64,000 nt of DNA. It comes from Methanocella sp. GTDB lineage: Archaea; Thermoproteota; Bathyarchaeia; Bathyarchaeales; Bathycorpusculaceae. The stretch's first letter is position 1. Every line of letters begins with the position of its first letter. The position numbers and the translations under genes are program-made. Under the pieces are notes generated by a model, which had not been told where the DNA came from, ran no database searches, and saw nothing but the letters and a program-made list of their open reading frames with translations. The stretch lies in NCBI GenBank assembly GCA_050261115.1, contig JBLNCY010000006.1:1-64000 (forward strand), read 5' to 3'. Of this stretch, positions 1-64,000 are shown piece after piece.

Positions 1-185
1 ACCACATTCAAGTTCAGATCGATGTGCCGTTTGACCGGTTGAAAAAGTATCTTTCCGAGTTACGCGCACTAGATTTTATAGAAAAGGGAAAAACGCTAAA
101 AGTAACTAACAAAGGCAAAGAATACATGCAAGAGTATGAACATATTGTTGATTTTATTGAGAAGCTAAGTCCCCGACCCAACTAA
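1..185 (+). CDS. 3' part of a winged helix-turn-helix protein (5'-truncated by window edge)
   Basis: Frame from base 3 reads HIQVQIDVPFDRLKKYLSELRALDFIEKGKTLKVTNKGKEYMQEY...RPN* (stop 183-185); resembles the small wHTH at 23466-23744; absent from ORF track. Confidence 0.7.
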   Translation, partial: HIQVQIDVPFDRLKKYLSELRALDFIEKGKTLKVTNKGKEYMQEYEHIVDFIEKLSPRPN

Positions 186-296
186 GCGAGAGTCTTTCCA
201 CCAGTCAAGTTACCTAATGACAAATCAGGCATGCTTGCGGTTCATTGAAAACAGAAAAGTTTTCGGGAAAATAGTGGATAAAAAGATGGTTCGTAG

Positions 297-689
297 CTAT
301 TTTGTGCGAACGATTTTTACTCTTTCCATGACTTTCCAGTACTCGATTTCGGCACCTGGAGCTAGTTTGGCTTTGAGGTCTTCTTCATCTGGGAAAGGCG
401 CATCGATGTACTCGAAGGTCTCAAGATCCATAATTTGGACGCCATTTGGAGTAACTGAGAATACTTGGCCGGCACGTTTATCGATGATTGGAACTTCTGC
501 GCCGCCATCTACTGACTTGACGAACTGTCTTTTTTGATTATCGAAAATGCCTATTGCAACTATTCTTGCTTTTGCTGCGCCGTGTTTTCCTGGTTTGGAT
601 TTGGCTATGTCTACGATGCGGCTCGGTTCTCCGTCGATTATCATGTAGCCGCCAACGCGCAATTCTCCGACGTCTACTGGCTTGCTCAT
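297..689 (-). CDS. eif5a: translation factor aIF5A
   Basis: KPGKHGAAK hypusine-site motif, 130 aa. Confidence 0.97.
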   Translation of the reverse strand: MSKPVDVGELRVGGYMIIDGEPSRIVDIAKSKPGKHGAAKARIVAIGIFDNQKRQFVKSVDGGAEVPIIDKRAGQVFSVTPNGVQIMDLETFEYIDAPFPDEEDLKAKLAPGAEIEYWKVMERVKIVRTK

Positions 690-1041
690 ATATTACACCA
701 CGTTTGAATCTAACAATGCAATTCCCCATAACTGCCATATATAGATTAAGGTTCCCCAGCGAATGTTGAGATAGCGTCATGGCTGATTTTAGCTTGAAAA
801 CTTGAAAACAGCACATTTCAAGTTCAATCACAGTGCCGCAAACAGCAAAAACCCCCGAAGCAACGGTTATCTAGCTGTTTATACCATCAGCAACCACCCA
901 CCCATCGCCATACCAAATCGGCGCTATCGTCTGGTAAGGAACGAATTTGCAGAAAAGCTCTGCGCCTTGTAAGATTAAAACAGCTTATTGCTTCACACAA
1001 ACAAGACACCCTAGAGAACCTTGAGAGGGCAGTTTCTATCG

Positions 1042-1187
1042 AAACAGTTGCCCAGCCAACAATAAAACCAGCCTCAATCACTCAGCTCCCTTCGCATGGA
1101 ACTAACAAACACCCAAACCTACACCGCCACCATCCTACGGATGCTGAGTCTATATATAAGGGAGGGGCCCTCGGCAAAGCAGAAGAC
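1042..1187 (+). repeat. dispersed intergenic element copy 1 (long form; core 1131-1187)
   Basis: Core CATCCTACGGATGCTGAGTCTATATATAAGGGAGGGGCCCTCGGCAAAGCAGAAGAC; upstream ~90 bp aligns with 54119-54209. Confidence 0.85.
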
Positions 1188-1266
1188 TTTCCTCAATCCA
1201 AACAAAACCGACCTCAACCTGCGAACGTTAATATCCCAGATTACTTCAAGCTTATTGGTGCAAGAC

Positions 1267-2106
1267 GTGTTCAAAAGTGCAGGTTTAGTTGCTCGCTTTG
1301 ACCAGAAACAGGCGCTTCGATTCACAGAAGACCTCACGACGTTTCTGGCAAAAAAGGGCTTACAGGTCTACATAGAGGACTCCTTAAAGGACAAAGTAGA
1401 CTGCAGCGTAGAGTTCATCCCACTCACAGAAATGAAAACCGACTTCATCATAACAATCGGCGGAGACGGCACAATCCTGCGAGCAGCCCTAAACATCCCC
1501 AAACCTGACACGCCACTCCTAGCCGTCAACATGGGAGTACGGGGATTCCTCACCGAAGTCGAACCACAAGACACCTACCAAGCCATCGAACGCATCCTAA
1601 AAGGCGACTTCCGAGTCGAAAAATCCACCAAAATGGCCATAACCGCAGGCAAACAACACCTCCCCGACGCCTTAAACGACGTCGTCATATCAACCGGGGA
1701 ACCATCCAAAATCCTCTACAGCGAAATCTGCAAAGACGGCAAACCCATCCTCAAATGCCAAGCAGACGGCATCATCATGGGCACCCAAACCGGCTCCACA
1801 GGATACTCACTCTCCGCAGGCGGACCCGTTCTTGACAGCGACGTAGACGCCTTCGTCTTAACCCCAATCTGCTCCCTAACCGTATTCCACGCACTTGTCC
1901 TACCCACAACCGCCGCCATAACCTTCAACGTCCTACGCCCCGAAAAAATGCTGATACAAATCGACGGCAACTACCGCAAAACCATAGACACCGACAAACT
2001 CACCATAACCGTAACAAAATCCCAAAACGTAACCTCATTCATCCGATTCGAATCCAACTTTTACGATCGACTCCGCAACCGGCTACTCTTCAAAGGAACA
2101 GAATAA
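1267..2106 (+). CDS. nadK: NAD kinase
   Basis: GGDGT, ND and DG..TQTGSTGYSLSAGG motifs; start moved to GTG 1267 because the ORF-track N-terminus (1096-1266) runs through the dispersed repeat. Confidence 0.93.
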   Translation: MFKSAGLVARFDQKQALRFTEDLTTFLAKKGLQVYIEDSLKDKVDCSVEFIPLTEMKTDFIITIGGDGTILRAALNIPKPDTPLLAVNMGVRGFLTEVEPQDTYQAIERILKGDFRVEKSTKMAITAGKQHLPDALNDVVISTGEPSKILYSEICKDGKPILKCQADGIIMGTQTGSTGYSLSAGGPVLDSDVDAFVLTPICSLTVFHALVLPTTAAITFNVLRPEKMLIQIDGNYRKTIDTDKLTITVTKSQNVTSFIRFESNFYDRLRNRLLFKGTE

Positions 2107-2107
2107 A

Positions 2108-2629
2108 ATGAGCAACAACCCCAAAAGAGTCACCGTACTTGACACCTCAGCTTTTCTTGCGGGCTATGATCCTTTTGCATCAGCCGATGAACAGGTTACT
2201 ACACCCAAGGTTGAGCAGGAAATCCTTCGCAACAGCATGATAAAACTACGGTTCCAGACAGCAGTTGAAAGCGGCAAAGTCAAAATCAAAACACCCAACC
2301 AAGACATAACCGCCAAAGCGCAAGCCACCAAAGCCGGCGACGCATGCAAACTCTCAGAGACAGACATGCAACTCCTCTCATTAGCAGCAGAACTCAAAGA
2401 ACAAGGTTACACCCCCAAAATCGTAACCGACGACTATTCAATCCAAAACGTCGCCAAACAAATAGGCATAGAAACCACCGCCCTAGCCACCTACGGCATC
2501 AAACGGCAGCTGGAATGGATACGCTACTGCCCCGCATGCTACAAACAGTACCCCTCAGACGCCAAATTCAAAGAATGCCAAGTCTGCGGCACCGAACTGA
2601 AACGCAAACCAAAACGCCAACCAACCTAG
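2108..2629 (+). CDS. nob1: Nob1-like PIN endonuclease with C-terminal Zn ribbon
   Basis: VLDTSAF, LSETD, TDDYSIQNVA and CPAC/CQVCG motifs. Confidence 0.92.
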   Translation: MSNNPKRVTVLDTSAFLAGYDPFASADEQVTTPKVEQEILRNSMIKLRFQTAVESGKVKIKTPNQDITAKAQATKAGDACKLSETDMQLLSLAAELKEQGYTPKIVTDDYSIQNVAKQIGIETTALATYGIKRQLEWIRYCPACYKQYPSDAKFKECQVCGTELKRKPKRQPT

Positions 2630-4437
2630 AATAGCAACAGTAAAAGAACGAGAAGCAAGCCTTCGATACCAAACACTGCGGGCGCGGCTTTTTTGGCTTT
2701 GACTATGGCTTTGTCGACCAGTATCGAGATAGAGTTTAGGCGCTCTTCCCCTATCACGCGCACTTTTGGAACCACAAACTCTACGCACCCCGACTTTGCA
2801 GCGTCCAAGGTTTGGGCGGCTTTCTTTGCAGCTTCTAGAATGTATTTGATTAGCAGGTTGTGGTCCATGGCTTCGCCTACTGGATGGTAACCGCGTCGCC
2901 CCGTTACCAAGGCACTTACTGCATGAGTATCGGTAGTAAACACTTCACACTCATCAAACCCTGCATCGGTCAAAGCATCCAAAATTTTCTCTCGCAGATG
3001 CGGCACCATGTTATTACCGTCAATAACCACATAAGCAGTCTTTTGCGCCTCAACCTCTACCGCAATCGCAGTTATGCCGCCTGCGCCCATACCCATCTTC
3101 TCTGAAAACTCAACAGGATAAACAGTTGCCGAGCCAACCTTAAACGGCTTAGCCTCAAACGCTACGGCTTTTTTGAGGCAACCAATCGCCGCCCGCTTAA
3201 GCTCATCCATATGCTCAGACATATCCGCTGAATCGTCCGCCAAAGCATTATGCGCATTAACCGCCATAGCATGCTTAAGCCCAACCCGCCTAGCCTCTTC
3301 AGCAACTATGCGGCCCAGTTCTTGGGGAAGGTCCTCGGTTGTTTTAGGCGCTATCGAAAAAGACAACAAAGCCGTGTCACCAAAGACTTGGCAGGAAGCG
3401 ATGGCGTCGCCTTGGGTGGAACGAACGAATGGTGAAGCCAAGGATTGAGCGGCAGCGAGGTTAGCTTGTTTTAGGACTTCGGCTACGATTTTTCGGTTTT
3501 GCGCTTGAGATGCTAAGTCAAGCTCATGACCCAAAATCCCCAGCGGCGTGCAGGCGTCACAGCCGTATTCTTTTTCGAAGTCATGTTTTAGCATGGAGGG
3601 AAGTAGGCTGCTGCCTATGTTCTTGAAGGGACCCGGATGCACCAGCGGCATGATGAAGGCTGCTTTGGGCTTTGCTGCGTCGAATTTTATGAAGCTAACA
3701 GAAATGTCTGCGTCTTGGCCTACCTCTTCAAGATGCTTCTCTAAGGGCGCGTTGGCGTCTGTTACCCAGTTAAGTATGAAAGCCCGAAAAAAAGACATCG
3801 CAGGCAACCCATAGGATGATTTGCCTAGCTGATCGATAGATCGCAAAAACAAGTAAACCGCGGCGTAGGCGATTATAGGGGTTAAGATGGCATAGGGGAG
3901 CACCTGTGGAATGATCGAAAATGAGGATGCTGACCAAAAAACCAAGAACACAGCCACACAGAGGAGGGGTTGGAGCAGCGCCGAGGCTAGCTGGCGCCAC
4001 TTTGATCTGTAGGAAGTAGCGGATAATACAATGATGCGTAATGTCACAACCGCCCCGTATCCGATTAGGGCAAGTTTTATCCACAATATACCGCCGAATA
4101 GAAACCCGAAAACGGCACCCAATGCAGCAAACGCTAGCCACAGAAGCCAGCAGTAGAAGGACATGGCAGATGTTCTGCGCACGGTAAAGATGGGATCGTT
4201 TCTGAGTAGGGCTTTGCTTAGGATCAGGTCTGTTGTGAAGGTTACTGTGAATAGGGTAAGCCCTAGTAGGAGGCTGTTTATGCTGGGAAAGAGGGCATAT
4301 GCACTTAGGGTTATGCCTATGGTGGTGAGGGCGATGTTGCCAAGGAGCGATTTTTTGAAGGATGGTAAGAAGAAGAGTGAGGAGTAGTGTTTTTTGGCTT
4401 GATCCATTGCGTGGTTTAGGGAGCCTTCGGTGGGCAT
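2626..4437 (-). CDS. DUF2070-family archaeal membrane protein
   Basis: N-terminal multi-TM region, VHPGPF, GHELD, DGNN and TTDTH motifs, C-terminal TM. Confidence 0.85.
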   Translation of the reverse strand: MPTEGSLNHAMDQAKKHYSSLFFLPSFKKSLLGNIALTTIGITLSAYALFPSINSLLLGLTLFTVTFTTDLILSKALLRNDPIFTVRRTSAMSFYCWLLWLAFAALGAVFGFLFGGILWIKLALIGYGAVVTLRIIVLSATSYRSKWRQLASALLQPLLCVAVFLVFWSASSFSIIPQVLPYAILTPIIAYAAVYLFLRSIDQLGKSSYGLPAMSFFRAFILNWVTDANAPLEKHLEEVGQDADISVSFIKFDAAKPKAAFIMPLVHPGPFKNIGSSLLPSMLKHDFEKEYGCDACTPLGILGHELDLASQAQNRKIVAEVLKQANLAAAQSLASPFVRSTQGDAIASCQVFGDTALLSFSIAPKTTEDLPQELGRIVAEEARRVGLKHAMAVNAHNALADDSADMSEHMDELKRAAIGCLKKAVAFEAKPFKVGSATVYPVEFSEKMGMGAGGITAIAVEVEAQKTAYVVIDGNNMVPHLREKILDALTDAGFDECEVFTTDTHAVSALVTGRRGYHPVGEAMDHNLLIKYILEAAKKAAQTLDAAKSGCVEFVVPKVRVIGEERLNSISILVDKAIVKAKKAAPAVFGIEGLLLVLLLLLF

Positions 4438-4679
4438 TTTTCGGTCTTGACTATGGAATTGGGGGGCAGTATTAGAATATTGCTAAGTTATGGCTTGTCA
4501 TTTATTACATGTTTAGTTTAAACATAAACAGCGCAACTTCAGGTTTTAACACAGAAACAGCAAAGACACAAGCCTTTTAGGACCTGTTTTGCTCCGTGCC
4601 ACGCAGAAGCATCCATGGCTAAGAGGAGCAACGGTTTTATGCATAGGCGGCGTATGTTAGTATTCCCGAAGTCTAAAAT

Positions 4680-4976
4680 ATGCCCGATCAAGAACTGCCC
4701 CCATCAATCTTCCTTATGCTTGAGCGAAATGTGGGCAAAAGAATCCGAGTCATCGTAGAACCCTCTTACGGATTTGAAGGCACCCTACTGGCAGCTGCGC
4801 AGGAACTCTCCGCGATTTGGCTAAGTGAAGCTGAAGCAATCGTTCTACGCTCCACCCTCGCCCAGCCCATACCCCAAATCGCAAACCGAGAAGAACGAGG
4901 CGACATATACCTCAACCTAAAAGGTATACAGAGAATCGAAGTGCTCCCCGCTGCACCATCAAGAAGCAGCAGATAA
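4680..4976 (+). CDS. divergent Sm/LSm-fold protein
   Basis: Sm1-like VGKRIRV...FEGTL...IWLSEAE and Sm2-like GDIYLNLKGIQRI. Confidence 0.6.
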   Translation: MPDQELPPSIFLMLERNVGKRIRVIVEPSYGFEGTLLAAAQELSAIWLSEAEAIVLRSTLAQPIPQIANREERGDIYLNLKGIQRIEVLPAAPSRSSR

Positions 4977-4997
4977 AACAAACAACAAAAGAATTTT

Positions 4998-5168
4998 TTA
5001 GAGGAAGATTTTAGCTACAACAGAGACCACAATAAGAGTCACTGCCATGACGATAAGTAGTTCTGGCCGAACCTTAACGCCCTCAGTTTCCTCCTCAAAG
5101 AAGCGGAGCAAACCTGCACTCCCCGCCGGCATTGGACCAGAATCACGTTTCTTTTTTCGCATACCCAT
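4998..5168 (-). CDS. secG: preprotein translocase subunit Sec61beta
   Basis: AGLLRFFEEE..GVKVRPE followed by single C-terminal TM; ATG at 5168 or 5162. Confidence 0.9.
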   Translation of the reverse strand: MGMRKKKRDSGPMPAGSAGLLRFFEEETEGVKVRPELLIVMAVTLIVVSVVAKIFL

Positions 5169-5266
5169 AAAGGTCAAATCCCACTTGTGTTGTAGCAATA
5201 TTTTCTCTTGACCTAATTAATGTTACGCCGGGCTGATTCTCATTCTGCTTTCCTGATAGGGGATGC

Positions 5267-5325
5267 GTCTGCTGCTCTGCCGACCTACCCCCCCCTTATA
5301 CATAGAACCAACCACAGGTTCAACC
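5267..5325 (-). repeat. dispersed intergenic element copy 2
   Basis: Minus strand GGTTGAACCTGTGGTTGGTTCTATGTATAAGGGGGGGGTAGGTCGGCAGAGCAGCAGAC. Confidence 0.8.
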
Positions 5326-5444
5326 GCACTTAGAACAAACCAGCGGAAACCTACCAAAGAGACGGCTCCTTGTATGATTGGGTGGCTAAAGCCCGGTGTG
5401 GGAGTGAAAACTCTTTTAGAGGGAAACGCAAACATACATGCGGA

Positions 5445-5569
5445 GCCGGGGTGGCGGAGTGGTTATCGCGCCAGCCTCGAGATCATATCGAAAGGCGGCC
5501 AGAATAAAAATGGCGGGATAGCTGGTGGGCTTCGTGCTCGCAGGGGTTCGAATCCCTTCCCCGGCGCCA
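5445..5569 (+). tRNA. tRNA-Ser(CGA) with 38-nt intron at 37/38 (5482-5519), CCA encoded
   Basis: Acceptor GCCGGGG/CCCCGGC, discriminator G, anticodon arm CCAGC-CT-CGA-G|A-GCTGG, long variable arm, GGTTCGAATCC; bulge-helix-bulge CUCG/CGGG with AGA and AUA bulges. Confidence 0.95.
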
Positions 5570-5596
5570 ACCAACTTGCCACTCGTCGAGCGCTTG

Positions 5597-6166
5597 TTAA
5601 CCATTAGTCAACTTTGTGTTTGTTAACTCCAGAATCCTGTCCCATTGTGCATCAGTGAGTCGGAAATTGGTGCCTTGGGGATTCTTAATAACTTGCATAC
5701 CTGAGAGTATGCAATCTTTATTGCACTCTTCTTGAAGAAGCGGTTTCTCTAAGTAAATTTTAAAATATTCCACATAAGCGCTGGATCTTTCTTGAAACTT
5801 GCCTGTGTCACATTTGTTAAGGAAGTATTTTTCTTGGCTGGGTGTGAGAGGGTTTTTTGCTGGATTGGTCAGTATCGTACCTAACGCATAAATCCCCGCG
5901 TTCTGCCCTGAACTCCAAATTGCAACAAAGTCACCTTTAGAAATCAATTTAACATGTTGACTTACCAGCCACTGCTCAGGTTCTTTTGCTTCTTTTATTC
6001 TCTCGAACCAATTATATATTGAAGGGTTAAATTGGAAAAGCCAATATTTCGGTTGAGGTCTGATATTAAGTAAAGTTCCGCAGCTAGAGCAAAAGCGACT
6101 AATTTTATACTGTTCAGCAGGCGTTACTTTTCCGCATTTTCTACATTCAAATTCTAGCCGAGCCAT
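5597..6166 (-). CDS. Zn-ribbon + EVE domain protein
   Basis: CRKC/CSSC then YWLFQFNP...W...KGDFVAIW..G..AGIYA..GTNFRLT..QWD, typical of EVE/PUA-like domains. Confidence 0.8.
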   Translation of the reverse strand: MARLEFECRKCGKVTPAEQYKISRFCSSCGTLLNIRPQPKYWLFQFNPSIYNWFERIKEAKEPEQWLVSQHVKLISKGDFVAIWSSGQNAGIYALGTILTNPAKNPLTPSQEKYFLNKCDTGKFQERSSAYVEYFKIYLEKPLLQEECNKDCILSGMQVIKNPQGTNFRLTDAQWDRILELTNTKLTNG

Positions 6167-6491
6167 TTGGCTAACCTCTATTACAGTTATGGCATTCTAA
6201 TTTAACGTTTTATTTTCCTTTTTATCCTGTTGCTGCGGATTGCTTAGGTAATAAAGCGTTAGATACAATCCTCCTCCACAAGAATGCGACCCAAGAATCA
6301 TGCGACCACTCATGTCATCTTATCACAGAATCCATGTCCGCTTTCTTCTATTACTTAAAATAGGGATAGCCTTGACACATATTTTTCTGAAATCAAAGGT
6401 TTGGTCTTTAGAATACAAATTTTGGTAGACTAAATCAAAGGTAGATACAGAGATAAGTATACAAAAAAAGAAGGGAAAGTCTTGTTTCCCT

Positions 6492-9143
6492 TTAGGGTTT
6501 TTTGAGCATCATAAATGCCAGCATCGCCAGCACTATGACAATCAAGACCACGATTGCTATGGTTGCAGGAACAAAGTACAGGTCTGCTGCTGAGGGTTGC
6601 TGTGTTGGTTGGGATGTTGCTGGTTCGGGTGCGGGCATTGCATAGAAGCTTGATCGCGAGGAGGAGCCGTAGTAAGAGTTGCTGCCTTCAAAGGTTGCGA
6701 TTACGGTGTATAGTCCGTCGATGTCGGGTGCCCAGGCGTAGCTGAACATGCCGCTTGAGTCTGTGGTTGTGGTACCGATTGTGCGGTAGTTGCCGTTAGC
6801 GTCGATTACATTAAGTGTGACGGTTACGCCGGTGACGTCGGTTGGTTTGGCTTTTTGCATGTAGACGTATTCCATCCATGCTGCTTGGCTCTCGTCAGAG
6901 ACTGCGGGGACACCGTTGGGGAAGCGGGCCGCCTGCTCATTTTGTTTGGTGCCTGCTGCGATGTCGGTTACTGTGCCGCGTATTACGATGGGTGTGCCCA
7001 CGGTTGTTGCGATGTCTGGTGCTGTTACGGTTAGGGCGCTTGGGCCTTTGCCTAGAGAGTAGACTTTCATGTCGTAAGCGTTGAGGTAGGTTATTTGTCC
7101 GTCTGCGATTGGGAAGCCCCAGTCGCCAAAGTTGCCGACTGCTGCCCAGCTCATTAAGGTAAAGATTTCTTCGCCGGTAGTTGCGTTGAGGGCACGTATT
7201 TTTTCGTCTCGGTATAGTGGTGTGTTGGGTGAGTGCTCGTTGCTATAGACGTAGACTTTGTCGTCGCAGATTGCTGCAATAAAGGTTGGATAGAGACCCC
7301 AGGAGGTTTCAGTTCCGCTGTTTGTGCTATTACCCGGTCCGCCGCCACCATAGGACCAAACAAGTTCGCCAGTTTTGGTGTCGTAGGCGAAGATTTCACC
7401 GCCATAGCCGCCTACGTAGAGTTTTCCGTATGCTACATAGCCGATTTGGGCGACTCCGCCGCTGCCGATGGTTGGGTAATAGTTGAATGGTTTTGCGTAA
7501 CTGACTGGCCCCCAGACTTGGTTTCCGTTGTCTAGGTTAAAGCCGTACCATTGCATGGTTTCTTTGGTGCTTACAAAGAACATGCGGTTTATTGGGTCAA
7601 CGGTGCCTAGCTGCATTGTGACGTTGCCTTCGGGTACTTGTATGTCTTTGGACCAGAGTAGCCGTCCTCTGGAGCTTTCTTCGAGGCTGACTGCCCATAC
7701 AGTTCCATAGACCGCTGTGTTACCTGCTGCTGCGCCACCCCAGGTGGGTTGCCCAAAGCTTGATCTCATATTTCCATAGCCGAGGAGCAAATCGTCGTTA
7801 ATTGCCCAGCCTATGCCTGCGCCTGATGTAGGTAAGGTTGGCAGCGTTACGTTCCACGAATAGGATTGTCGCTGTTGTGTGTTAAACACTTGGTTGACTG
7901 GTCGATATCCGTTGCTTGTTAATGCGTTTAGTGGTCCGTTGCTTACGACGTTGGTGAAGTTCCAGAGTGCTAGCCATTTGTTTGCGAGGTTGATTTGGTA
8001 TATTAGTGGTTCGCCGCTGGGTCCGAAACTCATTGTTCCGGCGGGGACATTGGTTATGTTGAAAACCCAGGTGCCGTCTATTGGGTCATACATGCTCCAT
8101 GTTGTAGCTCCGCTTATGGTTTGGGTTGCGATTAGGTATGCTATTGCGCCGTGCTGGTTGGGTGAGTCAAAATTCACGATCGCACCAAACGTGGGGTTTA
8201 CTGCGTAGTTTTGTCGCCAGATTTCTTCGCCTGTTCGAAGGTCAACACAGATGTAGCCGCCGCCTGCGCCGTTGTTGCTGTGGGGTAATCCGTAGAATAA
8301 CCGTCCGCTTATGATGATTGGACTGTTAAATTTGGTTTCGTATGAGAGGCCTGTGTAGTAAGATGTACCGGTGATTCCAGTCTGGGCTGAGGGCGAGTTT
8401 GGTTCTTGGAAGTCATTGTTTCCTCCTACGATGCCCCCTAAGGTGATTTCTTTGCTCCACATGACGTGTGCGCTATCTGGGCCTGTACCGTCAGGTTGAT
8501 AGCGTACTGATCCAAAGCTGTAGGCTGCACCCATCGGGTAGAGGTAGTTTGAGCCGATTGTGTACCAGTTTGAATTTTGGCCTTCAATTGGTCTTGTCCA
8601 GTATTCGGTGGGCAGGGGTGTGAAGGTTCCGCCAGAAACTGGTTCTTCTTGGACTGTCAGAGTTGTTGTTGCGGTGCTGGGTAGGTAGGTGTCGTTTACA
8701 AATGCAGAGTTGGGGTTGTGTTCATAGGCGGTGTATTTTTGTCCGGGGAAGGTAAAGTTGAATGTGTAGGTGCCGACTTGTGTGGGGGTGAATGTTGTGT
8801 ATGCTGATGAGGTAGTGTCGGTGACTGTTTCCCATGTGACGGTTTCGGTTTTTCCGTCTGGGGCTGTAATTACGCATTTGAAGTTATGGAAGCGGATGTT
8901 GTTGGTTACTAGAGCGCCGTCTGGGATTTTGTCAAGCCAGACTACCAAGAGGCATTGTTGACCTACGCCCGCAGGGTTTGGGGAGACATTAACGAAGGCA
9001 TAGGTAGGTATGTCCCAACCAGGGTCATGTGCGGTTGCGGCTGGTATTGAGGTTAGCGTTACAGCGATGCTCAGTAGCAGTACTGCAATGATTAGGGTTG
9101 CGCCTGTTTTTTTAGAACAAGTTTTATAGTCTAAAATTCTCAA
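6492..9143 (-). CDS. membrane-anchored PQQ-like beta-propeller surface protein (paralog 1)
   Basis: Signal-like N-terminus, repeated D..TGE..W blades, LPTEYWTRPI and RFPNGVPAVSDES motifs, C-terminal TM + KKP. Confidence 0.85.
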   Translation of the reverse strand: MRILDYKTCSKKTGATLIIAVLLLSIAVTLTSIPAATAHDPGWDIPTYAFVNVSPNPAGVGQQCLLVVWLDKIPDGALVTNNIRFHNFKCVITAPDGKTETVTWETVTDTTSSAYTTFTPTQVGTYTFNFTFPGQKYTAYEHNPNSAFVNDTYLPSTATTTLTVQEEPVSGGTFTPLPTEYWTRPIEGQNSNWYTIGSNYLYPMGAAYSFGSVRYQPDGTGPDSAHVMWSKEITLGGIVGGNNDFQEPNSPSAQTGITGTSYYTGLSYETKFNSPIIISGRLFYGLPHSNNGAGGGYICVDLRTGEEIWRQNYAVNPTFGAIVNFDSPNQHGAIAYLIATQTISGATTWSMYDPIDGTWVFNITNVPAGTMSFGPSGEPLIYQINLANKWLALWNFTNVVSNGPLNALTSNGYRPVNQVFNTQQRQSYSWNVTLPTLPTSGAGIGWAINDDLLLGYGNMRSSFGQPTWGGAAAGNTAVYGTVWAVSLEESSRGRLLWSKDIQVPEGNVTMQLGTVDPINRMFFVSTKETMQWYGFNLDNGNQVWGPVSYAKPFNYYPTIGSGGVAQIGYVAYGKLYVGGYGGEIFAYDTKTGELVWSYGGGGPGNSTNSGTETSWGLYPTFIAAICDDKVYVYSNEHSPNTPLYRDEKIRALNATTGEEIFTLMSWAAVGNFGDWGFPIADGQITYLNAYDMKVYSLGKGPSALTVTAPDIATTVGTPIVIRGTVTDIAAGTKQNEQAARFPNGVPAVSDESQAAWMEYVYMQKAKPTDVTGVTVTLNVIDANGNYRTIGTTTTDSSGMFSYAWAPDIDGLYTVIATFEGSNSYYGSSSRSSFYAMPAPEPATSQPTQQPSAADLYFVPATIAIVVLIVIVLAMLAFMMLKKP

Positions 9144-9202
9144 TTTTTTCTTTCTCCTATGTTTGTGGGTTAAAGTTCGATTGGTTCTTGTTTTAACGCA
9201 TT

Positions 9203-9226
9203 GTGTTTGTAGGGTACAACAACAGC
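9203..9226. promoter_or_regulatory. candidate regulator site upstream of propeller gene 1
   Basis: GTGTTTGTAGGGTACAACAACAGC containing TTGTA-GGG-TACAA; ends resemble the site at 22518-22543. Confidence 0.35.
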
Positions 9227-9259
9227 ACCTATCCGTTTGGGAAAAAATCAGTCAATATA

Positions 9260-10102
9260 CTAAGACGATAGAGCACTCCTTTTGATACCCTTAGAGCGAC
9301 CCCAGGTCAACTCAAAATACTCTTCAATCAACCCCACAATACAATGATTATTTACATACAAACTAGGTTTTCCGCGAGGCGAAAGCGAGGGAGTCATACT
9401 AAGAAGCGCCTTTTTCCCATCGGCAATGGATATAGTCGCCTTAGGCGGCGTGGAAACTTTTCTTATCTCAAAAAGAGGATACTTACATAGACACATAACC
9501 TGTCTGGGCAGCCGCTCGTTGTTTTTTAGAAAAACGATCACTCGGAGTTTTATTCCCTTGTCTAGAAGCTTGGTCCATATGGAGACGACATCGTCGGTTT
9601 GATCCTTAAAGTCTGACCAGTAAACCAAGACGTCCATGGCTTTCCTGTTAGAATTTACCATCTCAGCGGCTTTATGCCTAGTTAGGAACCCGTCAGGAAG
9701 CAGAACAAATTCCGAAGTATCATCGGTGATGTCGGAGTTGACTCGTTTGTAGCGTTCCAGCATTTCTTGGGTTCTTACGGTGATTTCTTTGTGCTCTTTT
9801 TCTCTTTGGTCAAGGAGCATCTTTGCGCCTTCAGCCACGGGTAGAGCTCTAAAAACGGTAGGGGTTGAGAGGATTTTCTCGACCAAATTAAGATTCATTA
9901 GGCTAGTTATTACTCGGTGTACGTTTGCGCGGTCTATGTCGGAGGTTAAAGCGAGATTTTTTAGTGTTGCTTTACCCATTCTTGCTAGGGTAAGGTATAC
10001 CTCTGCTTGTAATTCGGTTAAGCCTAGTCTCATTAGAAGCTGGGTATCTTCATTGAGATTACAGATCATTAACTCTAAGTTAACACTGGAATTATATAAC
10101 AC
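9260..10102 (-). CDS. TrmB-family transcriptional regulator
   Basis: LGLTELQAEVYLTL..G N-terminal wHTH plus C-terminal effector domain (IADGKKAL...YFELTW). Confidence 0.88.
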   Translation of the reverse strand: MLYNSSVNLELMICNLNEDTQLLMRLGLTELQAEVYLTLARMGKATLKNLALTSDIDRANVHRVITSLMNLNLVEKILSTPTVFRALPVAEGAKMLLDQREKEHKEITVRTQEMLERYKRVNSDITDDTSEFVLLPDGFLTRHKAAEMVNSNRKAMDVLVYWSDFKDQTDDVVSIWTKLLDKGIKLRVIVFLKNNERLPRQVMCLCKYPLFEIRKVSTPPKATISIADGKKALLSMTPSLSPRGKPSLYVNNHCIVGLIEEYFELTWGRSKGIKRSALSS

Positions 10103-10156
10103 TTGACAACAGCAAAGGCCTCAACCGCAAAACGCCCAAAAGCTATTGGTTCGGTT

Positions 10157-10177
10157 GCAAAAAGAAAGAAGGGAGAA
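10157..10177 (-). terminator. oligo-pyrimidine terminator-like tract after TPP enzyme gene
   Basis: Minus strand TTCTCCCTTCTTTCTTTTTGC directly after the stop. Confidence 0.45.
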
Positions 10178-11902
10178 TTACATATTCTCAAGGCGAGCAG
10201 AAAAGTTCTTGAGCCCTTGAACAAACGGCGCAAGCGGCGGCACTTCATCAGCAATGATGCAGTCAATGACCGCAGGCTTATTCTCTTCGATAACTTTGGG
10301 CAGCAACGCTTCTAGTTCACCTGGACGCTCTATAGTGTAGCCTTTTGCGCCTAAGCCCTCGGCTACTTTAGCGGCATCAATCCGCTTAAATCGAGTAGTA
10401 ACCGTTTTTTCACCTAGGTTTAGCCGCTGGAACTCATGAACCAAGCCGAGTTTAGCGTTGTTCTGCACTATCCACACAACAGGCAGGTCATAACTTACGG
10501 CGGTTTGGATTTCCATACCGTTCATGAGGAAGCAGCCATCGCCGACCACTGAAACGACTGGACGATCGGGAGCGGCAAGTTTACCACCTATTGCAGCGGC
10601 GGTCGAGTAACCCATGGTTAGCAGCCCGAATGGGCAGATAAACGAGTCGGGGGTCCGCGCTTGCATATAGTGGATAGCCCAACACATCGGGTTACCAGTA
10701 TCGACGAATAGTATTGCATCTTTGGGTAAAGCACGCTCAAGCTCTTTGAACATACGTTGGGGCAGTATGGGCACAGCGTTTGATTCCATTTTTTCTGGGC
10801 CTACGCATATACCGACTTCACGGCGGATTCTTGCAACCCGCTCAACTCCGTTGCTCTTGGGTTTGTGGTCTTCGACTACATAGCGCATGATGCGGAATGA
10901 GATTTCGTTAATGATCGTTCGAGCGTCGCCGATGAGTGCGATGTCAGTTTTGTAATTTTTACCGATGTCGGTACCGTCGATATTTATGTGGATTAGGCAT
11001 TTGGTTGGCGCGAGACGTGGATCCCAGGAGCTAGTTGTCATTTGGTTAAGGCTTGAGCCGATTACTAGTAGTACGTCGGTTTGGCCTTCTGTTAAGCACC
11101 GTTCCGCAACAGGGGAACCGCAGAATCCAAGCACACCCAACGAAAGCGGGTGATCCTCCGGGAAGGCCCCTTTTGCTTTGGGGGAAGTAGCGACTGGGAT
11201 GCAGAGGGTTTCGGCTAAGTCACGGATTTCTTCTGTTGCTTTGGATGCTACTGCGCCACTGCCAATCAAGATAACGGGGTTTTGGGCGTTAACAAGCTGC
11301 TCAGCGGCTTCGATTACTAGGCGGCGGTCAAAATATTCGCTTGGCGGACGATAGGAAGTGGAGATTGGGAGTTCTGCTTCTATCTCTTCAGCCATAATGT
11401 CCTTAGGCAAACTCAAGTGGACAGGGCCTTTTTTCCCTGTCAAAGCTGCCCGAAGAGCTACTCGAATTTCCTCGTCGACCCGGTACTTAGAGATAACCAT
11501 GGAGCTGAATTTGGTGATGGGGTCAAACATTAAGACCGAGTCAACACCGTTCTTGGTGGAATCTTGGAATGCGCCGCCACCGGATATCGAGGTTGCCACT
11601 TGACCGGTGAGGACCATTACGGGGATGTTATCGAGGTATGAGGTTGCGACGCCTGTTATGAGATTGGTTGCACCTGGGCCTGAGGTTGCAAAGCATACGC
11701 CTAGGGTGCCTTTGACGCGTGCGTAACCGTCAGCCATGAATGCTGCGCCTTCTTCGTGTTTGGCGAGGATGGGTTTAATCTTAGTTTGCCGGTTACATGC
11801 CTCAAAAAGGGGCAGTAAACTGAGCCCTGGAACGCCGAAGATGTATTCGACGCCCTCGTTTTCTAGATACTTTAGTAGTAGATCAGCGCTTGTTATTTTC
11901 AT
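10178..11902 (-). CDS. TPP-dependent enzyme, acetolactate-synthase large-subunit-like
   Basis: HEEGAAFMADGYAR, TSGPGATN, GDGCFLMN...QNN TPP motif; no ilvH/ilvC nearby. Confidence 0.9.
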   Translation of the reverse strand: MKITSADLLLKYLENEGVEYIFGVPGLSLLPLFEACNRQTKIKPILAKHEEGAAFMADGYARVKGTLGVCFATSGPGATNLITGVATSYLDNIPVMVLTGQVATSISGGGAFQDSTKNGVDSVLMFDPITKFSSMVISKYRVDEEIRVALRAALTGKKGPVHLSLPKDIMAEEIEAELPISTSYRPPSEYFDRRLVIEAAEQLVNAQNPVILIGSGAVASKATEEIRDLAETLCIPVATSPKAKGAFPEDHPLSLGVLGFCGSPVAERCLTEGQTDVLLVIGSSLNQMTTSSWDPRLAPTKCLIHINIDGTDIGKNYKTDIALIGDARTIINEISFRIMRYVVEDHKPKSNGVERVARIRREVGICVGPEKMESNAVPILPQRMFKELERALPKDAILFVDTGNPMCWAIHYMQARTPDSFICPFGLLTMGYSTAAAIGGKLAAPDRPVVSVVGDGCFLMNGMEIQTAVSYDLPVVWIVQNNAKLGLVHEFQRLNLGEKTVTTRFKRIDAAKVAEGLGAKGYTIERPGELEALLPKVIEENKPAVIDCIIADEVPPLAPFVQGLKNFSARLENM

Positions 11903-11911
11903 CGAATCAGC

Positions 11912-12253
11912 CTATGTTAACGCTTTCACTGCTTCCTCGACTGTGGGGTAGATTTGGAAGATGCGGTTTAACCCCGATATTTCAAAGACTTCCATAACAT
12001 ATGGCTTAACGTTGCAGAGCACCATCTTGCCGCCTGCACGCGACAAGCCCTTAGATGCCGTTAACAGTACACGTAGTCCTGCACTGGCAAGGTACTCCGT
12101 TTGGCTAAAGTCACATGCAATTTTTTTTGTGCCCTCAGACACCAGACGGTTTAATTCTACCTCAACTTGACTTGCGGTGTAGGCGTCAAACCTTCGTAGG
12201 ATACCAACAATTTTTGCGTCGCCAACAGTTTTAACTTCAATACTGCTCATCAC
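11912..12253 (-). CDS. STAS-domain anti-sigma-factor antagonist (RsbV/SpoIIAA-like)
   Basis: DFSQTEYLASAGLRVLL (phospho-Ser position retained), VFEISGL..IF.I. Confidence 0.92.
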   Translation of the reverse strand: MMSSIEVKTVGDAKIVGILRRFDAYTASQVEVELNRLVSEGTKKIACDFSQTEYLASAGLRVLLTASKGLSRAGGKMVLCNVKPYVMEVFEISGLNRIFQIYPTVEEAVKALT

Positions 12254-12259
12254 AAAACC

Positions 12260-12691
12260 TCATTTTAGGATTTTAGTCATCGTTAACTCGTTTTCCATAC
12301 CACGGGAGGCGTATTTAACGGTTTGCATGTAGCGTTTCATAAAGAAAATCCCCAAGCCCCCGACCTTGCGGTCCTCTAAGGCGGCATCTACGTTGGGATT
12401 CTGCACCTGTTGGGGGTCAAAGGGGATGCCGCTATCTCTTAGCTGCACAGTGAACTCTTTGGGAGCAGTTAACTTACAGCGTATAGTGATTTGTCCGCCA
12501 GATTGTCCTGTGTAGGCATGCTCAATTATGTTGGTTAAGGCTTCATCTACAGCCAATTGTACGTCAAATATGTCCTTGTCGATGGCGCCAAGCTGCCGCA
12601 TTATTTTTGCTAAGAAGGCGCTTGCTACTTCGAGATTTCTAAGGTCACTGTCCATTTTTAGCTCTGACCAACCATCGTTACTCATACACAC
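12260..12691 (-). CDS. RsbW/SpoIIAB-like serine kinase (GHKL ATPase fold)
   Basis: LAVDEALTNIIEHAY N-box, DSG..FDP, GGLGIFFM. Confidence 0.92.
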   Translation of the reverse strand: MCMSNDGWSELKMDSDLRNLEVASAFLAKIMRQLGAIDKDIFDVQLAVDEALTNIIEHAYTGQSGGQITIRCKLTAPKEFTVQLRDSGIPFDPQQVQNPNVDAALEDRKVGGLGIFFMKRYMQTVKYASRGMENELTMTKILK

Positions 12692-12700
12692 TTCGCCTCT

Positions 12701-14839
12701 CTAAGTTACCTTCAATATCATTAAGGTGATGTCGTCAAATTGCGGTTGACCGCCAGCATGTGCTGTCACGGCGTCTTGGATTCTGCGCAGAATCTCTTTG
12801 GCGGATAAGCCTCGATTTTCCTCAACAATGGCAAGGAGCCGCTGCTGACCGAATTGTTCCTCTGCAGAGTTGATGGCTTCGGTGACGCCGTCAGTGTAGA
12901 GGATGACTATGTCGCCGCTTTCCAGCTGCAACTCTGCCTCTTCTAACTTGACACCATCAATTATGCCCAAGGCGATTCCTTCCGCTTTAAGCAGCGCCGT
13001 GCCGCCTGCTGGATGCTTTAGCAGTGGCGGGTTATGACCTGCGTTAACATATCGAAGGCGCCGTTTTTTAGCATCCAATATAGCGTAGAAGAGGGTGACA
13101 AACATGCCTGATTTTGCGTCTGCACATATCAAGTCGTTGGCTTTTTCGATGGCGTCGCCAACTTTTGGGTTGCCTGTAGCGCTTGCACGTACCAATGTGC
13201 GGGACAGGGCCATGAAGAGGGCGGCGGGTACACCTTTGCCAGATACGTCAGCTATGGTTAGGCCCCATTGATCGGCGGATATGGGGATGAAGTCGTAAAA
13301 GTCTCCACCGACTTCTTTTGCGGGAATGTTTGAGGCAGCAATCTCAAAGCCAGGTATGTCGGGTTCCTTTTCGGGGAGGAAGCTTTGTTGGATACCTTTG
13401 GCGATTTCAAGTTCCTTTATTAGGCGCTCTTTTTCTGCGGTTGTGCGTTTTAGTTCTGCCATTTGATCCTGCAAGTCTGTAGTCATCTTGTTGAAGGACA
13501 CAGCTAAGGCCTCAAGCTCGTCACCGGAGTTGACTTTGACTCGGGAATTTAGGTCGCCTGCGCCGATTGCCTTTGCACCCCGCATCAGACTCATAATGGG
13601 GTTAACTATCATTCTGGATAGCAAGTAGGAGACTATGGCAACAAGAATTATGATGACTACAAACATGGTGATGAAGTAGTTTCGAATGGTTTGGGTTTGG
13701 GCATCAACGTATGCACCCGCCATGTCTACGGTACTTGCTATTTTGCCCTGCGTAACTAATGCGGGCTCTATAATGGTACTTACAGGTAAAACTATGGCTA
13801 GACTCCAGCCAGTAACCCCAAGCGGCGCATACGCAACATAGTTGTCGCTACCACTGATGGTACACATGGTTACGCCTGTTTTGCCCGCCTTCATGTCTCG
13901 GGCTATGCCGCCAAAAGTGGTATTTTCAAGAGACAGGTCGGAGCTCTCGATAAACTCGTTTGACGGCTCCTCGTCTCCGCCTACAGAATGCGTGATCATG
14001 TTGCCTTTATTGTCTAGGATGAAGGTATATCCGCCTAGTTGCTCTATCTGTGTGTTAACTACATTGCGATTTAGAGAAGCTATAGTTACATCTAAACCGA
14101 TAACCCAATAGAACCCATGTGTCGAGGAACGTATGGCAGTGGAGCAAGTTATCATTAAACCGTAGCCGCTAGCGTCAAGGTAGGGTTCTGACCAATAAAC
14201 AGAGCCTTCCCTGGCGTTCTTATACCAAGCTCGTTCTCGGGGATCAAAAGAGGAGCCGATGCCGTCGGTCCAAGGGTAAATCTGGGCAACACCCGATTTA
14301 GTCGTAACATACGCCTGCGTTATCAGGGGATCGCTGTTGTAGATTGCGGCAAAGGCGTCTTGTATGTTACTGGTGTAGTTTAATTCTGCTTCTACATCCC
14401 TAAAGTTCACGTTTGGGGCTAGGTAGTAGACTGATGTGGCTTTGGGGTTTGGGGGGGTTTGGTTTTGAGCAAACAATCCCTCTTGGGGTACAGATGAGCG
14501 CGCTAAGAGTTGAGAAGCTAAGTACCGGATGGTCATTAGTTCGGATTCTACCTGTTTAAAGACGGCGTTACTTATCTCCGCCTGGTCTACCGCTAGACTA
14601 TGCAGGTAATGCTCGGCTTGGCTCTCTAATGCGACGGTGCTGTCGTTTACTGCGCTGTCGCCTAAAGCCCGGCTGCTCTGCATTGAATAAGCATTCAACT
14701 CGTTTATACCGTTAAAGGCTATGAATCCAAGCAGTATTAGTGAAATAAGCGATATGCCTAGAAAAGCGGTCAGCACCTTCGTTTTTATGCTTAATCCACG
14801 GAGCCTCGTGTGCTTAGTCATAGCTTGCTTTCCTAGCAA
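12701..14839 (-). CDS. membrane sensor phosphatase: TM-Cache-TM-HAMP-SpoIIE/PP2C (RsbU-like)
   Basis: FDPRERAWY and WSEPYLDA Cache motifs, DELEALAVSFNKM HAMP, VGGDFYDF, ADVSGKG, NAGHNPP, YTDGVTEA, DDITL. Confidence 0.93.
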   Translation of the reverse strand: MLGKQAMTKHTRLRGLSIKTKVLTAFLGISLISLILLGFIAFNGINELNAYSMQSSRALGDSAVNDSTVALESQAEHYLHSLAVDQAEISNAVFKQVESELMTIRYLASQLLARSSVPQEGLFAQNQTPPNPKATSVYYLAPNVNFRDVEAELNYTSNIQDAFAAIYNSDPLITQAYVTTKSGVAQIYPWTDGIGSSFDPRERAWYKNAREGSVYWSEPYLDASGYGLMITCSTAIRSSTHGFYWVIGLDVTIASLNRNVVNTQIEQLGGYTFILDNKGNMITHSVGGDEEPSNEFIESSDLSLENTTFGGIARDMKAGKTGVTMCTISGSDNYVAYAPLGVTGWSLAIVLPVSTIIEPALVTQGKIASTVDMAGAYVDAQTQTIRNYFITMFVVIIILVAIVSYLLSRMIVNPIMSLMRGAKAIGAGDLNSRVKVNSGDELEALAVSFNKMTTDLQDQMAELKRTTAEKERLIKELEIAKGIQQSFLPEKEPDIPGFEIAASNIPAKEVGGDFYDFIPISADQWGLTIADVSGKGVPAALFMALSRTLVRASATGNPKVGDAIEKANDLICADAKSGMFVTLFYAILDAKKRRLRYVNAGHNPPLLKHPAGGTALLKAEGIALGIIDGVKLEEAELQLESGDIVILYTDGVTEAINSAEEQFGQQRLLAIVEENRGLSAKEILRRIQDAVTAHAGGQPQFDDITLMILKVT

Positions 14840-15131
14840 GTCAATGCTTAGCCGAGATATTTTTAGTTATGCATATAATGCATAGATCAAACTCATTTGG
14901 AACATGTTTTCTGCTGACTGCTTTTGGCTCTGCAAGCAGATGTGCAGTAAATGGGTTGGCTGAAAAGAGGAGTTTGCTGAGGCTCTGGATTTTTTTCAGG
15001 AGAAAAGAAATGCAAAAATCGCGGCCCTTCTGCTCGCAACTTTGTAATTGTTCCAGAGCCTTCTCAGCCATTGCATTTCTTTCTGCCAGTTTGGGACTAA
15101 AAAAGGGAGAGGGGGATGTTTGTGGTTTGTG

Positions 15132-17621
15132 TTATGGTCGTTTTCTGAGGGATAGGATGATGACTAAACCGACGAGGACAATTGCTATGATGATGGCGAT
15201 GACTGCCGGGATGAAGTATAGTTCAACTATGCTTGCGTCTGTAGCGGGCGTTGGTGTTGGTGTTGCTGCTGTGTCGTCTACTGCTATGGCGGTTATGGAG
15301 TGTGAGCCCCAGAACGATTTAGACCCCGCGAATGTGGCTATGATCCTGTATTCTCCTGGAACTTCGGGGACAAATGAGGCACTGTAGAATCCGTCTACAT
15401 CGCTTGTGGCTGTTCCGACAACATAGTTGTTGCCGTTGGGGTCAATGACTGATATGGTTACGGGTACACCGGTTGTGTCTGTGGGTTTTGGATACTGCAT
15501 GTAGACGTATTGCATAAAGTCAGTCATGCTCTCATCTGAGACTGCTGGGACACCGTTGGGGAAGCGCACTGCAACGTCATAATCCTCTGTGCCTGGTGCA
15601 AGATCGGTTACATAGCCCTCAACTAGGATGCGCTCGCCAAGTGTGGAGGTCTTAGGTCCTGCCTCAACTGAGATTGCACTTGGTCCTTTGCCGAAGGAAT
15701 AGATGCGGTTGTCATAGCCTGCGTTAAGTCCTGCCATTATGCTGTCGCCGATGACGCATGTTCCGCCCCACCAAACGCCAAACCAGCTGATTCGCCAGAT
15801 TTCTTCGCCGGTTGTTGCGTTAAGGCAAACCAAGGGTGCGCCTCTTGCACTTAGGTTGGGGGAGTGCTCAGCATAGGATAGGTAGATTTTGCCGTCGGTT
15901 GCGAAGTGGAACATTGTCGGGAAGTTTTCGCTCCAGAGGATTTCTGAGTAGGGGTCTGAGCAGTTGTAGTTCCAGAGCTGCTTGCCAGTTTGGATATCAT
16001 AGGCTATTGTTTGTCCGCTCATACGTTCGCTTAGGAACATGCCGTATGCGTGCATCGGGCCATACCATTTGTCGTAGAATTGCAGGTAGGATTCGGGTTC
16101 AGTTGCCCACTTGTAATTGCCGTTATCTAAGTCAAAGCCGTAGAAGCGCCGATCCTCTTTGCATGAGATGATGAATACGCGGTCCTCAAAGCTTACGTCG
16201 CTCCAGACCCAAGCGCATTCTTCGGTGCCTGTCGGTACTGTCCAAGTTTTGTTAAAGATTAGTCTTCCTGCGTCTTCGTTTTTGGTGCTGATTGCCCAGG
16301 AGGTGATGGTTGAGCCGCTATAGCTTGGGAAGGCGGAGGATTGTGAGCCGAGAATGCAGTCTTCAACTTCTGCGTGGCAGACTGAGCCGGGTAAGCCTTT
16401 AGGTATGGTTACGTTCCATTGTATGCCTCTTGAAGCATCAAATACTTGGCCGGGTACATCCCAGCTACCGTCACCTACTGACATTGCTGTTTGTGGGTTT
16501 GTGGCTCTGCTAGAGTTCCACATGGTCATCCAGCCAGCTTGCTGGTTAACTTGGTAGCGGATGATTTCGCCTCTTGGTCCGTAGTAGTTAAAGTTGGGGT
16601 TTGCTGAGGTCATGTTTTCGATGCTGTATACCCATCTTCCAGTGAGGGCGTCGTATGCTTTCCAGGTTGTGCCAGTTACTGTCCATAGGTATGCAAATGC
16701 ACCGTAGTAGTTGAAGCCTTGGAAGTTGTAGACTTGGCCGAAAGCTAGTCTTTCATTATTCCAGTTTCTAACCCAGAATTGCTCGCCAGTCTTTAGGTCA
16801 ACTGCAATAACGTTCTGCTCGACCGATTGTCCCCCTGTGGCTTGGAATTGGTTGTAGTACATGATGCCGTTGATTACAACTGTGCCATCGAATTTGCCGA
16901 CGTATGCGTCGCCCATCTCAAAACCCATTTCGCCCTGTTCGCCGCCCGTCATGCCGCCCATGGCGTATGGAGTGGTCCAGAGTATGTGGGCTGTTTCGGG
17001 TGCATCCGCGTTGCCTTCACGAAACTTTGGGATTGGTGGCATGGTGTAGCTGCCTACTGGGCGTAACCAGTTGCCGGTTAGGGGTACCCATTCGTAGAAT
17101 TGTGCGTTGATTGGTCTGTTCCAGTATTCCGTTGGTAGGGGGAATGGTGGGAAGTAGGGGATAGGTTCTTCTTGGACGACTAGGGTGTACCATTCGCTTT
17201 CGCTTGCTGCATAGGTTCTTTCTACTGCGGGGAACGTGAAGGCTGGGACCATTTTCTGTTCTGGGAAGTGTGTTTTGAATTGGTATGTGCCTACTTTGTC
17301 GGGGATGAAGATGTCGCCTGTGCCGCCCGTTGAGTCAGTGTCGTAGGGGCCTAGGGTGCGGGTTTGGTTGTCTGGGTCGATGACTGTTACGGTTAGGCCT
17401 TTCCATTTCCAGTAGGTGCCGTTGGTGGCTTCGGATATGCCGATGTGTAGCAGTGTTTCTTGGCCTACACCGACTGGGTTTGGGGTAGCGGAGATGAATG
17501 CGTAGGTTGGTTTTGGCTTCGGGGTAGCTTGTGCGTCAGCTGTCTGTATCAATGGTATTACTGAACTGACTAATGCCAGTATCAGTATCATTGATAGAAT
17601 TTTTTTACTTATGTTTTGCAT
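15132..17621 (-). CDS. membrane-anchored PQQ-like beta-propeller surface protein (paralog 2)
   Basis: Same architecture and motifs (PNPVGVGQ, LPTEYW.RPI, RFPNGVPAVSDES, C-terminal TM + RKRP). Confidence 0.85.
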   Translation of the reverse strand: MQNISKKILSMILILALVSSVIPLIQTADAQATPKPKPTYAFISATPNPVGVGQETLLHIGISEATNGTYWKWKGLTVTVIDPDNQTRTLGPYDTDSTGGTGDIFIPDKVGTYQFKTHFPEQKMVPAFTFPAVERTYAASESEWYTLVVQEEPIPYFPPFPLPTEYWNRPINAQFYEWVPLTGNWLRPVGSYTMPPIPKFREGNADAPETAHILWTTPYAMGGMTGGEQGEMGFEMGDAYVGKFDGTVVINGIMYYNQFQATGGQSVEQNVIAVDLKTGEQFWVRNWNNERLAFGQVYNFQGFNYYGAFAYLWTVTGTTWKAYDALTGRWVYSIENMTSANPNFNYYGPRGEIIRYQVNQQAGWMTMWNSSRATNPQTAMSVGDGSWDVPGQVFDASRGIQWNVTIPKGLPGSVCHAEVEDCILGSQSSAFPSYSGSTITSWAISTKNEDAGRLIFNKTWTVPTGTEECAWVWSDVSFEDRVFIISCKEDRRFYGFDLDNGNYKWATEPESYLQFYDKWYGPMHAYGMFLSERMSGQTIAYDIQTGKQLWNYNCSDPYSEILWSENFPTMFHFATDGKIYLSYAEHSPNLSARGAPLVCLNATTGEEIWRISWFGVWWGGTCVIGDSIMAGLNAGYDNRIYSFGKGPSAISVEAGPKTSTLGERILVEGYVTDLAPGTEDYDVAVRFPNGVPAVSDESMTDFMQYVYMQYPKPTDTTGVPVTISVIDPNGNNYVVGTATSDVDGFYSASFVPEVPGEYRIIATFAGSKSFWGSHSITAIAVDDTAATPTPTPATDASIVELYFIPAVIAIIIAIVLVGLVIILSLRKRP

Positions 17622-17842
17622 TTTTTATTCTCCAATTTGGGATACAGTTGAGTTTGCTTTGAACCGTTTATAATACTTTTCAAAGCAACGCTTGTTCATG
17701 CATTATTATTAATAAAAAAAGGAACTACGCTAACAAAAGTGCAAGCTACTACGCCGTCATACGCACTTTCATTATATAAAAAATACTTACCACTTAATGA
17801 TAAGTAAAAATTTAAATCAGCAGGCAACCATTAGATGCCCAA

Positions 17843-18325
17843 ATGAGCCCTCCCGCACCAGTCCAAATAGACGCCACAGACAAAAAAATCCTAAACATCC
17901 TAATCCAAGACGCCCGAACAAGCCTAAAAGACATCGCCAAAGAATGCAACCTCTCAGCCGTATCCGTCATGAACCGCATCAAACGGTTAAAAAAAGAAGG
18001 CGTCATAACAGGCGCAACACTCTTCCCCATACTCGCACCACTTGGCTTCACCATAGTTGCAACAATAGGAATGGAAACCGACTCAAAAGTTGACGAAATC
18101 CTAAGGTACCTAAAAGATCACATGTACCTCATCGAACCCTCAATCAGCATTGGAGAATAAGATTTAACAGCAGTCGTATATGCTGAAAACATAACTATCT
18201 TAAACGAACGGGTTGAGGATATCCGTAGACGATTTGGCGTACGCAGAGTAATCGTTAATGTTTGGTCCGGTATACCCTACCTATGTTATGGCAATGTTGA
18301 CTTAACCCCCCTCAAAGAGGAGTAG
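17843..18325 (+). pseudogene. Lrp/AsnC regulator interrupted by in-frame TAA (18158-18160)
   Basis: HTH IDATDKKILNILIQDAR...; reading continues GE*DLTAVVYAENITILNERVEDIRRRFGV...EE* to 18325; the stop replaces the Tyr of a GEYD-type motif. Confidence 0.8.
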
Positions 18326-18327
18326 AC

Positions 18328-18828
18328 ATGGATAGACTTGATTATCTAATACTAAGCGAACTACTAAAAGACGCAGAGGCATCATTCGTTGATATTGCCA
18401 AGAAGGTTGATTCGACCCCTTACACCGTAAGAAGACGCTATGAGAAAATGAAGAAGGAGGGCACAATCTTTGGCTGCATCGCCTCAATTGACCTCTCCAA
18501 GTTAGGTTATCAGGGCAAAGCGGTGCTCTTAATTACGCTTGTACCCAACAGTAACAGGCTAGAAACCATAATGTACCTTAAAAACGTCAGAAACGTTATG
18601 GTTGTCACTGAAACAATGGGGCCTTTTGATATTATGGCAATTGCGCCAATCACCGATTTCAAAAGCATAAAGGATTTAGTGACGGAGGCAAAAAAGGCAC
18701 CTAATGTGCAACGCATAAAGCTGACATGCAACAGCGACGTTAGTTTTCCTATAGGCAGCAATTTCTCTGCGGTGTTAAGTAAAAAGAGCGAATCCCTTGC
18801 CAACATGCCTAAAAAAACGCCACCATAG
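18328..18828 (+). CDS. Lrp/AsnC-family transcriptional regulator
   Basis: MDRLDYLILSELLKDA..SF.DIAKK HTH, GPFDIM in RAM domain. Confidence 0.9.
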   Translation: MDRLDYLILSELLKDAEASFVDIAKKVDSTPYTVRRRYEKMKKEGTIFGCIASIDLSKLGYQGKAVLLITLVPNSNRLETIMYLKNVRNVMVVTETMGPFDIMAIAPITDFKSIKDLVTEAKKAPNVQRIKLTCNSDVSFPIGSNFSAVLSKKSESLANMPKKTPP

Positions 18829-18917
18829 CCAGATTTGATGCTACAAGCGCTGGATGGATTGGTATAACAAGTTATATCTATCCAGAAACAGTCATAGTAG
18901 AGCCAAGTGTCCTGTGG

Positions 18918-19520
18918 ATGAATACAAAAGCAATCGGGCTAGTCATTGCTTTCACGGCACTTGCAGCTGCGCTTAATCTTATAAAAATTCCAGTTGTCTA
19001 CAACCCTTATTTTAATTATCAATTAGGCGACATAATTTTTGTGATTGCCTTTCTGCTTTTTGGCTTAAAAATCGGGTTTGCGGTTGTGGCACTCAATATG
19101 ATGGTTTCTATTGCGATTATGCCTAGCATAATAGGTGTTGTTGGGGGTCCATATTACATGGTTGCAGTTGCAACTATGGTTCTTGGCGTCTACCTATATG
19201 AGAAAACAATCAAGCCCAGAATACGGAGCCGCCAGTTTTTTCTGGCGAAAGCAGCTGCATTATCCACAGCAATCGGTGTGGTTTCACGCACTTTAATTAT
19301 GTTACCGCTAGACTATTTTGCCCTTGGGTTCTTAGTGTCGGTGGTTTCAGGGCTTAGTCTTGCAGAGGCCTACTCGATAGTTTTGTTTTATATGCCCAGC
19401 ATCGTACTATACAACATCATAGTACCCCTCTATGTTATTCCAACAAGTTACTTTACTGCAAACAAAGTAAACAAGCACATGAATTCCCCGCTTTTCGCTG
19501 ACTCGATGCTAAAAAGGTGA
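18918..19520 (+). CDS. ECF-transporter S-component-like membrane protein
   Basis: MNTKAI...FTALA, LGDI...AFLLFG, about six TMs, YNII near C-terminus. Confidence 0.7.
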   Translation: MNTKAIGLVIAFTALAAALNLIKIPVVYNPYFNYQLGDIIFVIAFLLFGLKIGFAVVALNMMVSIAIMPSIIGVVGGPYYMVAVATMVLGVYLYEKTIKPRIRSRQFFLAKAAALSTAIGVVSRTLIMLPLDYFALGFLVSVVSGLSLAEAYSIVLFYMPSIVLYNIIVPLYVIPTSYFTANKVNKHMNSPLFADSMLKR

Positions 19521-19713
19521 TCCGCCTCCAGAGTAAGCATTAACGTTGGCAGATTCTAAGCGGTAGGTGTTAGGGTTTGCTGGGGCTTGGTTTTCTTATA
19601 GAAAGGAAAGAAAATTTACATGGTGATTATAAGTATCGTACCCAAAGAAGCCTCTTAGCCTCTGGCTTGTGCTTAAGCAAAAAAAGAAAGAGAGTGGTTT
19701 TCTCTTTGGTTGT

Positions 19714-22422
19714 TTATGGGCGTTTCTTGGTCATCATGATGGTCAGTAAGCCGACCACGATGATGGCGACGAATAGGCCTGCGACTGCTGGGATGAAGTA
19801 TAGGTCAGCTGCGGATGGTGCCTGTGTTGGTTGTGGGGTTGGGGTTGCTGGTGCGGGGTCAACGTTGAATGCTGTGACTGCGTGTGAGGGCCAGTAGGAT
19901 TCAGAGCCCATGAATGATGCATAGACTGTGTATTTGCCTTCGATGTCGGGCATCCAGTTGAAGCTGAAGAATCCATCTGCGTCTGCGGTAGTAGTGCCGA
20001 TTGTGCGGTAGTTACCGTTAGCGTCAACTACGCTTATTTCAACTGTTACACCTGTAACGTTGGTTGGGCGTGGTTTTTGCATGTAGACGTATTCCATCCA
20101 TTCGCTTTGGCTTTCGTCAGAGACTGCTGGAACGCCGTTGGGGAAGCGTGCTGTCTGCTCGGGTTGCGTGGTGCCTGCTGAAACGTCGGTTACTGTGCCT
20201 TTTATCATGACACTCTTGCCTGCTTCGACTACGTCGTTTGTGATTGATACTGTGGTGCTGCTTGGTCCTTTGCCGATTGCGTAGACTTGGTGGTCGTAGT
20301 TGTTCCAGTAGGTTAATACGCCGTCTGCTACTGCGATGGTTCCGGGGTGAGCCCAGCCAAGCATGCTCCAGACGTATTCGCCTGTTTCAACGTCGAATGC
20401 ACGGACTTTTGCGCCTTTTAGGAGCGGGGTGTCTGCGCTGTGTTCGTGGGTGCCGATGTAGATTTTGCCGTCTGCTGTTACACCGTGGAATAGTGTGTAG
20501 TACTTGAAGATTTCACCGCCTGTAGGTGCTTCCTGTTTCCAGATGAGGGTGCCGTTGTAGAGGTCATATGCGTATACTGCGCCAGTGTAGCCTGTGGTGA
20601 AGAGTTTACCGTTTGAGATTGTTGAGCCATAGACGTTCATCAAGCTGACCCAGCTGTAGTAGCCGAATGGGTTGAAGTCAGCTTGTGGTTCACTTTCCCA
20701 GAGCATGTTTCCTGTGTAGATGTCAAATACTTGCCATGTTAGGCTTGGCATTTCTTGCATTACGAATACGCCGTCTGCTGCGCGGATGAATAGTCTCTGT
20801 GAACCGTCTGCGAATGTCATGTCAAAGTTCTTTTGCCAGAGGACTCTGCCTTCTTCGCCTGATTTGAGGCTGATGGCTGTTAGAGTGGCTTCTTCTGCGT
20901 TGTGGTAGTATAGTGAGCTTGTGCCTGCTGTTGGTAGGGTGCCGTTGCTGACTAGCATTACGTCGCCATATTGGGCCATTCTGATGGTTGGGTTAGATGC
21001 AAATCTGCTGCCGAGTGAAACGTTAAAGTCCCAAGTTGTTATTTCTGGCGCGGTGTATGTAGATGCAGGTCTTAGTAGGCTTGCTAAGCTGCCGTTTCTG
21101 GTTCCAGAGTTTTCATATCTGAATACTCTTGATGAGTTCCATTGGTAGAGGTGGTAGTCAGGATTCTGTGTTGTACCGTCATTTTGTATAACATAGCGCA
21201 GGATTTCGCCTTTTGGACCGACATTGTCGAAGCCTGAGGGAACATCGGTGACGTTAAGGTTGATGGTTGTGCCGTACCGTGGGTGTATGAATGCCCAGTT
21301 GTTGATAGTTCTTGAACCTGACCTAGAGGTGTATTGTGAAACTATGTAGCCGGGGTTTACAACACCGTGTTGGTTCATGTCGTCTAAGTCGTAGTAGTAG
21401 CCGAATTGTGGCTGGTAAGTCATGGTTTGGTTGCGCCAGATTTCTTCACCGGTCTTTAAGTCAACGCATACCCAGTCACCGCCGGTGCCTGCCCAAGCGA
21501 TTGGTTCACGGTAGAGGAGGCGTCCGTGCATGATGATCTGTGTGCCTGCATATCTGGTCTGGTATTGGTGGCCTGCGTTGAAGACTTCTCCGTCTGTTGA
21601 GAAGAATTGGTCGCCTCCGACAACACCACCGTCCTCGGTTATTTTAGTCCAGAGGATGTGTCCGCTGTTTGGTGCGGTACCGTCTCGTTGGACACGGTTG
21701 TCAGTGTATCCGCTGTTTCTGTCTGCTGCATTGCCATACCAGTTTGAGGAGATTTTTCCCCATTCTGTGTTTTGTCCCTCAATTGGGCGGGTCCAGTACT
21801 CTGTTGGTAGTGGGTAGTGAGTAACTGCACCGGGGGATACTGGTTCTTCTTGTACCTCTACTGTGTAGGTTTTGTTGCTGGATAGGAAAGTTACGCCATA
21901 GTAGTCGCGGCCAGCGCCAGAGCCACTCCATTTCCAGTATAGTTCCTCAAAAACTAGTGTAACTGAATAGTTACCGACTGTGTCGGGAGTGTAGGATGTG
22001 TAGGTTGTTCCTGTTGAGTCAGAGACAAGTGATCCGCTGGAGGGTAGTCGTACTTTTGATCCGTCGGGTTTTGTGATGTCAACGTGGTATTTGTATCGGA
22101 TGTCATTGCCTTCAGAAGCTTGATAGGGGACCTGTGGGTTGAATATGACCATGGTGAATTTCTGGCCGACACCTACGGGGTTCGGGGAGATAACACCATA
22201 GACCCATGTTGGGACTTTGTCTTCATAGCGTTCCCACATTAGGAGCCTAATAGCGGAAGCGTTGATGTCGGGAAGGTCCCAGTTCATACCATCGTCAATA
22301 GCGTCCTGTGTTGTTTTGTTGTAACCTGCGGAGACAGAAGGTATCATTGAAACTGCCATGCTTGATACCAGTAATATCGCAAAGATTGCTGCGATAAACT
22401 GTTTTGTTTTTTGTATTTTCAT
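19714..22422 (-). CDS. membrane-anchored PQQ-like beta-propeller surface protein (paralog 3)
   Basis: Same motif set as paralogs 1 and 2; C-terminal TM + KKRP. Confidence 0.85.
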   Translation of the reverse strand: MKIQKTKQFIAAIFAILLVSSMAVSMIPSVSAGYNKTTQDAIDDGMNWDLPDINASAIRLLMWERYEDKVPTWVYGVISPNPVGVGQKFTMVIFNPQVPYQASEGNDIRYKYHVDITKPDGSKVRLPSSGSLVSDSTGTTYTSYTPDTVGNYSVTLVFEELYWKWSGSGAGRDYYGVTFLSSNKTYTVEVQEEPVSPGAVTHYPLPTEYWTRPIEGQNTEWGKISSNWYGNAADRNSGYTDNRVQRDGTAPNSGHILWTKITEDGGVVGGDQFFSTDGEVFNAGHQYQTRYAGTQIIMHGRLLYREPIAWAGTGGDWVCVDLKTGEEIWRNQTMTYQPQFGYYYDLDDMNQHGVVNPGYIVSQYTSRSGSRTINNWAFIHPRYGTTINLNVTDVPSGFDNVGPKGEILRYVIQNDGTTQNPDYHLYQWNSSRVFRYENSGTRNGSLASLLRPASTYTAPEITTWDFNVSLGSRFASNPTIRMAQYGDVMLVSNGTLPTAGTSSLYYHNAEEATLTAISLKSGEEGRVLWQKNFDMTFADGSQRLFIRAADGVFVMQEMPSLTWQVFDIYTGNMLWESEPQADFNPFGYYSWVSLMNVYGSTISNGKLFTTGYTGAVYAYDLYNGTLIWKQEAPTGGEIFKYYTLFHGVTADGKIYIGTHEHSADTPLLKGAKVRAFDVETGEYVWSMLGWAHPGTIAVADGVLTYWNNYDHQVYAIGKGPSSTTVSITNDVVEAGKSVMIKGTVTDVSAGTTQPEQTARFPNGVPAVSDESQSEWMEYVYMQKPRPTNVTGVTVEISVVDANGNYRTIGTTTADADGFFSFNWMPDIEGKYTVYASFMGSESYWPSHAVTAFNVDPAPATPTPQPTQAPSAADLYFIPAVAGLFVAIIVVGLLTIMMTKKRP

Positions 22423-22518
22423 TTTTCTTTCTCCTAAATTGTGGCAGGTGGCCTAAGTTGTAAATCGTATGCACACCTGTCTAGCCTAAGAAATGCGGTA
22501 AGGAAAGCTATAAGATGG

Positions 22519-22541
22519 TGTTGGTTGATGCTCCACCAACA
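22519..22541. promoter_or_regulatory. inverted repeat TGTTGGT-N9-ACCAACA, candidate TrmB-family operator
   Basis: Perfect 7-bp arms in the divergent promoter region, just upstream of a TATA-like CTTATAG (minus strand) for the propeller gene. Confidence 0.5.
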
Positions 22542-22638
22542 GCTTTGGGGTTGAATCCCTGAAATACACTAGAAGTACATCTATTTTATATACTAACTAT
22601 GGGCATATAGGAAAAAAAGTATAGGAGTAAATTTTTGG

Positions 22639-23460
22639 ATGCGGGACCAAGAGATGAACATAAAAACGCTAGTAGACTTTGGACTCAATAGGACCCAAGC
22701 CAAAATATACCTCGCATTAGCAGAAAAGGGAACTCTAACCATACGAGCTGCCGCCGATTACTCAGAGGTAGGCCGACCAGACACTTACCGCGCAATGCTT
22801 GAACTCAAAAAAGCAGGTCTCATAGAAGTAGTGCTGGATAACCCAACAAAATATAGAGCAGTCCCACTGTCAGAAGCCATCTCGATTCTAATGGGACAAA
22901 AAAGAAAAGAAATCCTAAACCTGAAAGAAAAATCTGCAAAACTACTCCAGCAATTCGAAAACAAGAATAGCACTGACATGCCTGTTGTCGAAGGCGAATT
23001 CATCATTTTACCTAAAGGCGCAGCATGCATAAAAAAGAGGGTAGAGGCAATAAGAAGCGCTGAATACAGCATCGACTGCTTGACTTCATTCAAACGATTC
23101 AATCAAACGCTCCTAGTTGCAGGCGATGACATAATAGAGGCAGCCAACAAAGGAGTAAAAATAAGATTCATTCTAGAAAAAGAAAGCATCAACAAACCAT
23201 TATCAAAAGAACTAACATTATTCTGCAAGAACTCCTCATGCGAAGTAAAGTTTATTTCTGAACCACCTCAATCGTTTGTAGCAATCTTTGACAAAAAAGA
23301 AGTACATCTAGCGACGTCTGAAGCAGGAGACTTTTCCCAGGTGCCGATTCTATGGTCAAACAACACTGCCCTTCTTCGGATTTGCCAACACTATTTTGAA
23401 GGTTACTGGGCAGAGAAACCTAGTCCACAAAACCTCTTGGAAGAATTCAAGTTAGCATAG
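22639..23460 (+). CDS. TrmB-family transcriptional regulator
   Basis: FGLNRTQAKIYLAL..G wHTH, AIFDKKEV, YFEGYW. Confidence 0.88.
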   Translation: MRDQEMNIKTLVDFGLNRTQAKIYLALAEKGTLTIRAAADYSEVGRPDTYRAMLELKKAGLIEVVLDNPTKYRAVPLSEAISILMGQKRKEILNLKEKSAKLLQQFENKNSTDMPVVEGEFIILPKGAACIKKRVEAIRSAEYSIDCLTSFKRFNQTLLVAGDDIIEAANKGVKIRFILEKESINKPLSKELTLFCKNSSCEVKFISEPPQSFVAIFDKKEVHLATSEAGDFSQVPILWSNNTALLRICQHYFEGYWAEKPSPQNLLEEFKLA

Positions 23461-23465
23461 AGCGG

Positions 23466-23744
23466 CTATATTGATAAGCCCATTCTTCTAAGAACCTCAT
23501 TTGTCTTATGGATTTGATGCAGACACTTAAGACCCTTTTCTGTAATCAACAACCCTTCCTCAACGCGTCGAGCCATACCGACTTCAATAAGATGGTCGAT
23601 AATCTTTTGGAACCGGTCATAGGGGATGTTTGCTCGATGGGCTACTCTCGTGGGGCTTGCTTTTCCATTTTTTGCCCCCTCTTCACAGAGGCACTCTAGA
23701 ATTGCAGAGTAGATATCAACCTTGCTGCGTTTGCTGCTTGTCAA
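23466..23744 (-). CDS. small winged helix-turn-helix regulator
   Basis: KRSKVDIYSAIL...PTRVAHRANI.Y...LITEKG pattern of archaeal small wHTH proteins. Confidence 0.8.
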   Translation of the reverse strand: MTSSKRSKVDIYSAILECLCEEGAKNGKASPTRVAHRANIPYDRFQKIIDHLIEVGMARRVEEGLLITEKGLKCLHQIHKTNEVLRRMGLSI

Positions 23745-24465
23745 CGGTTGATACCTCCTTGCATGCTGAATAGTAGATCGATAGGAATATGCTTAGACTT
23801 GCGAGACTGGTGAGTTCTGAACCAAGTAAGAAATAAAATCCGCCATTAAAGTTGTCCCAGATAATAAACATGAGTTGCCCTAACCAAAATAGGCCAAAAG
23901 CTATAGGTGCGGCCAGTAAGGCTGAAACTTTTCCGGAAGCCAACTTGATTCTTTTAAGCAGTAGAATTATGACGAAAGTTAATATTCCAAGATTAATTGT
24001 TGCAAAAATGGAGTTATCAGCATAAACGGATGGCGTCCATGTAGGGTTAATTACCAACAGAGAAGCAAAAATGGCGCCTACCACGGCAATTGATAGTACT
24101 GAAAGGGACAGAAAGCCATACTTGAGTTTCATGTTGATCCTGTTTGTAAAGAAGTAAGATATGGCGATTAACGTAAAACCCCAGGTTTGGGTTGCCACAC
24201 GCAGCCACATAAGGGAAGTGGAAAGCGCACCCGCATAGGGGTATATGAGGTGAAACCCTAGAAAAGTGAAGGAGATAGATAGAAAGAGAAAACCCAGAGG
24301 TAGCCCAAGCAGAGAAAGCGAGCGTTGATATCGGTAGACGAAGAAGAATAGGCAGACAAGGGCAATTGCCACTGGGATGGTTATTAGCCCAAATAGCATA
24401 AGGAAGATGCTTTCTATAGCCGAGGGCAAAGGTCCACCTAGCATTACAGATTGGTATTCAGCCAT
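23716..24465 (-). CDS. seven-TM membrane protein, overlapping downstream wHTH gene
   Basis: Seven hydrophobic segments; ATG 24465 preferred over ORF-track start 24498. Confidence 0.7.
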   Translation of the reverse strand: MAEYQSVMLGGPLPSAIESIFLMLFGLITIPVAIALVCLFFFVYRYQRSLSLLGLPLGFLFLSISFTFLGFHLIYPYAGALSTSLMWLRVATQTWGFTLIAISYFFTNRINMKLKYGFLSLSVLSIAVVGAIFASLLVINPTWTPSVYADNSIFATINLGILTFVIILLLKRIKLASGKVSALLAAPIAFGLFWLGQLMFIIWDNFNGGFYFLLGSELTSLASLSIFLSIYYSACKEVSTVDKQQTQQG

Positions 24466-24549
24466 AGAATATAAGCTTGAGTATACCAGCTTGCACACAA
24501 GGCAGAATAGATTTAGGCAACAGGTACACTGCTAATCTGAGAGCCAGAC

Positions 24550-25125
24550 ATGTCTAAACGCATCTATCTAGCCGGCCCCGAAGTGTTCTTATCAAACGCT
24601 AAAGAGATTGGCGAGCAGAAGAAAGCACTCTGTAGAAAGTACGGGTTTGAAGGCATCTTCCCCATCGATGTTGAGGTTGACGTTAAAGGAAAAAGCCCAC
24701 GGGAAATCGGGTTATGCATAAGTGACATAAACGAGGCGCTAATCAGAAGCTGCGACATAGTCATCGCCAACATTACACCCTTCAGAGGACCAAGCGCGGA
24801 TGTGGGTACTGTTTATGAGATGGGGTTTGCGCATGGATTAGGCAAAAAAGTCTTAGCATACACTAATGACCCTGAACCGTTTACGCAACGCACCCTAAAA
24901 GCGTTAGACGGCAAAGTTAGCCGCGAATTGGATGGGCGACTGCGGGATAGGCTTGGCATGTTTATCGAAGAGAACGCTTTAGTGGATAATCTCATGATTG
25001 ATGGCTGCATTAATGCGAACAGCAAGTTGCTGGTTGTGGAAAAGGCGCCTGCCAGGGAGAGGTTTACTTTTTTGGGTGGCTTTGAGAAGTGCGTGATAGC
25101 GGCTTCCAAGATGACCACCCGCTAA
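24550..25125 (+). CDS. nucleoside 2-deoxyribosyltransferase family protein
   Basis: IYLAGPEVF, DIVIAN..PFRG..ADVGTVYEMGFA..LGK, NLMI. Confidence 0.9.
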   Translation: MSKRIYLAGPEVFLSNAKEIGEQKKALCRKYGFEGIFPIDVEVDVKGKSPREIGLCISDINEALIRSCDIVIANITPFRGPSADVGTVYEMGFAHGLGKKVLAYTNDPEPFTQRTLKALDGKVSRELDGRLRDRLGMFIEENALVDNLMIDGCINANSKLLVVEKAPARERFTFLGGFEKCVIAASKMTTR

Positions 25126-25172
25126 GCATCCCGCCCCATAGGTATGCTTTCCTCATAATTTTTTCAAGCGAA

Positions 25173-25231
25173 GGTTCAACCTGTGGTTGACTCTATATAT
25201 AAGGGAGGGGATTCCTCGGCAGAGCAACAGA
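25173..25231 (+). repeat. dispersed intergenic element copy 3
   Basis: GGTTCAACCTGTGGTTGACTCTATATATAAGGGAGGGGATTCCTCGGCAGAGCAACAGA, between convergent genes. Confidence 0.85.
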
Positions 25232-25359
25232 ACAGTTTTGTGGCCAACGCAACATGCCTTTTGCGAAAACCAAGCCGAGCTTCGGTTATGCGGCTGAAAA
25301 AAGCCCCCAGATTGACAGAGGCAAACTCGTTTCTTATGAACAAAAAAGGAAAATGGCGC

Positions 25360-25602
25360 TTAAGACAGCCATTTCAAAGGAATATCTTGGAAGGTGCCAT
25401 CGGGCAGAGTTCTGCGTATAGTGATAGGCAGAATGTTTGCTTCGAGCTCGCTTACTGCTATGTCGATTGGGTTTGTGTTTTCTTCTGCATCAACCAAGAT
25501 TGGGGCTCCCATCGAGATTTGCAATGCGCGTGCACCGACGATTCTTGCTTTCTCGAAGCGAGTAATTTTTGGTGGTCCAACATTCACTGTTTTTTCTATC
25601 AT
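25360..25602 (-). CDS. rpoK: RNA polymerase subunit Rpo6/K
   Basis: [21 protein letters not shown] signature. Confidence 0.97.
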
Positions 25603-25603
25603 T

Positions 25604-27283
25604 CTACATCATTCCTGGCATGCCACCCATACCGGGCATTCCGCCCATACCGCCTGCGCCTCCCGGTGGCATCGGAGGAGGCTGCATCTTTGCGGTTGAG
25701 ATCACATCGTCAATCTTTAGGATCAGGGTTGCTGCTTCAGTTGCGGATTTAATGATCTGCTTCTTTACTGCGAGCGGTTCGTAAACGTCAAGTGTAGTCA
25801 TGTCGGCAACTTTGCCCTCAGCGAGGTTTATGCCAGCCCAGGTTTGGCCCGTCTCATGAGCCGCACGCAAAGCAGTCAACAAATCGATGGGTTCAAGACC
25901 CGCGTTTTCTGCAAGGACGGTGGCTATGGTTTCAAGGGACTCGGCAAAAATACGCACGGCAAACTGTTCACGACCCGCTAGAGTTGCAGCGTACCTTTTG
26001 AGTTCACTTGCCATTTCAAGCTCTGAAGCTGCACCGCCCGCTAACACACGAGGCTCCTCGATTAAGTCACGAACCACACAAAGCGCATCATGTATACTGC
26101 GTTCAGCTTCAGCAGTTAAGCGCTGATTACCGCCCCGGACTAGAATGGTGACGGATTTGGGGTTCTTGCAACCCTCAATGTAGGTCATCTTGTCATCGCC
26201 AGTTCGGCGTTCCTCAACTAAACAGGCTTCGCCAAGATCAGCCGCGCTTAATGCATTAAGGTTACTTAGGATTTTGCCGCCTACGGCACGCTGAAGCTTT
26301 TCCATGTCACTGCGTTTAGCCCGTCTGATAGCGATGATGCCTTTTCTAGCCATGAAGTGCTGCGCCATATCATCGATACCCTTCTGGCAGATCACCACGT
26401 TGGCGCCTGAAGAGACGATTTTTTCCACCATGGCTTTTAGGTTAGCTTCTTCCTGTTGGAGGAAAGCTTCAATCTGCTGGGGGCTTTCAATGTTGATTTT
26501 CGCATCAAGCTCTGGCTTTTCGTTCTCAAGCGAAACGTCAAGCAAAGCAATCTTGGCATTCTCAACCCGTTTAGGCATTCCAGAATGAACAATCTCCTTG
26601 TCTAGGACGATGCCGTTGATTAAGCCCGTGTCGCCAAGTGATAAACCAGTTTTTTTCTCGACTTTCACGTCGTCTACGTCGGCTTTCATGCCGCCGTCCT
26701 CGGTTTTTTGGGCGACTGCAAGCATCGCTTTAACGGCAACATCCGATAGGGCCTCTTTGTATTCAGACACTATTTTGCTGCCCATTGCAGTTATGGCTAC
26801 TTTTTTAAGATACTCGGCTTGGTCTTTGCCGTCGATGTTGATGGCGATTTTATCCAGAGTCGCCAGCGCCCTCTCAGCTGCTAACTTGTAGCCTTCAATG
26901 ATGATGGTTGGGTGAATGTTTTTGTCGATGAGTTCTTCGGCGCGGCTAAGTAATTCGCCTGCAACGATTACGCTGCTGGTTGTTCCGTCGCCTGCCTCTT
27001 TATCCTGAGTTTTAGCTACTTCCACCATCATTTTAGCGGCTGGATGCTGAATATCCATCTCGTCAAGTATAGTACGGCCGTCGTTTGTGATGGTGACATC
27101 TCCAAAGCCGTCAACTAGCATTTTATCCATGCCTTTTGGGCCAAGTGCGCTTCGGACGCTTTCAGCTACAACTTTAGCGGCTGTAATGTTCCCATGCTGG
27201 GCTTCTCTGCCTCGGCTACGTTTTGAGCCTTCTCTGAGAACCATAATAGGTATTCCGCCTGCTTGTGTTGGTGCTGTTGACAA
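25604..27283 (-). CDS. ths: thermosome (group II chaperonin) subunit
   Basis: [24 protein letters not shown]-rich C-terminal tail. Confidence 0.97.
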
Positions 27284-27443
27284 TTCTCATAAACCTCCAT
27301 AATGCGAACAACAACATGATTATCTTATAGATATAAGTTTTTTGGGGCGACATTGGTTGATGATGGTGCAGGCAAGCACATTTGCCCCTTGCTCTATTAG
27401 CATTGTTAGCTACTGCTTGATAACTTTGCTTTGATAAACCATT

Positions 27444-28997
27444 TTGAGTCATGCAAGAAGAGTTAAAAACATGCTAACCCTACTTTTTTTGAGGATTCTG
27501 CTTCTGATTATTCCCCAGCCATGCTCAGCCTATTCTAGCCAAGGCCACCTAAACAGACAAGAGGTTCTGCTGGTTTACCCCGGCAAATACAGAGCCGCAG
27601 ACCCCCAAGTACCACTCGCGCTGCTCTATTTGGCAGCGTCTCTGCAGCAGGAGGGCTTCAAGGTCCGCTTACTCGACATGCGCCTAACCGACTACCGCCA
27701 ATACGAAGTAGGCCACCCCCTTTTTGTGGGAATGAGCTGCATGAGTGGTATGCAAATCAAGTACGCGCTAGAGTTTGCGGGCTTTGTTCGGCAACGGAAT
27801 CCTAAGGTTCTGCTTGTTTGGGGCGGTGTTCACCCCACACTACTTCCTAGCCAAACCATACACAGCGACCTGGTTGACATTGTAGTGCGGGGTGAAGGAG
27901 AATTAATCATAAAAGACCTCGCAAACACCTTAGCACAAAATGAGCCCCTCAACTCAGTTAAGGGCCTAACCCACAAGGACAACGGATTAGTCAAAAATAA
28001 TCCTGATGGCCAAAACATCGACCTAGACCAGATACCAATAGACTTACCCTACGACCTACTAGAAATGGGCCGGTATCCTGCTTTCCGCTCAGGACGCTTC
28101 CACATCCAAACCAGCCGAGGCTGCCCCCACCGATGCGGCTTCTGCTACAACACGCTATTTAACAAGAGCCGCTGGAGAGGCAAAAGCGCCCAACGTGTAA
28201 TCGAAGAAATTCAGTACATAAAGGCAAAGTATCCAAACGTGAAAATAATTGACCCCATAGATGACAACTTTTTTGTCGACGAGTACCGCGTTGAGCAGAT
28301 ATGCAAAGCATTAATCGCCAATAAAGTGGAGATCAAGTGGCGGGCTAATTGCCGCTTTGATTACCTAGCCAACTATGACCAAGAATTCCTTGAGTTGCTG
28401 GCAGAATCGGGCTGTGTGGAGCTGGATTTTGGGGGTGAATCAGGCTCTGAGCGGATTCAGCAGCTTATCCATAAGGACGTAACAACAGAAGAAATACTCA
28501 AATCAGCAGACAATTTGCGTCGTTATGCACCTTCGATTGAACCTTATGTTTCCTGGATGATTGGGTTACCGGAGGAAAGTGACGCCGACTTGGAAATGAC
28601 GTTCAATTTGATGGATAAGATGAAGGAAGTTAACCCGAAAACGCAGCATTACGGCATCTTTGTTTATACGCCATTTCCCAGCCCAATCATGAACAATTTA
28701 CCGGTAGACTTCAATGCGCCCAAGACTCTTGAGGAATGGGGCAAGATTCACGTATTCCATTTTGACCCGCCATGGCATACCAAGAAACGAATCAGAAAGC
28801 TGCACACAATCTCATCAGTTACCCGTATAGCATTCTACCCCCAAGCAAGAATCAAAGAACGAGCCTTAAGCTACAGAGTAGCATACAAGTTTTTGAACAA
28901 AATAGCCTGTTACCGCTGGAAACACCGAAACTTTAGTTTTCCAATCGAATTAAAGCTGGCAGATACAGTGGCAAAGTACGCAAAAGGGTTCCTTTAG
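27444..28997 (+). CDS. cobalamin-binding radical SAM protein (start probably downstream of 27444)
   Basis: WGGVHPT and GEGE B12-domain motifs; TSRGCPHRCGFC; DDNFF. Confidence 0.88.
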   Translation: MSHARRVKNMLTLLFLRILLLIIPQPCSAYSSQGHLNRQEVLLVYPGKYRAADPQVPLALLYLAASLQQEGFKVRLLDMRLTDYRQYEVGHPLFVGMSCMSGMQIKYALEFAGFVRQRNPKVLLVWGGVHPTLLPSQTIHSDLVDIVVRGEGELIIKDLANTLAQNEPLNSVKGLTHKDNGLVKNNPDGQNIDLDQIPIDLPYDLLEMGRYPAFRSGRFHIQTSRGCPHRCGFCYNTLFNKSRWRGKSAQRVIEEIQYIKAKYPNVKIIDPIDDNFFVDEYRVEQICKALIANKVEIKWRANCRFDYLANYDQEFLELLAESGCVELDFGGESGSERIQQLIHKDVTTEEILKSADNLRRYAPSIEPYVSWMIGLPEESDADLEMTFNLMDKMKEVNPKTQHYGIFVYTPFPSPIMNNLPVDFNAPKTLEEWGKIHVFHFDPPWHTKKRIRKLHTISSVTRIAFYPQARIKERALSYRVAYKFLNKIACYRWKHRNFSFPIELKLADTVAKYAKGFL

Positions 28998-29118
28998 TGG
29001 CAGCCAACCTTAGTTTTCTCAGGCGTATAAAAAGAAAAAAGATAACAAAACTGCGCTTGCCACCCAAATTAAATTTCCACGGCTTCACAAACATAGGGTG
29101 AGGACCCAGCGCGGCTCT

Positions 29119-29550
29119 TTATCGGCTGTAGTCTCTGCCTTCAAGTTTTGCGCTGGGCGGTTTTTGGCCTGCTTCGGGAATCTGGGGCAACGGAATCGGC
29201 GGAGGAATATTTAGCGACCTAGAGATAATCACCGACTCCAAAAAGACCACATTAGATATAGATTGAACAATAACCTGCGCCGGCGGCTTCTTCTGCTCAA
29301 AGTCCTTGAGAACCTTTTCAACCTCTTCTTTTTCGCCGACAACCAAAGCGTTACCTTTAAGGGTCATCTGTGCAATCGAGGGATTATAAACAATAGAAAG
29401 AACATAAGGCACCTCAAGGGAGCCATCCTGTTTCTTCTCCATACCCACCACGTTAATGTTAGTGTTAATCTGGATGGGAGGAATAGGCTTGCGGATGTCC
29501 CAGTAACGCTCCGCTTGAATGCTGCTTACAACTACGTTTACTCTAAGCAT
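29119..29550 (-). CDS. conserved archaeal hypothetical protein
   Basis: Co-oriented after rps27ae; C-terminal LNIPPPIPLP. Confidence 0.7.
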   Translation of the reverse strand: MLRVNVVVSSIQAERYWDIRKPIPPIQINTNINVVGMEKKQDGSLEVPYVLSIVYNPSIAQMTLKGNALVVGEKEEVEKVLKDFEQKKPPAQVIVQSISNVVFLESVIISRSLNIPPPIPLPQIPEAGQKPPSAKLEGRDYSR

Positions 29551-29594
29551 GATAGGTCAAAAAAGAATAGAGCGGTTGGGAGATTTAAAACTGT

Positions 29595-29840
29595 TTATTT
29601 CTGCTTGAAACGAGTCAAACCGCAGTGACCGCATGTGTAGCGAGTGTGGTGGTCTGCCATGAAGTAGCCGGGGCCACAACGTTCACAGGTTGGGCGGGTA
29701 CGGGAGAGCTTTTCACCTTCAACTTTATACATGGCATTGACGCCTTTCTCTTCTTTTTGCTTTTTAGGCGCCTTTCCCTTTTCTGCTTTCTTTGCTGGTG
29801 CAGCCGCGTCTGCTGCGGGGGCTTTAGGTGCTGGTGCCAT
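29595..29840 (-). CDS. rps27ae: 30S ribosomal protein S27ae (eS31)
   Basis: CERCG.G.FMADH..RYTCGHCG. Confidence 0.95.
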   Translation of the reverse strand: MAPAPKAPAADAAAPAKKAEKGKAPKKQKEEKGVNAMYKVEGEKLSRTRPTCERCGPGYFMADHHTRYTCGHCGLTRFKQK

Positions 29841-30148
29841 TATTCGTTCGCCTCTTCTTTAGGTTTTGCGGGGTTATTGCGTTTCTGGATGTACTCAGGT
29901 TCAACAAGTTTGGCCTGAGCTGCGGATTTGTAAACGTTGGCCACTCCTTGGGTGATGGTGGTTCCGGTTTTTGTGCGCATGTGCTTAATGTAAACTACAT
30001 CATCGCCAGTCTTCATTTCGGTGGCAACGGCTTTCTTAACTTCCAACCTTTGAGGAGTTTTTTCTTTTGGACCTGAAACTATTGTGAAGCCTACTTCTGT
30101 CCGTTTCAGAAGTGGATTCTCCTTGGTTGCTTCAATTTTGATCTGCAT
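29840..30148 (-). CDS. rps24e: 30S ribosomal protein S24e
   Basis: ENPLLKRTEV, TPQR, VEPEYI..RN. Confidence 0.95.
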   Translation of the reverse strand: MQIKIEATKENPLLKRTEVGFTIVSGPKEKTPQRLEVKKAVATEMKTGDDVVYIKHMRTKTGTTITQGVANVYKSAAQAKLVEPEYIQKRNNPAKPKEEANE

Positions 30149-30191
30149 TAATGTTCACTTAAGGCGTAAGTTCATACAATGTTCGGCTTAT

Positions 30192-30719
30192 TTAGCTTTT
30201 CGAAGCTTTCATCTCTTTTAGGAACTGATTTACCTGTTCTTTCTTCGTTTCTGTAACTTTTACGACTACAATACCCAAGTGTGGTTGCCCGTAGATGACA
30301 AAACTGTCTATCGGCGCATACAACACCGCTATTAAGGTCAGCAAGTCCTCCTCGCCCTCCACCTCGATGTGGGTATGCATGTTGGAATCCAGAGCAGCCT
30401 TTACTGCCGAGATAGCTTCTGCAGTTATGGTTCCCTGCGGGTTAGCCACACTAACTGTGTTATCAACTGGCTCCTGTTTGGGCATCACTTGATTACGTAG
30501 GGAAACATTATCGATAATTGATAACTGCGGATGCATACCAAACTTGTGAAGATTCTGGGTAACAACGTCACCAACCGATATTATGCACGGAGGTTTTTCT
30601 TGCTCGACGAGTTCTCTGAGGGTAGCCATGGTTTCTTGAGGGGTGCCAGAGATTAGTGTACCAAAGGGGTTCTTTAGAAAAACCCTCAGCCTTGGGGTCA
30701 GCGTGAATTCTACTGTCAT
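30192..30719 (-). CDS. DUF359 GTP-dependent dephospho-CoA kinase family
   Basis: SVGDVVT, NPQGTI, VEGEEDLL, YGQP..G; position between spt4 and rps24e. Confidence 0.9.
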   Translation of the reverse strand: MTVEFTLTPRLRVFLKNPFGTLISGTPQETMATLRELVEQEKPPCIISVGDVVTQNLHKFGMHPQLSIIDNVSLRNQVMPKQEPVDNTVSVANPQGTITAEAISAVKAALDSNMHTHIEVEGEEDLLTLIAVLYAPIDSFVIYGQPHLGIVVVKVTETKKEQVNQFLKEMKASKS

Positions 30720-30783
30720 CAGGAATGCCTTATGAGTAGAACAAGAGGGCGGTAGGTTAAGAATCTACCGAGGGAACGCGGGT

Positions 30784-30969
30784 TTAGCGGACTTTTAGGG
30801 CGTATTTGCCTTTCTCTTTGATGTTCATGGCTTTGGCAACTGCAGAATGTTCAGGGTCGAACATTACTACTAAGCCGCTGAAGTCTTCGCTAAAGCTTGT
30901 GGATTTGCATTTTGGGCAGACATTTTCTTTGGTGATGAAGTGGCAGTTAGTGCAGGCTTTCTCACTCAT
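30784..30969 (-). CDS. spt4: transcription elongation factor Spt4 (RpoE2)
   Basis: AC..C...CPKC Zn site, GKYALKVR. Confidence 0.95.
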   Translation of the reverse strand: MSEKACTNCHFITKENVCPKCKSTSFSEDFSGLVVMFDPEHSAVAKAMNIKEKGKYALKVR

Positions 30970-30981
30970 ACCCTAACCTCC

Positions 30982-31566
30982 TTAAGCTTCCTTTGTGGGG
31001 GCTTCAGGCTTCTTTTCTGCGCCTCTGCCTTGGTCTTCTTTGAGCCAATCAAGCTTGCCTAGGAAGGGTTGCCTTGCGGTGATGCCGATTTTGCCAGAGC
31101 TGCCTGCGCGGCCCAGTGAGACTGCAGTGATTCGTGCGCGGACTTGATCGCCTGAAGATAGTTTACGTTTTGATTCTTTGCCTAATAGGACGCCTTGTTT
31201 TTCGTCATAGCTAATGTAGTCGTCCATTAGCTGGCTGACGTGGAGTAACGCGTCGACTGGCCCGATGCGTACGAATGCACCGAAGTCGGCGATTTCAACT
31301 ACGTCGCCTTCTATGACTTCCTGTATTATTGGGTAGAAGGTTAGAAGTGAAAAGTTTACTTTATGGTAGGTTGCGCCGTCGCCTGGGATGATTTTGCCAA
31401 TCGGGCTAACCTCTATGCCTGTTACAGCTATAACGTAACCTAATTCTTCATCCACTATGCCCTCGTATTTCTGTTTAACTTGGTCGCGGCCAACCTTCTC
31501 CAGTGGGTTGCCGAACGTTTCGGGCGGGATGCGAATGGTGTCTTGAAGAGTAATCAGTTTAAACAT
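30982..31566 (-). CDS. rpoE: RNA polymerase subunit Rpo7/E
   Basis: IRIPP..FG, GDGATYH, FGAFVRIGP.DALLHVSQ, KIG.T.RQP.LGK. Confidence 0.96.
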   Translation of the reverse strand: MFKLITLQDTIRIPPETFGNPLEKVGRDQVKQKYEGIVDEELGYVIAVTGIEVSPIGKIIPGDGATYHKVNFSLLTFYPIIQEVIEGDVVEIADFGAFVRIGPVDALLHVSQLMDDYISYDEKQGVLLGKESKRKLSSGDQVRARITAVSLGRAGSSGKIGITARQPFLGKLDWLKEDQGRGAEKKPEAPTKEA

Positions 31567-32031
31567 CTACGATATCAACCCGTCAATGTCTAGACGCGAT
31601 TTTTGTCTCAGATAAATCACTGGCACACTTATATCTCTTAGCCTCCGCCGCAATACTCTATCATTTGTAACCACGGGTACACCCCAGTTTTTGGAAACCC
31701 GCAAAATAACATCATCCACTAATTCCCCTTCTTTGGCTTCCACTGTAACGGGGGTGCATTTCTCGGCTAGGCGTAGCGCAAAGTTGGCTTGTCGACGCAG
31801 TTTTGGTTCCTCGCATAACGCAAGTGTCTCCAGTTCAAGTTTAACGGGCGAGAGCAAAATGAACTCGATGTTGCGGTTTAGTATGCGTCTGATTTCCTCA
31901 AATATGTCGATTTTGAACTCTAAGGGGACAAAAAAGGCGTTTGAATCCAAAATTACCTTGAGGGCTTCTGTCTTTCTGTGTTGAGCCGCCACATGCTTTG
32001 GCTCCATACAGGTTATGCCTCTTTTATGCAT
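31567..32031 (-). CDS. PIN-domain protein (Fcf1/Utp24-like)
   Basis: VILDSN, VDD.I, VVTND..LRRRL..VPVIYLR. Confidence 0.85.
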   Translation of the reverse strand: MHKRGITCMEPKHVAAQHRKTEALKVILDSNAFFVPLEFKIDIFEEIRRILNRNIEFILLSPVKLELETLALCEEPKLRRQANFALRLAEKCTPVTVEAKEGELVDDVILRVSKNWGVPVVTNDRVLRRRLRDISVPVIYLRQKSRLDIDGLIS

Positions 32032-32112
32032 AAAGCTTTTTGCTATAACAGGCGTTAGTTATACTTTAAATATTAAGAATTTATGAATTGTGACAGTTAG
32101 GGTGATTGATGG

Positions 32113-32544
32113 GTGCTTCATGAAAAGTCATGCGGTGCAGTGGTTTATGTTAACAATCAAGAGAAAACAAGGTATTTGCTACTGCACTATGCAGCGGGGC
32201 ATTGGGATTTTGTGAAGGGCAATGTGGAGCTGGGCGAAACAGAGAAGCAGACTGTAACCCGAGAGTTGCAAGAGGAAACAACAATCACTCAAGCTCAGTT
32301 CATTGACGGCTTTCGGGAATCCATCAATTACTTCTATCGTCGTCAGGGTTTAACTATCAATAAAGAAGTGGTTTTTTTCATAATTGAGTCCCAGACTGAT
32401 AAGGTAGAGGTGTCCTTTGAGCACGTCGGCTTTGTCTGGCTTGATTATCAGCATGCCATGGACAAATTAACGTTTAGAAGCTCAAGGGATGTGCTGCAGA
32501 AAGCACACGATTACCTACTAAAGAAAAGTTTAGTTAGAGATTAA
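32113..32544 (+). CDS. Nudix hydrolase, Ap4A-hydrolase-like
   Basis: EKSCGAVV, GHWDFVKG.VE.GE.....RELQEET Nudix box, SFEH. Confidence 0.9.
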   Translation: MLHEKSCGAVVYVNNQEKTRYLLLHYAAGHWDFVKGNVELGETEKQTVTRELQEETTITQAQFIDGFRESINYFYRRQGLTINKEVVFFIIESQTDKVEVSFEHVGFVWLDYQHAMDKLTFRSSRDVLQKAHDYLLKKSLVRD

Positions 32545-32557
32545 AAGAAGAGATTGT

Positions 32558-33805
32558 TTATTTTACTATGCCGTATCCGATGAGTCTCCATCGGGCAGTG
32601 ATTTTTCTGCTGATAGCAACCCGGCTACCGGGTAAGGCACAGATAGGTCTTGTTAGCTTAACCTTGACTTGGTTTTGTTTGATGTTTATGACTTTGCCGA
32701 CGTTGACTGCTGCGCCTATGTGAAGTAAAAGAGCTTCATCGGGGTTGATTTTCTCTACCTTAAGTTGCTCTTTAGTCCCAACTACGCGTTCTAGCACATG
32801 AGTTTCCATGGTGATCTCGTTTACGGTGGGAGGTAGTTTGCCGGTTTTTCCCACTACGCTGCCTGTTAGGCCGTCTGCTTTGGAGTATGATGGGTCAAGA
32901 AGTGTGCCAACACCAATTAGGCCGCCGCATGTAGCTTCTTTAACTTGCTGGGCACCTGAATGTAAGCTTACAATTTCGCTAATGAGTGGGTCATAGACTG
33001 TTTTGCCTTCACGTTCGACCATGATGCCGGGGCGGATCTCGATTTCGTCACCAACGGCGAATTTGCCTTGAACAATGGTGCCGCCGATGATACCGCCTTC
33101 GAGGTCATCGATTGTTGTGCCTGGCTTGTTGATGTCAAAGGAGCGGATGATGTACATGAGTGGCGCAAGGTCAGGGTCGCGGTGGGGAGTGGGGATGAAG
33201 GTTTGGATGGCGTCTAGTAGGACATCGATGTTGATCATGCGTTGTGCAGAGATGGGGATTATTGGCGCGTTTTCTGCTACGGTGCCTTTGACGAAAGCTT
33301 TGATTTCTTTGTAGCTTTCGAGTGCGCGTTTCTGGTCGACGATATCGACTTTGTTTTGTACAATGATTATGTTTTTTACGCCTGATACTTCGGCTGCTGC
33401 GAGGTGCTCACGGGTTTGGGGTTGCGGGCAGGGCTCATCTGCTGCGATGACAAGAATGGCGCCGTCCATGATAGCTGCGCCGCTTAGCATGGTTGCCATT
33501 AAAGCTTCATGGCCAGGCGCGTCTACAAAGCTGATGGCTCGGACAAACTCTGCGGGGCTATCGCAGGCTTGGCAGACGGGGTAGATGGTATAGTTTCTGG
33601 GCGGGGGGCATTTGGGGCATTTGTAGATAGGCATGTCTGCGTAGCCTAGTTTGATGGTGATGCCGCGTTTTAGTTCTTCGCTGTGGCGTGAGGCCCATGT
33701 GCCGGTTAATGCTTGGACAAGGGTGGTTTTGCCGTGGTCAACATGACCTATGGTGCCTATGTTGACTTCTGGCTGTTTTGGTAGAGCCTTAATAGCGTTA
33801 CTCAT
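32558..33805 (-). CDS. eif2g: translation initiation factor aIF2 gamma
   Basis: GHVDHGKTT, RGITIKLGY, DAPGHE, QNKVD, WRLIGYG. Confidence 0.97.
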   Translation of the reverse strand: MSNAIKALPKQPEVNIGTIGHVDHGKTTLVQALTGTWASRHSEELKRGITIKLGYADMPIYKCPKCPPPRNYTIYPVCQACDSPAEFVRAISFVDAPGHEALMATMLSGAAIMDGAILVIAADEPCPQPQTREHLAAAEVSGVKNIIIVQNKVDIVDQKRALESYKEIKAFVKGTVAENAPIIPISAQRMINIDVLLDAIQTFIPTPHRDPDLAPLMYIIRSFDINKPGTTIDDLEGGIIGGTIVQGKFAVGDEIEIRPGIMVEREGKTVYDPLISEIVSLHSGAQQVKEATCGGLIGVGTLLDPSYSKADGLTGSVVGKTGKLPPTVNEITMETHVLERVVGTKEQLKVEKINPDEALLLHIGAAVNVGKVINIKQNQVKVKLTRPICALPGSRVAISRKITARWRLIGYGIVK

Positions 33806-33896
33806 AGTATCTCTTCTTTGTGTGATAAGTACTTGGAGTGATAAAAGGAATTAATTATGGAGTTTATAAGTTTTAAGCATGCTCAGAGCTTAAAAA

Positions 33897-34307
33897 TTAA
33901 GCTTCTGCAGCAGCTTCTTCTTGCTTAGCAGCGGGTTTGGCTAATGGAGCGGCTCCAGCGGGTCTTTCCACGATTTTTAAGTTAATCTGGACGATCTCGT
34001 CTGTAATGATGTCGCCGCGGACGACTTTACGTTTGCGTTGGCCCTTCCTTTTGGGTTTGAAGCCTGTGCCGCCGCTTAGAACTACTGCTCTTCGGACACC
34101 GCCATGGACGTTTGATCTCATGGGGATGCCGTCTTTGTCAGATCCGCCTGTTACTTGGATTTTGTGAGCTGGTAAGTCAACTATTGCGCCGTCTAGGGTT
34201 TCGCCTATTTTTTTGCCGATGAATGGGCCTGCGCGTGCCTCTTCGAGCTCTACTACTTTGGATGCTCCCGATTGTGGATCGGAAACTATGACTTTGAACT
34301 TTGCCAT
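33897..34307 (-). CDS. rps6e: 30S ribosomal protein S6e
   Basis: TGGSDKDGIPM, G.RKRK.VRG. Confidence 0.96.
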   Translation of the reverse strand: MAKFKVIVSDPQSGASKVVELEEARAGPFIGKKIGETLDGAIVDLPAHKIQVTGGSDKDGIPMRSNVHGGVRRAVVLSGGTGFKPKRKGQRKRKVVRGDIITDEIVQINLKIVERPAGAAPLAKPAAKQEEAAAEA

Positions 34308-34464
34308 TGAATCTTATCTCCAGCGCATATGAAGTTAAAAATCTCTCTATTAAGGATTTAGCCCGAAAACGATTTCAATCATCTTTTGAGGTGGTTTTCG
34401 GAATCACTTGACACCATCAGGGGTTAGTTCTGTTTTTACGTCTGCGCTTGTGACGATAGCGGCT

Positions 34465-34523
34465 TCTGTTGCTTTGCCATAGACTCCCCTCCCTTATATA
34501 TAGAACCAACCTTAGGTTGAACT
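34465..34523 (-). repeat. dispersed intergenic element copy 4
   Basis: Minus strand AGTTCAACCTAAGGTTGGTTCTATATATAAGGGAGGGGAGTCTATGGCAAAGCAACAGA. Confidence 0.85.
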
Positions 34524-34651
34524 CTACTTGAGAAACGCACGCAGAATCCGCTATTCAGAGCAATGCTCCTAGCGTATAACAACTTTCAAGGCAGCACTCA
34601 TATAAAAAACAAAAGAAAGAGGGTAGCGAGGCGGGGCTCGCGTCTCTTGGT

Positions 34652-36091
34652 TTATTCGGTGTGGACTCGGTATAGGTCGATGTCTTCGCGCATTGTCGGT
34701 GTCAATTCGAGGAAGTCTCTGACTGCACGTTCAATGTCTTTGCTCTGTGTGACGTATCTGCCGACGATGAGGATGTCTGCGCCTTTCTCGAGTGCTTCTT
34801 TGGCTGTTTCTGGAACGATGCCGCCTGCGACTGCGATTAGGAATTTCTTGTTGGGGAACGCTTCACGGATGAGTTTTATGCGTTCAAGTCCGCTGCTTCG
34901 GCCGGTTTCTTGGTCGATGCCTCTGTGGAGTATGACGATGTCGGGTAACTCTTTAATTGACCTAAGTTTCGCCAAGACGTCGTCTACGTTTAGCATGTCG
35001 ACGACTGCGTAGATACCGAGGCGTCGGGCTTCTTGTATGGTTGCATCCAGGGTTTCTGCGGGGCCGATGCCTGCTGCTACAACTGCATCAGCGGTGTCTT
35101 CGTATGCTATGTCAACTTCGACTTTGCCTACATCGAGGGTTTTAAGGTCTGCGATGACGAATTTGTCTTTGGCCATGGCGCGGATGTCGTTTATAACGCG
35201 TGTACCATAGCGTTTGATCATTGGGGTACCGACTTCAAGGATGATTCGGTCGCTCCCAGGCAAGTTCTCGATGACTTTCTTTGCACCTTCAAGCGATGGT
35301 GCATCCAAGGCGATCTGGAGGTAAGGGGGTCGCCATAGGCGCGGAACTTTAAAGCCCATAATCGGGTGCTTTGCGCGGTCCTTGTCGTAGTTGACTTTGT
35401 CTATTGGCGGGTACTTCTTGATTGCACGTTGGAGCGCCATCTTGGTTGCGCCGTAGTTGTATTGGTAGATTTTACGGTAATCAGTTGCTTGAGGATGAAT
35501 GAACACGCTGGCGATGATTACCCATTCGTCGAGTTTTGCCGCTGGGATGACGCCTTCTTCGGCTGCATCGGCGATCGCTTTGGCGACTGCTGCCTGTGCG
35601 GGGCCAAAGATTTTGCCTGTATCCTCCATGTTTTTAACGGTTACTTTTGGCACGATTAAGGTGTGTGGCTTAGGCGGCAAGTTAGGACGCACAACGGCTA
35701 GCAGGGGGGTGTGTCCTGCGGATAGAGTGGTCAAGCCCATAGCGAATGCTTGACCGACTGGGCCGTTTTTGTCGCCTACCATGAGGTCAACATGGGCTAC
35801 CTCGTTACCTTCACCCACCAGGGATTCGCCGATGAGGTAAGTTGGGCTTGAAGCCTCGTTTGCGTCGTCAGTGGCTGTCGGCATTTTATCGACGATTTCT
35901 TTGAAGTCGACATTAAACTCTTTTAGCCACGAATAAAGTGTGTCTCTGTGAATATCCATTTCTTTTGCGGTACCGATGATTGTCGGTTTTGTCGGCTTAC
36001 CTTTTGAGCCGACCTCTTTTTTAGCCGCTTCTGTGAGCATTTTTATAAATTCTTCGCGTGAGACTGGTTTTTTAGCATCCATACCCGACAT
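34652..36091 (-). CDS. fae-hps: bifunctional formaldehyde-activating enzyme / 3-hexulose-6-phosphate synthase with extra N-terminal HTH
   Basis: Fae: [26 protein letters not shown]; Hps: [26 protein letters not shown]; N-terminal [19 protein letters not shown]. Confidence 0.92.
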
Positions 36092-36296
36092 ATATTAATC
36101 CTCAGTCGGTCCTTGTATCAGCGCTGATATATAAGACTGTCGGATGCCCAGTGGGAATATGTGTTAAGTACCTGCCATGTTTACGCGGATTTGTCGATTT
36201 AGCGTCTTTTTGTTTAGCGGGGTTCAGCAGAGCATGTTTGCTCTAAATCTTTATATCCCAATGGCCCGCATTGAATGCTAACTCACAGGGATCACC

Positions 36297-36527
36297 ATGT
36301 CAAAAATTGATTTGTTACTAGTCGCAGCGTTCATTTCAGGTCTTCTGCTTTTCCTCTACGGCGCCAACATATACAACGCCGTGGTGGGCTACAGCGGCAT
36401 CTATCTCTGCATTGGAGCCGTCGCCACATATATCATCATATACATCTACAAAGAACTCAAAAAAAGAGAATCCTGTGAGGTTCCCGCGCCAGCTCCAGAG
36501 CCAGCGTCACCTCAGACACAAGTTTAG
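36297..36527 (+). CDS. small two-TM membrane protein
   Basis: Two hydrophobic segments, basic then Pro-rich tail. Confidence 0.6.
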   Translation: MSKIDLLLVAAFISGLLLFLYGANIYNAVVGYSGIYLCIGAVATYIIIYIYKELKKRESCEVPAPAPEPASPQTQV

Positions 36528-38107
36528 AAACCATAGAAGCTACTGTACTTCGTGTTTAAGTACCGAATAAACGGCGCCGAATCCAATTCTGATCCTGTTG
36601 CCTGCTTGATGAGGTCTTGGGGATCATAGAGGTTGCCTTTGAGGTGTATGTTCTCTTTTAGCCACAAATTAATCGCGGCTAGGTTTCCCTCTGCGAGTTG
36701 ACTGCGCCAATCCGGCAACGCCCCAGCCAATGCATCAATTATCATGCCATCATAGATGTTTCCCAATGCATAGCTGGGGAAGTAACCGTAGAGTCCACTT
36801 GCCCAATGCGTATCCTGCATAACACCCTCCGAATCGTCTTTAACTTCTACACCAAGGTACTCTTGGTATTTCTGGTTCCAAACCTGCGGCAACTCATCGA
36901 TTCCGATTCTGCCGGCAAATAGGTCGCGTTCAAGCTCGAAGCGTATGATTATGTGGATACTGTAGGTAACTTCGTCGGCTGCTATGCGGATTTTCGAGCG
37001 CCCAACCCGATTAATAGCCCTAACAAACGTGTTTAAGTCGAGGTTTGATAGGCTTGGCGCGATCTGCTGGGCCTTGGGTAGGAACCTGCCCCAGAACTCG
37101 GAGGAGCGTCCGATGATATTTTCGTAGAATCGGGATTGCGATTCGTGGACGCCGTAGCTGGCGGGGCTGCCCACGGGTTGATACATCCAGGCAGGGTTGA
37201 GGTTTTGCTCATAGATGGCATGCCCGGTCTCGTGTAGCACAGAGAAGATGGAGCTGGTGCAGTCTTGGGGGTAGTAGTGGGTGGTTATTCGTACGTCTTG
37301 GTAGTAGCCGCTTGTGAAGGGATGCTCAGTTTCATCCACTCGCCCCGCCGCGTCGGATGAGTTGGCGTCATAACCCAATGTTTGAGTAATTAGCTGGGTG
37401 AGTCTGCGTTGCTCCTCAACGGGGGCACAGGGCGGTTTTTTTGTTTGCGGCGGCTGAACTTTCTCGATTTTCTCAACAAGCGGCCTCAAACCCGCCAAGA
37501 GCTGTGTGAAGGTGGCGGTTATGGTTTGGGCAGACATTTGGGGTTCATAGTTGTCGATGAGCGCTTCATAGGGCGTCTTGGTCTGCTTGATTTTCATTAG
37601 GACCTCGGCTGCTTCCACAGTGAGGTCAAAGAGTTTTTGCAGGTCGGGTTTGAAGAGGCTATAATCTTTCTTTGCCTTGGCCTTTTTCCAGGCATCCACA
37701 GTTATGGCTTCCTGTTTAGCTAAGTCGCCCACGAGTTTCTCAGGTAGGGCGGTTTGCTCTAGATAGCTTTTGTTGATGAGGTAGATGTTGCGTTTCTCTA
37801 CTTGCCCCAGTACGGGGTACTCTGGGCTAGCCTGGATGGTTTGGAGAAGCTGGCCTATTTGGGGGTTTGTGGCCAGTTTATGGTTAAGGCGGCTCAGTAG
37901 GGCTAGTTGTTCGCTGCGTTGGTTTACCGCTCGAGGCGGCATCATGGTTTCCATGTCCCAGTGGAGGATACCCTGTGCCGTGGAGAGCACGATGGTTTCT
38001 TTGGTTTTTGCTAAAAGTTCCCTGTAAACTTGAGTTATGTCTGCTGTCAAGTGCTGTTCATCCCAGTTCTCAGAAGAATAGTCTGCTTTATTTACATTAA
38101 GTGCCAT
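36524..38107 (-). CDS. carboxypeptidase, M32 family
   Basis: HPF, DVRITT, HETGHA.YEQ, HESQS, IR..ADE, GVMQD.HW, GYFPSY. Confidence 0.95.
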   Translation of the reverse strand: MALNVNKADYSSENWDEQHLTADITQVYRELLAKTKETIVLSTAQGILHWDMETMMPPRAVNQRSEQLALLSRLNHKLATNPQIGQLLQTIQASPEYPVLGQVEKRNIYLINKSYLEQTALPEKLVGDLAKQEAITVDAWKKAKAKKDYSLFKPDLQKLFDLTVEAAEVLMKIKQTKTPYEALIDNYEPQMSAQTITATFTQLLAGLRPLVEKIEKVQPPQTKKPPCAPVEEQRRLTQLITQTLGYDANSSDAAGRVDETEHPFTSGYYQDVRITTHYYPQDCTSSIFSVLHETGHAIYEQNLNPAWMYQPVGSPASYGVHESQSRFYENIIGRSSEFWGRFLPKAQQIAPSLSNLDLNTFVRAINRVGRSKIRIAADEVTYSIHIIIRFELERDLFAGRIGIDELPQVWNQKYQEYLGVEVKDDSEGVMQDTHWASGLYGYFPSYALGNIYDGMIIDALAGALPDWRSQLAEGNLAAINLWLKENIHLKGNLYDPQDLIKQATGSELDSAPFIRYLNTKYSSFYGF

Positions 38108-38202
38108 AGCAGCGCTTTACTGTTACTGGGACAACGGAGGTACCTATGAGTTAGTGATGGCTTGCTTGCAAAACCTTTTATTCTCCTACCACTGAATTTC
38201 AG

Positions 38203-38892
38203 TTGAGGACTTTTGAATTGAGTTCTAATGCAGATACAAGTAAAATGATAGCGGCAATCGGCGCATTACTTCTATTCCTAACCATCATACCAGGAGCAGG
38301 CATAATTGGCATCATCCTACTTTTCATCGGGCTCAAAGGCTTATCAGACTACTACAGTGATCAAAGCATCGTTGGAAACGCATTCAAAGGCTTAATCTTT
38401 GGCATAATCGGCTCCATCGCAGCTACAGCGTTATCAGCAACAACCATATTCGGATTATTCACCATCGCCCCAGTTACTAACGGCATCTTGGCATTCTTGG
38501 GCACCATCGCATTAACCATCGTGATCTTGATTGTGGCATTCATATTCTACGTATTAATGGCCATGAACTTCAGACGAGCATTCAACACATTAGCCCAGCG
38601 TTCAGGCGAAAACATGTTCCGCACAGCAGGAACCCTCCTCTGGTGGGGAGCAATCCTAACAATCATATTCGTCGGCATAATTCTAGTCTGGATAGCCTGG
38701 CTAATCCTAGCGATCGCCTTCTTCTCAATGAAACTAGCGCCCACACAAGCCTACACACCACCATACCAAGCCCCTCCGCCACCACCCTCAGGCACAGCAG
38801 CAGCGACAAGATACTGCCCCAACTGCGGCGCCCCCGTAGACGCAAACGCCACCTTCTGCCCAAACTGCGGAAAACCGCTTCCGCCACCCTAA
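38203..38892 (+). CDS. DUF996-like membrane protein with C-terminal double Zn ribbon
   Basis: Multiple TMs, F.TAG.L..WGAIL, Pro-rich linker, CPNCG...FCPNCG. Confidence 0.8.
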   Translation: MRTFELSSNADTSKMIAAIGALLLFLTIIPGAGIIGIILLFIGLKGLSDYYSDQSIVGNAFKGLIFGIIGSIAATALSATTIFGLFTIAPVTNGILAFLGTIALTIVILIVAFIFYVLMAMNFRRAFNTLAQRSGENMFRTAGTLLWWGAILTIIFVGIILVWIAWLILAIAFFSMKLAPTQAYTPPYQAPPPPPSGTAAATRYCPNCGAPVDANATFCPNCGKPLPPP

Positions 38893-38894
38893 CC

Positions 38895-38911
38895 TTTTCT
38901 TTTTATTTTTT
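38895..38911 (+). terminator. T-rich terminator-like tract
   Basis: TTTTCTTTTTATTTTTT directly after the stop. Confidence 0.5.
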
Positions 38912-39058
38912 GTAGCTACTCACCAGTAACCACATAGATTTATGAACAAAACAAACAGGCATTAAGTTGAAGTGTAAACCATGAACACCACACCATTTTT
39001 TCCCTGCAGATCAAATCCCCCCCGGGCACCCCCAGTCCCAAAAGAACCACTAGATACG

Positions 39059-39181
39059 ATGCCTAGGAGTAATCTTGTCTGTGAAATATGCGGAAAAGTC
39101 TTCAAGGTACATAGCGAGCTTGACAGACATAAAGAGAACGCTCACGGAACACCCGAGAAAACACACCTCACACGCCACTAA
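39059..39181 (+). CDS. C2H2 zinc-finger microprotein (40 aa; alternative start 38981)
   Basis: MPRSNLVCEICGKVFKVHSELDRHKENAH fits C-x2-C-x3-F-x5-L-x2-H-x4-H. Confidence 0.7.
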   Translation: MPRSNLVCEICGKVFKVHSELDRHKENAHGTPEKTHLTRH

Positions 39182-39211
39182 ACACAACAAAATTTGTATA
39201 AAGGAGAGTAG

Positions 39212-39286
39212 TGCTCCGGCCGGGATTCGGACCCGGGTCACCGACTCGAAAGGCCGGTATACTTGACCGGACTATACTACCGGAGC
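39212..39286 (-). tRNA. tRNA-Glu(UUC), no intron, CCA not encoded
   Basis: GCTCCGG/CCGGAGC acceptor, anticodon arm CCGGC-CT-TTC-GA-GTCGG, T arm CCGGG-TCCGAAT-CCCGG. Confidence 0.93.
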
Positions 39287-39356
39287 ATGCAATAGTCCGA
39301 GGCACAAGCAAAATACAAACTCTTATGAATAAACCTTGCTCTTCCAGAGACAAAAA

Positions 39357-39896
39357 TTAGCTTTCAAGTTTCCTCTGCTTACCTTTTTTGGCGACCGTTT
39401 TGGGGGCAAACAGATGGCCCGTAATCTGGTCTACAAGCTTGGATTGGTTATTATAGGTCTCTTCAAGCTTCGCAACCCGCCTCTCTAGGTCGCTTGATAG
39501 GATACGGCCCTCGATGCGGTTTGAGCTACGAAACATTAGCATCATCTTGAAAATCTCTGAAATTGCCTTATCCTGATCTTGAGCTGAAGCAGGCTTGATG
39601 CCCGCGACGATGGAGAGCAAGTCGATGTAGTGCTCCTTGATTTTAAGCTCAGCAGTTAGGGAAGGATCGTTTGGGAACGCGATATTTAGGGGGGTTTTCT
39701 TTGCAAGCTCCGCTGCCGTGGGAAACCTTATAATAATGTCGCCGCGAATCCATGAGGAGACGAATTCATGCACAAACTGGCGGACCTGCTCCTTTGAGTA
39801 AAGCGCTGACGGCCCGGCTGGCTGTTGGGGTTCTTGCTTTCGCTTGATCCGCACGTTAATTATTTTTTTGTCATCTGCATTCACTGGATTAGACAT
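39357..39896 (-). CDS. hypothetical protein with C-terminal short coiled coil
   Basis: 179-aa ORF filling the gap; LERRVAKLEE. Confidence 0.65.
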   Translation of the reverse strand: MSNPVNADDKKIINVRIKRKQEPQQPAGPSALYSKEQVRQFVHEFVSSWIRGDIIIRFPTAAELAKKTPLNIAFPNDPSLTAELKIKEHYIDLLSIVAGIKPASAQDQDKAISEIFKMMLMFRSSNRIEGRILSSDLERRVAKLEETYNNQSKLVDQITGHLFAPKTVAKKGKQRKLES

Positions 39897-39971
39897 AATT
39901 CCCCCTCATGTACTTCTCTTATGTATATTCACCTAATCAAGCACTAGTATATAAAAAACACATGCCCTTGT

Positions 39972-41252
39972 CTAGAAAGAGATTTTTTCTGTGGAAGGTA
40001 TCTTTCCTAGCACTTTTGAGGTGGCTTTCTCGACTCTTGTGCGGTTCTCCGCATCTGTGTAGACGCGCAGTATGTTCATGAAGCCTTTAAGGGTCTCAAA
40101 AATCTTGGAGCTTTCACTTAACCGTTGAAGCTTCTTCTCCCCAGCGGGGCTCCGTGTAAAGACGGGAAGCTCAGTTGAACCCATCAAAACCGCATGATGG
40201 TAAGGCACAGAGGGCACCGTGGGCACATCGATAATAACAGCATCCAAACCAACGCCTGCCGCCTTAGCGATTTCCCCGCGGATCTTGTTGCGGTAGGATT
40301 CTTGCCTAAAAAGCTCAGAAATCATATCATCCTTTTCATAAAAGGTACGCTCATAGGCGCATTTGAGCATACGGCGGTTCTCAAGGTTATTTATGATTTC
40401 ATTGGAGGCACGGCACTTCCGCAGGGCACCCCAAATCGTGTAGTCATCTATTGCTAGATACTCCTCGGGAGTTTTGAATGAGGTTAAACGGAGTTCTTCA
40501 TTGGCTTTTTCCATGGCAGTAGAGAGCATAATCTGGGCAGCTCTCCCGACACGGTGGAAGTAGATACTCTTGAAAGACTCAATGCGGGCGATCACGAAGG
40601 CCTCAAGCGCCGACAAAGCCCCAAGCTCCACCGCAAGGTTTTCTCCCAAAAGGTCAAGGGCATGAATGAGCCGGTAAACATCGATGAAACCGTACTCGGC
40701 GCCAGTATGATACGTGTCACGGACGATGAAATCCATTTTGTCCACGTCTACAGCGCTGCTAATGATTTGGTCTAGGAACGCTCGGTCTTTGCGGTCGAGT
40801 TTTCCAACGGCTAGGGCAGCGATTTCTTTGGGGTTGTAGCCCATTTTTGCGAGTATGTCGGCGACTTCGCTTTTCTCTATTAGCCAGGATGTGATGTCTT
40901 CATGGGTCTTGTGTAATTCTTTTTGGAGTAGGTGCTCAAACACATGAGAGAAGGGTCCATGTCCGCAGTCATGCAGAAGCGCTGATATGCGGCACATATC
41001 GACTTCTTCACTACTGGCTACTTGGGAGATGTTAGGGTTTATGAGAACCTGCCCGGCCAAGTACATGACGCCTAGGCTGTGCTCAAAGCGGGTGTGATTG
41101 GCGCCGGGGTAGACGTATTCTGAGCCTGCCAATTGCCGTAGCCTTCGGAGGCGCTGCATGGGGTAGGTGTCGATTATGGCTTTTTCGTCCTCAGTAATGT
41201 ACACATAGCCGTGTACGGGATCTTTGATTTCTCCCCAGTAAACTTTAGGCAA
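39972..41252 (-). CDS. HD-domain phosphohydrolase (dNTP triphosphohydrolase/SAMHD1-like)
   Basis: DPVHG, QRLRR.RQL, HTRFEHSLG, LLHDCGHGPFSH, DVDKMDF..RD. Confidence 0.92.
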   Translation of the reverse strand: MPKVYWGEIKDPVHGYVYITEDEKAIIDTYPMQRLRRLRQLAGSEYVYPGANHTRFEHSLGVMYLAGQVLINPNISQVASSEEVDMCRISALLHDCGHGPFSHVFEHLLQKELHKTHEDITSWLIEKSEVADILAKMGYNPKEIAALAVGKLDRKDRAFLDQIISSAVDVDKMDFIVRDTYHTGAEYGFIDVYRLIHALDLLGENLAVELGALSALEAFVIARIESFKSIYFHRVGRAAQIMLSTAMEKANEELRLTSFKTPEEYLAIDDYTIWGALRKCRASNEIINNLENRRMLKCAYERTFYEKDDMISELFRQESYRNKIRGEIAKAAGVGLDAVIIDVPTVPSVPYHHAVLMGSTELPVFTRSPAGEKKLQRLSESSKIFETLKGFMNILRVYTDAENRTRVEKATSKVLGKIPSTEKISF

Positions 41253-41332
41253 GAGGCATCACCGTTTGGATGGTTTATTATTTAGGTAAGTCCCTATAAT
41301 GTGTAGCGCTAAGCACACTTGGCTGTGATTGT

Positions 41333-41941
41333 ATGATAAAAAAGGGACTATTTATTGTGATTGAAGGGTTAGATGGCAGCGGCAAAACCACACAGGCAGC
41401 ACTCATAGCAGAAAAACTCGCGAAAAACCATAACGTTCTCTTAACAGCTGAGCCTAGCAAAGGCAAAACGGGGACCTTTATCCGCGAATGCTGCCTCTAT
41501 GGCGATAAGCGTTTGCCTATCGAAGCCGAAGCACTACTGTTCGCGGCAGACCGCATCGAGCACATGTACAGCGAAGTAAAACCCGCGCTAGACGAGGGAA
41601 AAATTGTTATCTGTGACCGCTACATCTACTCTTCATTGGCCTATCAGGGCAATTCGGGGCTAAGTTTGGATTGGATAAAGACCATTAACGCCCGCGCGTT
41701 GCAGCCTGATATCTGCCTTTTTATCGATGTGCCGCCTGAAAAAGTCATTAAGCGACTGCAGCGTAAGAGGTCAGTTATGGAGACGCTGGAGACTCAGCGG
41801 AAGGTCAGGGAGGTCTACTTGAAGTATGTGGAGAAGGGCGAGCTTGTTAGGGTTGATGGAGATAAAGCAGTGGAGCTGGTCGCTGAGGAGCTGTTTAGGG
41901 TTGTTTGGGGTTTGATTGAAGCAGCCCAAAAATATGTCTAA
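41333..41941 (+). CDS. tmk: thymidylate kinase
   Basis: FIVIEGLDGSGKTT, LLFAADR, ICDRY..SS.AYQ. Confidence 0.95.
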   Translation: MIKKGLFIVIEGLDGSGKTTQAALIAEKLAKNHNVLLTAEPSKGKTGTFIRECCLYGDKRLPIEAEALLFAADRIEHMYSEVKPALDEGKIVICDRYIYSSLAYQGNSGLSLDWIKTINARALQPDICLFIDVPPEKVIKRLQRKRSVMETLETQRKVREVYLKYVEKGELVRVDGDKAVELVAEELFRVVWGLIEAAQKYV

Positions 41942-42035
41942 AAAGGGAAGTTGATGGGCTTTGTTAGACCAATACTGAATGTAGGATTGACGGCTACCTA
42001 TTTGCTTAAAAATAAAAATTAAAAGCAGAGGTTGG

Positions 42036-42368
42036 CTAATCCTTTAGCCCCATCATGGACATGGGATCATCGTGATCATGTTCATGCTCGCTTTCTTCGC
42101 TGATGTGATGTGCCACATGGAATCCTAACCCTGTTGAAGCACCTGCGGCTAACCCAACCAGCAGATAAGTTAACCAGTTATAGCCAAAAACCAAGCCGAC
42201 CACAGCTAACACGTCAAAAACAATTGCCATGGCAAGATAACCAGCACACCAGGTCTTCATGCTCATCCCACGGGGCTTGTTGATGCCGATGATGCCGAGA
42301 TAACCAAACATGATGATGAAACCGAGTAGGGCTATTATCAAGTTTATTGTGTTTGCATCTAGATCCAA
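42036..42368 (-). CDS. small three-TM membrane protein with His/acidic-rich tail
   Basis: TTG at 42368 preceded by GAGGGTGA; tail HVAHHISEESEHEHDHDD. Confidence 0.65.
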   Translation of the reverse strand: MDLDANTINLIIALLGFIIMFGYLGIIGINKPRGMSMKTWCAGYLAMAIVFDVLAVVGLVFGYNWLTYLLVGLAAGASTGLGFHVAHHISEESEHEHDHDDPMSMMGLKD

Positions 42369-42502
42369 ACCTTCACCCTCATAGCTGGCTATGTCCCGCT
42401 TGAGCTTAATTAGTCTATTGGGAAAAGCATCAAACATCGCAGAAACAGTAAGTTAAGCGATTAAATCTTTGCTAGCCTTTTTTAGTATCAACCTGTTGTT
42501 TA

Positions 42503-44644
42503 TTGCCCTTAAGGCGTGGATGCATGAACTTTGACGTTAGGCACTGCCATAAATGGGCACAACTTCTAAACGAACGCAAAGCCAAACTAAACCAAGCATT
42601 AGAAGCGATTGAGAACCGAGAATTCCAAGCGGCTAAGTCCCTTGTCGCCCAGATCTTCGGTGGAGCCGCGGCAAAAGGGTCTGACCCCGGCATGGGAGGC
42701 TCCCTCCTCTACCACATGGCTATGGTAAGCAAGATGGAGTCCGAAACCCAAGTGCTACTTGACGAGTTGCACGTAAAGCAGCCAGACGTCTCAGCAGGTC
42801 TCAACCGGATATACGGCGACTTCTACGCCGACGCCCAAGAATTAACCAAAGAATTCATGCACTTAAACTACAGTGCCGATGTGATCGCCAAAACCAAGCG
42901 TCTTGATAGCGAAGAAAAAATCGCCCTATTTACCAAACTCAGAGAAGCACAGATACAGATCGAAAACCAGCTAACCAATAAGGATCCCAAGGCAGCCCGA
43001 GCCCTAGAGAAACTCTTTGACGACTGGGCGCAGCAAGTGGTGCTTATGAGGTTTATCCAAGAATATGAGACCATCAAAGGTCTCCTTACCCTTACCGAAC
43101 TGGTAAAGACCCATGGATATGAAACTGTTGAAACCGCCATGAAAAAGGTAAAAGACGAGTTCGGCCAAAAAACCGTCAGCATCGCATTAGAAGTTACGCT
43201 TCGAGTTGGCATGCGCCGCGAAAGACTCCAATCAGTCATGCTAGCAGACCACTGGATCAACATGGCCATGGATGGCTCCACGCTTGACGGTAGGATGGAG
43301 TTTCTCAACTGCCCCATCCACGGCGGCCACCACTACGCCCAAGAAAAATATGGCATAGACCCCAAAGTTTCAACCTTGTTCTGTAACAATTTCTGTTTTG
43401 CACACGCCAAAGCCATGCTTGACATAGTCCTCCCGTTCCCGTTCACGCTTTGGCAGCCTAAATTGATGGCTAAAGACGGCGTATGCGAATACTACCTTAA
43501 ACTCGCCTATTCACCCCAAGCACAAACCCAAGAACGCTATGTCCCACTTGTAATGTCCTATAACGTCACACGCGAATGCAACCTGAAATGCAGCCACTGC
43601 TACATTAACGCCACCGACAAAAAAGCAACCGACGAATTAACCACAAAAGAAGCCAAGGAAGTCATTGACCAAATCTATCAAGTCAGCAGCCCCCTGCTCA
43701 TCTTAAGCGGCGGCGAACCACTCCTACGACCAGACATCTTTGAACTCATCGAATATGGCTCCAAGAAAGGCCTAAAGATAGGTTTAGGAAGCAACGGCTA
43801 CTTGATTGATGATGCTTGCGCAAAGAGACTCAAAGAGGCAGGCATAGCCACCGTCTCAATCAGCATAGACTCAAGCATACCCCAGCAGCATGATGAGTTC
43901 CGGGGAGTAAAGGGCGCATGGGAAAGAGCAGTCAACGCCTGCAAAGCCCTACGAAAGCACGGCGTACTAGTTCAAGTTAACACCACCCTAACCCATGACA
44001 ACTATAACCAAATAAACGACATCATGACCCTCGCAGAGTCGGTCGGGGTTGAAAACTTCCACCTCTTCTTCTTAGTACCAACGGGTCGAGGCGTCAAGTT
44101 AACTGACATTTCACCGCAAAAATACGAAGACATGATAACCAACACCTTCGCAAAAGTGCATAAACACAGATTAAATGTCCGCCCCAGTTGTGCGCCTCAG
44201 TTCATGCGTATTGCGCAGGGCATGGGCTTGGATATGAGGCAATGGATGCGTGGTTGCCTTGCAGGTATGCATTACTGCCGCATCTACCCCAACGGCGACA
44301 TAACCCCCTGCCCCTATCTGCCAATCAAGCTGGGCAACGTAAAGGAGCAGAGCTTCAAAGACATCTGGTTTAACTCAGAAGTGTTCAAGAACCTCCGCAA
44401 CCCAGAGTGCCTTAAAGGCAAATGCGGCAAATGCAATTACAAAGTAATCTGCGGCGGCTGTAGAGCACGAGCGTATGGCCTCTCCCATGACTTCATCGAC
44501 TACTGCGGAGACCTAAACGTGCCCGGAGTTCAAACTAAAGACTACATGGCTGAGGACCCATGGTGTGTCCATAAACCAAACGCCGAACCAAACAAAGCAA
44601 AAAAGGACGCTTTGAACAGAAAGGAGTCGCTAAAATCAGCCTAA
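42503..44644 (+). CDS. radical SAM/SPASM protein (AhbC/AhbD/NirJ-like) with ~340-aa N-terminal extension
   Basis: CNLKCSHC, SGGEPLLR, RPSCAPQF, GCLAG, PCPYLP, CGKC...CGGCRARAY, EDPWC. Confidence 0.88.
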   Translation: MPLRRGCMNFDVRHCHKWAQLLNERKAKLNQALEAIENREFQAAKSLVAQIFGGAAAKGSDPGMGGSLLYHMAMVSKMESETQVLLDELHVKQPDVSAGLNRIYGDFYADAQELTKEFMHLNYSADVIAKTKRLDSEEKIALFTKLREAQIQIENQLTNKDPKAARALEKLFDDWAQQVVLMRFIQEYETIKGLLTLTELVKTHGYETVETAMKKVKDEFGQKTVSIALEVTLRVGMRRERLQSVMLADHWINMAMDGSTLDGRMEFLNCPIHGGHHYAQEKYGIDPKVSTLFCNNFCFAHAKAMLDIVLPFPFTLWQPKLMAKDGVCEYYLKLAYSPQAQTQERYVPLVMSYNVTRECNLKCSHCYINATDKKATDELTTKEAKEVIDQIYQVSSPLLILSGGEPLLRPDIFELIEYGSKKGLKIGLGSNGYLIDDACAKRLKEAGIATVSISIDSSIPQQHDEFRGVKGAWERAVNACKALRKHGVLVQVNTTLTHDNYNQINDIMTLAESVGVENFHLFFLVPTGRGVKLTDISPQKYEDMITNTFAKVHKHRLNVRPSCAPQFMRIAQGMGLDMRQWMRGCLAGMHYCRIYPNGDITPCPYLPIKLGNVKEQSFKDIWFNSEVFKNLRNPECLKGKCGKCNYKVICGGCRARAYGLSHDFIDYCGDLNVPGVQTKDYMAEDPWCVHKPNAEPNKAKKDALNRKESLKSA

Positions 44645-44721
44645 GTCATCCCTAGCTTTTTATAATGCTTATTTTGGATTCATCAACAATATAAAGCCAT
44701 AAGCAAGCTATAAGGGGTATA

Positions 44722-44735
44722 GTAGGGTACCCTAC
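44722..44735. promoter_or_regulatory. perfect 14-bp palindrome GTAGGGTACCCTAC
   Basis: Lies between a TATAAG at 44710 and the ATG at 44744. Confidence 0.4.
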
Positions 44736-44743
44736 GGTGCACG

Positions 44744-45107
44744 ATGGGTGAGAAAAAAAACTTGCATGCCCAAGCGCTTCCTGCAACAAAACAATCACAA
44801 GACTGATCAAAACATTGAATTTGCAGGATAATCTACCTGAACCATATTACGCCTGCCCTTTCTACCTAACAAAGATAGAAACAGCTGAACTAAACAGCCC
44901 ATAGCATCAAGCTCCGCAGCGTTACCGCCAAAAGAGGAAATTAAACAGGAAGAAAAAATATCAAGAAGCGGCGATATGCCCGGGTCTTGTCCTTATCATT
45001 TGAGTTACTTGAGTGAACAGACGTAGAAGGATATACCTGAAGGCTGCATAGTATGCATGGATATTGTTTCTTGTATGCTCAAGAAAATGCGGGAAGCACA
45101 GGGCTGA
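44744..45107 (+). pseudogene. degraded Cys-rich (Zn-binding) small protein gene
   Basis: Pieces LACPSASCNKTITRLIKTLNLQ..PEPYYACPFY, then CPYHLSYLSEQT*KDIPEGCIVCMDIVSCML; needs frameshifts at the A8 run (44753-44760) and near 44890 and has a TAG at 45024-45026. Confidence 0.6.
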
Positions 45108-45188
45108 CAAGCGGCGTCACCTATGTGAAGGTACTTAACGTTAAAAAGTAGAGAAAGGAAAATTTTTTGGGAAAAAAAGAAAAAATGC

Positions 45189-45530
45189 TTATTTCTTCTT
45201 CTTTGCAGATTCTTCGGTGGCTTCTTCGGATGCAGACGCTGGTTCTTTCTTGTCTTCGATTTCAGTTGTGATCTCTTCGATTGGCTTTGGCGGGGGGGTC
45301 GTTGCCATTGTCCAGCCGATCCATGCGCCGATGAAGAGTATAGCAACAAAGGCGACTAATACAGGTGCAGCGACAAGCCAATAGCTAACTGTTTCTGGCT
45401 CTAGTATTTTTAGTGCGGGCACCTGTTGGATAAGCCATGAATAACCGAACATTCCGACCAAGTAAAGAATAGCGACGACTGTACATACGACTAGAATAGC
45501 TCCACCGATTGCTTGATCTTTGCTAACCAT
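45189..45530 (-). CDS. conserved archaeal two-TM membrane protein
   Basis: SKDQAIGG..., WIGWTMATTPPPKPIEEI motif. Confidence 0.8.
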   Translation of the reverse strand: MVSKDQAIGGAILVVCTVVAILYLVGMFGYSWLIQQVPALKILEPETVSYWLVAAPVLVAFVAILFIGAWIGWTMATTPPPKPIEEITTEIEDKKEPASASEEATEESAKKKK

Positions 45531-45612
45531 TCAGTAATTCACCACGATAGTTAGTAGCCATGTATTCGCTTAATAGATTTAAAGTTTGTCATAATAGACA
45601 AATAATGGGTTG

Positions 45613-46869
45613 TTAGGTAGTGCCCATTTCCCATGTGGACAGGTACCGTTTCTGCTCCTCAGTTAATACGTCGATAGCGATGCCCATGCTCTGCAGTTTC
45701 AACTCAGCGATCTTTTCATCGATGTCTTTGGGAACAACGTAAACTTTGGTTTCAAGCTTCTCTGATTTGGCGACGAATTCACTGCAAAGAGCCTGATTAG
45801 CAAAGGACATGTCCATGACTTCAGAGGGGTGACCTTCGGCTGCAGCGAGGTTAACTAATCGGCCTTCGCCTAGAAGATAGAGATGGCGATTATCGTGGGT
45901 TGTGTATTCATCCATGTTGGGGCGCATGGTTCGCTTGGATTTGCTTATGGATTCAAGGTCCGGGATGTTTATTTCGACGTTAAAGTGACCGCTGTTGCAC
46001 ATTATGGCGCCGTCCTTCATCTTCTCGAAGTGCTCTTTGCGGATGACATTTATGTCGCCAGTGGCTGTGACGAATATATCACCTATTGGAGCAGCCTCAG
46101 CCATAGTCATAACCCGGAAACCGTTCATAACAGCTTCAAGTGCGCGAGTTGGCTGTACCTCGGTGACGATGACGTTTGCGCCTAAGCCCTGTGCGCGCAT
46201 AGCTATGCCTCTGCTACACCAGCCATATCCGCCGACGACGAAGTTTTTGCCCGCCAGAAGCACGCTGGTTGCGCGTAGAATGCCGTCGATAGTGCTTTGG
46301 CCGGTGCCATAGCGGTTGTCAAAGAGGTATTTGGTAAGGGCTTCGTTTACAGCTATGATGGGATATTTGAGGCTGCCGTCTTGCTCCATGGCTTTTAGTC
46401 GAACCACGCCTGTGGTGGTTTCTTCGGTTCCGCCCTTGATGTTTTCTATAAGGTCGGTGCGTTTGCTGTGAATCATGCCGACGACGTCTGCGCCGTCATC
46501 CATGGTGATGGTGGGTTTGTATTCGAGGACGTTTTCAATGCATTTGTAGTAGTCCTCGGTGTTTTGACCCCGCCAAGCGTAGACATGAACGCCGCTATCT
46601 GCAAGCGCTGCAGCTACGTCATCTTGTGTTGAAAGCGGGTTTGAGCCACATAAGGCTACTTTGGCGCCTCCAGCTATGAGTACTTTGATAAGTACTGCGG
46701 TTTCTTTGGTTACATGGAGGCAGGCTGCGAGGGTTTGGCCTTCGAGCGGTTTTTCTTTCTCAAACCTTTGTTTGATAATGTTTAGTACGGGCATATGTTT
46801 GGCTGCCCATTCAATCTGTAAATGACCTTGTGGTGCTAGCTTTATGTCTTTAACTTGGTAGTCTTCCAT
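45613..46869 (-). CDS. ahcY: S-adenosylhomocysteine hydrolase
   Basis: [40 protein letters not shown]. Confidence 0.97.
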
Positions 46870-47020
46870 GAAGAGTTCCTTCTTTTAAAAGACAGTTGGG
46901 GGGTCTCCTTATTTAGAATTTACCTACGTTTCATAAGGTGTAAGGTATGGCGAGCGGTGGCTTGCACAGAAAAAGTTAAAGTACACCCCTACCCAAGCTA
47001 ACCGTGAAGGGAAATACCGC

Positions 47021-47626
47021 GTGAGTGAGCCTTTTGAAGCCTTCATAGAAGCCAACATAGAACCCAACACACTGTTGATTACCTGTGGATTACCTGCCAG
47101 CTACAAGACTGGAATCGCCCAGGAAATCTCCAAACGGAAAGGGTATCCTATTCTGCGAAGTGACCTCATACGGCTAGAAGTGCTAAAAGACCAAGACATC
47201 TTTGACACTAAAGTAGCCGGCAACATGGATAAGCGTCTATCGGTCTATGAGGAAATGTTTAGACGCGCCGACGAGTTAGCCTCAAGAGGCCAAAGAGACA
47301 TAATTCTGGATGCGACATTTGTCACTGAAGACCTCAGGCTCCAGGCAGCAGAGATAGCAGCAAAGCACAACATGTCCTTTGTAATCGTGGAAACAAGCTG
47401 CCCCCAGGAGGTTGCGCTGGAAAGAATAAAGAAACGCACCAAAGAAAAATATGAATCCAACGCCCTAACCGAAGAAGCCTACTGGGCAAACAAGAAAAAA
47501 TACCAACCAGTTAACGTGGATGAGATCAAAAAAAGGTTCCCAACCCTCAATGTAATGCACATAACCGTAGACACCTGCCAATACGGCATGGCTAACTGGC
47601 GCATAGTAAAAGTCGAAAAGAGGTAA
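47021..47626 (+). CDS. AAA_33/COG0645-like nucleotide kinase-fold protein
   Basis: CGLPASYKT variant Walker A, LRSDLIR, ILDATF. Confidence 0.8.
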   Translation: MSEPFEAFIEANIEPNTLLITCGLPASYKTGIAQEISKRKGYPILRSDLIRLEVLKDQDIFDTKVAGNMDKRLSVYEEMFRRADELASRGQRDIILDATFVTEDLRLQAAEIAAKHNMSFVIVETSCPQEVALERIKKRTKEKYESNALTEEAYWANKKKYQPVNVDEIKKRFPTLNVMHITVDTCQYGMANWRIVKVEKR

Positions 47627-47634
47627 AAGTCCAA

Positions 47635-48510
47635 TTGGCAATCGACTTACATATTCACTCAAGCGCATCTGACGGCAAACTATCCCCCCAAGAACTAATC
47701 AACCAAGCCAAAGCCCGTCAGGTTGCTTTTATGTCAATCACAGACCACGACAACATCAGTTGCCAAGAAGCCGCAATAAATGCAGCTAAAGCCGCAGGCA
47801 TAGATTACGTGACCGGCGTTGAACTTAACGTCACCTTCGCAAACCTCAAATATAAAGAGGGCAAACCGTTCTCGCTGGATTTTCTGGGCTACCAATTCAA
47901 CCCAGAAGACAAAGCGCTGGAGAAAAAGCTTGGCTTGATGGTGAAGTACCGTGAAGAACGCGCCGCCAAAATCCTTGCCAACCTCAACGCTGAATTCAGA
48001 AAAGAAAACATTTCCCCGCTAACCCCCCAAGATCTGTACAGGATTCAAGAGAATGTTGAGGGCAGTTTGGGGCGACCTCATATCGCTGACTACCTTGTCC
48101 AGAAGGGGATAGTGGCAGACCGCATGGAAGCCTTCGAAAAGTACCTCGTCAAATGTGACGTTCCCAAGTACCCGCTGCACCTCGAAGAGGCCTCCAAACT
48201 GGTCAGAGACGCAGGCGGAAAACTGGTTTTGGCGCATCCCTGTGATGCATGCGGCATTTCGCTTTTGCCAATAACCAAGGGGCTAGCAGAACAAACCCAG
48301 ATAATCCAAGAAACCATGCTACCCTACATCGACGGCATTGAGTGCTGGCACCCAAGCCATACCCCAGAATCAACACGCCATTACGTAGACTTCGCCAAGA
48401 AGCATGGGTTACTCATGACCGGCGGCAGCGACTGCCACCAAAAACCCATCATAATCGGCACCACAGAGGTACCGGGCTGGGTTGCTAAGCAGTTTAGGAA
48501 ATGGAATTAG
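47635..48510 (+). CDS. PHP-domain phosphoesterase (TrpH/YciV-like)
   Basis: DLHIHS.ASDG, ITDHD, GVE, GRPHIA, LAHP, GGSDCH. Confidence 0.92.
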   Translation: MAIDLHIHSSASDGKLSPQELINQAKARQVAFMSITDHDNISCQEAAINAAKAAGIDYVTGVELNVTFANLKYKEGKPFSLDFLGYQFNPEDKALEKKLGLMVKYREERAAKILANLNAEFRKENISPLTPQDLYRIQENVEGSLGRPHIADYLVQKGIVADRMEAFEKYLVKCDVPKYPLHLEEASKLVRDAGGKLVLAHPCDACGISLLPITKGLAEQTQIIQETMLPYIDGIECWHPSHTPESTRHYVDFAKKHGLLMTGGSDCHQKPIIIGTTEVPGWVAKQFRKWN

Positions 48511-49514
48511 AGGTTTTTTGCGTACTGCAATGCTAGCTTGAAGTATGCTTGGGCATCTTTTGTTGCGGCTTGCTTGTCTTGGGCGGTTATGTTTGGGTCG
48601 TCGAGTCGGAAGCTTATAACTTTGCCTCTGACGTAGGCGCGGTAGCACTTGTAGAATGGCAACAGCGTCTTTAGCTGGGCGTCTTTTGAGTACTGTAGGT
48701 ATTGGTTGATGAAGTAGTGGGCTAAATCGGCGCGGTTTTGATAGTCGAGGTCCATGGCTAGGAAGGCTACGTCTGCGGCGACGTCGCTGTAGCGGAAGCG
48801 GTCGTTGAATTCTATGGCGTCAAAAATGCAGATCTGGGGGGTTATGAATATGTTGCCTGAGTGAAGGTCGCCATGGCAGTCGCGAATCTGCCCCTCAGCC
48901 ATGCGTGCCTCAAAAAGCGCATGGTTTGCTTCCATGAAGGTGTTGATTTGGGTTTGTATAAACTCGTAGTCCTCGCTGCTTAGGGTTTGCCCTATGTATT
49001 TGGTTGTTTGGGCAAAGTTTTCTTCCCAGTTAAACCGGGTTGCTTTGATGCCGCCGATTTCGGTTATCTCGGCGTTTGTTTGGGCCGCGGCGTGGAATTT
49101 GGAGACGATGGCGGCTATATCGTCGATAGTTTTCTTGTCGACTTTGCCCTCTTGGAGGAGTTGGGTCATGATGCAATCTTTGGGTAAGCGCTTCATTTTC
49201 AGCGCGTACTCGACGACTTCGCCGGAACCGCCTATTTTTAGGTGGTCTGATTTGTTTATGGAGACGACTCCGAGGTATATCTCGGGGCAGAGGCGCCTGT
49301 TTAGTTGGAGTTCTTTTTCACAATAGTGTTTTCTTTTTTCGAGGGTGGAGAAGTCTAGGAAGCCAAAGTTAACGGGTTTTTTGATTTTGTAAACGTAGTT
49401 TTCTGTTAGGAAGATAAAGGAGATGTGGGTTTGGATTAGGTCAATTTTTTCGGTTTCTTCGGGATATGTTTGGGGATTGAGCATCGCAGTGACTAGGGGG
49501 TTTTGGGTTTGCAT
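48507..49514 (-). CDS. COG2187-like aminoglycoside-phosphotransferase-fold protein
   Basis: QTHISF, YKIKKPV.FGFLDF, E..LNRRL, DCHGDLHSGNI, FDAIEFNDRFR, YRAYVRGKV. Confidence 0.88.
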   Translation of the reverse strand: MQTQNPLVTAMLNPQTYPEETEKIDLIQTHISFIFLTENYVYKIKKPVNFGFLDFSTLEKRKHYCEKELQLNRRLCPEIYLGVVSINKSDHLKIGGSGEVVEYALKMKRLPKDCIMTQLLQEGKVDKKTIDDIAAIVSKFHAAAQTNAEITEIGGIKATRFNWEENFAQTTKYIGQTLSSEDYEFIQTQINTFMEANHALFEARMAEGQIRDCHGDLHSGNIFITPQICIFDAIEFNDRFRYSDVAADVAFLAMDLDYQNRADLAHYFINQYLQYSKDAQLKTLLPFYKCYRAYVRGKVISFRLDDPNITAQDKQAATKDAQAYFKLALQYAKNL

Positions 49515-49747
49515 GCTTGTGCATCCTTTTGGTATATTTGGGGTGGCTAGTCAATAAAGGTGCTTGTGTTTATGTGTACAACGGTTCTAAGTTCAATCGG
49601 CATAACGCCGACATGATAGCTTTATATTTTTGATAGAATTTTTCATTTGATTAATAATGAGTAAAAAGCGTTTGAGGTATTAAGGAAAAAACTACTGGAT
49701 AGTGGCTATTCAGACGAGTTAGCCGCAAAAATCGTCAACTGTTACGC

Positions 49748-50362
49748 TCAATTCTTGAATCCTTGAACGTAATCTAGAACTTTGTTTGCTTCCTCCTCAG
49801 ATATATGCTTGCTCGTCTCCAACGAGTGAACAATATCAGTGATTTTTGCTAGAGCATGGATTTTGTAGCCGAGTTGCTCGAGTTTCTCTTTGCCGCCCTG
49901 CTCACGGTTAACGACCACAAGCATATGTTTCACATTAGCACCCAGCTCCGTTAAGGGTTTTATACCCTCGATCTTTGAGAGACCTTCGCTGATAACATCA
50001 TCAAAGAAAAGCACATTATCACCTTTGGCTATGTCTGCGCCGGCGATGCGGCCAGTAACCCCGTAGGCTTTCTCTTCTTTACGGACGATAACACAGGGTA
50101 AGTTGAGTTTAATGCCGATGCTGGGTATGATTAGGGCGCCTTTTAGTTCGATGGAAGCTAGCTTGTTGATTGGGTCGGGGATTTCCCTGATTTTTTGTGC
50201 TGCTACTTCTGCGAGTATGTCTAGCTGTTTGGGTGCGGCTAGTACGCGGGCCATGTCGATGTAGTAGGGGCTGATGGCTCCAGATTTGATTTTGAAGCTG
50301 CCGAACTTTATGCAGCCGGATTGGTATAGTGCGTTTGCGACTTTGTCGGTTGTTGTGGACAT
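49748..50362 (-). CDS. pyrE: orotate phosphoribosyltransferase
   Basis: FG.F..KSG..SPYYID, RKEEK.YG, FDDVISEG.S PRPP motif. Confidence 0.9.
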   Translation of the reverse strand: MSTTTDKVANALYQSGCIKFGSFKIKSGAISPYYIDMARVLAAPKQLDILAEVAAQKIREIPDPINKLASIELKGALIIPSIGIKLNLPCVIVRKEEKAYGVTGRIAGADIAKGDNVLFFDDVISEGLSKIEGIKPLTELGANVKHMLVVVNREQGGKEKLEQLGYKIHALAKITDIVHSLETSKHISEEEANKVLDYVQGFKN

Positions 50363-50550
50363 AGAGTGTTCCCCTATGTGAATGGGTAGCTAGGAATTTA
50401 ACCCTTTAGCAGATATGTAAACTGCAGCGCAACTGACCCAGCGTAAAAAGATACTTTTCGGTTGTCTGGGAAGTAAGGACAAAAGCTATTGAAATATAGT
50501 AGAGTCAGCGTAAAATATCTAAAGGAAAATAAAATTAGGGAAGGATTGGT

Positions 50551-50946
50551 TTACTTTAGCGGTACATACATCGAAGACCGTGACGCACCGATACCTGGAG
50601 TACCATGTCTAACTGGTTTGTTAGTTATGGCAAACTCGCCAAGGTAGTGGCCGATCATGTCAGGTTTTATGTCAACTTCGACGAATTCTTTACCGTTGTG
50701 TATACCGATTTTTGTGCCAACCATTTCTGGCAGGACAATAAGGTCGCGTACGTGAGTTTTGATTGCGGTGCCAGCTTTGGCTTCTTTTGCTTTGCGTAGC
50801 TTCTCTAGCAGAGTGCGTTGTTCAGTTGTGAGGCCACGTTGTAGGCTTCTGCGTTGGCGTGAAGGTAGTATGTTGATGAATTCGTCCATAGACATAGCTG
50901 AGAGGCTTTCGAGGCTGTGCCCACGGTAACTAAATTCTTTCGGCAT
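50551..50946 (-). CDS. rps19: 30S ribosomal protein S19
   Basis: [32 protein letters not shown]. Confidence 0.97.
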
Positions 50947-50967
50947 CTATCATATTCTCCTTTAATT

Positions 50968-51711
50968 TTATCCTCTGATTGCGCGTTTCTTCTTCTGTCC
51001 GGGGCCACGTGCAGCGATGAGACCGACTTTCTGTCCTGGCGGTGCACCGTGACTTGTGGTTGTGGTTCTACGTGCGCTACGTTTGCTGCTACCATAGGGA
51101 TGGACAGCGGGAACCATTTTACGACCGCTAGTACGTGGGTACTTGTGACCTTTAGCTTTCATCAGGTGATATTTCTCGCCTGCTTTAAGGAACGGTTTCT
51201 CGATGCGACCTGAACCGGAGACAACTCCGACGGTTGCTAAACAGTAGTCGTTAACATAGCGGGTTCGTCCGGAAGGTAATCTAATCATGGTGCCTTGGGG
51301 TGTGTGACCAACAACGGTTGCGTATGCGCCTGAGCTGCGAGCCATTTTTCCTCCGTCACCAGGGCGAAGTTCAAGACCGCAAACTATGGTTCCTTCAGGC
51401 ATTTTACCCAAGGGCAAAATGTTGCCGATTTCTGCGGTTGCTTTGCCGCCAAAGAGAATCTGCTGACCAAGATATACGCCTTCAGGAGTGATGTTGTACA
51501 TGTTGGTGCCGTCTTCGAATTCAACCAATGAAAGCGGCGAACCTCGGCCGGGATCGTGAATCAAGTCCACGACTACGCCGCTAAGTTCAGCTTCAAATGA
51601 TTCTTTTGGTGCAAAAGCGGGATATTTTGCTGGAGCGATACGTTTGTGAGTTGAGGCGCGGAAGTTTTGGCCGCCACGACCTCTTCTTTGTACACGGATA
51701 CGTTTTCCCAT
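50968..51711 (-). CDS. rpl2: 50S ribosomal protein L2
   Basis: MGKRIRVQRRG, HDPGR, PGDGGK.ARSSG, PPGQKVG.IAAR. Confidence 0.97.
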   Translation of the reverse strand: MGKRIRVQRRGRGGQNFRASTHKRIAPAKYPAFAPKESFEAELSGVVVDLIHDPGRGSPLSLVEFEDGTNMYNITPEGVYLGQQILFGGKATAEIGNILPLGKMPEGTIVCGLELRPGDGGKMARSSGAYATVVGHTPQGTMIRLPSGRTRYVNDYCLATVGVVSGSGRIEKPFLKAGEKYHLMKAKGHKYPRTSGRKMVPAVHPYGSSKRSARRTTTTSHGAPPGQKVGLIAARGPGQKKKRAIRG

Positions 51712-51730
51712 AAGTCAAGCCTTCTATATG

Positions 51731-51991
51731 TTAGAGGATACCTAGTTTGATTGCTACGTCGGAAGCGCGGTATTCTGGCTTTAGCTTCACGAATGCTTTC
51801 TTTAAGCCCTGTGGAGTGATCAGTGTTGTGACGTCTGCAACTTTAACTTCATACATGATTTCTACGGCACGTTTGATGTCTGCTTTGCCAGCCTTTGTGT
51901 TAACAACAAAGAGTAGCTTGTTGTCTTTCTCCACCATTATGCTGGCTGATTCAGTCATCAGAGGATAGGTAATTATTTCGTCTGGTTTCAT
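51731..51991 (-). CDS. rpl23: 50S ribosomal protein L23
   Basis: P.MTE, NKL.F.V, KKAFVKL. Confidence 0.96.
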   Translation of the reverse strand: MKPDEIITYPLMTESASIMVEKDNKLLFVVNTKAGKADIKRAVEIMYEVKVADVTTLITPQGLKKAFVKLKPEYRASDVAIKLGIL

Positions 51992-52773
51992 TATGCGCTC
52001 TCTCCATATAGGGCGGATAGTTTCTCGATAGCACCGTTAGTCCAAACTGTGAGTCTGCCTGGGTGTGTACCAGGTGCGAGCATCTCTGTGTTTAGGTTGG
52101 TTACGGTGGTAACTTGGACACCTGGAAGGTTGCCGGCTGCTGCGACGAGGCCGTTTTCCTCAGCCACTACGATAAGTGGACCTACGGCTTGCTTCATTTT
52201 ACGACCTCGATGCTTGCCTTTTCCTGCGCGGACTTTACGGCTCTCTTTTACACGAGTAAATTCTTCAGCAAATCCAAGTTTTGCAAAGGCATCTTCAACT
52301 TCCTGTGCCTTGGTTAAACCTTCAAATGTGTTGTCGACGATGAGTGGGATGGCTGGAACTGTATCGATTCTGTGTCCCCGGTCTGCAACGTAGGCTTTTT
52401 CTGCGGTTGCTGCGATAGCGGAAGTTAATGCAAGCTTTGCTTCTTTTTTGTTAATTTCTTTTACAATCTTTTTCTCGGCGCGTGGTGGGTGTGTTTGGCG
52501 GCCTTTTACGGTGAATGGTGCGAGTGCTGCGCGTCCTGCGCCTTTCATGCGTGGGACTCTTGAGATGCCGCTGCCTGTTCCGCGTGATTCTGCGGTAGTT
52601 TTCTTGCCAGCCATTGGGTCTCTGCCTTGCGGCTGGATTCTGCTTGATTGGATTGCTAAGACTGCACGTTTAATGACGTCTGGTCTTATGGGCGTGTCAA
52701 AAACAGCTGGAAGGGCGATTTTTCCAGTTGCTTTGCCCTGTAAGTCAAAGATTTCTACGGTTTTCTGTGCCAT
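51991..52773 (-). CDS. rpl4: 50S ribosomal protein L4
   Basis: RPDVIKRAV, AES.GTG.G..RVPR, RAGKGK.RGR, LAPGTHPGRL. Confidence 0.97.
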   Translation of the reverse strand: MAQKTVEIFDLQGKATGKIALPAVFDTPIRPDVIKRAVLAIQSSRIQPQGRDPMAGKKTTAESRGTGSGISRVPRMKGAGRAALAPFTVKGRQTHPPRAEKKIVKEINKKEAKLALTSAIAATAEKAYVADRGHRIDTVPAIPLIVDNTFEGLTKAQEVEDAFAKLGFAEEFTRVKESRKVRAGKGKHRGRKMKQAVGPLIVVAEENGLVAAAGNLPGVQVTTVTNLNTEMLAPGTHPGRLTVWTNGAIEKLSALYGESA

Positions 52774-52783
52774 GGTGAATCAA

Positions 52784-53797
52784 CTACTTTCCTTGTGGAC
52801 TCTCCAGTGAGATATATGTTACTTGCGGCGGGGTTTCTGGAACTTCAGTTGGCGGACGGGCTGGAACTCGGAGGCGAATTAGCCGTTTTTCGGGGCCTGG
52901 GAGGCTGCCTGAGATGATCATGTAGGGGCCGTTGATTTCGCCGTATCGGATAAAGCCGCCTTTTACGGTGACGTCTTTGCCGTCTTTGCCGATTTTGAGG
53001 ATACGCTTGTTGAATTCGATGCGTTGGTGATAGCCCATTTGGCCTGATCGTGGAACACTGTACATTATGTGGTGTGGGTTCCATGGGCCGTTGGTGGCGA
53101 TGCCGCGGGTCTTTTTGCGGCTTTTATGCTGGAGTTTTGTTACACCCCAACGTTTCACTACACCTTGGGTGCCTTTGCCGACGGTTACGCCTGCAACGTC
53201 AATGTATTGACCTTCTTTGAAGACCTCCTCAGGCGTAACGGTTTTGCCCAAGAGTTGTTTAGCATAATCGAATTGTTGCTGGATGTCTCCGCCGCCGATT
53301 TGGATTTCAAGCATCTCGGGTTTCTTTTTGGGTAGACTGGTTTGTGAGGGCTGTGTAGCTACTATTACTCTTATGGCGTCGGTTGATTGGATGGTTTGCT
53401 GTATTTTTTCCAGCATTGCATCGGTGTCAAATGTGTCTGGCAAAACCAGTAATCTGTCTAGGCTTGCTGGGGGTTCTTTCATCCATGCCTCGGTTACGTT
53501 TTTGAGGCCATAGGGTGTTTTTTGATATGTTCTTATGCCACAAACCAAGATTGGTGGCGTTTCTAGGATGGTTGCGGCTCGCATGACTTCTTTACCAAAG
53601 TTCGGAGAACGCTTTCGGTCTTCGATAGTAAAGATGTAGGTCATGCCTGCTTTGTAGGATGTGAATCCTAAAAGTCTAGGTGAAGCTGACTCTATCTTTG
53701 GCCAGTATCGAATTCGTGCACTGGGTTTCTTGGCACGTTGCCTAGGTAAATAAGCTAGTGAACCATGTTTTGGAGCATGATGTTTTCGATGTCCCAT
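52784..53797 (-). CDS. rpl3: 50S ribosomal protein L3
   Basis: MGHRK.HAPKHGSLAYLPR, YKAGMT, GKG.QG.VKRWG, GQMGYHQR. Confidence 0.97.
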   Translation of the reverse strand: MGHRKHHAPKHGSLAYLPRQRAKKPSARIRYWPKIESASPRLLGFTSYKAGMTYIFTIEDRKRSPNFGKEVMRAATILETPPILVCGIRTYQKTPYGLKNVTEAWMKEPPASLDRLLVLPDTFDTDAMLEKIQQTIQSTDAIRVIVATQPSQTSLPKKKPEMLEIQIGGGDIQQQFDYAKQLLGKTVTPEEVFKEGQYIDVAGVTVGKGTQGVVKRWGVTKLQHKSRKKTRGIATNGPWNPHHIMYSVPRSGQMGYHQRIEFNKRILKIGKDGKDVTVKGGFIRYGEINGPYMIISGSLPGPEKRLIRLRVPARPPTEVPETPPQVTYISLESPQGK

Positions 53798-54118
53798 AGT
53801 ACTTCCGCTTCGCGCCTTTAGCAAATATATTCTGTAGTTATAAATGTTACCGTCTAGAACGCAAAAGGCTGCGGATGCTGCATAGAAATCAATTTAGCGG
53901 CATCCTGAGCCATCTAGATGCGTTAAACGTGTGTAGTGTCCCCCTATCGTTTGCAACGCTACGCAGCCACAGCCATATCACTTGCTAGACAACCCAAACA
54001 GTAACCACCCATATAACCACAACACCCAAAAACAACCAAAAAGACACAAACACTCACCGCATATATCAATTCAGAACTTCCTGATTAGCAGCGACCTATG
54101 GCAGAACGATTTCAACCA

Positions 54119-54266
54119 AAAACAGCTGTGCAGCCAACAACCAACCCAGCAGGCATCCACTCAGCGCCCTCCGTATGGAACTAACAAACACCCAAACCCA
54201 CACCACCTCCATCCTGCGGTTGCTGAGTCTATATACAGGGGAGGGATTCTCGGCAAAGCAACAGAC
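54119..54266 (+). repeat. dispersed intergenic element copy 5 (long form; core 54210-54266)
   Basis: Core CATCCTGCGGTTGCTGAGTCTATATACAGGGGAGGGATTCTCGGCAAAGCAACAGAC; shares ATGGAACTAACAAACACCCAAACC and upstream sequence with copy 1. Confidence 0.85.
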
Positions 54267-54273
54267 GTCGACC

Positions 54274-55209
54274 CTAACAGAGGGCCCGAACGAACTCCTC
54301 TACAGCGCCAATCGTCTTCAAGTTCATAACTGCCCGCGTATTCTGAGTAGTCTTGAAATCTTTAAGCATCCAGAAAACATGCTCCCTAACCTCCTGCGCA
54401 GAACCCCGACGCTCATACTTGCGGTATAACTCGATGAACCGTAGAATCTGTTTTTTTATCCCCCGGTTATCAATCTTGGCTTTTTGTGGGTCAAATATCC
54501 ATGGGCGATCTCTTGAGCCTCGGCCCACCATCACCAAGTCGCAGCCCGTCTTCTCCAGCAACGCAAGCCCCTGCGCATAGTTTGTGACGTCTCCGTTTGC
54601 AATCACGGGAATGCAAAGTTTTTCTTTGATCTGCTTGATGCTGGTCCAGTTTACTTTCCCCGCAAGTTTCTGGTCAGCGGTTCGTCCATGCACACAGAGA
54701 GCAGCTATACCAGCGCTTTCTAGGCATTGGGCAATTCGCACACCGATGATTTTCTGGTTCTCCAACCCAATGCGCATTTTCACCGTGACTGGCCTCTCAG
54801 TAGCCGCCACCATCTTACGCACAAGACTTTCTAACCTAGCAGGGTCTGCAAGCAAGTAGGCGCCGTAGCCTCGCTCAAGAAACTCTTTTTCGCTACAACC
54901 AACGTTGAGGTCGATTATGTCGGCATACTCCTCCACAAGCTTCACACTGTTAACTAGGTCCTCTTCGTTGTTGCCGATTAACTGGACGCTTACAGGGCGC
55001 TCACAGTCCTGTATGTTTAGGATTTCTTTTACGTCGCTTGGTTTTCTGTTTTTGAGGATATCGGTTTCTATCATCTGCGTATAGATTAGCGCCGCATGGT
55101 TCTCTTTGCAGAGCATTCGAAAAGCGGTGCAGTTGACAGCAGCCATTGGTGCAAGAACAAACTGGCCACGGAGAGCTATGGATCCGATGTTCATGAGATT
55201 CTCTTCCAC
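54274..55209 (-). CDS. dus: tRNA-dihydrouridine synthase family protein
   Basis: LAPMA, VQL.G, DLNVGC, GAYLL, VTVKMR.G, VHGRT, ANGDV, VMVGRG. Confidence 0.9.
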   Translation of the reverse strand: MEENLMNIGSIALRGQFVLAPMAAVNCTAFRMLCKENHAALIYTQMIETDILKNRKPSDVKEILNIQDCERPVSVQLIGNNEEDLVNSVKLVEEYADIIDLNVGCSEKEFLERGYGAYLLADPARLESLVRKMVAATERPVTVKMRIGLENQKIIGVRIAQCLESAGIAALCVHGRTADQKLAGKVNWTSIKQIKEKLCIPVIANGDVTNYAQGLALLEKTGCDLVMVGRGSRDRPWIFDPQKAKIDNRGIKKQILRFIELYRKYERRGSAQEVREHVFWMLKDFKTTQNTRAVMNLKTIGAVEEFVRALC

Positions 55210-55299
55210 AGAACTTAGTTATCGCATATTAAGGTTAACACCCACAAAACTTGCAATACAACAAGCCGCGGGCACCCAGAACGCAACCTCCAAAGGAAA

Positions 55300-55803
55300 T
55301 CAGTACACTGAAACTTTGGCAACGCCTGGAATCTTTAGCAACTCAGGAATGAGTTCACCGGGAATCTTTCTATCCACAATCAACGTACACTTCGGCTCAG
55401 GCGACAATTCAGGGTCATCAACAATAGCTTGGCGTATGCCCAACCCCGCCTTGAACAGAACTTGGGTGGAATTGGCCAGAATGCCTCGCATTTGGGCGCT
55501 ATCGGGGGTGATCTCAATAACGCCTAGGTCGAGGTGTTTTGCGATTTCTTTTAGGCTGTGACCTGCGGGGCGGATCGCCTCAAAAATCATGCGCAACTCT
55601 GCATTCTCGTGAATAGAGGCAAGAGTTTCGTTGACGGTCCGGCGGTCGACGCCTGCAACTCGCGCAATGCGGATAGGGGGAATTTCGATTTGGTTTAGGT
55701 AGATTTCGCCGTCTTTGATCGATAGGCCGTTTTCTATAAGGACACGGGCCACTTTGAGGCGTTCTGGATAGCTGTCGAGGGCTGTTTTAATTTTATTCCA
55801 CAT
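55300..55803 (-). CDS. ACT-domain amino-acid-metabolism regulator (COG2150-like)
   Basis: IARVAGVDRRTV HTH; GILA...GLGIRQAIVDDPEL ACT domain; divergent from trpB2. Confidence 0.85.
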   Translation of the reverse strand: MWNKIKTALDSYPERLKVARVLIENGLSIKDGEIYLNQIEIPPIRIARVAGVDRRTVNETLASIHENAELRMIFEAIRPAGHSLKEIAKHLDLGVIEITPDSAQMRGILANSTQVLFKAGLGIRQAIVDDPELSPEPKCTLIVDRKIPGELIPELLKIPGVAKVSVY

Positions 55804-55943
55804 TTGGATCGCTTTTGTATATTTCTGTGCGTTTGAGTATAAATGTGTTGTTTACAAAACATGCTTCAATGCACATAAATGTACACTAAAGCTTTAAATA
55901 AAACCTAAAAGAACAGTTCACTACCAAAGCAGGGCGAAAAAAC

Positions 55944-57365
55944 TTGCACGACAAAAAAATCCTACTCAAAGAAACAGACATACCAAAACAATGGTATAAC
56001 ATTGTCCCCGACCTGCCACACCCGCTTCCCCCCTTTATAGAGGCGGAAACCGGAAAACCAGGCGTCGGCATCGTCCCAAAAATTTTCCCTAAAGCAATAA
56101 TCGGTCAAGAAGTCAGCCAAGAACGCTGGATAGACATCCCCGACGAGGTCCGAGAAATCTACAAAATATGGAGACCCAGTCCACTCTTCCGCGCCTATGG
56201 CCTCGAGCAGGCACTAAAAACTCCCGCTAAAATCTACTACAAATACGAAGGTACCTCTCCTTCAGGCAGTCACAAAACCAACAGTGCCGTACCCCAAGCC
56301 TACTACAACATGAAAGAAGGCATCACCCGTGTCACCACCGAAACAGGCGCAGGACAATGGGGAAGCGCACTAAGCTTCGCAGCAAGCGTCTTTGGATTAG
56401 AAGCCACCGTCTACATGGTCCGCGCAAGCTTCGACCAGAAGCCCTATCGCAAAGCCATGATGAACGCATACGGCGCAACCGTCTACGCCAGCCCATCCAA
56501 CAACACACAAGCAGGCAGAAAAATCCTAGCCGAAGACCCACAAACCAAAGGCAGCCTCGGCATCGCAATCAGCGAAGCAATAGAAGACAGCTTAGAAAGC
56601 GAAAAAACAGGTAAAAAAGCAAACTATACCATCGGATCAGTCTTCAACCACGTCTGCCTACACCAAACCGTCGCCGGACTCGAGGCACAGAAACAATTTG
56701 CCATGATTGACGATTACCCTGATGAGATTTATGGATGCATCGGAGGCGGCAGCAGCTTTAGCGGATTGTTCTGGCCCTTCTACTATGATAAAGTCTCTAA
56801 GAAAGCGCCAAAAGAAACCAAGTTCTTTGCCGTTGAACCCACAGCATGCCCCAAAGTCACAAGGGGATACTACACCTATGATCACGGTGACACATCAAAA
56901 TTAACCCCGCTGGTACCGATGCACACCTTAGGCCATGACTTCATGCCTGCGCCTATCCATGCGGGCGGACTTCGCTACCACGGCATAGCCCCAACCATCA
57001 GCGTACTCGCGCAGGAAAACAAAATCAGCACTATAGCCGTCAACCAAGTTGACGCCTTTGACGCTGCAAAAATGTTCATACGAAGCGAAGGCATCATACC
57101 ATCACCCGAGTCAACGCACGCCATCAAAGCCGTATGTGACCAAGCACGAGCATGCGCACAAACTAATACGCCTAAAACTTTGCTGTTCGCTTTGACGGGT
57201 CATGGTTTCTTTGACATGACCGCTTACGAGGAATACTTTAGCGGTAGACTGCAGCCCTATGAGTATCCAGCTGAGAAAGTGGCTGAATCCATGGAGAAGC
57301 TCCGCAAACTCTACCCGTGGCTAAACGATGTCACAAAACAGTACATAACACCCTGCAAGCAGTAA
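55944..57365 (+). CDS. trpB2: tryptophan synthase beta chain type 2 (TrpB2)
   Basis: GSHK.N PLP lysine, TETGAGQWG, GSV.NHV..HQT, HAGGLRYHG. Confidence 0.95.
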   Translation: MHDKKILLKETDIPKQWYNIVPDLPHPLPPFIEAETGKPGVGIVPKIFPKAIIGQEVSQERWIDIPDEVREIYKIWRPSPLFRAYGLEQALKTPAKIYYKYEGTSPSGSHKTNSAVPQAYYNMKEGITRVTTETGAGQWGSALSFAASVFGLEATVYMVRASFDQKPYRKAMMNAYGATVYASPSNNTQAGRKILAEDPQTKGSLGIAISEAIEDSLESEKTGKKANYTIGSVFNHVCLHQTVAGLEAQKQFAMIDDYPDEIYGCIGGGSSFSGLFWPFYYDKVSKKAPKETKFFAVEPTACPKVTRGYYTYDHGDTSKLTPLVPMHTLGHDFMPAPIHAGGLRYHGIAPTISVLAQENKISTIAVNQVDAFDAAKMFIRSEGIIPSPESTHAIKAVCDQARACAQTNTPKTLLFALTGHGFFDMTAYEEYFSGRLQPYEYPAEKVAESMEKLRKLYPWLNDVTKQYITPCKQ

Positions 57366-57720
57366 CTTGCAACCCCCCACTATTCTTTTCCTTTTTGCTC
57401 TTTTCTAGTCCAGCATTAAATGCTATGATTTATCTACGCTTAACGACTTTCTAACGTTAACACGTAGTGGAATTTCATAAATGATAAATTGCAATTCGCC
57501 TTAAGAGGTTTTTATGCCAGCTCAAGGTAAGCCATTTCTTGTTGAGAGAAGGCCTGTTTTGTGCCGTTTAGGTATTCATAGCTGGGGGGCGCCGCATGTG
57601 TATGAACCTAATCAATAAGAGTGTGGATGGTTGGGAGAAGAGTTGCCGCCATTGTAACGCGGTCAGGCGTTGGATGCGACGTAAGAGTTACACTTACAAA
57701 GAATATGGGTGTAGTGGAAT

Positions 57721-58692
57721 TTAGACTACAAGGTCAGCCATGTCTACACTGCGCTCATAAATTTGCCGCAGAAACTGAACCACAGCCAAAATCTGAGGCA
57801 ACAAATCCACCGAAGAATCCTTCACAGCCGCCTCAATTCGGGAACAGTTGTCATCGACCTTTCCCCTCATCTCACGAACATTTTCAGCTAGTGCGATATC
57901 CTTACATAAAAAGGCCTTGAACGCTTGCTCATTGGCATCTACACAGGTTGACTGCAACGCCAGCACCAGTCTCCTAAGTTCATCGGATAGCTTAGTGTTC
58001 TTGAGTTCAAGCGTGCTCTGCGCAATCTGAACGCAGGCGTCACCTATACCCTCAATAAAGCCCGCAATAAGACGGTAGTCCACGCATTCAATAGGAATGA
58101 TACCTAGCTTCTCGCTAAGTCGGGGGCTCTGCAAAATAGTACGCAGTATCCTAACAAGCAAAAAATAGAATTTGTTGTTCTCTACATCACGTTCGATAAC
58201 GTTCTTTGCTAAGTCCATATCAGAAGAGACAAAACTGCTAGCCGCATCACGGATCATCCGCACGGCGCTAGCCTGGTTACGCTGCAGGATTTTTCCCGGT
58301 GAAGTGAAGGGTTGCTGCATAAGGCACTGAAGCGTCATCATTGAGGGGGTTTCCTCAACAATCATAAGCCCAGCTAGCGAGTTCGCAGTGGATTTGATGA
58401 GGTTACGCATGTTTGAGTCGATGCGGTCTTTGGCTTCTATTTTTATGATATCATAACCTAAGAGGTAGCGGCCGATGATTTCGCGGCTCAAATAAGGATT
58501 AACCTTTAACGACACAGATTTAGGTTCGGGTTCAGAGGCGAATTGAGTGTCTACAAACAGTTTACCATCGCTGGTTACTTCGAGGTTAACTTGGGAGCCC
58601 TTCTGCAAGTTATGGCTCTTAGCCCATTCACGGGGTAAACAAACAAAAAACGTGCCAGTGGGAGTCTGCTGAATTTTACGCACTTCACTCAT
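57721..58692 (-). CDS. AbrB-domain + PhoU phosphate uptake regulator
   Basis: RKIQ....TFFVCLPREWA N-terminal AbrB; YLLGYD.I; two PhoU helical repeats. Confidence 0.88.
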   Translation of the reverse strand: MSEVRKIQQTPTGTFFVCLPREWAKSHNLQKGSQVNLEVTSDGKLFVDTQFASEPEPKSVSLKVNPYLSREIIGRYLLGYDIIKIEAKDRIDSNMRNLIKSTANSLAGLMIVEETPSMMTLQCLMQQPFTSPGKILQRNQASAVRMIRDAASSFVSSDMDLAKNVIERDVENNKFYFLLVRILRTILQSPRLSEKLGIIPIECVDYRLIAGFIEGIGDACVQIAQSTLELKNTKLSDELRRLVLALQSTCVDANEQAFKAFLCKDIALAENVREMRGKVDDNCSRIEAAVKDSSVDLLPQILAVVQFLRQIYERSVDMADLVV

Positions 58693-58873
58693 AGAGACAC
58701 CAAGTTATAACACATCTAAACAAACCTGTCCCTATATAAATCGTAAGCATCAGGTTACGTCAACCCGGCTAGTAAGCCATACCAACAAGTGTTTTAGGGC
58801 AATGAAAAACAGTAAATAACTCTAAGCCATACTGCCTAACCATCGGAAACATAGTAATCGGGCAGAAGAATGC

Positions 58874-60496
58874 ATGAGTAGGCAAGAGAAACTCCAAAAA
58901 GCCATCGAGGCAGCCATCATTGCCGGCTACCAACTAAACAGCGAAGCTTTTGAGTTCCTTACCCAAAATGTGGACACAATGGACCCCGAAGCCGTAATGA
59001 ATCTAGCATTAATGCAGTTATCTGACTTAGAGGATAAGCCCATCTTCATCGACCGAGATAGACTCGTGTCAGTTATTCATCAATTAGCAGTTGCAGAAAT
59101 GCAACAAGCCTTAGAAAACCAAACCGAAACACAACCAACCAATGAACCCAATCCAGTTAACATATTCCCGGAAGCACAAAGCTACACCGAGCCAACCATA
59201 AACGCGGTCGATGCCAGCGACTACTTTTACCCCTACGCCAAAGACATATCCTCCGAGCTTATAATCATAGAAGACCCCACAGGTAAACTCACCTCAAACG
59301 GAACAATACAAGAATACACAGCGCTCTTCCAAGACCGCTTCAGACGGGTCGAAAAAATACTCCGCAACCGCATGGATGTCCGCTCAGCCACACCGCTAGC
59401 CGAAGCGGTCAAATCCCAACCGAAATCAAAACTCAAAGTCATCTGCATGCTAACAGAAAAACGCGACAGCAAAAACAACACCATCCTCTCAGTTGAAGAC
59501 CCAAACAGCAGCGCCACCATCGTCATCCCCCACAAGGCACCTGAAGAAGTAAAAAAGAAGGCACTAACACTATTGCCCGACACCGTCTTTTGTGCGGCAG
59601 TCATCAAAACCCGAACCAATCTGCTCATGGCAGAAGACATTATCCTCCCAGAAGTCGGCCGAAAAGCACCTAAACGGGCCCAAGAACCTGTCTATGCAGT
59701 GCTGACTTCAGATGTACATGTAGGTAGCAATAAATTTACCAAAGATGCATTTCGCCGTTTCATTCTTTGGCTAAGAGGTAAGTATGGCACCCCACAAATG
59801 CGTGAAGTCGCAGGCCGCGTCAAGTACCTCTTAATCGCAGGTGACATCGTCGACGGCGTAGGTATTTATCCCGGTCAACAAACAGAACTCACCATACGTG
59901 ATGTACGCAAGCAATACAACTTTGCCATCAAATATCTAGAAAAAATACCCAGCTACATAGAAATCGTGCTCTCACCAGGCAACCACGACGCCGCGCGTAA
60001 ATCCCAACCTCAGCCAGCCATCCCAGAAGGATACCTAACCGCAATCAAAGATAAACCAAACATTCACTCTGTTGGCAGCCCCTGCTACCTAAGCATACAT
60101 GGCGTTGAAGTCTTGATGTATCACGGTGTAAGCCTAAATGACATCATAGGGGTAGTGCCGGGGATGGATAATGATCATCCTGAGAAGTCCATGAGGCTAC
60201 TTATGCAGGATCGCCACTTGGCACCTATGTATGGCGGTAAAACCATGCTTTCGCCTGAGAACCGCGACTATATGGTTGTCGAGCGAGTCCCCGACATCTT
60301 TCATGCGGGTCACATTCACGTTTTAGGCTACTGTAACTATCGGGGGGTACTTGTAGTTAATTCGGGGGGCTGGCAACTGCAGACTGAGTATATGGAAAAG
60401 TTAGGGCTGATGCCTACGCCTGGGAAGGTTCCTGTAATCAACTTGCAAACAATGGAGATTACGGTTCTGGATTTCCTAAACCCCATTGAGAGTTAG
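58874..60496 (+). CDS. polD1: DNA polymerase D small subunit DP1
   Basis: OB fold then SDVHVGS, AGDIVDG.GIYPGQ, PGNHD, YHG, RHLAP.YG, GHIH. Confidence 0.95.
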   Translation: MSRQEKLQKAIEAAIIAGYQLNSEAFEFLTQNVDTMDPEAVMNLALMQLSDLEDKPIFIDRDRLVSVIHQLAVAEMQQALENQTETQPTNEPNPVNIFPEAQSYTEPTINAVDASDYFYPYAKDISSELIIIEDPTGKLTSNGTIQEYTALFQDRFRRVEKILRNRMDVRSATPLAEAVKSQPKSKLKVICMLTEKRDSKNNTILSVEDPNSSATIVIPHKAPEEVKKKALTLLPDTVFCAAVIKTRTNLLMAEDIILPEVGRKAPKRAQEPVYAVLTSDVHVGSNKFTKDAFRRFILWLRGKYGTPQMREVAGRVKYLLIAGDIVDGVGIYPGQQTELTIRDVRKQYNFAIKYLEKIPSYIEIVLSPGNHDAARKSQPQPAIPEGYLTAIKDKPNIHSVGSPCYLSIHGVEVLMYHGVSLNDIIGVVPGMDNDHPEKSMRLLMQDRHLAPMYGGKTMLSPENRDYMVVERVPDIFHAGHIHVLGYCNYRGVLVVNSGGWQLQTEYMEKLGLMPTPGKVPVINLQTMEITVLDFLNPIES

Positions 60497-61716
60497 GTTT
60501 TGTGGAGGCTTTTTGGCTGATAATTTAGCAGAGGGCCAAAACGTGCGTCTGTACCAAATACATCTTTTATTAAGCCACGGCTAATTTCAAGACGAATCTT
60601 CTTAGTTCGCCCATACCGGCCCATGCTAACAACTTTGGCGTTGACAAGCCCCATAGAATCAAGCTCGTTTACAAGCGTTCCGAGGCGTCGCTGGGTAAGT
60701 AATCCTGCGCCCATTTCGCCACAGAGTTCATTGTATATGTCATAGATTTCTCCTGTGGATGCACTGTGCTTGTTGAGGTGATATACGCTTAGCAGGACAA
60801 GTTTTGAGTGCAACGTCAAGTTTTTTAGAGCTTCGATTACACGGTTGTGTTCTATGTGTTTTTCAGCTTGGCGAACGTGTTCTTCTGTGATGGTGGTTGC
60901 ACCGTTCCGTTCGGCTACTTCACCGGCTACTCTGAGCAGGTCTAGAGCTCTTCTGGCATCGCCATGCTCTGCTGCGGCCAAGGCTGCGGATATGCTAAGT
61001 GCAGACTCAGTCAAAGCACCATCCATAAATGCAAGCTTTGATCGTTCAAACAAAATATTTCGGAGTTCGCTTGCATCGTAGGGTCGGAATACGAGTTCTT
61101 CTTCACTTAAGGAGCTGAATACACGGGGGTCTAGGAATTCTTTTAGGCGGAGGTCGTTTGATATGCCGATGATTGAGACTTTGCTTTTGTTGAGTGTTTC
61201 GTTGATGCGGGTGAGTTCGTACATGAAGGCGTCGCCTCGGTCTTTTATGAGGGCATCTACCTCGTCTAGTACGATGATGAATATAATGTAAGATTGGTCT
61301 AGGCCTGAGCGGAATCTATCGAAAACTTCGCCGACTGACAACCCAGTAAAGGGAATGGATAGCCCAACACTTTGGCTAAGGGCGGCAAAAACGCGGTATT
61401 CTGAACCGGTCATGCGGCAGTTTATGTAACAGAATTTTATTTGGGCCCCATACTCTTTGGCTTTTGATTCGAGGTGGCTAAGGACGTATTTGGCTACTGC
61501 GGTTTTTCCTGTGCCGGTTTTGCCGTAGATGAATATGTTTGAGCAGCGGGCATTTCTTAGTACAGGGGCTACTGTGGATCCTAGGAGTCGGATTTGTTCT
61601 TCTCGGTGGGGGAGCTTTTCTGGTAGATAGTCATGTCTTAGGACTTCGCGGTCTTTGAAGAGTCTTGGGCCTTTTACGAAATTGTCAAACACATCATCAA
61701 GTACAGAGTTTCCCAT
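60493..61716 (-). CDS. cdc6: Orc1/Cdc6 replication initiator
   Basis: LPHREEQI, YGKTGTGKT, VLDEVD, GDARRALDLLR, GRYGRT wing. Confidence 0.97.
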   Translation of the reverse strand: MGNSVLDDVFDNFVKGPRLFKDREVLRHDYLPEKLPHREEQIRLLGSTVAPVLRNARCSNIFIYGKTGTGKTAVAKYVLSHLESKAKEYGAQIKFCYINCRMTGSEYRVFAALSQSVGLSIPFTGLSVGEVFDRFRSGLDQSYIIFIIVLDEVDALIKDRGDAFMYELTRINETLNKSKVSIIGISNDLRLKEFLDPRVFSSLSEEELVFRPYDASELRNILFERSKLAFMDGALTESALSISAALAAAEHGDARRALDLLRVAGEVAERNGATTITEEHVRQAEKHIEHNRVIEALKNLTLHSKLVLLSVYHLNKHSASTGEIYDIYNELCGEMGAGLLTQRRLGTLVNELDSMGLVNAKVVSMGRYGRTKKIRLEISRGLIKDVFGTDARFGPLLNYQPKSLHKT

Positions 61717-61747
61717 TGTTTGCCCACCCTATTTTTTTTCAGAGGTA

Positions 61748-62340
61748 CAACCGTTATTTCGAGTGGAACAGATAAAGGCTACAGTACAAAAAAATGGTTT
61801 TGAACAACAACATTCCTAAAAGAAGACAAAAACAGGCAGAAACAACCTATCAACCCAAGGATAGACTCACCCGTTGATTTCTACTGGAAAAATCAACTAA
61901 CTTTACACTAACCCATATTATAGTATAACATAATAATATACTCTGAGTTGTAAATTAGCTTTGAATATATTAATGATTGTTGTCCAAAAAAATAGATAGA
62001 CTCTCAGAAATTATTTTTCGACCGCTTCTCAACTTCTTTTTTCCCCTAAAACTCTCGAGAGGAAAAAGAGGGGTGCCTCTCTGATCTGAATTCCATGGAA
62101 GAAAGCTTGTAAGCTGTCCCTTTGCTTCAATATTTTGCCATGGCTTGCTTTGCTCCTTACCAAAGTTCGCCTAGTGACCTCTTGATTGCCAGGTTTGGGT
62201 GGCTTAGGGGTTCACAAAACTGTGAATACATGTGAAATAGCAATAAATCTGTAGCTTTATCAAGCTTCTTTTTCGGAGATTTACTTGTTTTCTGTCTGTT
62301 AACAGTGAATGTGGCACCCCTTGGCTTCTACTGGAGAACT
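61748..62340. other. probable replication origin (oriC) with ORB boxes and AT-rich segment
   Basis: Minus-strand GTTCCACTCGAAATAACGG (61751-61769), TTCCAGTAGAAATCAACGGGTG (61867-61888 approx.), CTCCAGTAGAAGCCAAGGGGTG (62315-62336); plus-strand CTCGAGAGGAAAAAGAGGGGTG (62054-62075); AT-rich 61911-62000; directly upstream of cdc6. Confidence 0.85.
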
Positions 62341-62530
62341 CGATTTAAGCTGGAAAGATAAATCTTTTAACCGTTTGTTTTTCTGTGAAGCTTGTAATTC
62401 TAAAAACAATTATAAAATAAGTTATTTACTGAAAATAAGCTTGAATTGGGCTTTTTATTTTGGCTGTTTTCACCATCACAGTTATATGCTGTGAAGCTGT
62501 AGAGTTGTGAACAACCTAGGTGTCTAATTA

Positions 62531-62962
62531 GTGCCGACTCGCAAAATGCGCGTGGAGCTCTTTGACAATGAGGGCAATCGGTATACCATTGCCTTTGAGG
62601 GTCAAGTGACCCGCGACAAAGCTCTACGCCTGCTTGATCTTGTTGAATTGCTAGGCGGCACACCGAATGAAACATCAAATATAACAAGTCCAGCAGTACC
62701 CAGTCCTCGTCAACTGTCTCGTTTTGAGAAGGTTCAAGCAGTAATTCAGAAGAATTTCCCCTTAATCTGGTTCTCATCCAAAGACATTCAGGCAGTCTAT
62801 GAGCAGGAATTCAAAGAACCTGTCAGCCTAAGCACCATATCCACCTACCTCTCCAGAATGGCCTCAAAAGGCATGCTTATGCGCACTGGCACCTCCAACA
62901 ACCTCAAGTACAAGACTGCCCCAAACATTCCAGCGACAATCAAGCAGCGTATAATAAAGTAG
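62531..62962 (+). CDS. origin-adjacent protein with small N-terminal domain and C-terminal winged helix
   Basis: KMRVELFD.EG.RYTI.FEG.VTRDK; FSSKDIQ..YE......LSTISTYLSRM..KG.L.R wHTH pattern. Confidence 0.8.
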   Translation: MPTRKMRVELFDNEGNRYTIAFEGQVTRDKALRLLDLVELLGGTPNETSNITSPAVPSPRQLSRFEKVQAVIQKNFPLIWFSSKDIQAVYEQEFKEPVSLSTISTYLSRMASKGMLMRTGTSNNLKYKTAPNIPATIKQRIIK

Positions 62963-62963
62963 C

Positions 62964-63009
62964 TTCACAAGCCCTTCACAACAGTTCACCACTGTTCACA
63001 GGGTTCACA
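62964..63009 (+). repeat. array of five TTCAC(A/C) direct repeats at about 10-bp period
   Basis: Starts at 62964, 62975, 62985, 62995, 63004. Confidence 0.8.
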
Positions 63010-63085
63010 ACATGCTTGTATTAGGTTGACGATTATTGGTAGCTGCCCATATTTTTTAGCATGCTATTTAGTTGAGTTGAGTTGC

Positions 63086-63145
63086 GTCTCTTGCTTTGCC
63101 AAGAGACCCCTCCTTATATATATAGAGTCAACCTCGGGTTGAACC
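63086..63145 (-). repeat. dispersed intergenic element copy 6
   Basis: Minus strand GGTTCAACCCGAGGTTGACTCTATATATATAAGGAGGGGTCTCTTGGCAAAGCAAGAGAC; upstream GGTATGCTTTC also found before copy 3. Confidence 0.85.
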
Positions 63146-63243
63146 TGGTCTTGAAAGCATACCTGCAAAAATACTAGCCTCACGGAACCCTTTAGTAGTA
63201 AAGCCCAGGAGACTGTCTATTTTGCAGTGGAAAATAAATTCGG

Positions 63244-64000
63244 CTAGGTTACGGCTGGCGAAGGCTCTGTCTTCTGCAGCAGGGCCTCCATCTCCTTTTT
63301 AATTGTATATCGGAACGGAATCTTACCAGCCTCCCTCTCCACATAACCTTCCTCATAAATCCTTTTCATCAACCTAGCCGTATGCTCCCTGCTCAAGCCA
63401 AGACGCTCTTTAATTTCCGGTGCAGTCTTAGCGCCCTCCTTAGAGAGCATCTCCAGCACTGCAATCTCTGTCTCGGTCAACGCTGCAAGAGCCTTGTCAC
63501 GTTTGATAGGAACAACCGGAAGCGCCATTTCACTTCGAGCCTCTATTGGAGCCGGCGGGGCAGTAGCTAACTTTTGGAGTTGTTCTTCCAACATAGCAAT
63601 TTTTTGTTGCATGGCTTGCTGGGCATTTTGTGCCTCTTGGAGTTTTGCTTGGAGGGTTGCCATTTCGTTTGTGAGCTCTGATTTTAGGGTTGTATTGTTT
63701 TGTGTGATTTCTGCCAAGTTTGCTGTGACGTCCTGGGTTAGAGTTTGATGTATTTGGTTAAGGGCGATGATCTGGGTTTCCAAGGGGTCGATTAGGTTCT
63801 CTAGCCGTTCGGCCTTTCGGTAGCTGGCTTCTGCGGTGGAGTAGCTGCCCTCAACTCTTGTCACCATATTATCAAATTTTTCTGATTGACGTTTTAATTC
63901 ACGGTTAAAACTAAGCACTATATCGCCCAAGAAATCTTTGGCTTTAGCGTATTCTTGTAGGCTCTGTTCATATTGTAGATGAGTTTTTGCGTATTCCTGC
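63244..64000 (-). CDS. coiled-coil protein with C-terminal winged HTH (5'-truncated by window edge)
   Basis: Frame stays open to the edge (QEYAKTHLQYEQSLQEYAKAKDFLGDI...); LTETEIAVLEML..EG.KTAPEIK..LGLSREHTARLMK..YEEGYVER. Confidence 0.8.
   Translation of the reverse strand, partial: QEYAKTHLQYEQSLQEYAKAKDFLGDIVLSFNRELKRQSEKFDNMVTRVEGSYSTAEASYRKAERLENLIDPLETQIIALNQIHQTLTQDVTANLAEITQNNTTLKSELTNEMATLQAKLQEAQNAQQAMQQKIAMLEEQLQKLATAPPAPIEARSEMALPVVPIKRDKALAALTETEIAVLEMLSKEGAKTAPEIKERLGLSREHTARLMKRIYEEGYVEREAGKIPFRYTIKKEMEALLQKTEPSPAVT

Follow-up and report, generated by a model that had tools for sequence, protein, structure and literature searches.

In the Halobacterium rRNA operon, several near-identical promoters lie at ~100-150 bp intervals ahead of a highly expressed gene, and BIME and BOX elements are modules that occur in varying combinations. 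Archaeal promoters are described, in the sections of a review devoted to them (PMC7289017), as a 7-8 bp TATA box with an adjacent BRE and a T(A/G) initiator, and the same BRE/TATA/initiator layout is reported, in the corresponding part of that study, for the primary transcriptome of T. onnurineus (PMC5316973). For halovirus HF2, the passages of PMC8707807 on its intergenic repeats (class I, 58 bp; class II, 29 bp) report that these are promoters by reporter assay, that they carry an A/T-rich motif, that their sequence and position are conserved among related genomes, and that long counter-transcripts occur. REPs and MITEs are described in parts of PMC3184786.

The element studied here occurs in a window, that is, the whole stretch of 64,000 nucleotides that was analysed. 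It resembles a canonical archaeal core promoter as outlined in PMC7289017 in its 8-10 bp A/T-rich TATA-like run, in the fixed distance from this run to an invariant pyrimidine-purine step, and in having a direction. However, it shows no visible A-rich BRE, its TATA is followed by a near-invariant G-run, and conservation between unrelated loci, and between genomes, extends over ~14 nt around the presumed start, which is far more information than a normal archaeal promoter contains. Furthermore, the other genes of the window lack the G-run, and half of the element copies face no gene. Like the HF2 repeats as presented in PMC8707807, the element is short, limited to intergenic regions of an archaeal replicon, and contains an A/T-rich motif, so that we count these promoter-carrying repeats as a precedent for reading it as a promoter cassette. 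The likeness is an analogy: the HF2 repeats belong to a haloarchaeal virus, whereas the element lies on cellular Bathyarchaeia chromosomes and its promoter role is predicted from sequence. With REP/BIME, BOX and MITE families, as far as PMC3184786 characterizes them, it shares being dispersed, intergenic and multi-copy. Unlike these, it has no G+C-rich stem-loop, terminal inverted repeats or target duplication, and its conserved part is promoter-like, not a hairpin.

Six intergenic copies in the window

The repeat is real. Exactly six copies, every one intergenic and in numbers far above chance, were found in the window at the positions and on the strands originally predicted, and the N3 spacers and the consensus given with that prediction agree with the sequences of the copies. 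The conserved core is 45-50 nt long and consists, in order, of a TATA-like run, a G-run, a short variable spacer and GGCARAGCARMAGA. The blocks are near-invariant, whereas the 5-7 nt spacer between them is different in every window copy. In 6/6 copies the A/T-rich run is TATATATA(A) or nearly so, as expected of a 7-8 bp TATA box. The right end of the repeat is sharp (…GCARMAGA), and the left end varies with the class of the module upstream. The copies and their neighbours are as follows.

1131..1187, plus strand: copy 1, core at 1144-1188 (TATA run, G-run, CCCTC, GGCAAAGCAGAAGA), upstream module of the 'A/C-rich + GCTGAGTC' type; between the divergent genes eIF5A and NAD kinase, facing NAD kinase (probable start ~1260), then a PIN-domain gene
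5267..5325, minus strand: copy 2, upstream module GTTGAACC-TGT-GGTTGG, pairing over only 4 bp; faces the Sec61beta gene (4998-5198, minus strand)
5445-5566, plus strand: intron-containing tRNA, divergent, on the other side of copy 2
25173..25231, plus strand: copy 3, upstream module GTTCAACC-TGT-GGTTGA; between the convergent genes nucleoside deoxyribosyltransferase and rpoK, facing the 3' end of rpoK (25360-25602, minus strand) at a distance of 128 nt
34465..34523, minus strand: copy 4, upstream module GTTCAACC-TAA-GGTTGG; between the tandem genes Fae-Hps and S6e, 158 nt upstream of rpS6e (33897-34307, minus strand)
54210..54266, plus strand: copy 5, upstream module of the same type as in copy 1; between the tandem genes L3 and Dus, flanked by the L3 operon start (53824, minus strand) and the Dus stop codon (54274, minus strand), aiming antisense into Dus from 8 nt off
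63086..63145, minus strand: copy 6, upstream module GTTCAACC-CGA-GGTTGA; between a convergent 143-aa ORF and a MarR-TrmB-like gene, facing the 3' end of the ORF (62531-62962, plus strand) at a distance of 124 nt

The 19-nt TATA/G-run block, with up to 3 mismatches allowed (<=3), gave 5 matches in the window against 0.02 expected from 100 shuffles. Copy 6, whose TATA run exceeds that of the other copies by 2 nt, escaped this search solely through the 2-nt TA insertion. GGCARAGCARMAGA with <=1 mismatch gave 9 matches against 0.31 expected, namely the six copies and three one-mismatch sites (21722, 36341 and 50783) without the rest of the element. An nhmmer core profile of the six copies plus relatives, the kind of check proposed with the original prediction, recovered the six at E-values from 7e-16 to 4e-10, a result that is partly circular because the profile was built from 44 cores that included them (38 loci plus the 6 window copies). 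The next best match had an E-value of 0.38, indicating that the window holds no further weak copies.

The gene contexts first assigned (copies 1 and 2 divergent, 3 and 6 convergent, 4 and 5 tandem) agree with the gene calls. Note that copy 1 is intergenic only if NAD kinase begins near 1260 and not at the ATG at 1096; the later start is likely because the Pfam NAD_kinase domain starts at residue 63 of the long ORF. A co-directional gene lies downstream in 3/6 copies (1, 2 and 4) and is lacking in the other 3/6 (3, 5 and 6). From the sequence, NAD kinase, Sec61beta and rpS6e each have an A/T-rich TATA-like stretch of their own nearer the start codon, which for S6e was placed by inspection ~47 nt before the ATG. 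The 55-aa ORF between copy 3 and rpoK had no homologue in a near-length protein search, and the 143-aa ORF beside copy 6 had no Pfam family.

Geometry, direction and tandem arrays

A search of related Bathyarchaeia had been suggested as a further check. In a single scan of species-representative genomes, one related MAG contained the same core 35 times, and single copies were present in each of three MAGs labelled Bathyarchaeota and on a 2.4-kb contig binned as Pirellulales. Because the search pattern fixed the TATA end, the G-run and GGCARAGCA, conservation of those blocks outside the window is partly ascertainment. In the TATA run, only the last four bases were fixed and the remainder was free; the related copies, too, have TATATATA(A) or a run close to it. 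GGCA follows the end of the A/T run at a distance of 15-16 nt in 35/45 copies and of 13-17 nt in 42/45. The base before GGCA, an unconstrained N in the search pattern, is a pyrimidine in all 45 of the 45 copies. A pyrimidine-purine step thus stands at a fixed distance from the TATA, as in an initiator, and the invariant Y-R steps are candidates for the start.

Two features fit a conventional promoter less well. The segment that would be melted is rich in G, which counts against a promoter. In addition, the 5-6 nt just before the TATA in the window and related copies show no evident A-rich BRE: on inspection they read GAATC, CAGTC, TATTC, GTTTC or GAGTC, with only TC constant and no clear richness in A, the BRE consensus not being established for this lineage. 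The 90 nt upstream of 55 window genes contained 3 sense and 4 antisense occurrences of a TATA run followed by GGG. The combination is therefore not a general promoter feature of the genome, and the element, if a promoter, would belong to a special class.

Base composition changes strand-specifically at the element. Over the 38 related loci, the A+C fraction on the element strand was 0.61-0.67 across most of the interval from +0 to +125 (the +25 bin had 0.52), stayed at 0.52-0.63 on to about +325, and compared with 0.41-0.51 over -500 to -50; the asymmetry begins exactly at the core. As a separate observation on composition, many of the 80-nt stretches of the window that are strongly A/C-rich lie within genes on the plus strand, and many of the G/T-rich ones within genes on the minus strand.

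The cores also form co-oriented tandem arrays. At least one further forward TATA+G-run was present within 400 nt downstream at 18/38 loci (20 motifs, 11 of them at +144 to +158), as against only 2 reverse-oriented motifs over the same 400 nt, and none was found in either orientation in the 400 nt upstream of the 38 loci. Secondary profile matches were co-oriented with the primary copy in 9/10 cases. In the related MAG, co-oriented cores ~150 nt apart stand before thermosome, GAPDH and 23S rRNA genes, as do the repeated promoters of the Halobacterium rRNA operon ahead of theirs. The Halobacterium promoters, however, are limited to the rRNA leader, whereas the cassette is spread across dozens of loci, at many of which no gene lies downstream. 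At one locus, L012, two cores lie back-to-back and share a single TATA, an 8-bp A/T centre between perfect inverted arms. A two-way promoter would look like this, and the arrangement assigns the G-run and GGCARAGCA to the downstream side.

The same inverted arms around an A/T centre resemble a recombinase core site. In one alternative view, the element is a binding or recombination site at the DNA level. A protein that organises the nucleoid or marks a boundary, for example, or a site-specific recombinase would read the G-run + GGCARAGCA arm beside the A/T centre, with no transcription from there. The high information content over ~45 bp and the placement independent of gene orientation would suit such a site as well. 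We nevertheless consider it quite improbable: the two-armed form occurs at only 1/39 element-bearing loci, downstream strand asymmetry and co-oriented arrays at a fixed ~150 nt are unexpected for a plain binding site, and no recombinase gene is linked to the copies in the window. Orientation is also unbiased along contigs and relative to the candidate origin. Specifically, it alternates + - + - + - along the window, unrelated to the candidate origin beside cdc6, which gives no support to an oriented form of the chromosome-organising site suggested earlier.

A directional promoter is the best reading because of the fixed spacing, the 45/45 pyrimidine, the core-bound asymmetry, the co-oriented arrays and the back-to-back cores at L012. 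From these sequence features, it is on balance somewhat probable that the element is a lineage-specific, unusually invariant, directional archaeal promoter cassette, for which transcription is what we infer.

Upstream modules and mosaic structure

The palindrome that had been taken as a universal part of the element turned out to be confined to one of several interchangeable upstream modules. The module GTTSAACC-N3-GGTTGA lies upstream of 4/6 window copies (2, 3, 4 and 6), and copies 1 and 5 have another module, common to them over 111 nt at 83% identity. The upstream regions shared between copies are as follows.

1042..1151 (approximate), plus strand: A/C-rich upstream module of copy 1, ~110 nt, homologous to the module of copy 5
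54120..54230 (approximate), plus strand: A/C-rich upstream module of copy 5, ~110 nt, partner of the copy 1 module
25162..25196, plus strand: upstream extension common to copies 3 and 6, 35 nt, 86% identity
~63122-63156, minus strand: copy 6 partner of the copy 3 extension

The palindrome of copies 1/5 ends 5 nt from TCTATA, against 2 nt elsewhere, so the change in copy 1 (CATCC-TAC-GGATG) proposed as compensatory compares non-homologous positions of two different modules.

A further reading takes the hairpin and the sequence downstream of it as a structured motif acting in RNA or single-stranded DNA. In its favour, the arms are perfect over 6 bp in copies 3, 4 and 6, with a 5-bp palindrome in copy 1. 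Yet 5/6 copies fold no better than shuffled sequence (z-scores for copies 1-6: +0.83, -0.15, +0.26, -0.21, +1.19 and -2.06), and the palindrome is weak or absent in copy 2 and, on inspection of the listing, in 10/13 copies of the related MAG with the GTTSAACC-type module, where the first half-site is oriented as a direct, not an inverted, repeat. Both observations speak against the suggested selection on symmetry. The conserved stable stem-loop that forms the core of a REP/BIME is likewise missing, the palindrome being restricted to one module class with z between -0.21 and +1.19 in 5/6 copies. Furthermore, the module of copies 1 and 5 is non-homologous, and an alignment of 18 downstream-module sequences gave a consensus fold of only -0.14 kcal/mol. 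In Rfam, two tRNAs were the sole matches in the window, both at gathering score and with the limit set to E<=1, and neither lies at a copy, so that no copy there matches a covariance model. The 39 related loci yielded only two matches, the 23S rRNA that L014 has 1040 nt downstream and, at L024, a divergent 5S rRNA; ARAGORN found no tRNA in them. We therefore regard a structured motif as highly improbable. The phage and plasmid collections gave no match to the element, the phage search being a distant-mode BLAST with copy 3 as query. Within these searches, the original statement that the element belongs to no described family holds.

The combinatorial structure raises a further possibility, namely that the copies form a mosaic family of non-autonomous repeats akin to MITEs or bacterial BOX/BIME elements, spread by transposition, recombination or gene conversion, with the TATA-like run incidental or only secondarily a promoter. 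The copies are multiple and dispersed with an orientation close to random relative to neighbouring genes, and upstream modules and downstream families mix in varied combinations around one core, the same downstream family standing behind two different upstream classes. In addition, the related MAG has at least 18 occurrences of ~190-nt units that share 70-87% identity, and an array of cores of ~440 nt precedes a thermosome gene there and is absent at the orthologue in the window. On the other hand, the two ends of the element are not inverted copies of each other as in a MITE, and inspection of the six window copies revealed neither terminal inverted repeats nor flanking target-site duplications. 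No transposase is consistently nearby, the only one being a DDE transposase at L020, 587 nt downstream; the lack of matches in the phage and plasmid collections also speaks against mobility. Identity falls off unevenly: blocks are conserved across copies while the spacer and both flanks differ, and the core is common to genomes whose orthologous thermosome genes share just 76.5% DNA identity, which points to selection on the blocks and not to recent copying. Related copies sit upstream of two thermosome genes, of SUI1, and of GAPDH in two different MAGs, placements that favour a promoter, and GAPDH keeps its upstream core in both although the leaders between core and gene have diverged. A mosaic repeat family is thus a rather unlikely account. 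It partly overlaps with a promoter cassette, since a mobile cassette could also carry a promoter; of the REP/MITE-like origin first proposed, what stands is that it may be how the cassette spread, the inverted repeats and duplications not having been seen.

Candidate transcripts and their possible roles

A rough ORF-based call placed a co-directional gene next downstream at 16/38 related loci and a convergent one at 22/38, or 18 against 20 after correction of two loci with a Pfam-supported gene beyond the array. At the remaining loci, the strand asymmetry is the only sign of a unit read in that direction. In several copies (copy 5, L027 and L035), only 8-18 nt separate the element from the stop codon of a gene convergent to it. 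Both the split and this closeness weigh against a promoter. Since only about half of the copies, in the window as in the relatives, face a co-directional gene, the cassette is not simply the promoter of its neighbour, in agreement with the original statement. With the geometry and the downstream asymmetry, this makes a promoter cassette for small non-coding RNAs the best fit among the candidates put forward, transcription being its conjectural part.

Under the promoter-cassette reading, TBP would bind the alternating TATATATA(A) run, and the G-run directly downstream and the invariant GGCARAGCA block would mark the downstream side. Transcription would start within or beside GGCARAGCA, whose first base falls 15-16 nt past the A/T run, so all cassette RNAs would open with about the same 10-14 nt, followed by an A/C-rich stretch without consensus structure. 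The cassette would be a free-standing module that can be placed in any type of intergenic region. From copies 1, 2 and 4, the transcript would enter NAD kinase, Sec61beta and rpS6e, respectively, with the cassette serving as a distal extra promoter with a leader. From copies 3, 5 and 6, it would be a short non-coding RNA or run antisense to the 3' end of rpoK, dus and the 143-aa ORF. What precedes the TATA varies between copies; this sequence, for instance GTTSAACC-N3-GGTTGA in copies 2, 3, 4 and 6, is an exchangeable module and a candidate operator.

Related Bathyarchaeia genomes thus most likely carry the cassette in dozens of copies, about half of them aimed at no gene, and the latter probably make short unstructured non-coding or antisense RNAs. 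More speculatively, and unlikely to hold as a whole, the element could represent a promoter class in its own right in soil and sediment Bathyarchaeia. It would be read via a downstream G-rich element with a role like that of a downstream BRE, and the reader might be a specialised TFB or TBP paralogue. Its regulon would comprise dozens of unstructured A/C-rich small RNAs sharing a ~14-nt 5' tag, and this tag, together with repeated CAAACGC-type boxes, might serve an RNA-binding protein as a handle or sponge; alternatively, the RNAs might regulate convergent genes by acting antisense to their 3' ends.

The core and its setting in the window

All six copies were found at the predicted coordinates and strands, and the Pfam-supported annotation placed each of them in an intergenic region, as the original prediction had claimed. 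The copies and the flanking features needed below are as follows.

Copies of the core in the window, with neighbouring features
1131-1187 (+): copy 1, flanked by eIF5A and NAD kinase
5267-5325 (-): copy 2, flanked by Sec61beta and a presumed intron-containing tRNA
25173-25231 (+): copy 3, flanked by nucleoside deoxyribosyltransferase and rpoK
34465-34523 (-): copy 4, flanked by Fae-Hps and rpS6e
54210-54266 (+): copy 5, flanked by the L3 operon start and the dus stop
63086-63145 (-): copy 6, flanked by a 143-aa ORF and a MarR/TrmB-like gene
5445-5566 (+): tRNA of 122 nt, Rfam 47.4 bits, ARAGORN negative
25360-25602 (-): rpoK, an 80-aa ORF matching RNA_pol_Rpb6, directly downstream of the thermosome gene

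In each core, A and T alternate in a run (TCTATATATAA or close variants of it) that is directly followed by a G-run (GGGAGGGG); next come a spacer of 5-7 nt, different in each of the six copies, and the block GGCARAGCARMAGA. When up to three mismatches were allowed, the A/T-plus-G block matched the window 5 times against 0.02 expected, copy 6 being missed solely because of its 2-nt insertion. With up to one mismatch, GGCARAGCARMAGA matched 9 times against 0.31 expected, namely at the six copies and at three isolated one-mismatch positions. A profile of 44 cores, built with the six window copies included, gave exactly six window matches (E 7e-16 to 4e-10) and no seventh copy, the next match having an E value of 0.38. 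Past about +15, no downstream sequence was common to the window copies.

The gene context agreed with the claim that the copies are not merely promoters of their neighbours, since the window was split between three co-directional and three convergent arrangements. Copies 1, 2 and 4 have a co-directional gene ahead, and in all three of these genes a second A/T-rich stretch, read from the sequence, lies closer to the start codon. For copies 3, 5 and 6 the gene ahead is convergent, and its 3' end lies at +128, +8 and +124 nt, respectively. Note that the rpoK ORF is shorter than usual ORF length cut-offs and occupies most of the gap before the thermosome gene, so that the gap of copy 3 is 128 nt and not 370 nt. 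A 55-aa ORF after copy 3 (25254-25421) had no homologue in a near-length protein search. The tRNA, which presumably contains an intron, and copy 2 are 120 nt apart on opposite strands.

Two other regions of the window were recorded alongside the copies. The first, at 6492-9143, 15132-17621 and 19714-22422 (all minus strand) and 11912-14839 (-), encodes three large paralogues that carry PQQ_2/BamB-like repeats, and these are adjoined by a SpoIIE phosphatase, HATPase_c_2 kinase and STAS cluster, a partner-switching module. Such modules are known mainly from bacteria. In addition, the gap at 61717-62530, which adjoins a cdc6/orc1 gene (60493-61716, minus strand), contains the following repeats.

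61868-61894, 62315-62341 and 62053-62077: ~25-nt repeats, two direct and one inverted, with 72-81% identity or complementarity

These repeats look like origin-recognition boxes, and the gap is therefore a candidate replication origin. Copy 6 is situated ~750 nt from it, and the orientation of the six copies had no relation to it.

Related copies and their upstream modules

We scanned species-representative genomes with a pattern that fixed three blocks (the TATA-run end plus G-run, and GGCARAGCA after a 3-10 nt gap), for which about 10 chance matches in 596 Gb are expected by our own arithmetic. The scan returned 44 loci, 35 of which were in CAWALK01, a MAG labelled 'uncultured archaeon', and three MAGs labelled Candidatus Bathyarchaeota contributed one locus apiece. 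One core (L025), on a 2.4-kb contig that was binned as Pirellulales, lies at the contig edge and looks like a genuine copy; it was counted for spacing and initiator (n=45) but not for composition, motifs or gene context (n=38). Five bacterial loci (L004, L005, L017, L028 and L029) were treated as chance matches since the remaining consensus was missing, and L004 alone among them matched the profile, weakly (E 7e-5). No scanned contig had five matches at the spacing seen in the window, indicating that the window's genome is absent from the scanned collection. Furthermore, the thermosome gene of the window and its CAWALK01 orthologue share 76.5% DNA identity over 1601 nt, so that the core is common to clearly different species.

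Upstream of the TATA run, we found several interchangeable modules and not a single conserved sequence. A GTTSAACC motif followed, after a 3-5 nt gap, by GTTGA was present in window copies 2, 3, 4 and 6 as well as in 13 CAWALK01 copies, as read from the scan listing. An A/C-rich module is common to copies 1 and 5 (83% identity over 111 nt), and CAWALK01 has at least two additional classes, one of which is conserved across ~170 nt and appears to include a divergent TATA-like motif. The compensatory change proposed for copy 1 did not survive this comparison, because it sets non-homologous sequences against each other: copies 1 and 5 carry a different upstream module. The distance from the palindrome end to TCTATA was 5 nt in copies 1 and 5 and 2 nt in the other copies. 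The first half-site of the CAWALK01 copies was GTTGAAC in 10 of 13 and GTTCAAC in the remaining 3, indicating that the half-site pair is mostly a direct repeat and not an inverted one. GTT-S-AAC is by itself a 7-bp palindrome, and judged from its sequence a protein-binding site would fit better than a hairpin. RNA fold z-scores of the six window regions were +0.83, -0.15, +0.26, -0.21, +1.19 and -2.06 in copy order.

Directionality and downstream sequence

The spacing within the core was narrow: in 35 of 45 copies the A/T run ends 15-16 nt from GGCA, and the range of 13-17 nt takes in 42 copies. In all 45 copies the base before GGCA, which the search pattern left unconstrained, was C or T. In archaeal promoters, a pyrimidine-purine initiator lies downstream of the TATA box (PMC7289017), and the core matches this layout with a pyrimidine-purine step downstream of its TATA run. 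It differs from an archaeal promoter in that it carries much more conserved sequence, no BRE is evident, and a G-run is unexpectedly present.

Taken over 38 loci, the strand composition differed between the two sides of the core. The A+C content of the element strand was 0.61-0.67 for most of the first 125 nt downstream, with a dip to 0.52 in the +25 bin, and as far as +325 it did not fall below about 0.52; the upstream values were 0.41-0.51. Many strongly A/C-rich stretches of the window coincide with plus-strand genes. At 18 of these 38 loci an extra forward TATA+G-run occurs within 400 nt downstream, and eleven such runs fall between +144 and +158. Reverse-oriented ones numbered only two over the same distance, and the 400 nt upstream contained no such motif on either strand. 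Among ten secondary profile matches, nine were co-oriented with the primary core. The tenth, at locus L012, is a back-to-back pair of cores around one common TATA.

about 1970-2038 (JAMDCQ01): two-sided element of L012, located upstream of GAPDH, in which G-run and GGCAGAGCAACA arms in inverted orientation flank a single TTATATAA centre

Pfam-supported genes that follow cores or arrays are two thermosome genes, GAPDH in two MAGs, SUI1, an amino-acid-kinase-family gene, CobD, ferredoxin and others. Two CAWALK01 loci are near rRNA genes. In L014, a 23S rRNA gene (3070-4028, +) follows the core at a distance of 1040 nt, and since no ORF of at least 50 aa starts within 600 nt downstream of this core, the rRNA leader may hold an array of such cores. 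In L024, the core and a divergent 5S rRNA gene (1671-1790, -) are 210 nt apart.

The related loci, like the window, do not point to a single relation with the next gene: a rough ORF-based call gave 16 co-directional and 22 convergent genes, or 18 and 20 after Pfam correction of two. The window thermosome gene has a proximal promoter region only, and its CAWALK01 orthologue has a ~440-nt core array ahead of the same conserved proximal region. The window locus, which lacks the array, is no clean empty site, since homology with L001 stops 59 nt upstream of the thermosome start codon and the upstream neighbours differ. TATA+GGG as a general promoter rule of the genome was rejected, with 3 sense versus 4 antisense matches in 55 upstream regions and 39 loose matches across the window without any pattern.

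Downstream of the cores, 18 aligned CAWALK01 units of ~190 nt contain short conserved CAAACGC-type boxes, often followed by a T-rich stretch and then by the next core. No consensus RNA fold was obtained for the downstream modules (-0.14 kcal/mol over 18 sequences), single-sequence z-scores were mostly -1.3 to +0.8, and the G+U content of the units was merely 0.15-0.43. Copies 1 and 5 were considered as possible downstream ends of this unit, but copy 1 showed only a weak, composition-biased similarity to it (61% over 147 nt, E 3e-6 in a tiny database), and copy 5 one short weak match (72% over 47 nt, E 0.001). Rfam matched no window copy, neither at the gathering score nor at E<=1, and nothing in the relevant part of the 39 related loci, where ARAGORN detected no tRNA.

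Two further products of the core were considered and rejected. A small ORF that begins with the triplet preceding GCA, with the G-run as Shine-Dalgarno, is contradicted by this triplet being TCG in 26 of 45 copies, as read from the two bases ahead of GGCA; ATG or TTG is limited to copies 4 and 6, whose ORFs would be 14 and 12 aa. For a C/D-box sRNA, we saw no convincing boxes by eye downstream of copies 2 and 4 and no Rfam match.

Several loci carry additional arrangements. At about +20 to +75 from the primary core in L001, L010, L011, L021 and L031, a second TATA+G-run is followed by GGTAGGTA direct repeats, and in L001 these repeats precede a short hairpin and a T6 run; by its sequence, this shared mini-unit resembles an independent, very short transcription unit. 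In L020 and L024, the second tandem core ends abruptly after the TATA run, about +30 to +45 from the primary core, and in L020 an ORF for a DDE transposase lies 587 nt downstream; an insertion sequence may have inserted into the TATA. In the window, TTAAAATAGGGATAGCC at 6355 (+) resembles the second-core motif of CAWALK01. It lies between two minus-strand genes, is directed against both, and was not picked up by the core profile.

Taken together, the cassette is real, occurs lineage-wide, resembles a promoter and has flanks of modular build. We infer transcription from this organisation, and lean towards a promoter that would launch leaders and non-coding or antisense RNAs.

Relation to known systems and significance

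The original prediction that the element belongs to no described family was borne out by Rfam, ARAGORN, and the phage and plasmid collections, none of which contained a match to the cassette. The element also did not qualify as a MITE or a REP. Further comparison systems are the tandem rRNA promoters of haloarchaea and the BOX/BIME mosaics of bacteria; the phrase 'tandem promoters' was absent from the papers listed by our literature search on the former. Among the cases found, the closest documented one is a set of intergenic repeats in halovirus HF2, whose promoter activity was demonstrated (PMC8707807).

Our literature searches on promoters and on intergenic repeats or small RNAs of Bathyarchaeia returned no publication on these topics, and to our knowledge no member is in pure culture so far. 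A 45-nt cassette that hardly varies and occurs dozens of times in a genome is a concrete, testable handle: it predicts exact 5' ends for metatranscriptomes and is a strong promoter candidate for genetic tools yet to be developed. If it is merely a duplicated strong housekeeping promoter, it has annotation value and is otherwise ordinary. Should gene-less A/C-rich or antisense RNAs really arise from half of the copies, they would represent a sizeable uncharacterised RNA family. A further question posed by the cassette is whether promoter direction in archaea can depend on a G-rich block that lies downstream of the TATA box.

Follow-up and report, generated by a model that had tools for sequence, protein, structure and literature searches.

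Taken together, the sequence and comparative data suggest that four adjacent genes at 10178-14839 of the window (the whole 64,000-nucleotide stretch of archaeal DNA analysed here) are somewhat likely to form one signalling-plus-effector cassette, in which a ThDP-dependent enzyme is the output and a STAS protein is the phospho-switchable partner. STAS and enzyme genes are adjacent in many unrelated bacteria and archaea, and the enzyme is therefore probably the target of the switch. An earlier note on this DNA had described a complete partner-switching cascade coupled to a TPP-dependent enzyme in a sigma-less archaeon. This reading is partly supported: a complete PP2C/RsbW-like/STAS set does share one operon with an enzyme that is not IlvB.

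Composition of the four-gene module

The module consists of four co-oriented minus-strand ORFs with stop-to-start gaps of 9, 6 and 9 bp, and both the ORF listing and Pfam bear out the layout first described. In-frame ATGs read from the sequence at 14821 (PP2C), 12685 (kinase) and 12250 (STAS) are likelier starts than those listed; their use would make the first gap 15 nt and the second 9 nt. A putative promoter, an A+T-rich element on the minus strand at 14860..14890 containing the near-palindrome ATGCATTATATGCAT, precedes the ATG at 14821 by ~50-60 nt. At the other end, directly 3' of the enzyme's TAA stop, the T-rich tract TTCTCCCTTCTTTCTTTTTGC (10150..10177, minus strand) could be an archaeal oligo-T terminator.

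The first gene (12701..14839, minus strand) encodes a membrane sensor phosphatase of 712 aa. Its predicted order is: an N-terminal TM helix; an extracytoplasmic dCache_1 domain (Pfam, 71.1 bits); a second TM helix; HAMP (50.6 bits); a coiled linker; and a SpoIIE-type PPM/PP2C domain (186.4 bits). The SpoIIE match spans residues 522-711 and profile positions 2-191 of 192, and the motifs EVGGDF.D, DV.GK, TDGV.E and DD.T are invariant across 12 aligned PP2C domains.

The second gene (12260..12691, minus strand) encodes an RsbW/SpoIIAB-like GHKL serine kinase of 143 aa (Pfam HATPase_c_2, 103.8 bits). RsbW is its nearest NCBIfam model, at 67.9 against a cutoff of 145, and it also falls under the SpoIIAB equivalog cutoff. 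Its closest PDB relatives are RsbW and SpoIIAB, with RsbW 6m36_A the best match. The N, G1 and G2 motifs are intact: E50, N54, D86, R108, G111, G112 and G114 are invariant in an alignment of 15 kinases, and G88 is nearly so (90% or more).

The third gene (11912..12253, minus strand) encodes a single-domain STAS protein of 113 aa (Pfam STAS, 72.6 bits), which passes the NCBIfam anti-sigma factor antagonist model TIGR00377 (75 against a cutoff of 53.45). Ser57, encoded at 12085-12083, is the predicted phospho-acceptor. In the alignment to SpoIIAA (chain 1th8_B) it matches the leading Ser of 'DSSGL', the SpoIIAA phospho-site, and it is kept in 24/24 enzyme-linked STAS proteins. The phospho-Ser position is thus intact, as originally proposed. 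As judged from these alignments, all three partner-switching components retain intact catalytic or phospho-acceptor motifs.

The last gene (10178..11902, minus strand) encodes an AHAS-like ThDP-dependent enzyme of 574 aa, with Pfam TPP_enzyme_N, _M and _C domains at 133-140 bits each. The enzyme retains Glu50 in HEEGAAFMADGYAR and a GDG...NN cofactor motif at 454-482. The three-domain ThDP fold, the catalytic Glu and GDG...NN are common to this enzyme and the AHAS catalytic subunits IlvB/IlvI, and in both cases a gene for a small regulatory protein adjoins the catalytic gene, the candidate here being STAS. In contrast to IlvB/IlvI with IlvH/IlvN, however, the window's enzyme misses every AHAS equivalog cutoff (NCBIfam TIGR00118, 454 against 538.35), falls in a separate clade, and neighbours a STAS rather than an ACT-domain protein. 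At the Trp position of the yeast AHAS 'QWQ' it carries Phe491, and the clade consensus is Leu.

Phylogeny places the enzyme apart from true IlvB. Its clade comprises 24 rows of a 72-row tree with an SH-aLRT of 100, far from the IlvH-linked AHAS. By phylogeny and profile scores, the enzyme is not a housekeeping IlvB but belongs to a distinct clade, and the objection that it might group with housekeeping AHAS fails. IlvH was seen in 9 of the loci surveyed from the best 80 of 585 matches, including the Bathyarchaeia locus L042. Among solved structures, the ThDP-dependent BbmA (PDB 8x3x, 8x3y, 8xod) is by far the closest (493.8 bits, residues 3-556), followed by CsmA (290.5 bits) and E. coli AHAS I (281.6 bits). 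BbmA itself is probably outside the STAS-linked clade, as its 493.8 bits lie well below the 809 of the 120th match among the clade members listed.

A Pfam scan of 59 window ORFs found no sigma domain and no AHAS small-subunit domain, and the sole KARI_N match was a zero-stretch side match inside an AdoHcy hydrolase. This agrees with the reported absence of ilvH and ilvC.

Linkage of STAS and enzyme genes across genomes

The survey covered 77 related loci, taken from the best 80 of 585 confirmed matches; all counts in this section refer to that set. In 26 of the 77, hereafter the clade loci, the enzyme is at least 56% identical to that of the window. A profile search of all six-frame ORFs per locus found a STAS gene in 24/26 clade loci versus 0/51 others. 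In 21 of those 26 it immediately precedes the enzyme gene in the same orientation, an arrangement seen in none of the 51 outside. The linkage sought by the earlier note therefore recurs in this enzyme clade, and the idea that it might occur only in this genome can be dismissed. Across 20 loci measured, the STAS-enzyme gap is -4 to 26 nt, which suggests co-translation.

The other components are linked more loosely. A kinase gene is present in 14/26 clade loci and in 1/51 outside, the latter a weak match of 27 bits; PP2C is present in 10/26 and 0/51, respectively. The archaeal loci L009, L010 and L018 carry complete STAS-enzyme-PP2C-kinase operons. In 10 of the 26 stretches STAS is found without kinase or phosphatase, three of these being short contigs, and in L003, L006 and L007 the STAS gene is near the enzyme but not adjacent. 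One locus, L002, has the enzyme with none of the three switch genes within 7 kb. Apart from these genes, the clade loci share no conserved neighbour.

Members of the clade come from about ten bacterial phyla (Chloroflexota, Verrucomicrobiota, Acidobacteriota, Armatimonadota, Bacillota and others) and four archaeal lineages (Bathyarchaeota, Methanobacteriota, ANME-1 and Methanomicrobiales). The window's own nearest relatives are Bathyarchaeota, and the four-gene module matches the remaining window in composition and codon usage, which argues against the recent bacterial transfer that had been considered. Sigma factors are present in the ~ten bacterial phyla that carry the pair. An output other than sigma is thus a property of the cassette and not an archaeal adaptation, and the sigma-less framing is too narrow for a pair also found in bacteria.

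How much this adjacency says about function depends on its history. The STAS-linked label requires 3 changes on the 72-row tree, against a shuffled mean of 19.0 (0/500 shuffles as low), and the tree indicates that the linkage probably arose once. Its frequency therefore partly reflects inheritance, and adjacency passed down from a single ancestor amounts to one retained gain, however many loci show it, rather than to many independent gains. This would suit an explanation in which the two genes are a selfish or neutral pair and the switch proteins act elsewhere in the genome. Such uncoupled adjacency is nonetheless improbable: the pair is kept down to enzyme identities of 56-70% and STAS identities of 30-47%, it survives several bacteria-archaea transfers while all other neighbours are replaced, and its short gaps point to co-translation. 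STAS and enzyme distances are correlated (Mantel r = 0.86, 16 loci; 0/2000 permutations as high), indicating that the pair travels together. A search of longer proteins for a STAS-enzyme fusion scored 384 candidates, with 0 passing; this negative is weak evidence. A literature search found no paper describing a STAS/ThDP-enzyme linkage.

Proposed control of the ThDP enzyme

The window's proteins belong to the same three families as RsbU-RsbV-RsbW and SpoIIE-SpoIIAA-SpoIIAB of Firmicutes, with motifs intact. Unlike those systems, the module resides in an archaeal host with no sigma domain among the 59 ORFs scanned, its kinase lies under the RsbW and SpoIIAB equivalog cutoffs, and its conserved extra gene encodes a ThDP enzyme that is adjoined by STAS, not by the kinase.

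In RsbW/SpoIIAB systems the kinase binds the target until dephosphorylated STAS sequesters the kinase and so releases the target; canonical partner switching thus predicts a target held by the kinase, not by STAS. One possibility would be that the enzyme takes sigma's place here, so that the RsbW-like kinase inhibits it and dephosphorylated STAS captures the kinase without ever touching the enzyme. The kinase's best PDB relatives are consistent with this, as is its presence near the enzyme in 14/26 clade loci versus a single weak match in 51 others (best 80 of 585). However, the STAS pairing is much tighter (directly upstream in 21/26, at gaps of -4 to 26 nt), 10 loci keep it with no kinase in the stretch, and the modelled STAS-enzyme pair described below passed, if weakly. 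This arrangement is accordingly considered unlikely, though less so than the other alternatives.

The preferred reading places STAS on the enzyme. Ligand binding to the extracytoplasmic dCache domain would lead the membrane PP2C to strip phosphate from STAS, and the free, dephosphorylated STAS would bind and activate the enzyme. Phosphorylation of Ser57 by the RsbW-like kinase would turn the interaction off. STAS would thereby be a functional analogue of the IlvH small subunit and a mechanistic analogue of SiaC acting on SiaD. The sign of regulation, the ligand and the enzyme substrates are guesses, and phospho-control is unproven in the 10 STAS loci with neither kinase nor phosphatase in the stretch. 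Among the three outputs proposed earlier, direct control of the enzyme by kinase or STAS is the one favoured by the comparative data, with STAS linked more tightly than the kinase.

A precedent is SiaABCD of Pseudomonas aeruginosa. As described in excerpts of PMC8457831 and PMC7647112, it comprises the PP2C SiaA, kinase SiaB, phospho-protein SiaC and diguanylate cyclase SiaD; SiaA and SiaB set the phosphorylation of SiaC, which binds and activates the same-operon enzyme SiaD. The logic proposed for the window's module is the same. SiaA is also the top NCBIfam match of the window's phosphatase, but the 90.5 bits fall far short of the cutoff of 700, and the phosphatase is not a SiaA orthologue. 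The output here would be a ThDP carboligase-like protein in place of a GGDEF cyclase, and the window's small protein is a classical STAS by TIGR00377, a statement that concerns this protein and not SiaC.

Complex prediction for STAS and the enzyme gave a median of 0.57 (runs 0.57, 0.59 and 0.49) against 0.00 for the best of three controls. This passes the mark and lies in a score band where, unless the pairing is already likely, most calls are wrong; the verdict was 'weak support'. The pass mark is met by 58/80 solved complexes and 2/110 mismatched pairs, and scores of 0.60 or under include just 7 of those 80 complexes and both passing mismatches, counts that hold roughly here as custom alignments were used. 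Contacts agree in at least 97% between runs and the partner pLDDT is 86. The model is 1:1, whereas the enzyme is normally a dimer or tetramer, and its output gave no interface.

Sensor domains and neighbouring genes

The linked PP2C differs in its sensor domain from relative to relative. This domain is dCache plus HAMP in the window, L001 and L007; 5TMR-LYT in L009, L010, L018, L020, L027 and L029; 5TMR-LYT plus GAF in L006; and absent from the HAMP-only PP2C of L024. The PP2C of a second copy in L001 carries a cytoplasmic PAS sensor. The earlier note had also suggested an autoinducer-like loop, in which the Cache domain senses an acyloin-type molecule made by the enzyme; the molecule would have to be exported, and the module's real output would lie elsewhere. 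AHAS-like enzymes can make acyloins, and genes for response regulators, histidine kinases and O-methyltransferases flank the enzyme's sister clade, which would fit small-molecule signalling in the wider family. Yet a sensor that is not conserved disfavours such a loop as general logic, no conserved exporter lies near the module, and the loop leaves unexplained why STAS, not the sensor, adjoins the enzyme. We regard it as very unlikely.

For STAS control of the enzyme, the sensor data offer a physiological guess. LytS-type 5TMR is the sensor in most relatives (best 80 of 585 matches), and excerpts of PMC10653868 and PMC5431176 describe the 5TMR-LYT module of BtsS as a pyruvate receptor. The signal could then be a 2-oxo-acid, such as pyruvate overflow, controlling a pyruvate-consuming carboligase or decarboxylase. 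Only domain analogy supports this preferred guess; the window itself has a dCache sensor, not 5TMR-LYT.

The remaining proposal was that the module acts on transcription through the TrmB-like regulator (9260-10102) and PQQ-propeller surface protein (6492-9143) encoded just downstream (Pfam); the ThDP enzyme would then be a passenger. Both genes are also present in L001, but there they lie upstream of PP2C rather than downstream of the enzyme. Among clade loci from the best 80 of 585 matches, TrmB or propeller genes are found with the module in the Bathyarchaeota loci L001 and L012 only; L012 has no TrmB match, and the other 23 have neither gene. The TrmB gene is moreover preceded by a TATA-like box of its own, read from the sequence, and this route is the least probable of those considered, barely credible as the main output. 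The window holds three such propeller genes, with a second TrmB-propeller pair 8 kb off, indicating a local gene family.

Operon architecture and signalling proteins

The operon occupies 10178-14839 on the minus strand and encodes: a PP2C phosphatase of 712 aa (12701-14839; Pfam dCache_1, HAMP and SpoIIE/PP2C); a kinase of 143 aa (12260-12691; Pfam HATPase_c_2); a STAS protein of 113 aa (11912-12253; Pfam STAS); and a thiamine diphosphate (ThDP) enzyme of 574 aa (10178-11902; Pfam TPP_enzyme_N/M/C). The ORF listing gives spacers of 9, 6 and 9 nt and, with the Pfam assignments, reproduces the co-oriented arrangement described in the earlier note. Likelier in-frame ATG starts are found at 14821 (PP2C), 12685 (kinase) and 12250 (STAS). 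The terminator-like tract reported after the operon is also present, being read in the sequence as a T-rich tract following the enzyme stop codon. Upstream of the operon, the near-palindrome ATGCATTATATGCAT (14869-14883, minus-strand reading) overlaps a TATA-like element and could be a promoter or operator. A plus-strand ORF of 172 aa at 14869-15387, with a low-complexity translation and an overlap with the 3' end of an opposite-strand propeller gene, is unlikely to be a gene.

The phosphatase is of the PP2C type with intact metal-binding Asp motifs. Its domain matches Pfam SpoIIE at 186.4 bits over profile positions 2-191 of 192, and all 12 aligned domains share the motifs EVGGDF.D, DV.GK, TDGV.E and DD.T without change. 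The second protein is a small GHKL serine kinase with N, G1 and G2 boxes (HATPase_c_2, 103.8 bits), for which the best PDB match is RsbW (6m36_A). The invariant positions across 15 sequences are E50, N54, D86, R108, G111, G112 and G114, with G88 at least 90% conserved; the kinase scores below the RsbW and SpoIIAB equivalog cutoffs, though these are its nearest NCBIfam models. The single-domain STAS protein exceeds the cutoff of TIGR00377, the NCBIfam anti-sigma-factor-antagonist superfamily model (75 against 53.45), and has a predicted phospho-site at Ser57. In the alignment with SpoIIAA (1th8_B) this residue falls on the first Ser of DSSGL, the phospho-site of that protein, and all 24 enzyme-linked STAS proteins compared have it, bearing out the earlier note's statement that the phosphorylatable position is intact.

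The phosphatase, kinase and STAS set is complete and intact and looks functional. By these three proteins the module is, as judged from sequence, of the partner-switching kind. It lacks the sigma-factor feature: in Rsb/SpoIIA partner switching the kinase holds a sigma factor, whereas no sigma-factor domain was detected by Pfam among the window's 59 scanned ORFs.

The window is archaeal, with Pfam matches among the 59 ORFs to thermosome, aIF2-gamma, S6e, S24e, Rpo7, Cdc6, the PolD small subunit and Fae-Hps. A recent bacterial transfer of the operon had been raised as a possibility. The four genes have GC of 0.46-0.51, GC3 of 0.47-0.52 and codon-usage correlations of 0.66-0.87 with the rest of the window; the means for the other 42 genes are 0.478, 0.508 and 0.71. 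Because all three measures fall inside the spread of those 42 genes, the operon is not a fresh import. Two further Bathyarchaeota-like genomes keep the operon, one with all four genes (locus L001) and one in which the PP2C gene is a remnant (locus L012). Composition and codon usage, together with this conservation, speak against recent transfer.

Enzyme identity and linkage to STAS

Sequence features place the enzyme in the ThDP POX/AHAS-like superfamily, but it does not qualify as IlvB, the large subunit of acetohydroxyacid synthase (AHAS). The TPP_enzyme_N, _M and _C domains are present, and the catalytic Glu (E50) and the GDG...NN cofactor motif are kept; among 52 enzyme sequences, E50, G454, D455, G456 and N482 are invariant and N481 is at least 90% conserved. 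The enzyme scores 454 against a cutoff of 538.35 for TIGR00118 and 455 against 866 for NF004919, and reaches no AHAS equivalog cutoff among all NCBIfam AHAS models scored. The closest solved structure is BbmA (493.8 bits), followed by CsmA (290.5), E. coli AHAS I (281.6) and yeast and plant AHAS (~230-250 bits); the literature search found no relevant paper on BbmA or CsmA. Phe491 aligns with the Trp of the yeast AHAS 'QWQ' and with BbmA G484, a position at which the clade consensus is Leu. The earlier note had seen no ilvH or ilvC nearby, and Pfam indeed finds neither among the 59 ORFs scanned, nor any ALS_ss_C or ACT_AHAS_ss domain of an ACT-domain small subunit.

A protein search returned thousands of relatives. 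Among the 120 matches listed, identities are 61-90% and the sources include Bathyarchaeota, Chloroflexota, Verrucomicrobiota, Acidobacteriota, Methanobacteriaceae and ANME-1, the closest being from Bathyarchaeota. These proteins carry generic names such as 'thiamine pyrophosphate-binding protein' or, by transfer, 'acetolactate synthase'.

To survey gene neighbourhoods, genome contigs were searched for related loci: 602 stretches matched, 585 were confirmed and the best 80 were kept, giving 77 loci that represent a sample, not a census. The enzyme is at least 56% identical to that of the window in 26 loci and 35-53% identical in the other 51. A STAS profile built from 24 sequences and run on the ORFs of all six frames in the window and the 77 loci identified STAS in 24 of the 26 clade loci and 0 of the 51 others, so that the recurring linkage to this enzyme clade, proposed earlier as something to look for, is found. 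The search recovered, with tblastn, STAS genes missed by ORF calling in five high-GC loci (L005, L011, L014, L024, L032). The two clade loci with no STAS are L002, where none was found, and L020, whose contig reaches 31 nt upstream of the enzyme and no further. In 21 of 26 clade loci STAS lies directly upstream and co-oriented; the gap was measured in 20 loci and ranges from -4 to 26 nt, the window having 9 nt. L006 and L007 have a STAS-kinase-PP2C operon just downstream on the other strand, and the STAS gene of L003 is 3.3 kb downstream of the enzyme.

The STAS-enzyme gene pair is near-invariant, clade-specific and cross-domain in this survey. Profiles detect the kinase in 14 and PP2C in 10 of the 26 clade loci; the 51 loci outside the clade yield one weak kinase match (27 bits, L052) and no PP2C. 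STAS occurs with neither kinase nor PP2C in ten clade loci, three of which are short contigs (2-6 kb). Outside Bathyarchaeota the genes usually run STAS-enzyme-PP2C-kinase (L009, L010, L018, L020, L027, L029). No conserved metabolic neighbour was found across the surveyed loci, and none of 384 candidates scored as fused longer STAS forms reached E <= 0.001, which is weak evidence. The downstream TrmB and propeller gene, named in the earlier note as a possible target of the module, fares poorly here. Such genes are present only in L001 and L012, placed differently from those of the window, and the window's TrmB-like gene has its own TATA-like TTATATAA box ~25-30 nt before a plausible ATG and is probably a separate transcription unit.

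The enzyme tree (LG+G4, quick search) contains 72 rows: the window and 71 loci whose ORF reaches 500 aa. Left out were L008, L016, L031 and L062 (no complete ORF) and L038 and L041 (under 500 aa), and L032 was kept with its internal stop as a gap. The STAS-linked enzymes group with L020 and L002 in a single 24-row clade (SH-aLRT 100) inside a 58-row superclade, which a branch of 0.83 (SH-aLRT 100) separates from the IlvH-linked enzymes. The latter comprise 10 rows, nine with a Pfam IlvH match in the locus and one (L055) labelled by near-identity to L056. Grouping with housekeeping AHAS, an outcome that had been allowed for, is contradicted by this separation and by the scores below AHAS cutoffs. 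Bathyarchaeia contribute one of the IlvH-linked rows (L042) and so have a housekeeping AHAS apart from the STAS-linked enzyme. On the tree, the STAS label requires 3 changes against a shuffled mean of 19.0, with 0 of 500 shuffles as low.

Archaeal rows fall at three separate places in the clade, beside bacterial rows: Bathyarchaeota near Aerophobota and Clostridia; Methanobacteriota and ANME-1 near Chloroflexota and Sumerlaeota; and Methanoregula near Acidobacteriota. This distribution indicates repeated inter-domain transfer. Pairwise distances of STAS and enzyme are correlated (Mantel r = 0.86, 16 loci; 0 of 2000 permutations as high), which is consistent with transfer as a pair, although shared ancestry alone can produce much of such a correlation.

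STAS as a candidate regulatory subunit

We infer from the genomic data that the enzyme is the output of the module. Direct STAS-enzyme binding, switched by phosphorylation of Ser57, is favoured because the gene tightly coupled to that of the enzyme encodes STAS rather than the kinase, and because the pair persists with no kinase nearby. The canonical wiring, in which the kinase would hold the enzyme and STAS would release it, has its model in the kinase-held sigma factor of Rsb/SpoIIA; the same two observations weigh against it, and it is the less likely of the two.

With direct binding as the starting point, the fuller proposal is that: STAS would be a phosphorylation-switched regulatory subunit of a widespread AHAS-like ThDP clade, filling the position held in true AHAS by the ACT-domain subunit IlvH; the pair, with PP2C and kinase in 10 of 26 loci, would have moved repeatedly between bacteria and archaea as a mobile cassette; and the direct output of partner switching would be a carbon-metabolism enzyme, not transcription. 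Dephospho-STAS might activate the enzyme, and the membrane sensor (dCache or LytS-type 5TMR) might report external 2-oxo-acid/pyruvate availability; both are guesses. Taken whole, this is put forward tentatively, as a possible account and not yet a probable one.

The 1:1 complex prediction of STAS with the enzyme, a check suggested in the earlier note and run with alignments made for this analysis, returned 'weak support'. Scores were 0.57, 0.59 and 0.49 (median 0.57) against 0.00 for the best of 3 controls; runs agreed in at least 97% of contacts, and partner pLDDT was 86. Of 80 solved complexes 58 reach the mark, as do 2 of 110 mismatched pairs, but scores of 0.60 or less include only 7 of the 80 solved complexes and both passing mismatches. 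Unless the pairing is likely beforehand, such a score would mislead more often than not; combined with the genomic prior, it offers mild corroboration only.

The sensor regions of the phosphatases differ between loci: dCache_1 and HAMP in the window, L001 and L007; 5TM-5TMR_LYT in L009, L010, L018, L020, L027 and L029; 5TMR_LYT and GAF in L006; HAMP alone in L024; and three PAS domains in a second module of L001. The 5TMR-LYT module, commonest in the relatives, binds pyruvate in BtsS according to passages of PMC10653868 and PMC5431176, which makes a 2-oxo-acid overflow signal an attractive possibility by analogy. The window's own sensor is dCache, not 5TMR-LYT.

Regulation of sigma factors is the textbook role of partner-switching modules, and a few cases are known to act on other targets. 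For a phospho-switch acting on an enzyme, the precedent is the Pseudomonas aeruginosa SiaABCD system, as described in sections of PMC8457831 and PMC7647112. The output there is a GGDEF protein and here a ThDP enzyme, and the window's phosphatase lies below equivalog level for the SiaA-type model (NF038263, 90.5 against a cutoff of 700). The literature search, which did not reach most subscription journals, found neither a ThDP enzyme as a partner-switch output nor archaeal partner switching with an enzyme output. Apart from one Mycobacterium smegmatis sigF study in which the terms co-occur, it also returned no paper linking STAS or partner switching to acetolactate synthase or ThDP proteins. 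A review of STAS-only proteins (PMC8256260) makes no mention of archaea, enzyme, metabolism, diguanylate or SiaC, and the archaea passages retrieved from PMC7522486 concern RNA polymerase only. Rsb-like genes in archaea are not new in themselves, because a passage of PMC9237108 places rsbRSTX stressosome modules in 'even some archaeal species'.

If correct, the proposal would supply a regulatory logic for a large, highly conserved enzyme family (>120 clusters at >=61% identity) whose members now bear only the name 'thiamine pyrophosphate-binding protein' or are wrongly labelled acetolactate synthase. To our knowledge, methanogens, ANME-1 and Bathyarchaeota have no sigma factors, and the role of their Rsb-like proteins would be explained. 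The enzyme genes would no longer be counted as branched-chain amino-acid biosynthesis in reconstructions of uncultured archaea, and the two-protein interaction would be directly testable.

Additional features of the window and related loci

Three paralogous surface proteins of 830-900 aa are encoded in the window on the minus strand (6492-9143, 15132-17621 and 19714-22422); all three combine a PQQ_2 beta-propeller and an Ig-like region with a signal-like N-terminus and a C-terminal TM anchor. TrmB-like genes at 9260-10102 (minus) and 22639-23460 (plus) adjoin two of the three, and genes similar to these are found beside the module in L001 and L012. A 122-nt tRNA match at 5445-5566 (plus strand) probably contains an intron, being longer than a standard tRNA; intron-containing tRNAs are common in archaea.

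The PP2C remnant of L012 (5984-6192) matches the last 27 residues only; kinase, STAS and enzyme are intact. In L001, another kinase-STAS pair lies ~1.5 kb downstream of the enzyme, together with a PAS-PAS-PAS-PP2C gene convergent to it (10303-13118), which suggests two sensory inputs for one enzyme. The enzyme gene of L032 (7001-8728) has one in-frame stop, which could reflect a pseudogene, sequencing error or recoding. Inside the L029 operon, between PP2C and kinase, lies an FAD-linked oxidase (8577-10004; FAD_binding_4 and FAD-oxidase_C), a domain pair presumably typical of D-lactate and glycolate dehydrogenases, and the gene after that of the enzyme in L004 encodes an Fe-alcohol dehydrogenase. 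Together these hint at a possible role in 2-oxo-acid or aldehyde metabolism.

A sister enzyme clade (L017-L075; 43-50% identical, mostly Elusimicrobiota) also lies beside signalling genes, for example at L046:4446-5081, L054:6369-6962 and 8719-9819, and L048:5752-6966 and 8826-10505. Directly upstream is a response regulator, often REC+HTH_17, in 12 loci, and a PQQ propeller is upstream in 3; downstream are an O-methyltransferase (6 loci), SBP_bac_5 (3) and a GAF/PAS histidine kinase (4). The whole enzyme superclade may be under dedicated signal control.

What the first reader, a model, noticed from the sequence alone, without database searches (positions are those of the whole stretch)
62211..63009. 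Helically phased TTCACA/TGTGAA arrays flanking an origin-adjacent winged-helix gene
Seen: downstream of the 143-aa gene are five TTCAC(A/C) repeats spaced 11, 10, 10 and 9 bp. Upstream, inside the origin region, are TTCACA-AAAC-TGTGAA-TACA-TGTGAA (62211-62236, 10-bp period) and further TGTGAA at 62384, 62490 and 62506 plus TTCACC at 62469. The gene is thus enclosed by mostly oppositely oriented arrays. The protein has a small N-terminal domain, a linker and a wHTH, and a coiled-coil/wHTH gene converges on it. Established: phased short-repeat arrays flanking their binding-protein gene are typical of plasmid centromeres and iteron control. Inference: an undescribed origin-linked segregation or initiation-control system in which this protein polymerises on the arrays and may loop the locus.
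Basis: partly seen in the sequence, partly recalled or inferred. Interest (0 to 1): 0.78.

Follow-up and report, generated by a model that had tools for sequence, protein, structure and literature searches.

The report
Conserved hexamer sites around origin-linked regulator
A small, uncharacterised DNA-binding protein gene that always sits beside the predicted chromosome replication origin of Bathyarchaeia is surrounded by conserved TTCACA sites, which makes the protein a testable candidate for a lineage-specific origin-associated regulator.

Summary
Ten of the window's 37 TTCACA/TGTGAA hexamers lie in 62211-63009 (binomial P 2e-11), including five direct repeats 9-11 bp apart just after the stop codon of a 143-aa gene.

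The gene lies 814 bp from a divergent orc1/cdc6. The spacer has three ORB elements and an AT-rich unwinding region.

In 77 of 77 related Bathyarchaeia loci with upstream DNA, the same arrangement recurs. Eight hexamer sites keep fixed positions, each present in 58-77 of the 77 loci. Three bracket the gene's TATA box and likely transcription start. Five lie between or beside ORB2 and ORB3.

The downstream array is variable: 20 of 80 loci have two or more sites and 54 have none.

The protein has a beta-beta-alpha N-domain, a flexible linker and a C-terminal winged helix. It reaches no Pfam cut-off, and sources name it "hypothetical protein" except one automated BlaI/MecI/CopY label on a distant relative.

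Most likely it binds the hexamers, represses its own promoter and acts as an accessory factor at the origin. Binding is inferred, not shown.

The parts
60493..61716 (-). orc1/cdc6 initiator gene (407 aa), divergent from the 143-aa gene
   Evidence: Pfam Cdc6_lid 7e-24 and Cdc6_C 7e-24. NCBIfam TIGR02928 scores 422.7 bits against a cut-off of 181.3. Found divergently upstream in 77 of 80 loci; the other 3 lack upstream DNA.
61750..61780 (.). Conserved block with a mini-ORB-like element (TTTCGAGTGGAA, 61757-61768) in the cdc6 promoter-proximal region
   Evidence: Repeat family D2. Columns are mostly 90% or more conserved across 78 aligned spacers.
61868..61894 (+). ORB1: CACCC...TTTCTACTGGAAAA. 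Its reverse complement reads TTCCAGTAGAA followed by a G-string.
   Evidence: Repeat families D1 and D3. Conserved. Contains the TTCC and GAA core described for ORB/mini-ORB (PMC1904270, passages).
61900..62030 (.). AT-rich putative unwinding element; contains the highly conserved block TATACTCT (61937-61944)
   Evidence: GC 0.30-0.33, against about 0.45-0.5 in the flanks. The block is 90% or more conserved in 78 spacers.
62053..62077 (-). ORB2, inverted relative to ORB1 and ORB3; it flanks the AT-rich region
   Evidence: Inverted repeat I1 with 62313-62337. TCGAGAGGAAA...AGGGGTG is conserved.
62211..62236 (.). Hexamer triple TTCACA-N4-TGTGAA-N4-TGTGAA, at -320, -310 and -300 from the start codon, between ORB2 and ORB3
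   Evidence: The three sites are present in 76, 75 and 58 of 77 loci. The block is 80-95% or more conserved.
62304..62309 (-). Variant hexamer AGTGAA abutting the G-string of ORB3 (the -230 site; TGTGAA in many loci)
   Evidence: A GTGAA core is present at this position in 74 of 77 loci. ACAGTGAAT is 95% or more conserved.
62315..62341 (+). ORB3: CACCCC...CTTCTACTGGAGAA
   Evidence: Repeat D3, 81% identical to ORB1. Conserved.
62384..62389 (-). TGTGAA site at -147
   Evidence: Present in 77 of 77 loci. TCTGTGAAGCT is conserved.
62469..62511 (.). Promoter-operator block: TTCACC (62469-62474, -62), TATA-like TTATAT (62482-62487), TGTGAA (62490-62495, -41), TGTGAA (62506-62511, -25)
   Evidence: The three sites are present in 76, 76 and 77 of 77 loci. 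The block is almost entirely 90% or more conserved. Calling TTATAT a TATA box and placing the transcription start near 62510 is an inference from archaeal promoter geometry (recalled knowledge).
62518..62522 (+). Shine-Dalgarno-like AGGTG, 8 nt before the GTG start
   Evidence: Columns are 95% or more conserved. Most loci have ATG at the start position.
62531..62962 (+). 143-aa gene: N-terminal beta-beta-alpha domain (residues 4-41), disordered linker (about 42-60), C-terminal winged helix (64-129)
   Evidence: ORF. AlphaFold2 model with pLDDT 76.4. 2851 homologues, carrying no functional name. 316 representatives of 50% clusters. Median identity 76.8% over 80 loci.
62964..63009 (+). Five direct TTCAC(A/C) repeats spaced 11, 10, 10 and 9 nt, starting 2 nt after the stop codon
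   Evidence: Two or more sites at the same position in 20 of 80 loci. Spacing is 10-11 nt in 28 of 39 pairs.
63244..64000 (-). Converging coiled-coil plus MarR/TrmB winged-helix gene, 5' end beyond the window; a neighbour, not shown to be part of the system
   Evidence: Pfam MarR 1.2e-7 and TrmB 2.5e-7. Full length is 267 aa in L004. Convergent within 500 nt in 66 of 80 loci. Its 5' flank is not enriched for the hexamer: 0.27 per kb.

Best explanation
The TTCACA/TGTGAA hexamers are recognition sites for a sequence-specific DNA-binding protein. The most likely binder is the 143-aa winged-helix protein encoded among them.

Three sites bracket its own TATA-like box and the likely transcription start, so the protein would repress its own promoter by excluding TBP/TFB/RNA polymerase. 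Five further sites, fixed in position, are interleaved with ORB2 and ORB3 on the right side of the predicted oriC. The same protein would therefore occupy the origin next to Orc1/Cdc6 as a lineage-specific accessory factor. It could modulate initiator binding or helicase loading, or couple its own level to origin state.

The N-terminal beta-beta-alpha module, joined by a flexible linker, would pair or recruit partners. That would let the winged helices reach sites of differing spacing and orientation.

The five phased direct repeats after the stop codon are a lineage-variable extra cluster. They most plausibly act as a high-avidity sink or roadblock that tunes the free protein level.

Shown: the sites, their conservation and placement, the synteny and the domain build. 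Inferred: that this protein binds them, autorepression, and any effect on replication.
For: Local enrichment in the window:
- 10 of 37 hexamers lie in 799 nt; P = 2.4e-11; simulated maximum 6.

Across 80 Bathyarchaeia loci:
- Hexamer density is 8.31 per kb in the cdc6-gene spacer (517 sites in 62,225 nt) and 2.95 per kb downstream, against 0.52 per kb in the rest (413 in 799,398 nt).
- Eight sites sit at fixed distances from the start codon and are present in 58-77 of 77 loci.
- They are among the best-conserved columns of the spacer, comparable to the ORBs.
- Clusters of three or more sites within 60 nt occur only once elsewhere in 993 kb.
- Synteny phoU / PolD-DP1 / cdc6 / spacer of about 810 nt / gene holds in 77 of 77 loci with upstream DNA.

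Promoter placement:
- Sites at -62, -41 and -25 flank a conserved TATA-like box and precede a conserved AGGTG.

The protein:
- It has a winged helix whose nearest structures are DNA-bound repressors (MecI/BlaI, RosR, Fur DNA-binding domain).
- The helix LSTxSTYLxR and the wing tyrosine are invariant or nearly so across 55 diverse members.
- It is more conserved (median 76.8% identity) than PolD-DP1 (69.1%) in the same loci.
- Linker length ranges from about 15 to more than 150 residues, and many members of the subfamily that includes Methanoperedens carry two tandem N-domains. This fits a pairing module tethered to a DNA reader.

Other points:
- The other local winged-helix gene has no hexamer enrichment at its own 5' flank (0.27 per kb).
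- Precedents exist for accessory origin factors and for nearby site clusters that titrate a factor. These are UBP/ucm in Sulfolobus (PMC12141716; abstract and sections 4, 7, 8, 11, 12 read) and the ORB cluster downstream of Haloarcula oriC2 (PMC4010727, passages).
Against: - No binding data exist, and no tool here models protein-DNA contacts.
- A 6-bp core is short.
- No co-variation test was possible.
- The origin is predicted from ORBs, AT-richness and cdc6 only.
- The sites lie outside the ORB1-DUE-ORB2 core, so an origin role is not required to explain them.
- The -300 site is absent in 19 of 77 loci.
- The downstream array is absent in 54 of 80 loci, so it cannot be essential.
- The N-domain matches no known fold.
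- A second winged-helix protein is encoded next door in 66 of 80 loci.
Confidence: 0.5

Rival explanations
1. Ordinary autoregulated transcription factor. The 143-aa protein binds the hexamers and controls only its own transcription, and possibly that of neighbouring genes. Its position next to oriC is inherited gene order with no role in replication. The distal sites are remote operators that raise the local concentration of the protein.
For: The three best-placed sites bracket the TATA-like box and transcription start. All sites lie on the gene's side of the origin, outside the ORB1-DUE-ORB2 core. The winged helix resembles small repressors. The whole neighbourhood (phoU, DP1, cdc6) is syntenic anyway.
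Against: Eight fixed sites spread over 300 nt is a lot for one small gene. Five of them are interleaved with ORB2 and ORB3, and one abuts ORB3's G-string. The protein is conserved more strongly than PolD-DP1. The spacer length is held at 779-825 nt in the 77 loci plus the window.
Confidence: 0.22
2. The hexamers are bound by another factor and the 143-aa protein is unrelated to them. Candidates are Orc1/Cdc6 itself (as degenerate half-ORBs), a second initiator paralogue, the neighbouring coiled-coil MarR/TrmB protein, or an unlinked regulator.
For: Nothing ties this protein to this motif except position. TGTGAA shares GAA with the ORB core. One site abuts ORB3. The coiled-coil winged-helix gene is convergent within 500 nt in 66 of 80 loci.
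Against: The hexamer lacks the TTCC core that defines ORB/mini-ORB (PMC1904270, passages), and true ORBs are separately present. The coiled-coil gene is absent from the immediate neighbourhood in 14 of 80 loci although the sites remain. Its own 5' flank has no enrichment (0.27 per kb). It is much less conserved (median 51.7%) than the invariant motif.
Confidence: 0.17
3. One reading: an origin-linked segregation (centromere) or iteron-type system. The protein polymerises on arrays that flank its gene and loops the locus.
For: The window has phased direct repeats next to the gene and oppositely oriented sites upstream. The N-domain could mediate self-association; tandem N-domains occur in relatives.
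Against: The flanking arrangement is present in only 20 of 80 loci. No ParA/SegA-type ATPase lies within 14 kb upstream or 6 kb downstream. No homologues were found on plasmids or phages. The fold is not ribbon-helix-helix or ParB-like. The chromosome already has Orc1 and ORBs.
Confidence: 0.05
4. The downstream repeats act at the RNA level. Repeated UUCACA in the 3' untranslated region, or TTCACA/TGTGAA hairpins, would serve termination or mRNA stability, independently of the upstream DNA sites.
For: The repeats start right after the stop codon on the sense strand. In one clade (L042, L047, L051, L061, L062) they form TTCACA-N3-4-TGTGAA dyads that could fold as hairpins.
Against: The same hexamer is conserved in both orientations in the spacer upstream of the putative promoter. 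The 10-11 nt periodicity fits a DNA helical repeat. No terminator-like site was found in 61600-63400, and there was no Rfam match.
Confidence: 0.04

Closest known systems
UBP / ucm of Sulfolobales (PMC12141716)
   Same: A short conserved non-ORB motif in an archaeal oriC, bound by a small lineage-restricted protein that acts alongside Orc1. That paper's discussion asks whether other archaeal lineages have analogous origin proteins.
   Different: UBP is a 111-aa beta-rich saddle, not a winged helix. It did not appear in the PDB profile search (13 hits at E up to 10, none UBP) or among the matches listed by the fold searches. The ucm lies inside the unwinding element between the inverted ORBs, whereas these sites lie outside it. 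UBP has more than 300 genomic sites, whereas clusters here are confined to this locus in 993 kb. The paper does not describe the UBP gene as origin-adjacent or self-flanked.
Downstream ORB cluster of Haloarcula hispanica oriC2, and the ORB clusters flanking cdc6 in Thermococcales (PMC4010727, PMC1904270; passages)
   Same: A gene at an archaeal origin flanked by clusters of binding sites. A neighbouring cluster is proposed to titrate the factor, in the manner of datA.
   Different: Those clusters are ORBs bound by the Orc1/Cdc6 initiator. Here the repeats are a distinct 6-bp motif, and the flanked gene encodes a small winged-helix protein, not the initiator.
BlaI/MecI/CopY (Penicillinase_R) winged-helix repressors
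   Same: The closest sequence and fold match for the DNA-binding domain. These are small proteins that bind operators in their own promoter region.
   Different: The Pfam score is below the cut-off (17.6 against 22.6 bits). The domain order is reversed: the winged helix is C-terminal here. The dimerisation domain is different. No sensor-protease partner was seen among the genes examined.
Bacterial transcription factors that also bind oriC, and OmpR/PhoB-type tandem winged-helix binding (recalled knowledge, not tested here)
   Same: Regulators with sites both in promoters and in the origin. Winged helices bind head-to-tail on direct repeats with 10-11 bp periodicity.
   Different: A different domain of life and a different initiator system. 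There is no receiver domain and no homology beyond the generic winged helix.
Archaeal and plasmid partition centromere-binding proteins (SegB, ParB, ParR; recalled knowledge)
   Same: Small DNA-binding proteins with repeat arrays next to their own gene.
   Different: No adjacent ATPase, a different fold, a chromosomal housekeeping context, and arrays that are not conserved as a flanking pair.

Membership tests
ORB / mini-ORB (Orc1/Cdc6 recognition element) | 13-bp dyad with invariant TTCC and GAA cores (PMC1904270, passages) | tested here: not met
   The pooled site profile has only TTCAC(A) fixed and no TTCC. Genuine ORBs with TTCC...GAA plus a G-string are separately present at 61868, 62053 and 62315.
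UBP/ucm system | The binding protein is homologous to UBP (111-aa beta saddle with a C-terminal strand swap) | tested here: not met
   The model is beta-beta-alpha plus a winged helix. The PDB profile search gave 13 hits at E up to 10, none of them UBP. The matches listed by Foldseek are mainly winged-helix regulators, none of them UBP.
UBP/ucm system | The motif lies within the unwinding element between the inverted ORBs | tested here: not met
   The sites begin 134 nt to the right of ORB2 and extend to the gene.
UBP/ucm system | Hundreds of motif sites genome-wide (nucleoid-associated protein) | tested here: inconclusive
   Only 993 kb was scanned. Single hexamers are at background frequency and only one other cluster was found. 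No whole genome was available.
BlaI/MecI/CopY (PF03965) | Score above the Pfam gathering cut-off | tested here: not met
   17.6 bits against a cut-off of 22.6, E = 0.005. 27 of 55 family members match at E up to 0.01, best 9.6e-6.
BlaI/MecI/CopY (PF03965) | N-terminal winged helix followed by a C-terminal dimerisation domain | tested here: not met
   The winged helix occupies residues 64-129 and the small domain is N-terminal.
Partition system (ParABS / SegAB type) | Adjacent partition NTPase gene | tested here: not met
   Pfam scans of 13 ORFs in window 42.5-57.4 kb and 6 ORFs in L004 6.5-12.4 kb found none. The rest of the genome was not seen.
Partition system (ParABS / SegAB type) | Centromere repeats conserved with the gene | tested here: inconclusive
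   Upstream sites are conserved in 58-77 of 77 loci. The downstream array has two or more sites in 20 of 80 loci.
Iteron-type replicon (Rep winged-helix initiator) | Rep with two winged-helix domains and 17-22 bp iterons beside the AT-rich region, on a mobile replicon (recalled definition) | tested here: not met
   There is one winged helix, a 6-bp core at 10-11 bp spacing, a chromosomal context with ribosomal protein genes, and no plasmid or phage homologues.
Sequence-specific binding of the hexamer by the 143-aa protein (the claim itself) | Direct protein-DNA binding | not testable with these tools
   This needs EMSA, footprinting or DAP-seq.

The most novel reading that the evidence does not exclude
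The 143-aa protein founds an undescribed family of archaeal origin-accessory factors, found in Bathyarchaeia with relatives in Methanoperedens and other lineages. It would be encoded at oriC and read a hexamer code interleaved with the ORBs. Through its tethered N-domain it would bridge sites or contact Orc1/MCM to license or restrain initiation. Autorepression and lineage-specific decoy arrays would set its dose. In function this would be a counterpart of Sulfolobus UBP or of bacterial oriC regulators, built from unrelated parts.
Probability: 0.3. Interest if true: 0.75.

Novelty: new variant of a known kind. Interest (0 to 1): 0.58.

Why it matters
Control of archaeal replication beyond Orc1 and the ORBs is barely known. 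The one characterised accessory factor, UBP, is confined to Sulfolobales and Desulfurococcales, and its discoverers ask whether other lineages have analogues (PMC12141716, discussion).

Bathyarchaeia are abundant, and I know of no genetic system for them (my own knowledge, not checked here). A compact, conserved cis/trans module at their predicted origin gives a concrete in-vitro handle: one small protein and three short DNA fragments.

It also gives a clean annotation for a family of more than 2800 protein clusters that carry no functional name. If the protein proves to be only an autoregulator, the result is still a well-defined operator architecture and a mapped origin layout for the class.

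Tried and rejected
- Homodimer prediction for the 143-aa protein (complex prediction, two copies, alignment A2): score 0.02 against a mark of 0.42. No verdict either way, so it is not used as evidence.
- The search for related loci with the diverse alignments A2 and A3 failed for lack of a conserved 7-10 column stretch. The close alignment A1 worked, but it returned only Bathyarchaeia-type loci with 63-86% identity. Linkage in distant relatives stayed unchecked.
- Rfam search of 61600-63400: no match at E up to 1. Terminator scan: 0 sites.
- tblastn against plasmids and phages: no match.
- ESM Atlas: only the protein's own Bathyarchaeota clusters.
- Foldseek on both models: the listed matches cover about 70-90 columns consistent with the winged helix, and no convincing match for the N-domain. 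The tandem-N-domain model gives no packing information.
- PDB profile search: the top hit was a pyridoxal-phosphate homeostasis protein (E = 0.0017, over query positions 5-64). I judged it spurious.
- Longer family members with N-terminal extensions have no Pfam domain there. These are probably miscalled starts.
- The rest of the downstream spacer (63010-63243), including a mini-ORB-like TTTGCAGTGGAA at 63221, is not conserved among WIN, L002, L010 and L022. I rejected it as part of the system.
- The TGTGAA pair at 4234/4246 lies inside a 603-aa ORF and is probably chance.
- The haloarchaeal 'origin-associated protein' lead went nowhere. The term is absent from PMC3119063 and the listing was dominated by OLE-RNA Oap proteins.
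- The careful tree search did not finish. The quick IQ-TREE was used, with 74 rows; L005, L015, L017, L030, L055, L068 and L076 were left out.
Full report
**Observation.**
TTCACA starts at 62964, 62975, 62995 and 63004, and TTCACC at 62985. Spacings are 11, 10, 10 and 9 nt, and the first repeat begins 2 nt after the TAG stop of ORF 62531-62962.

The upstream sites are also confirmed: TTCACA-AAAC-TGTGAA-TACA-TGTGAA at 62211-62236, TGTGAA at 62384, 62490 and 62506, and TTCACC at 62469.

The hexamer is not enriched in the window as a whole. One search found 37 matches on both strands against 39.8 +/- 6.4 in shuffles. But 10 of the 37 fall in 799 nt. The binomial P is 2.4e-11. In 300 Markov simulations the richest 800-nt stretch held 3.27 on average and at most 6, against 10 observed. 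No other place in the window has four same-strand TTCAC within 50 nt.

**Context.**
The ORF at 60493-61716 (-) is orc1/cdc6: Cdc6_lid and Cdc6_C each score about 7e-24, and TIGR02928 scores 422.7 bits. It is preceded by the PolD small subunit and a PhoU-domain gene.

The 814-nt spacer between cdc6 and the 143-aa gene has a classic archaeal origin layout:
- ORB1 at 61868-61894.
- An AT-rich stretch with GC 0.30-0.33.
- ORB2 at 62053-62077, inverted.
- ORB3 at 62315-62341.
- A mini-ORB-like element at 61757 near the cdc6 start.

The ORBs carry the TTCC...GAA core described for Pyrococcus and other ORBs (PMC1904270, passages) plus a G-string. The origin is predicted, not mapped.

**The protein.**
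No Pfam or NCBIfam model reaches its cut-off. The best match is Penicillinase_R at 17.6 bits against a cut-off of 22.6.

The word-index search found 2851 homologues at E <= 0.001 among 2866 candidates. The 120 listed are 76-99% identical, and every source name is 'hypothetical protein'. Nearly all records that name a taxon say Bathyarchaeia or Bathyarchaeota. The exhaustive search of 50%-identity representatives found 316 at E <= 0.001 and 116 at E <= 1e-10.

An AlphaFold2 model built on 55 diverse members (pLDDT 76.4) shows three parts:
- a beta-hairpin plus helix (residues 4-41);
- a disordered linker (pLDDT below 50 for residues 45-57);
- a canonical winged helix (residues 64-129).

Foldseek against the PDB gives only weak matches. 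The best is MecI at E = 5e-3, followed by RosR, BlaI and Fur DNA-binding domains, and nothing for the N-domain. The helix LSTxSTYLxR and a wing tyrosine are invariant or nearly so.

Relatives include a subfamily from Halobacteriota bins and Candidatus Methanoperedens and a Geothermarchaeales member that an automated pipeline labels BlaI/MecI/CopY. In that subfamily many members carry two tandem N-domains. Other members have Q/P-rich linkers of more than 150 residues. The two modules are therefore independent units joined by a tether. Foldseek on the tandem model again matched only the winged helix, with RosR best at 7.9e-4.

**Comparative test.**
One genome scan with the close alignment A1 returned 80 loci. 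599 stretches matched, 259 were confirmed, and the best 80 were kept. They are Bathyarchaeia MAGs, including Bathycorpusculum and several complete chromosomes.

tblastn with the window's proteins shows the order phoU / DP1 / cdc6(-) / spacer / gene(+) in 77 of 80 loci. The other three (L017, L068, L076) simply lack upstream DNA. Spacer length is 779-825 nt.

TTCACA density on both strands:

| Region | Sites | Length (nt) | Per kb |
|---|---|---|---|
| cdc6-gene spacer | 517 | 62,225 | 8.31 |
| Downstream spacer | 99 | 33,592 | 2.95 |
| Rest of the loci | 413 | 799,398 | 0.52 |

The sites sit at fixed distances from the start codon:

| Position (strand) | Loci with site, of 77 | Note |
|---|---|---|
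| -320 (+) | 76 | |
| -310 (-) | 75 | |
| -300 (-) | 58 | |
| -230 (-) | 74 | AGTGAA in the window; abuts ORB3 |
| -147 (-) | 77 | |
| -62 (+) | 76 | TTCACC |
| -41 (-) | 76 | |
| -25 (-) | 77 | |

In a MAFFT alignment of 78 spacers, these hexamers are among the best-conserved columns. The others are the ORBs, a TATACTCT block inside the AT-rich region, a TATA-like box at 62482-62487 and an AGGTG at 62518-22. Pooled site profiles show that only TTCAC(A) is fixed and the flanks are weak. Clusters of three or more hexamers within 60 nt occur only once elsewhere in 993 kb.

The upstream sites are therefore under selection and specific to this locus.

**The downstream array.**
The downstream array behaves differently. 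Within 110 nt of the stop codon, 54 of 80 loci have no site, 6 have one and 20 have two or more. On a quick IQ-TREE of Cdc6 plus the 143-aa protein (74 rows, 7 left out, careful search unfinished), the trait needs 8 changes, at least 7 of them across well-supported branches.

Where the array exists it begins at the stop codon and keeps helical phasing. 28 of 39 successive same-strand spacings are 10-11 nt, and most of the rest are near multiples. One clade uses TTCACA-N3-4-TGTGAA dyads instead.

The remainder of the window's 281-nt 3' spacer is not conserved even among the closest loci.

**Interpretation.**
The most economical reading is that the hexamer is the recognition site of the winged-helix protein encoded among the sites.

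Three sites bracket its TATA-like box and the probable transcription start. That is the usual geometry of archaeal repression by promoter occlusion (established knowledge; the placement here is inferred).

Five further sites, held in register with ORB2 and ORB3, put the same protein on the origin. Eight fixed sites, a tightly held spacer length, and a protein more conserved than DP1 (median 76.8% against 69.1%) argue for more than housekeeping autoregulation. This step is inference.

The variable downstream array fits a dose-tuning decoy or roadblock. A precedent is the ORB cluster downstream of Haloarcula oriC2, proposed to titrate its initiator (PMC4010727, passages).

The tethered N-domain, duplicated in tandem in some relatives, probably pairs winged helices or recruits a partner. 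That would explain the tolerance for dyads of 10 and 21 nt and for direct repeats.

**Rivals.**
- A pure autoregulator with no replication role (0.22).
- A different binder, such as Orc1, a paralogue, or the neighbouring coiled-coil MarR/TrmB protein (0.17). Against the coiled-coil protein: it is missing from the immediate neighbourhood in 14 of 80 loci, it is poorly conserved (51.7%), and it has no hexamers at its own 5' flank (0.27 per kb).
It lacks an ATPase within the 14 kb upstream and 6 kb downstream that were examined, and has no plasmid or phage relatives.
- An RNA-level role for the 3' repeats (0.04).

**Comparison with the known.**
In function the nearest system is UBP/ucm of Sulfolobus: a non-ORB origin motif bound by a small lineage-specific protein (PMC12141716; abstract and sections 4, 7, 8, 11, 12 read). 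This locus is not a member of that system. The fold differs, the motif lies outside the unwinding element, and the clusters are locus-specific.

The DNA-binding domain is nearest to BlaI/MecI-type winged helices but fails the Pfam cut-off and has the reverse domain order. The hexamer is not an ORB.

Six literature searches found no description of this family or motif. The library lacks most subscription journals, and arCOG or InterPro labels were not checked.

**Verdict.**
The origin linkage and the conservation of the upstream sites are strongly supported. The 'enclosing arrays, polymerisation, looping, segregation' part is not supported. I rate this a new variant of a known kind (an origin-associated, self-regulated site-specific DNA-binding factor), with interest 0.58.

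Noticed in passing
window 61937-61944 (within the AT-rich region 61900-62030): An 8-nt block, TATACTCT (wider context AATATACTCTGAG), is 90% or more conserved across 78 aligned origin spacers, although it sits in the otherwise variable unwinding element. In position it resembles the Sulfolobus ucm and may be the site of yet another factor.
   Followed up: partly
window 61750-61780: A conserved mini-ORB-like element (TTTCGAGTGGAA) lies just upstream of the cdc6 start codon. This suggests Orc1/Cdc6 autoregulation.
   Followed up: no
window 58874-60496; L004 11569-12432: The PolD small subunit (DP1) abuts cdc6, as in Thermococcales. In L004 the large subunit (DP2 N-terminal domain, 4.5e-106) starts about 5 kb on the other side of the origin, so the origin is bracketed by the two PolD genes.
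   Followed up: partly
window 63244-64000 (-); L004 6523-7326 (-): A 267-aa protein with a long coiled coil and a C-terminal MarR/TrmB winged helix converges on the 143-aa gene in 66 of 80 loci. It is poorly conserved (median 51.7%) and its function is unknown.
   Followed up: partly
proteins P0267, P0268, P0197, P0349 (relatives, not in the window): Family variants have Q/P-rich linkers of more than 150 residues between the N-domain and the winged helix, or two tandem N-domains. The tandem form is common in a subfamily that includes Candidatus Methanoperedens nitroreducens (ANME2D_03344).
   Followed up: partly
loci L025, L032 (record titles); P0109: Some records holding this Bathyarchaeia-type locus are labelled Acidoferrum, Nanoarchaeia or Betaproteobacteria. 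These are probably binning or labelling errors in the public MAGs.
   Followed up: no
window 57721-58692 (-): A 323-aa protein combines an N-terminal AbrB/MazE-type domain with two PhoU domains. It is conserved at the edge of the origin neighbourhood, found in 70 of 80 loci.
   Followed up: no
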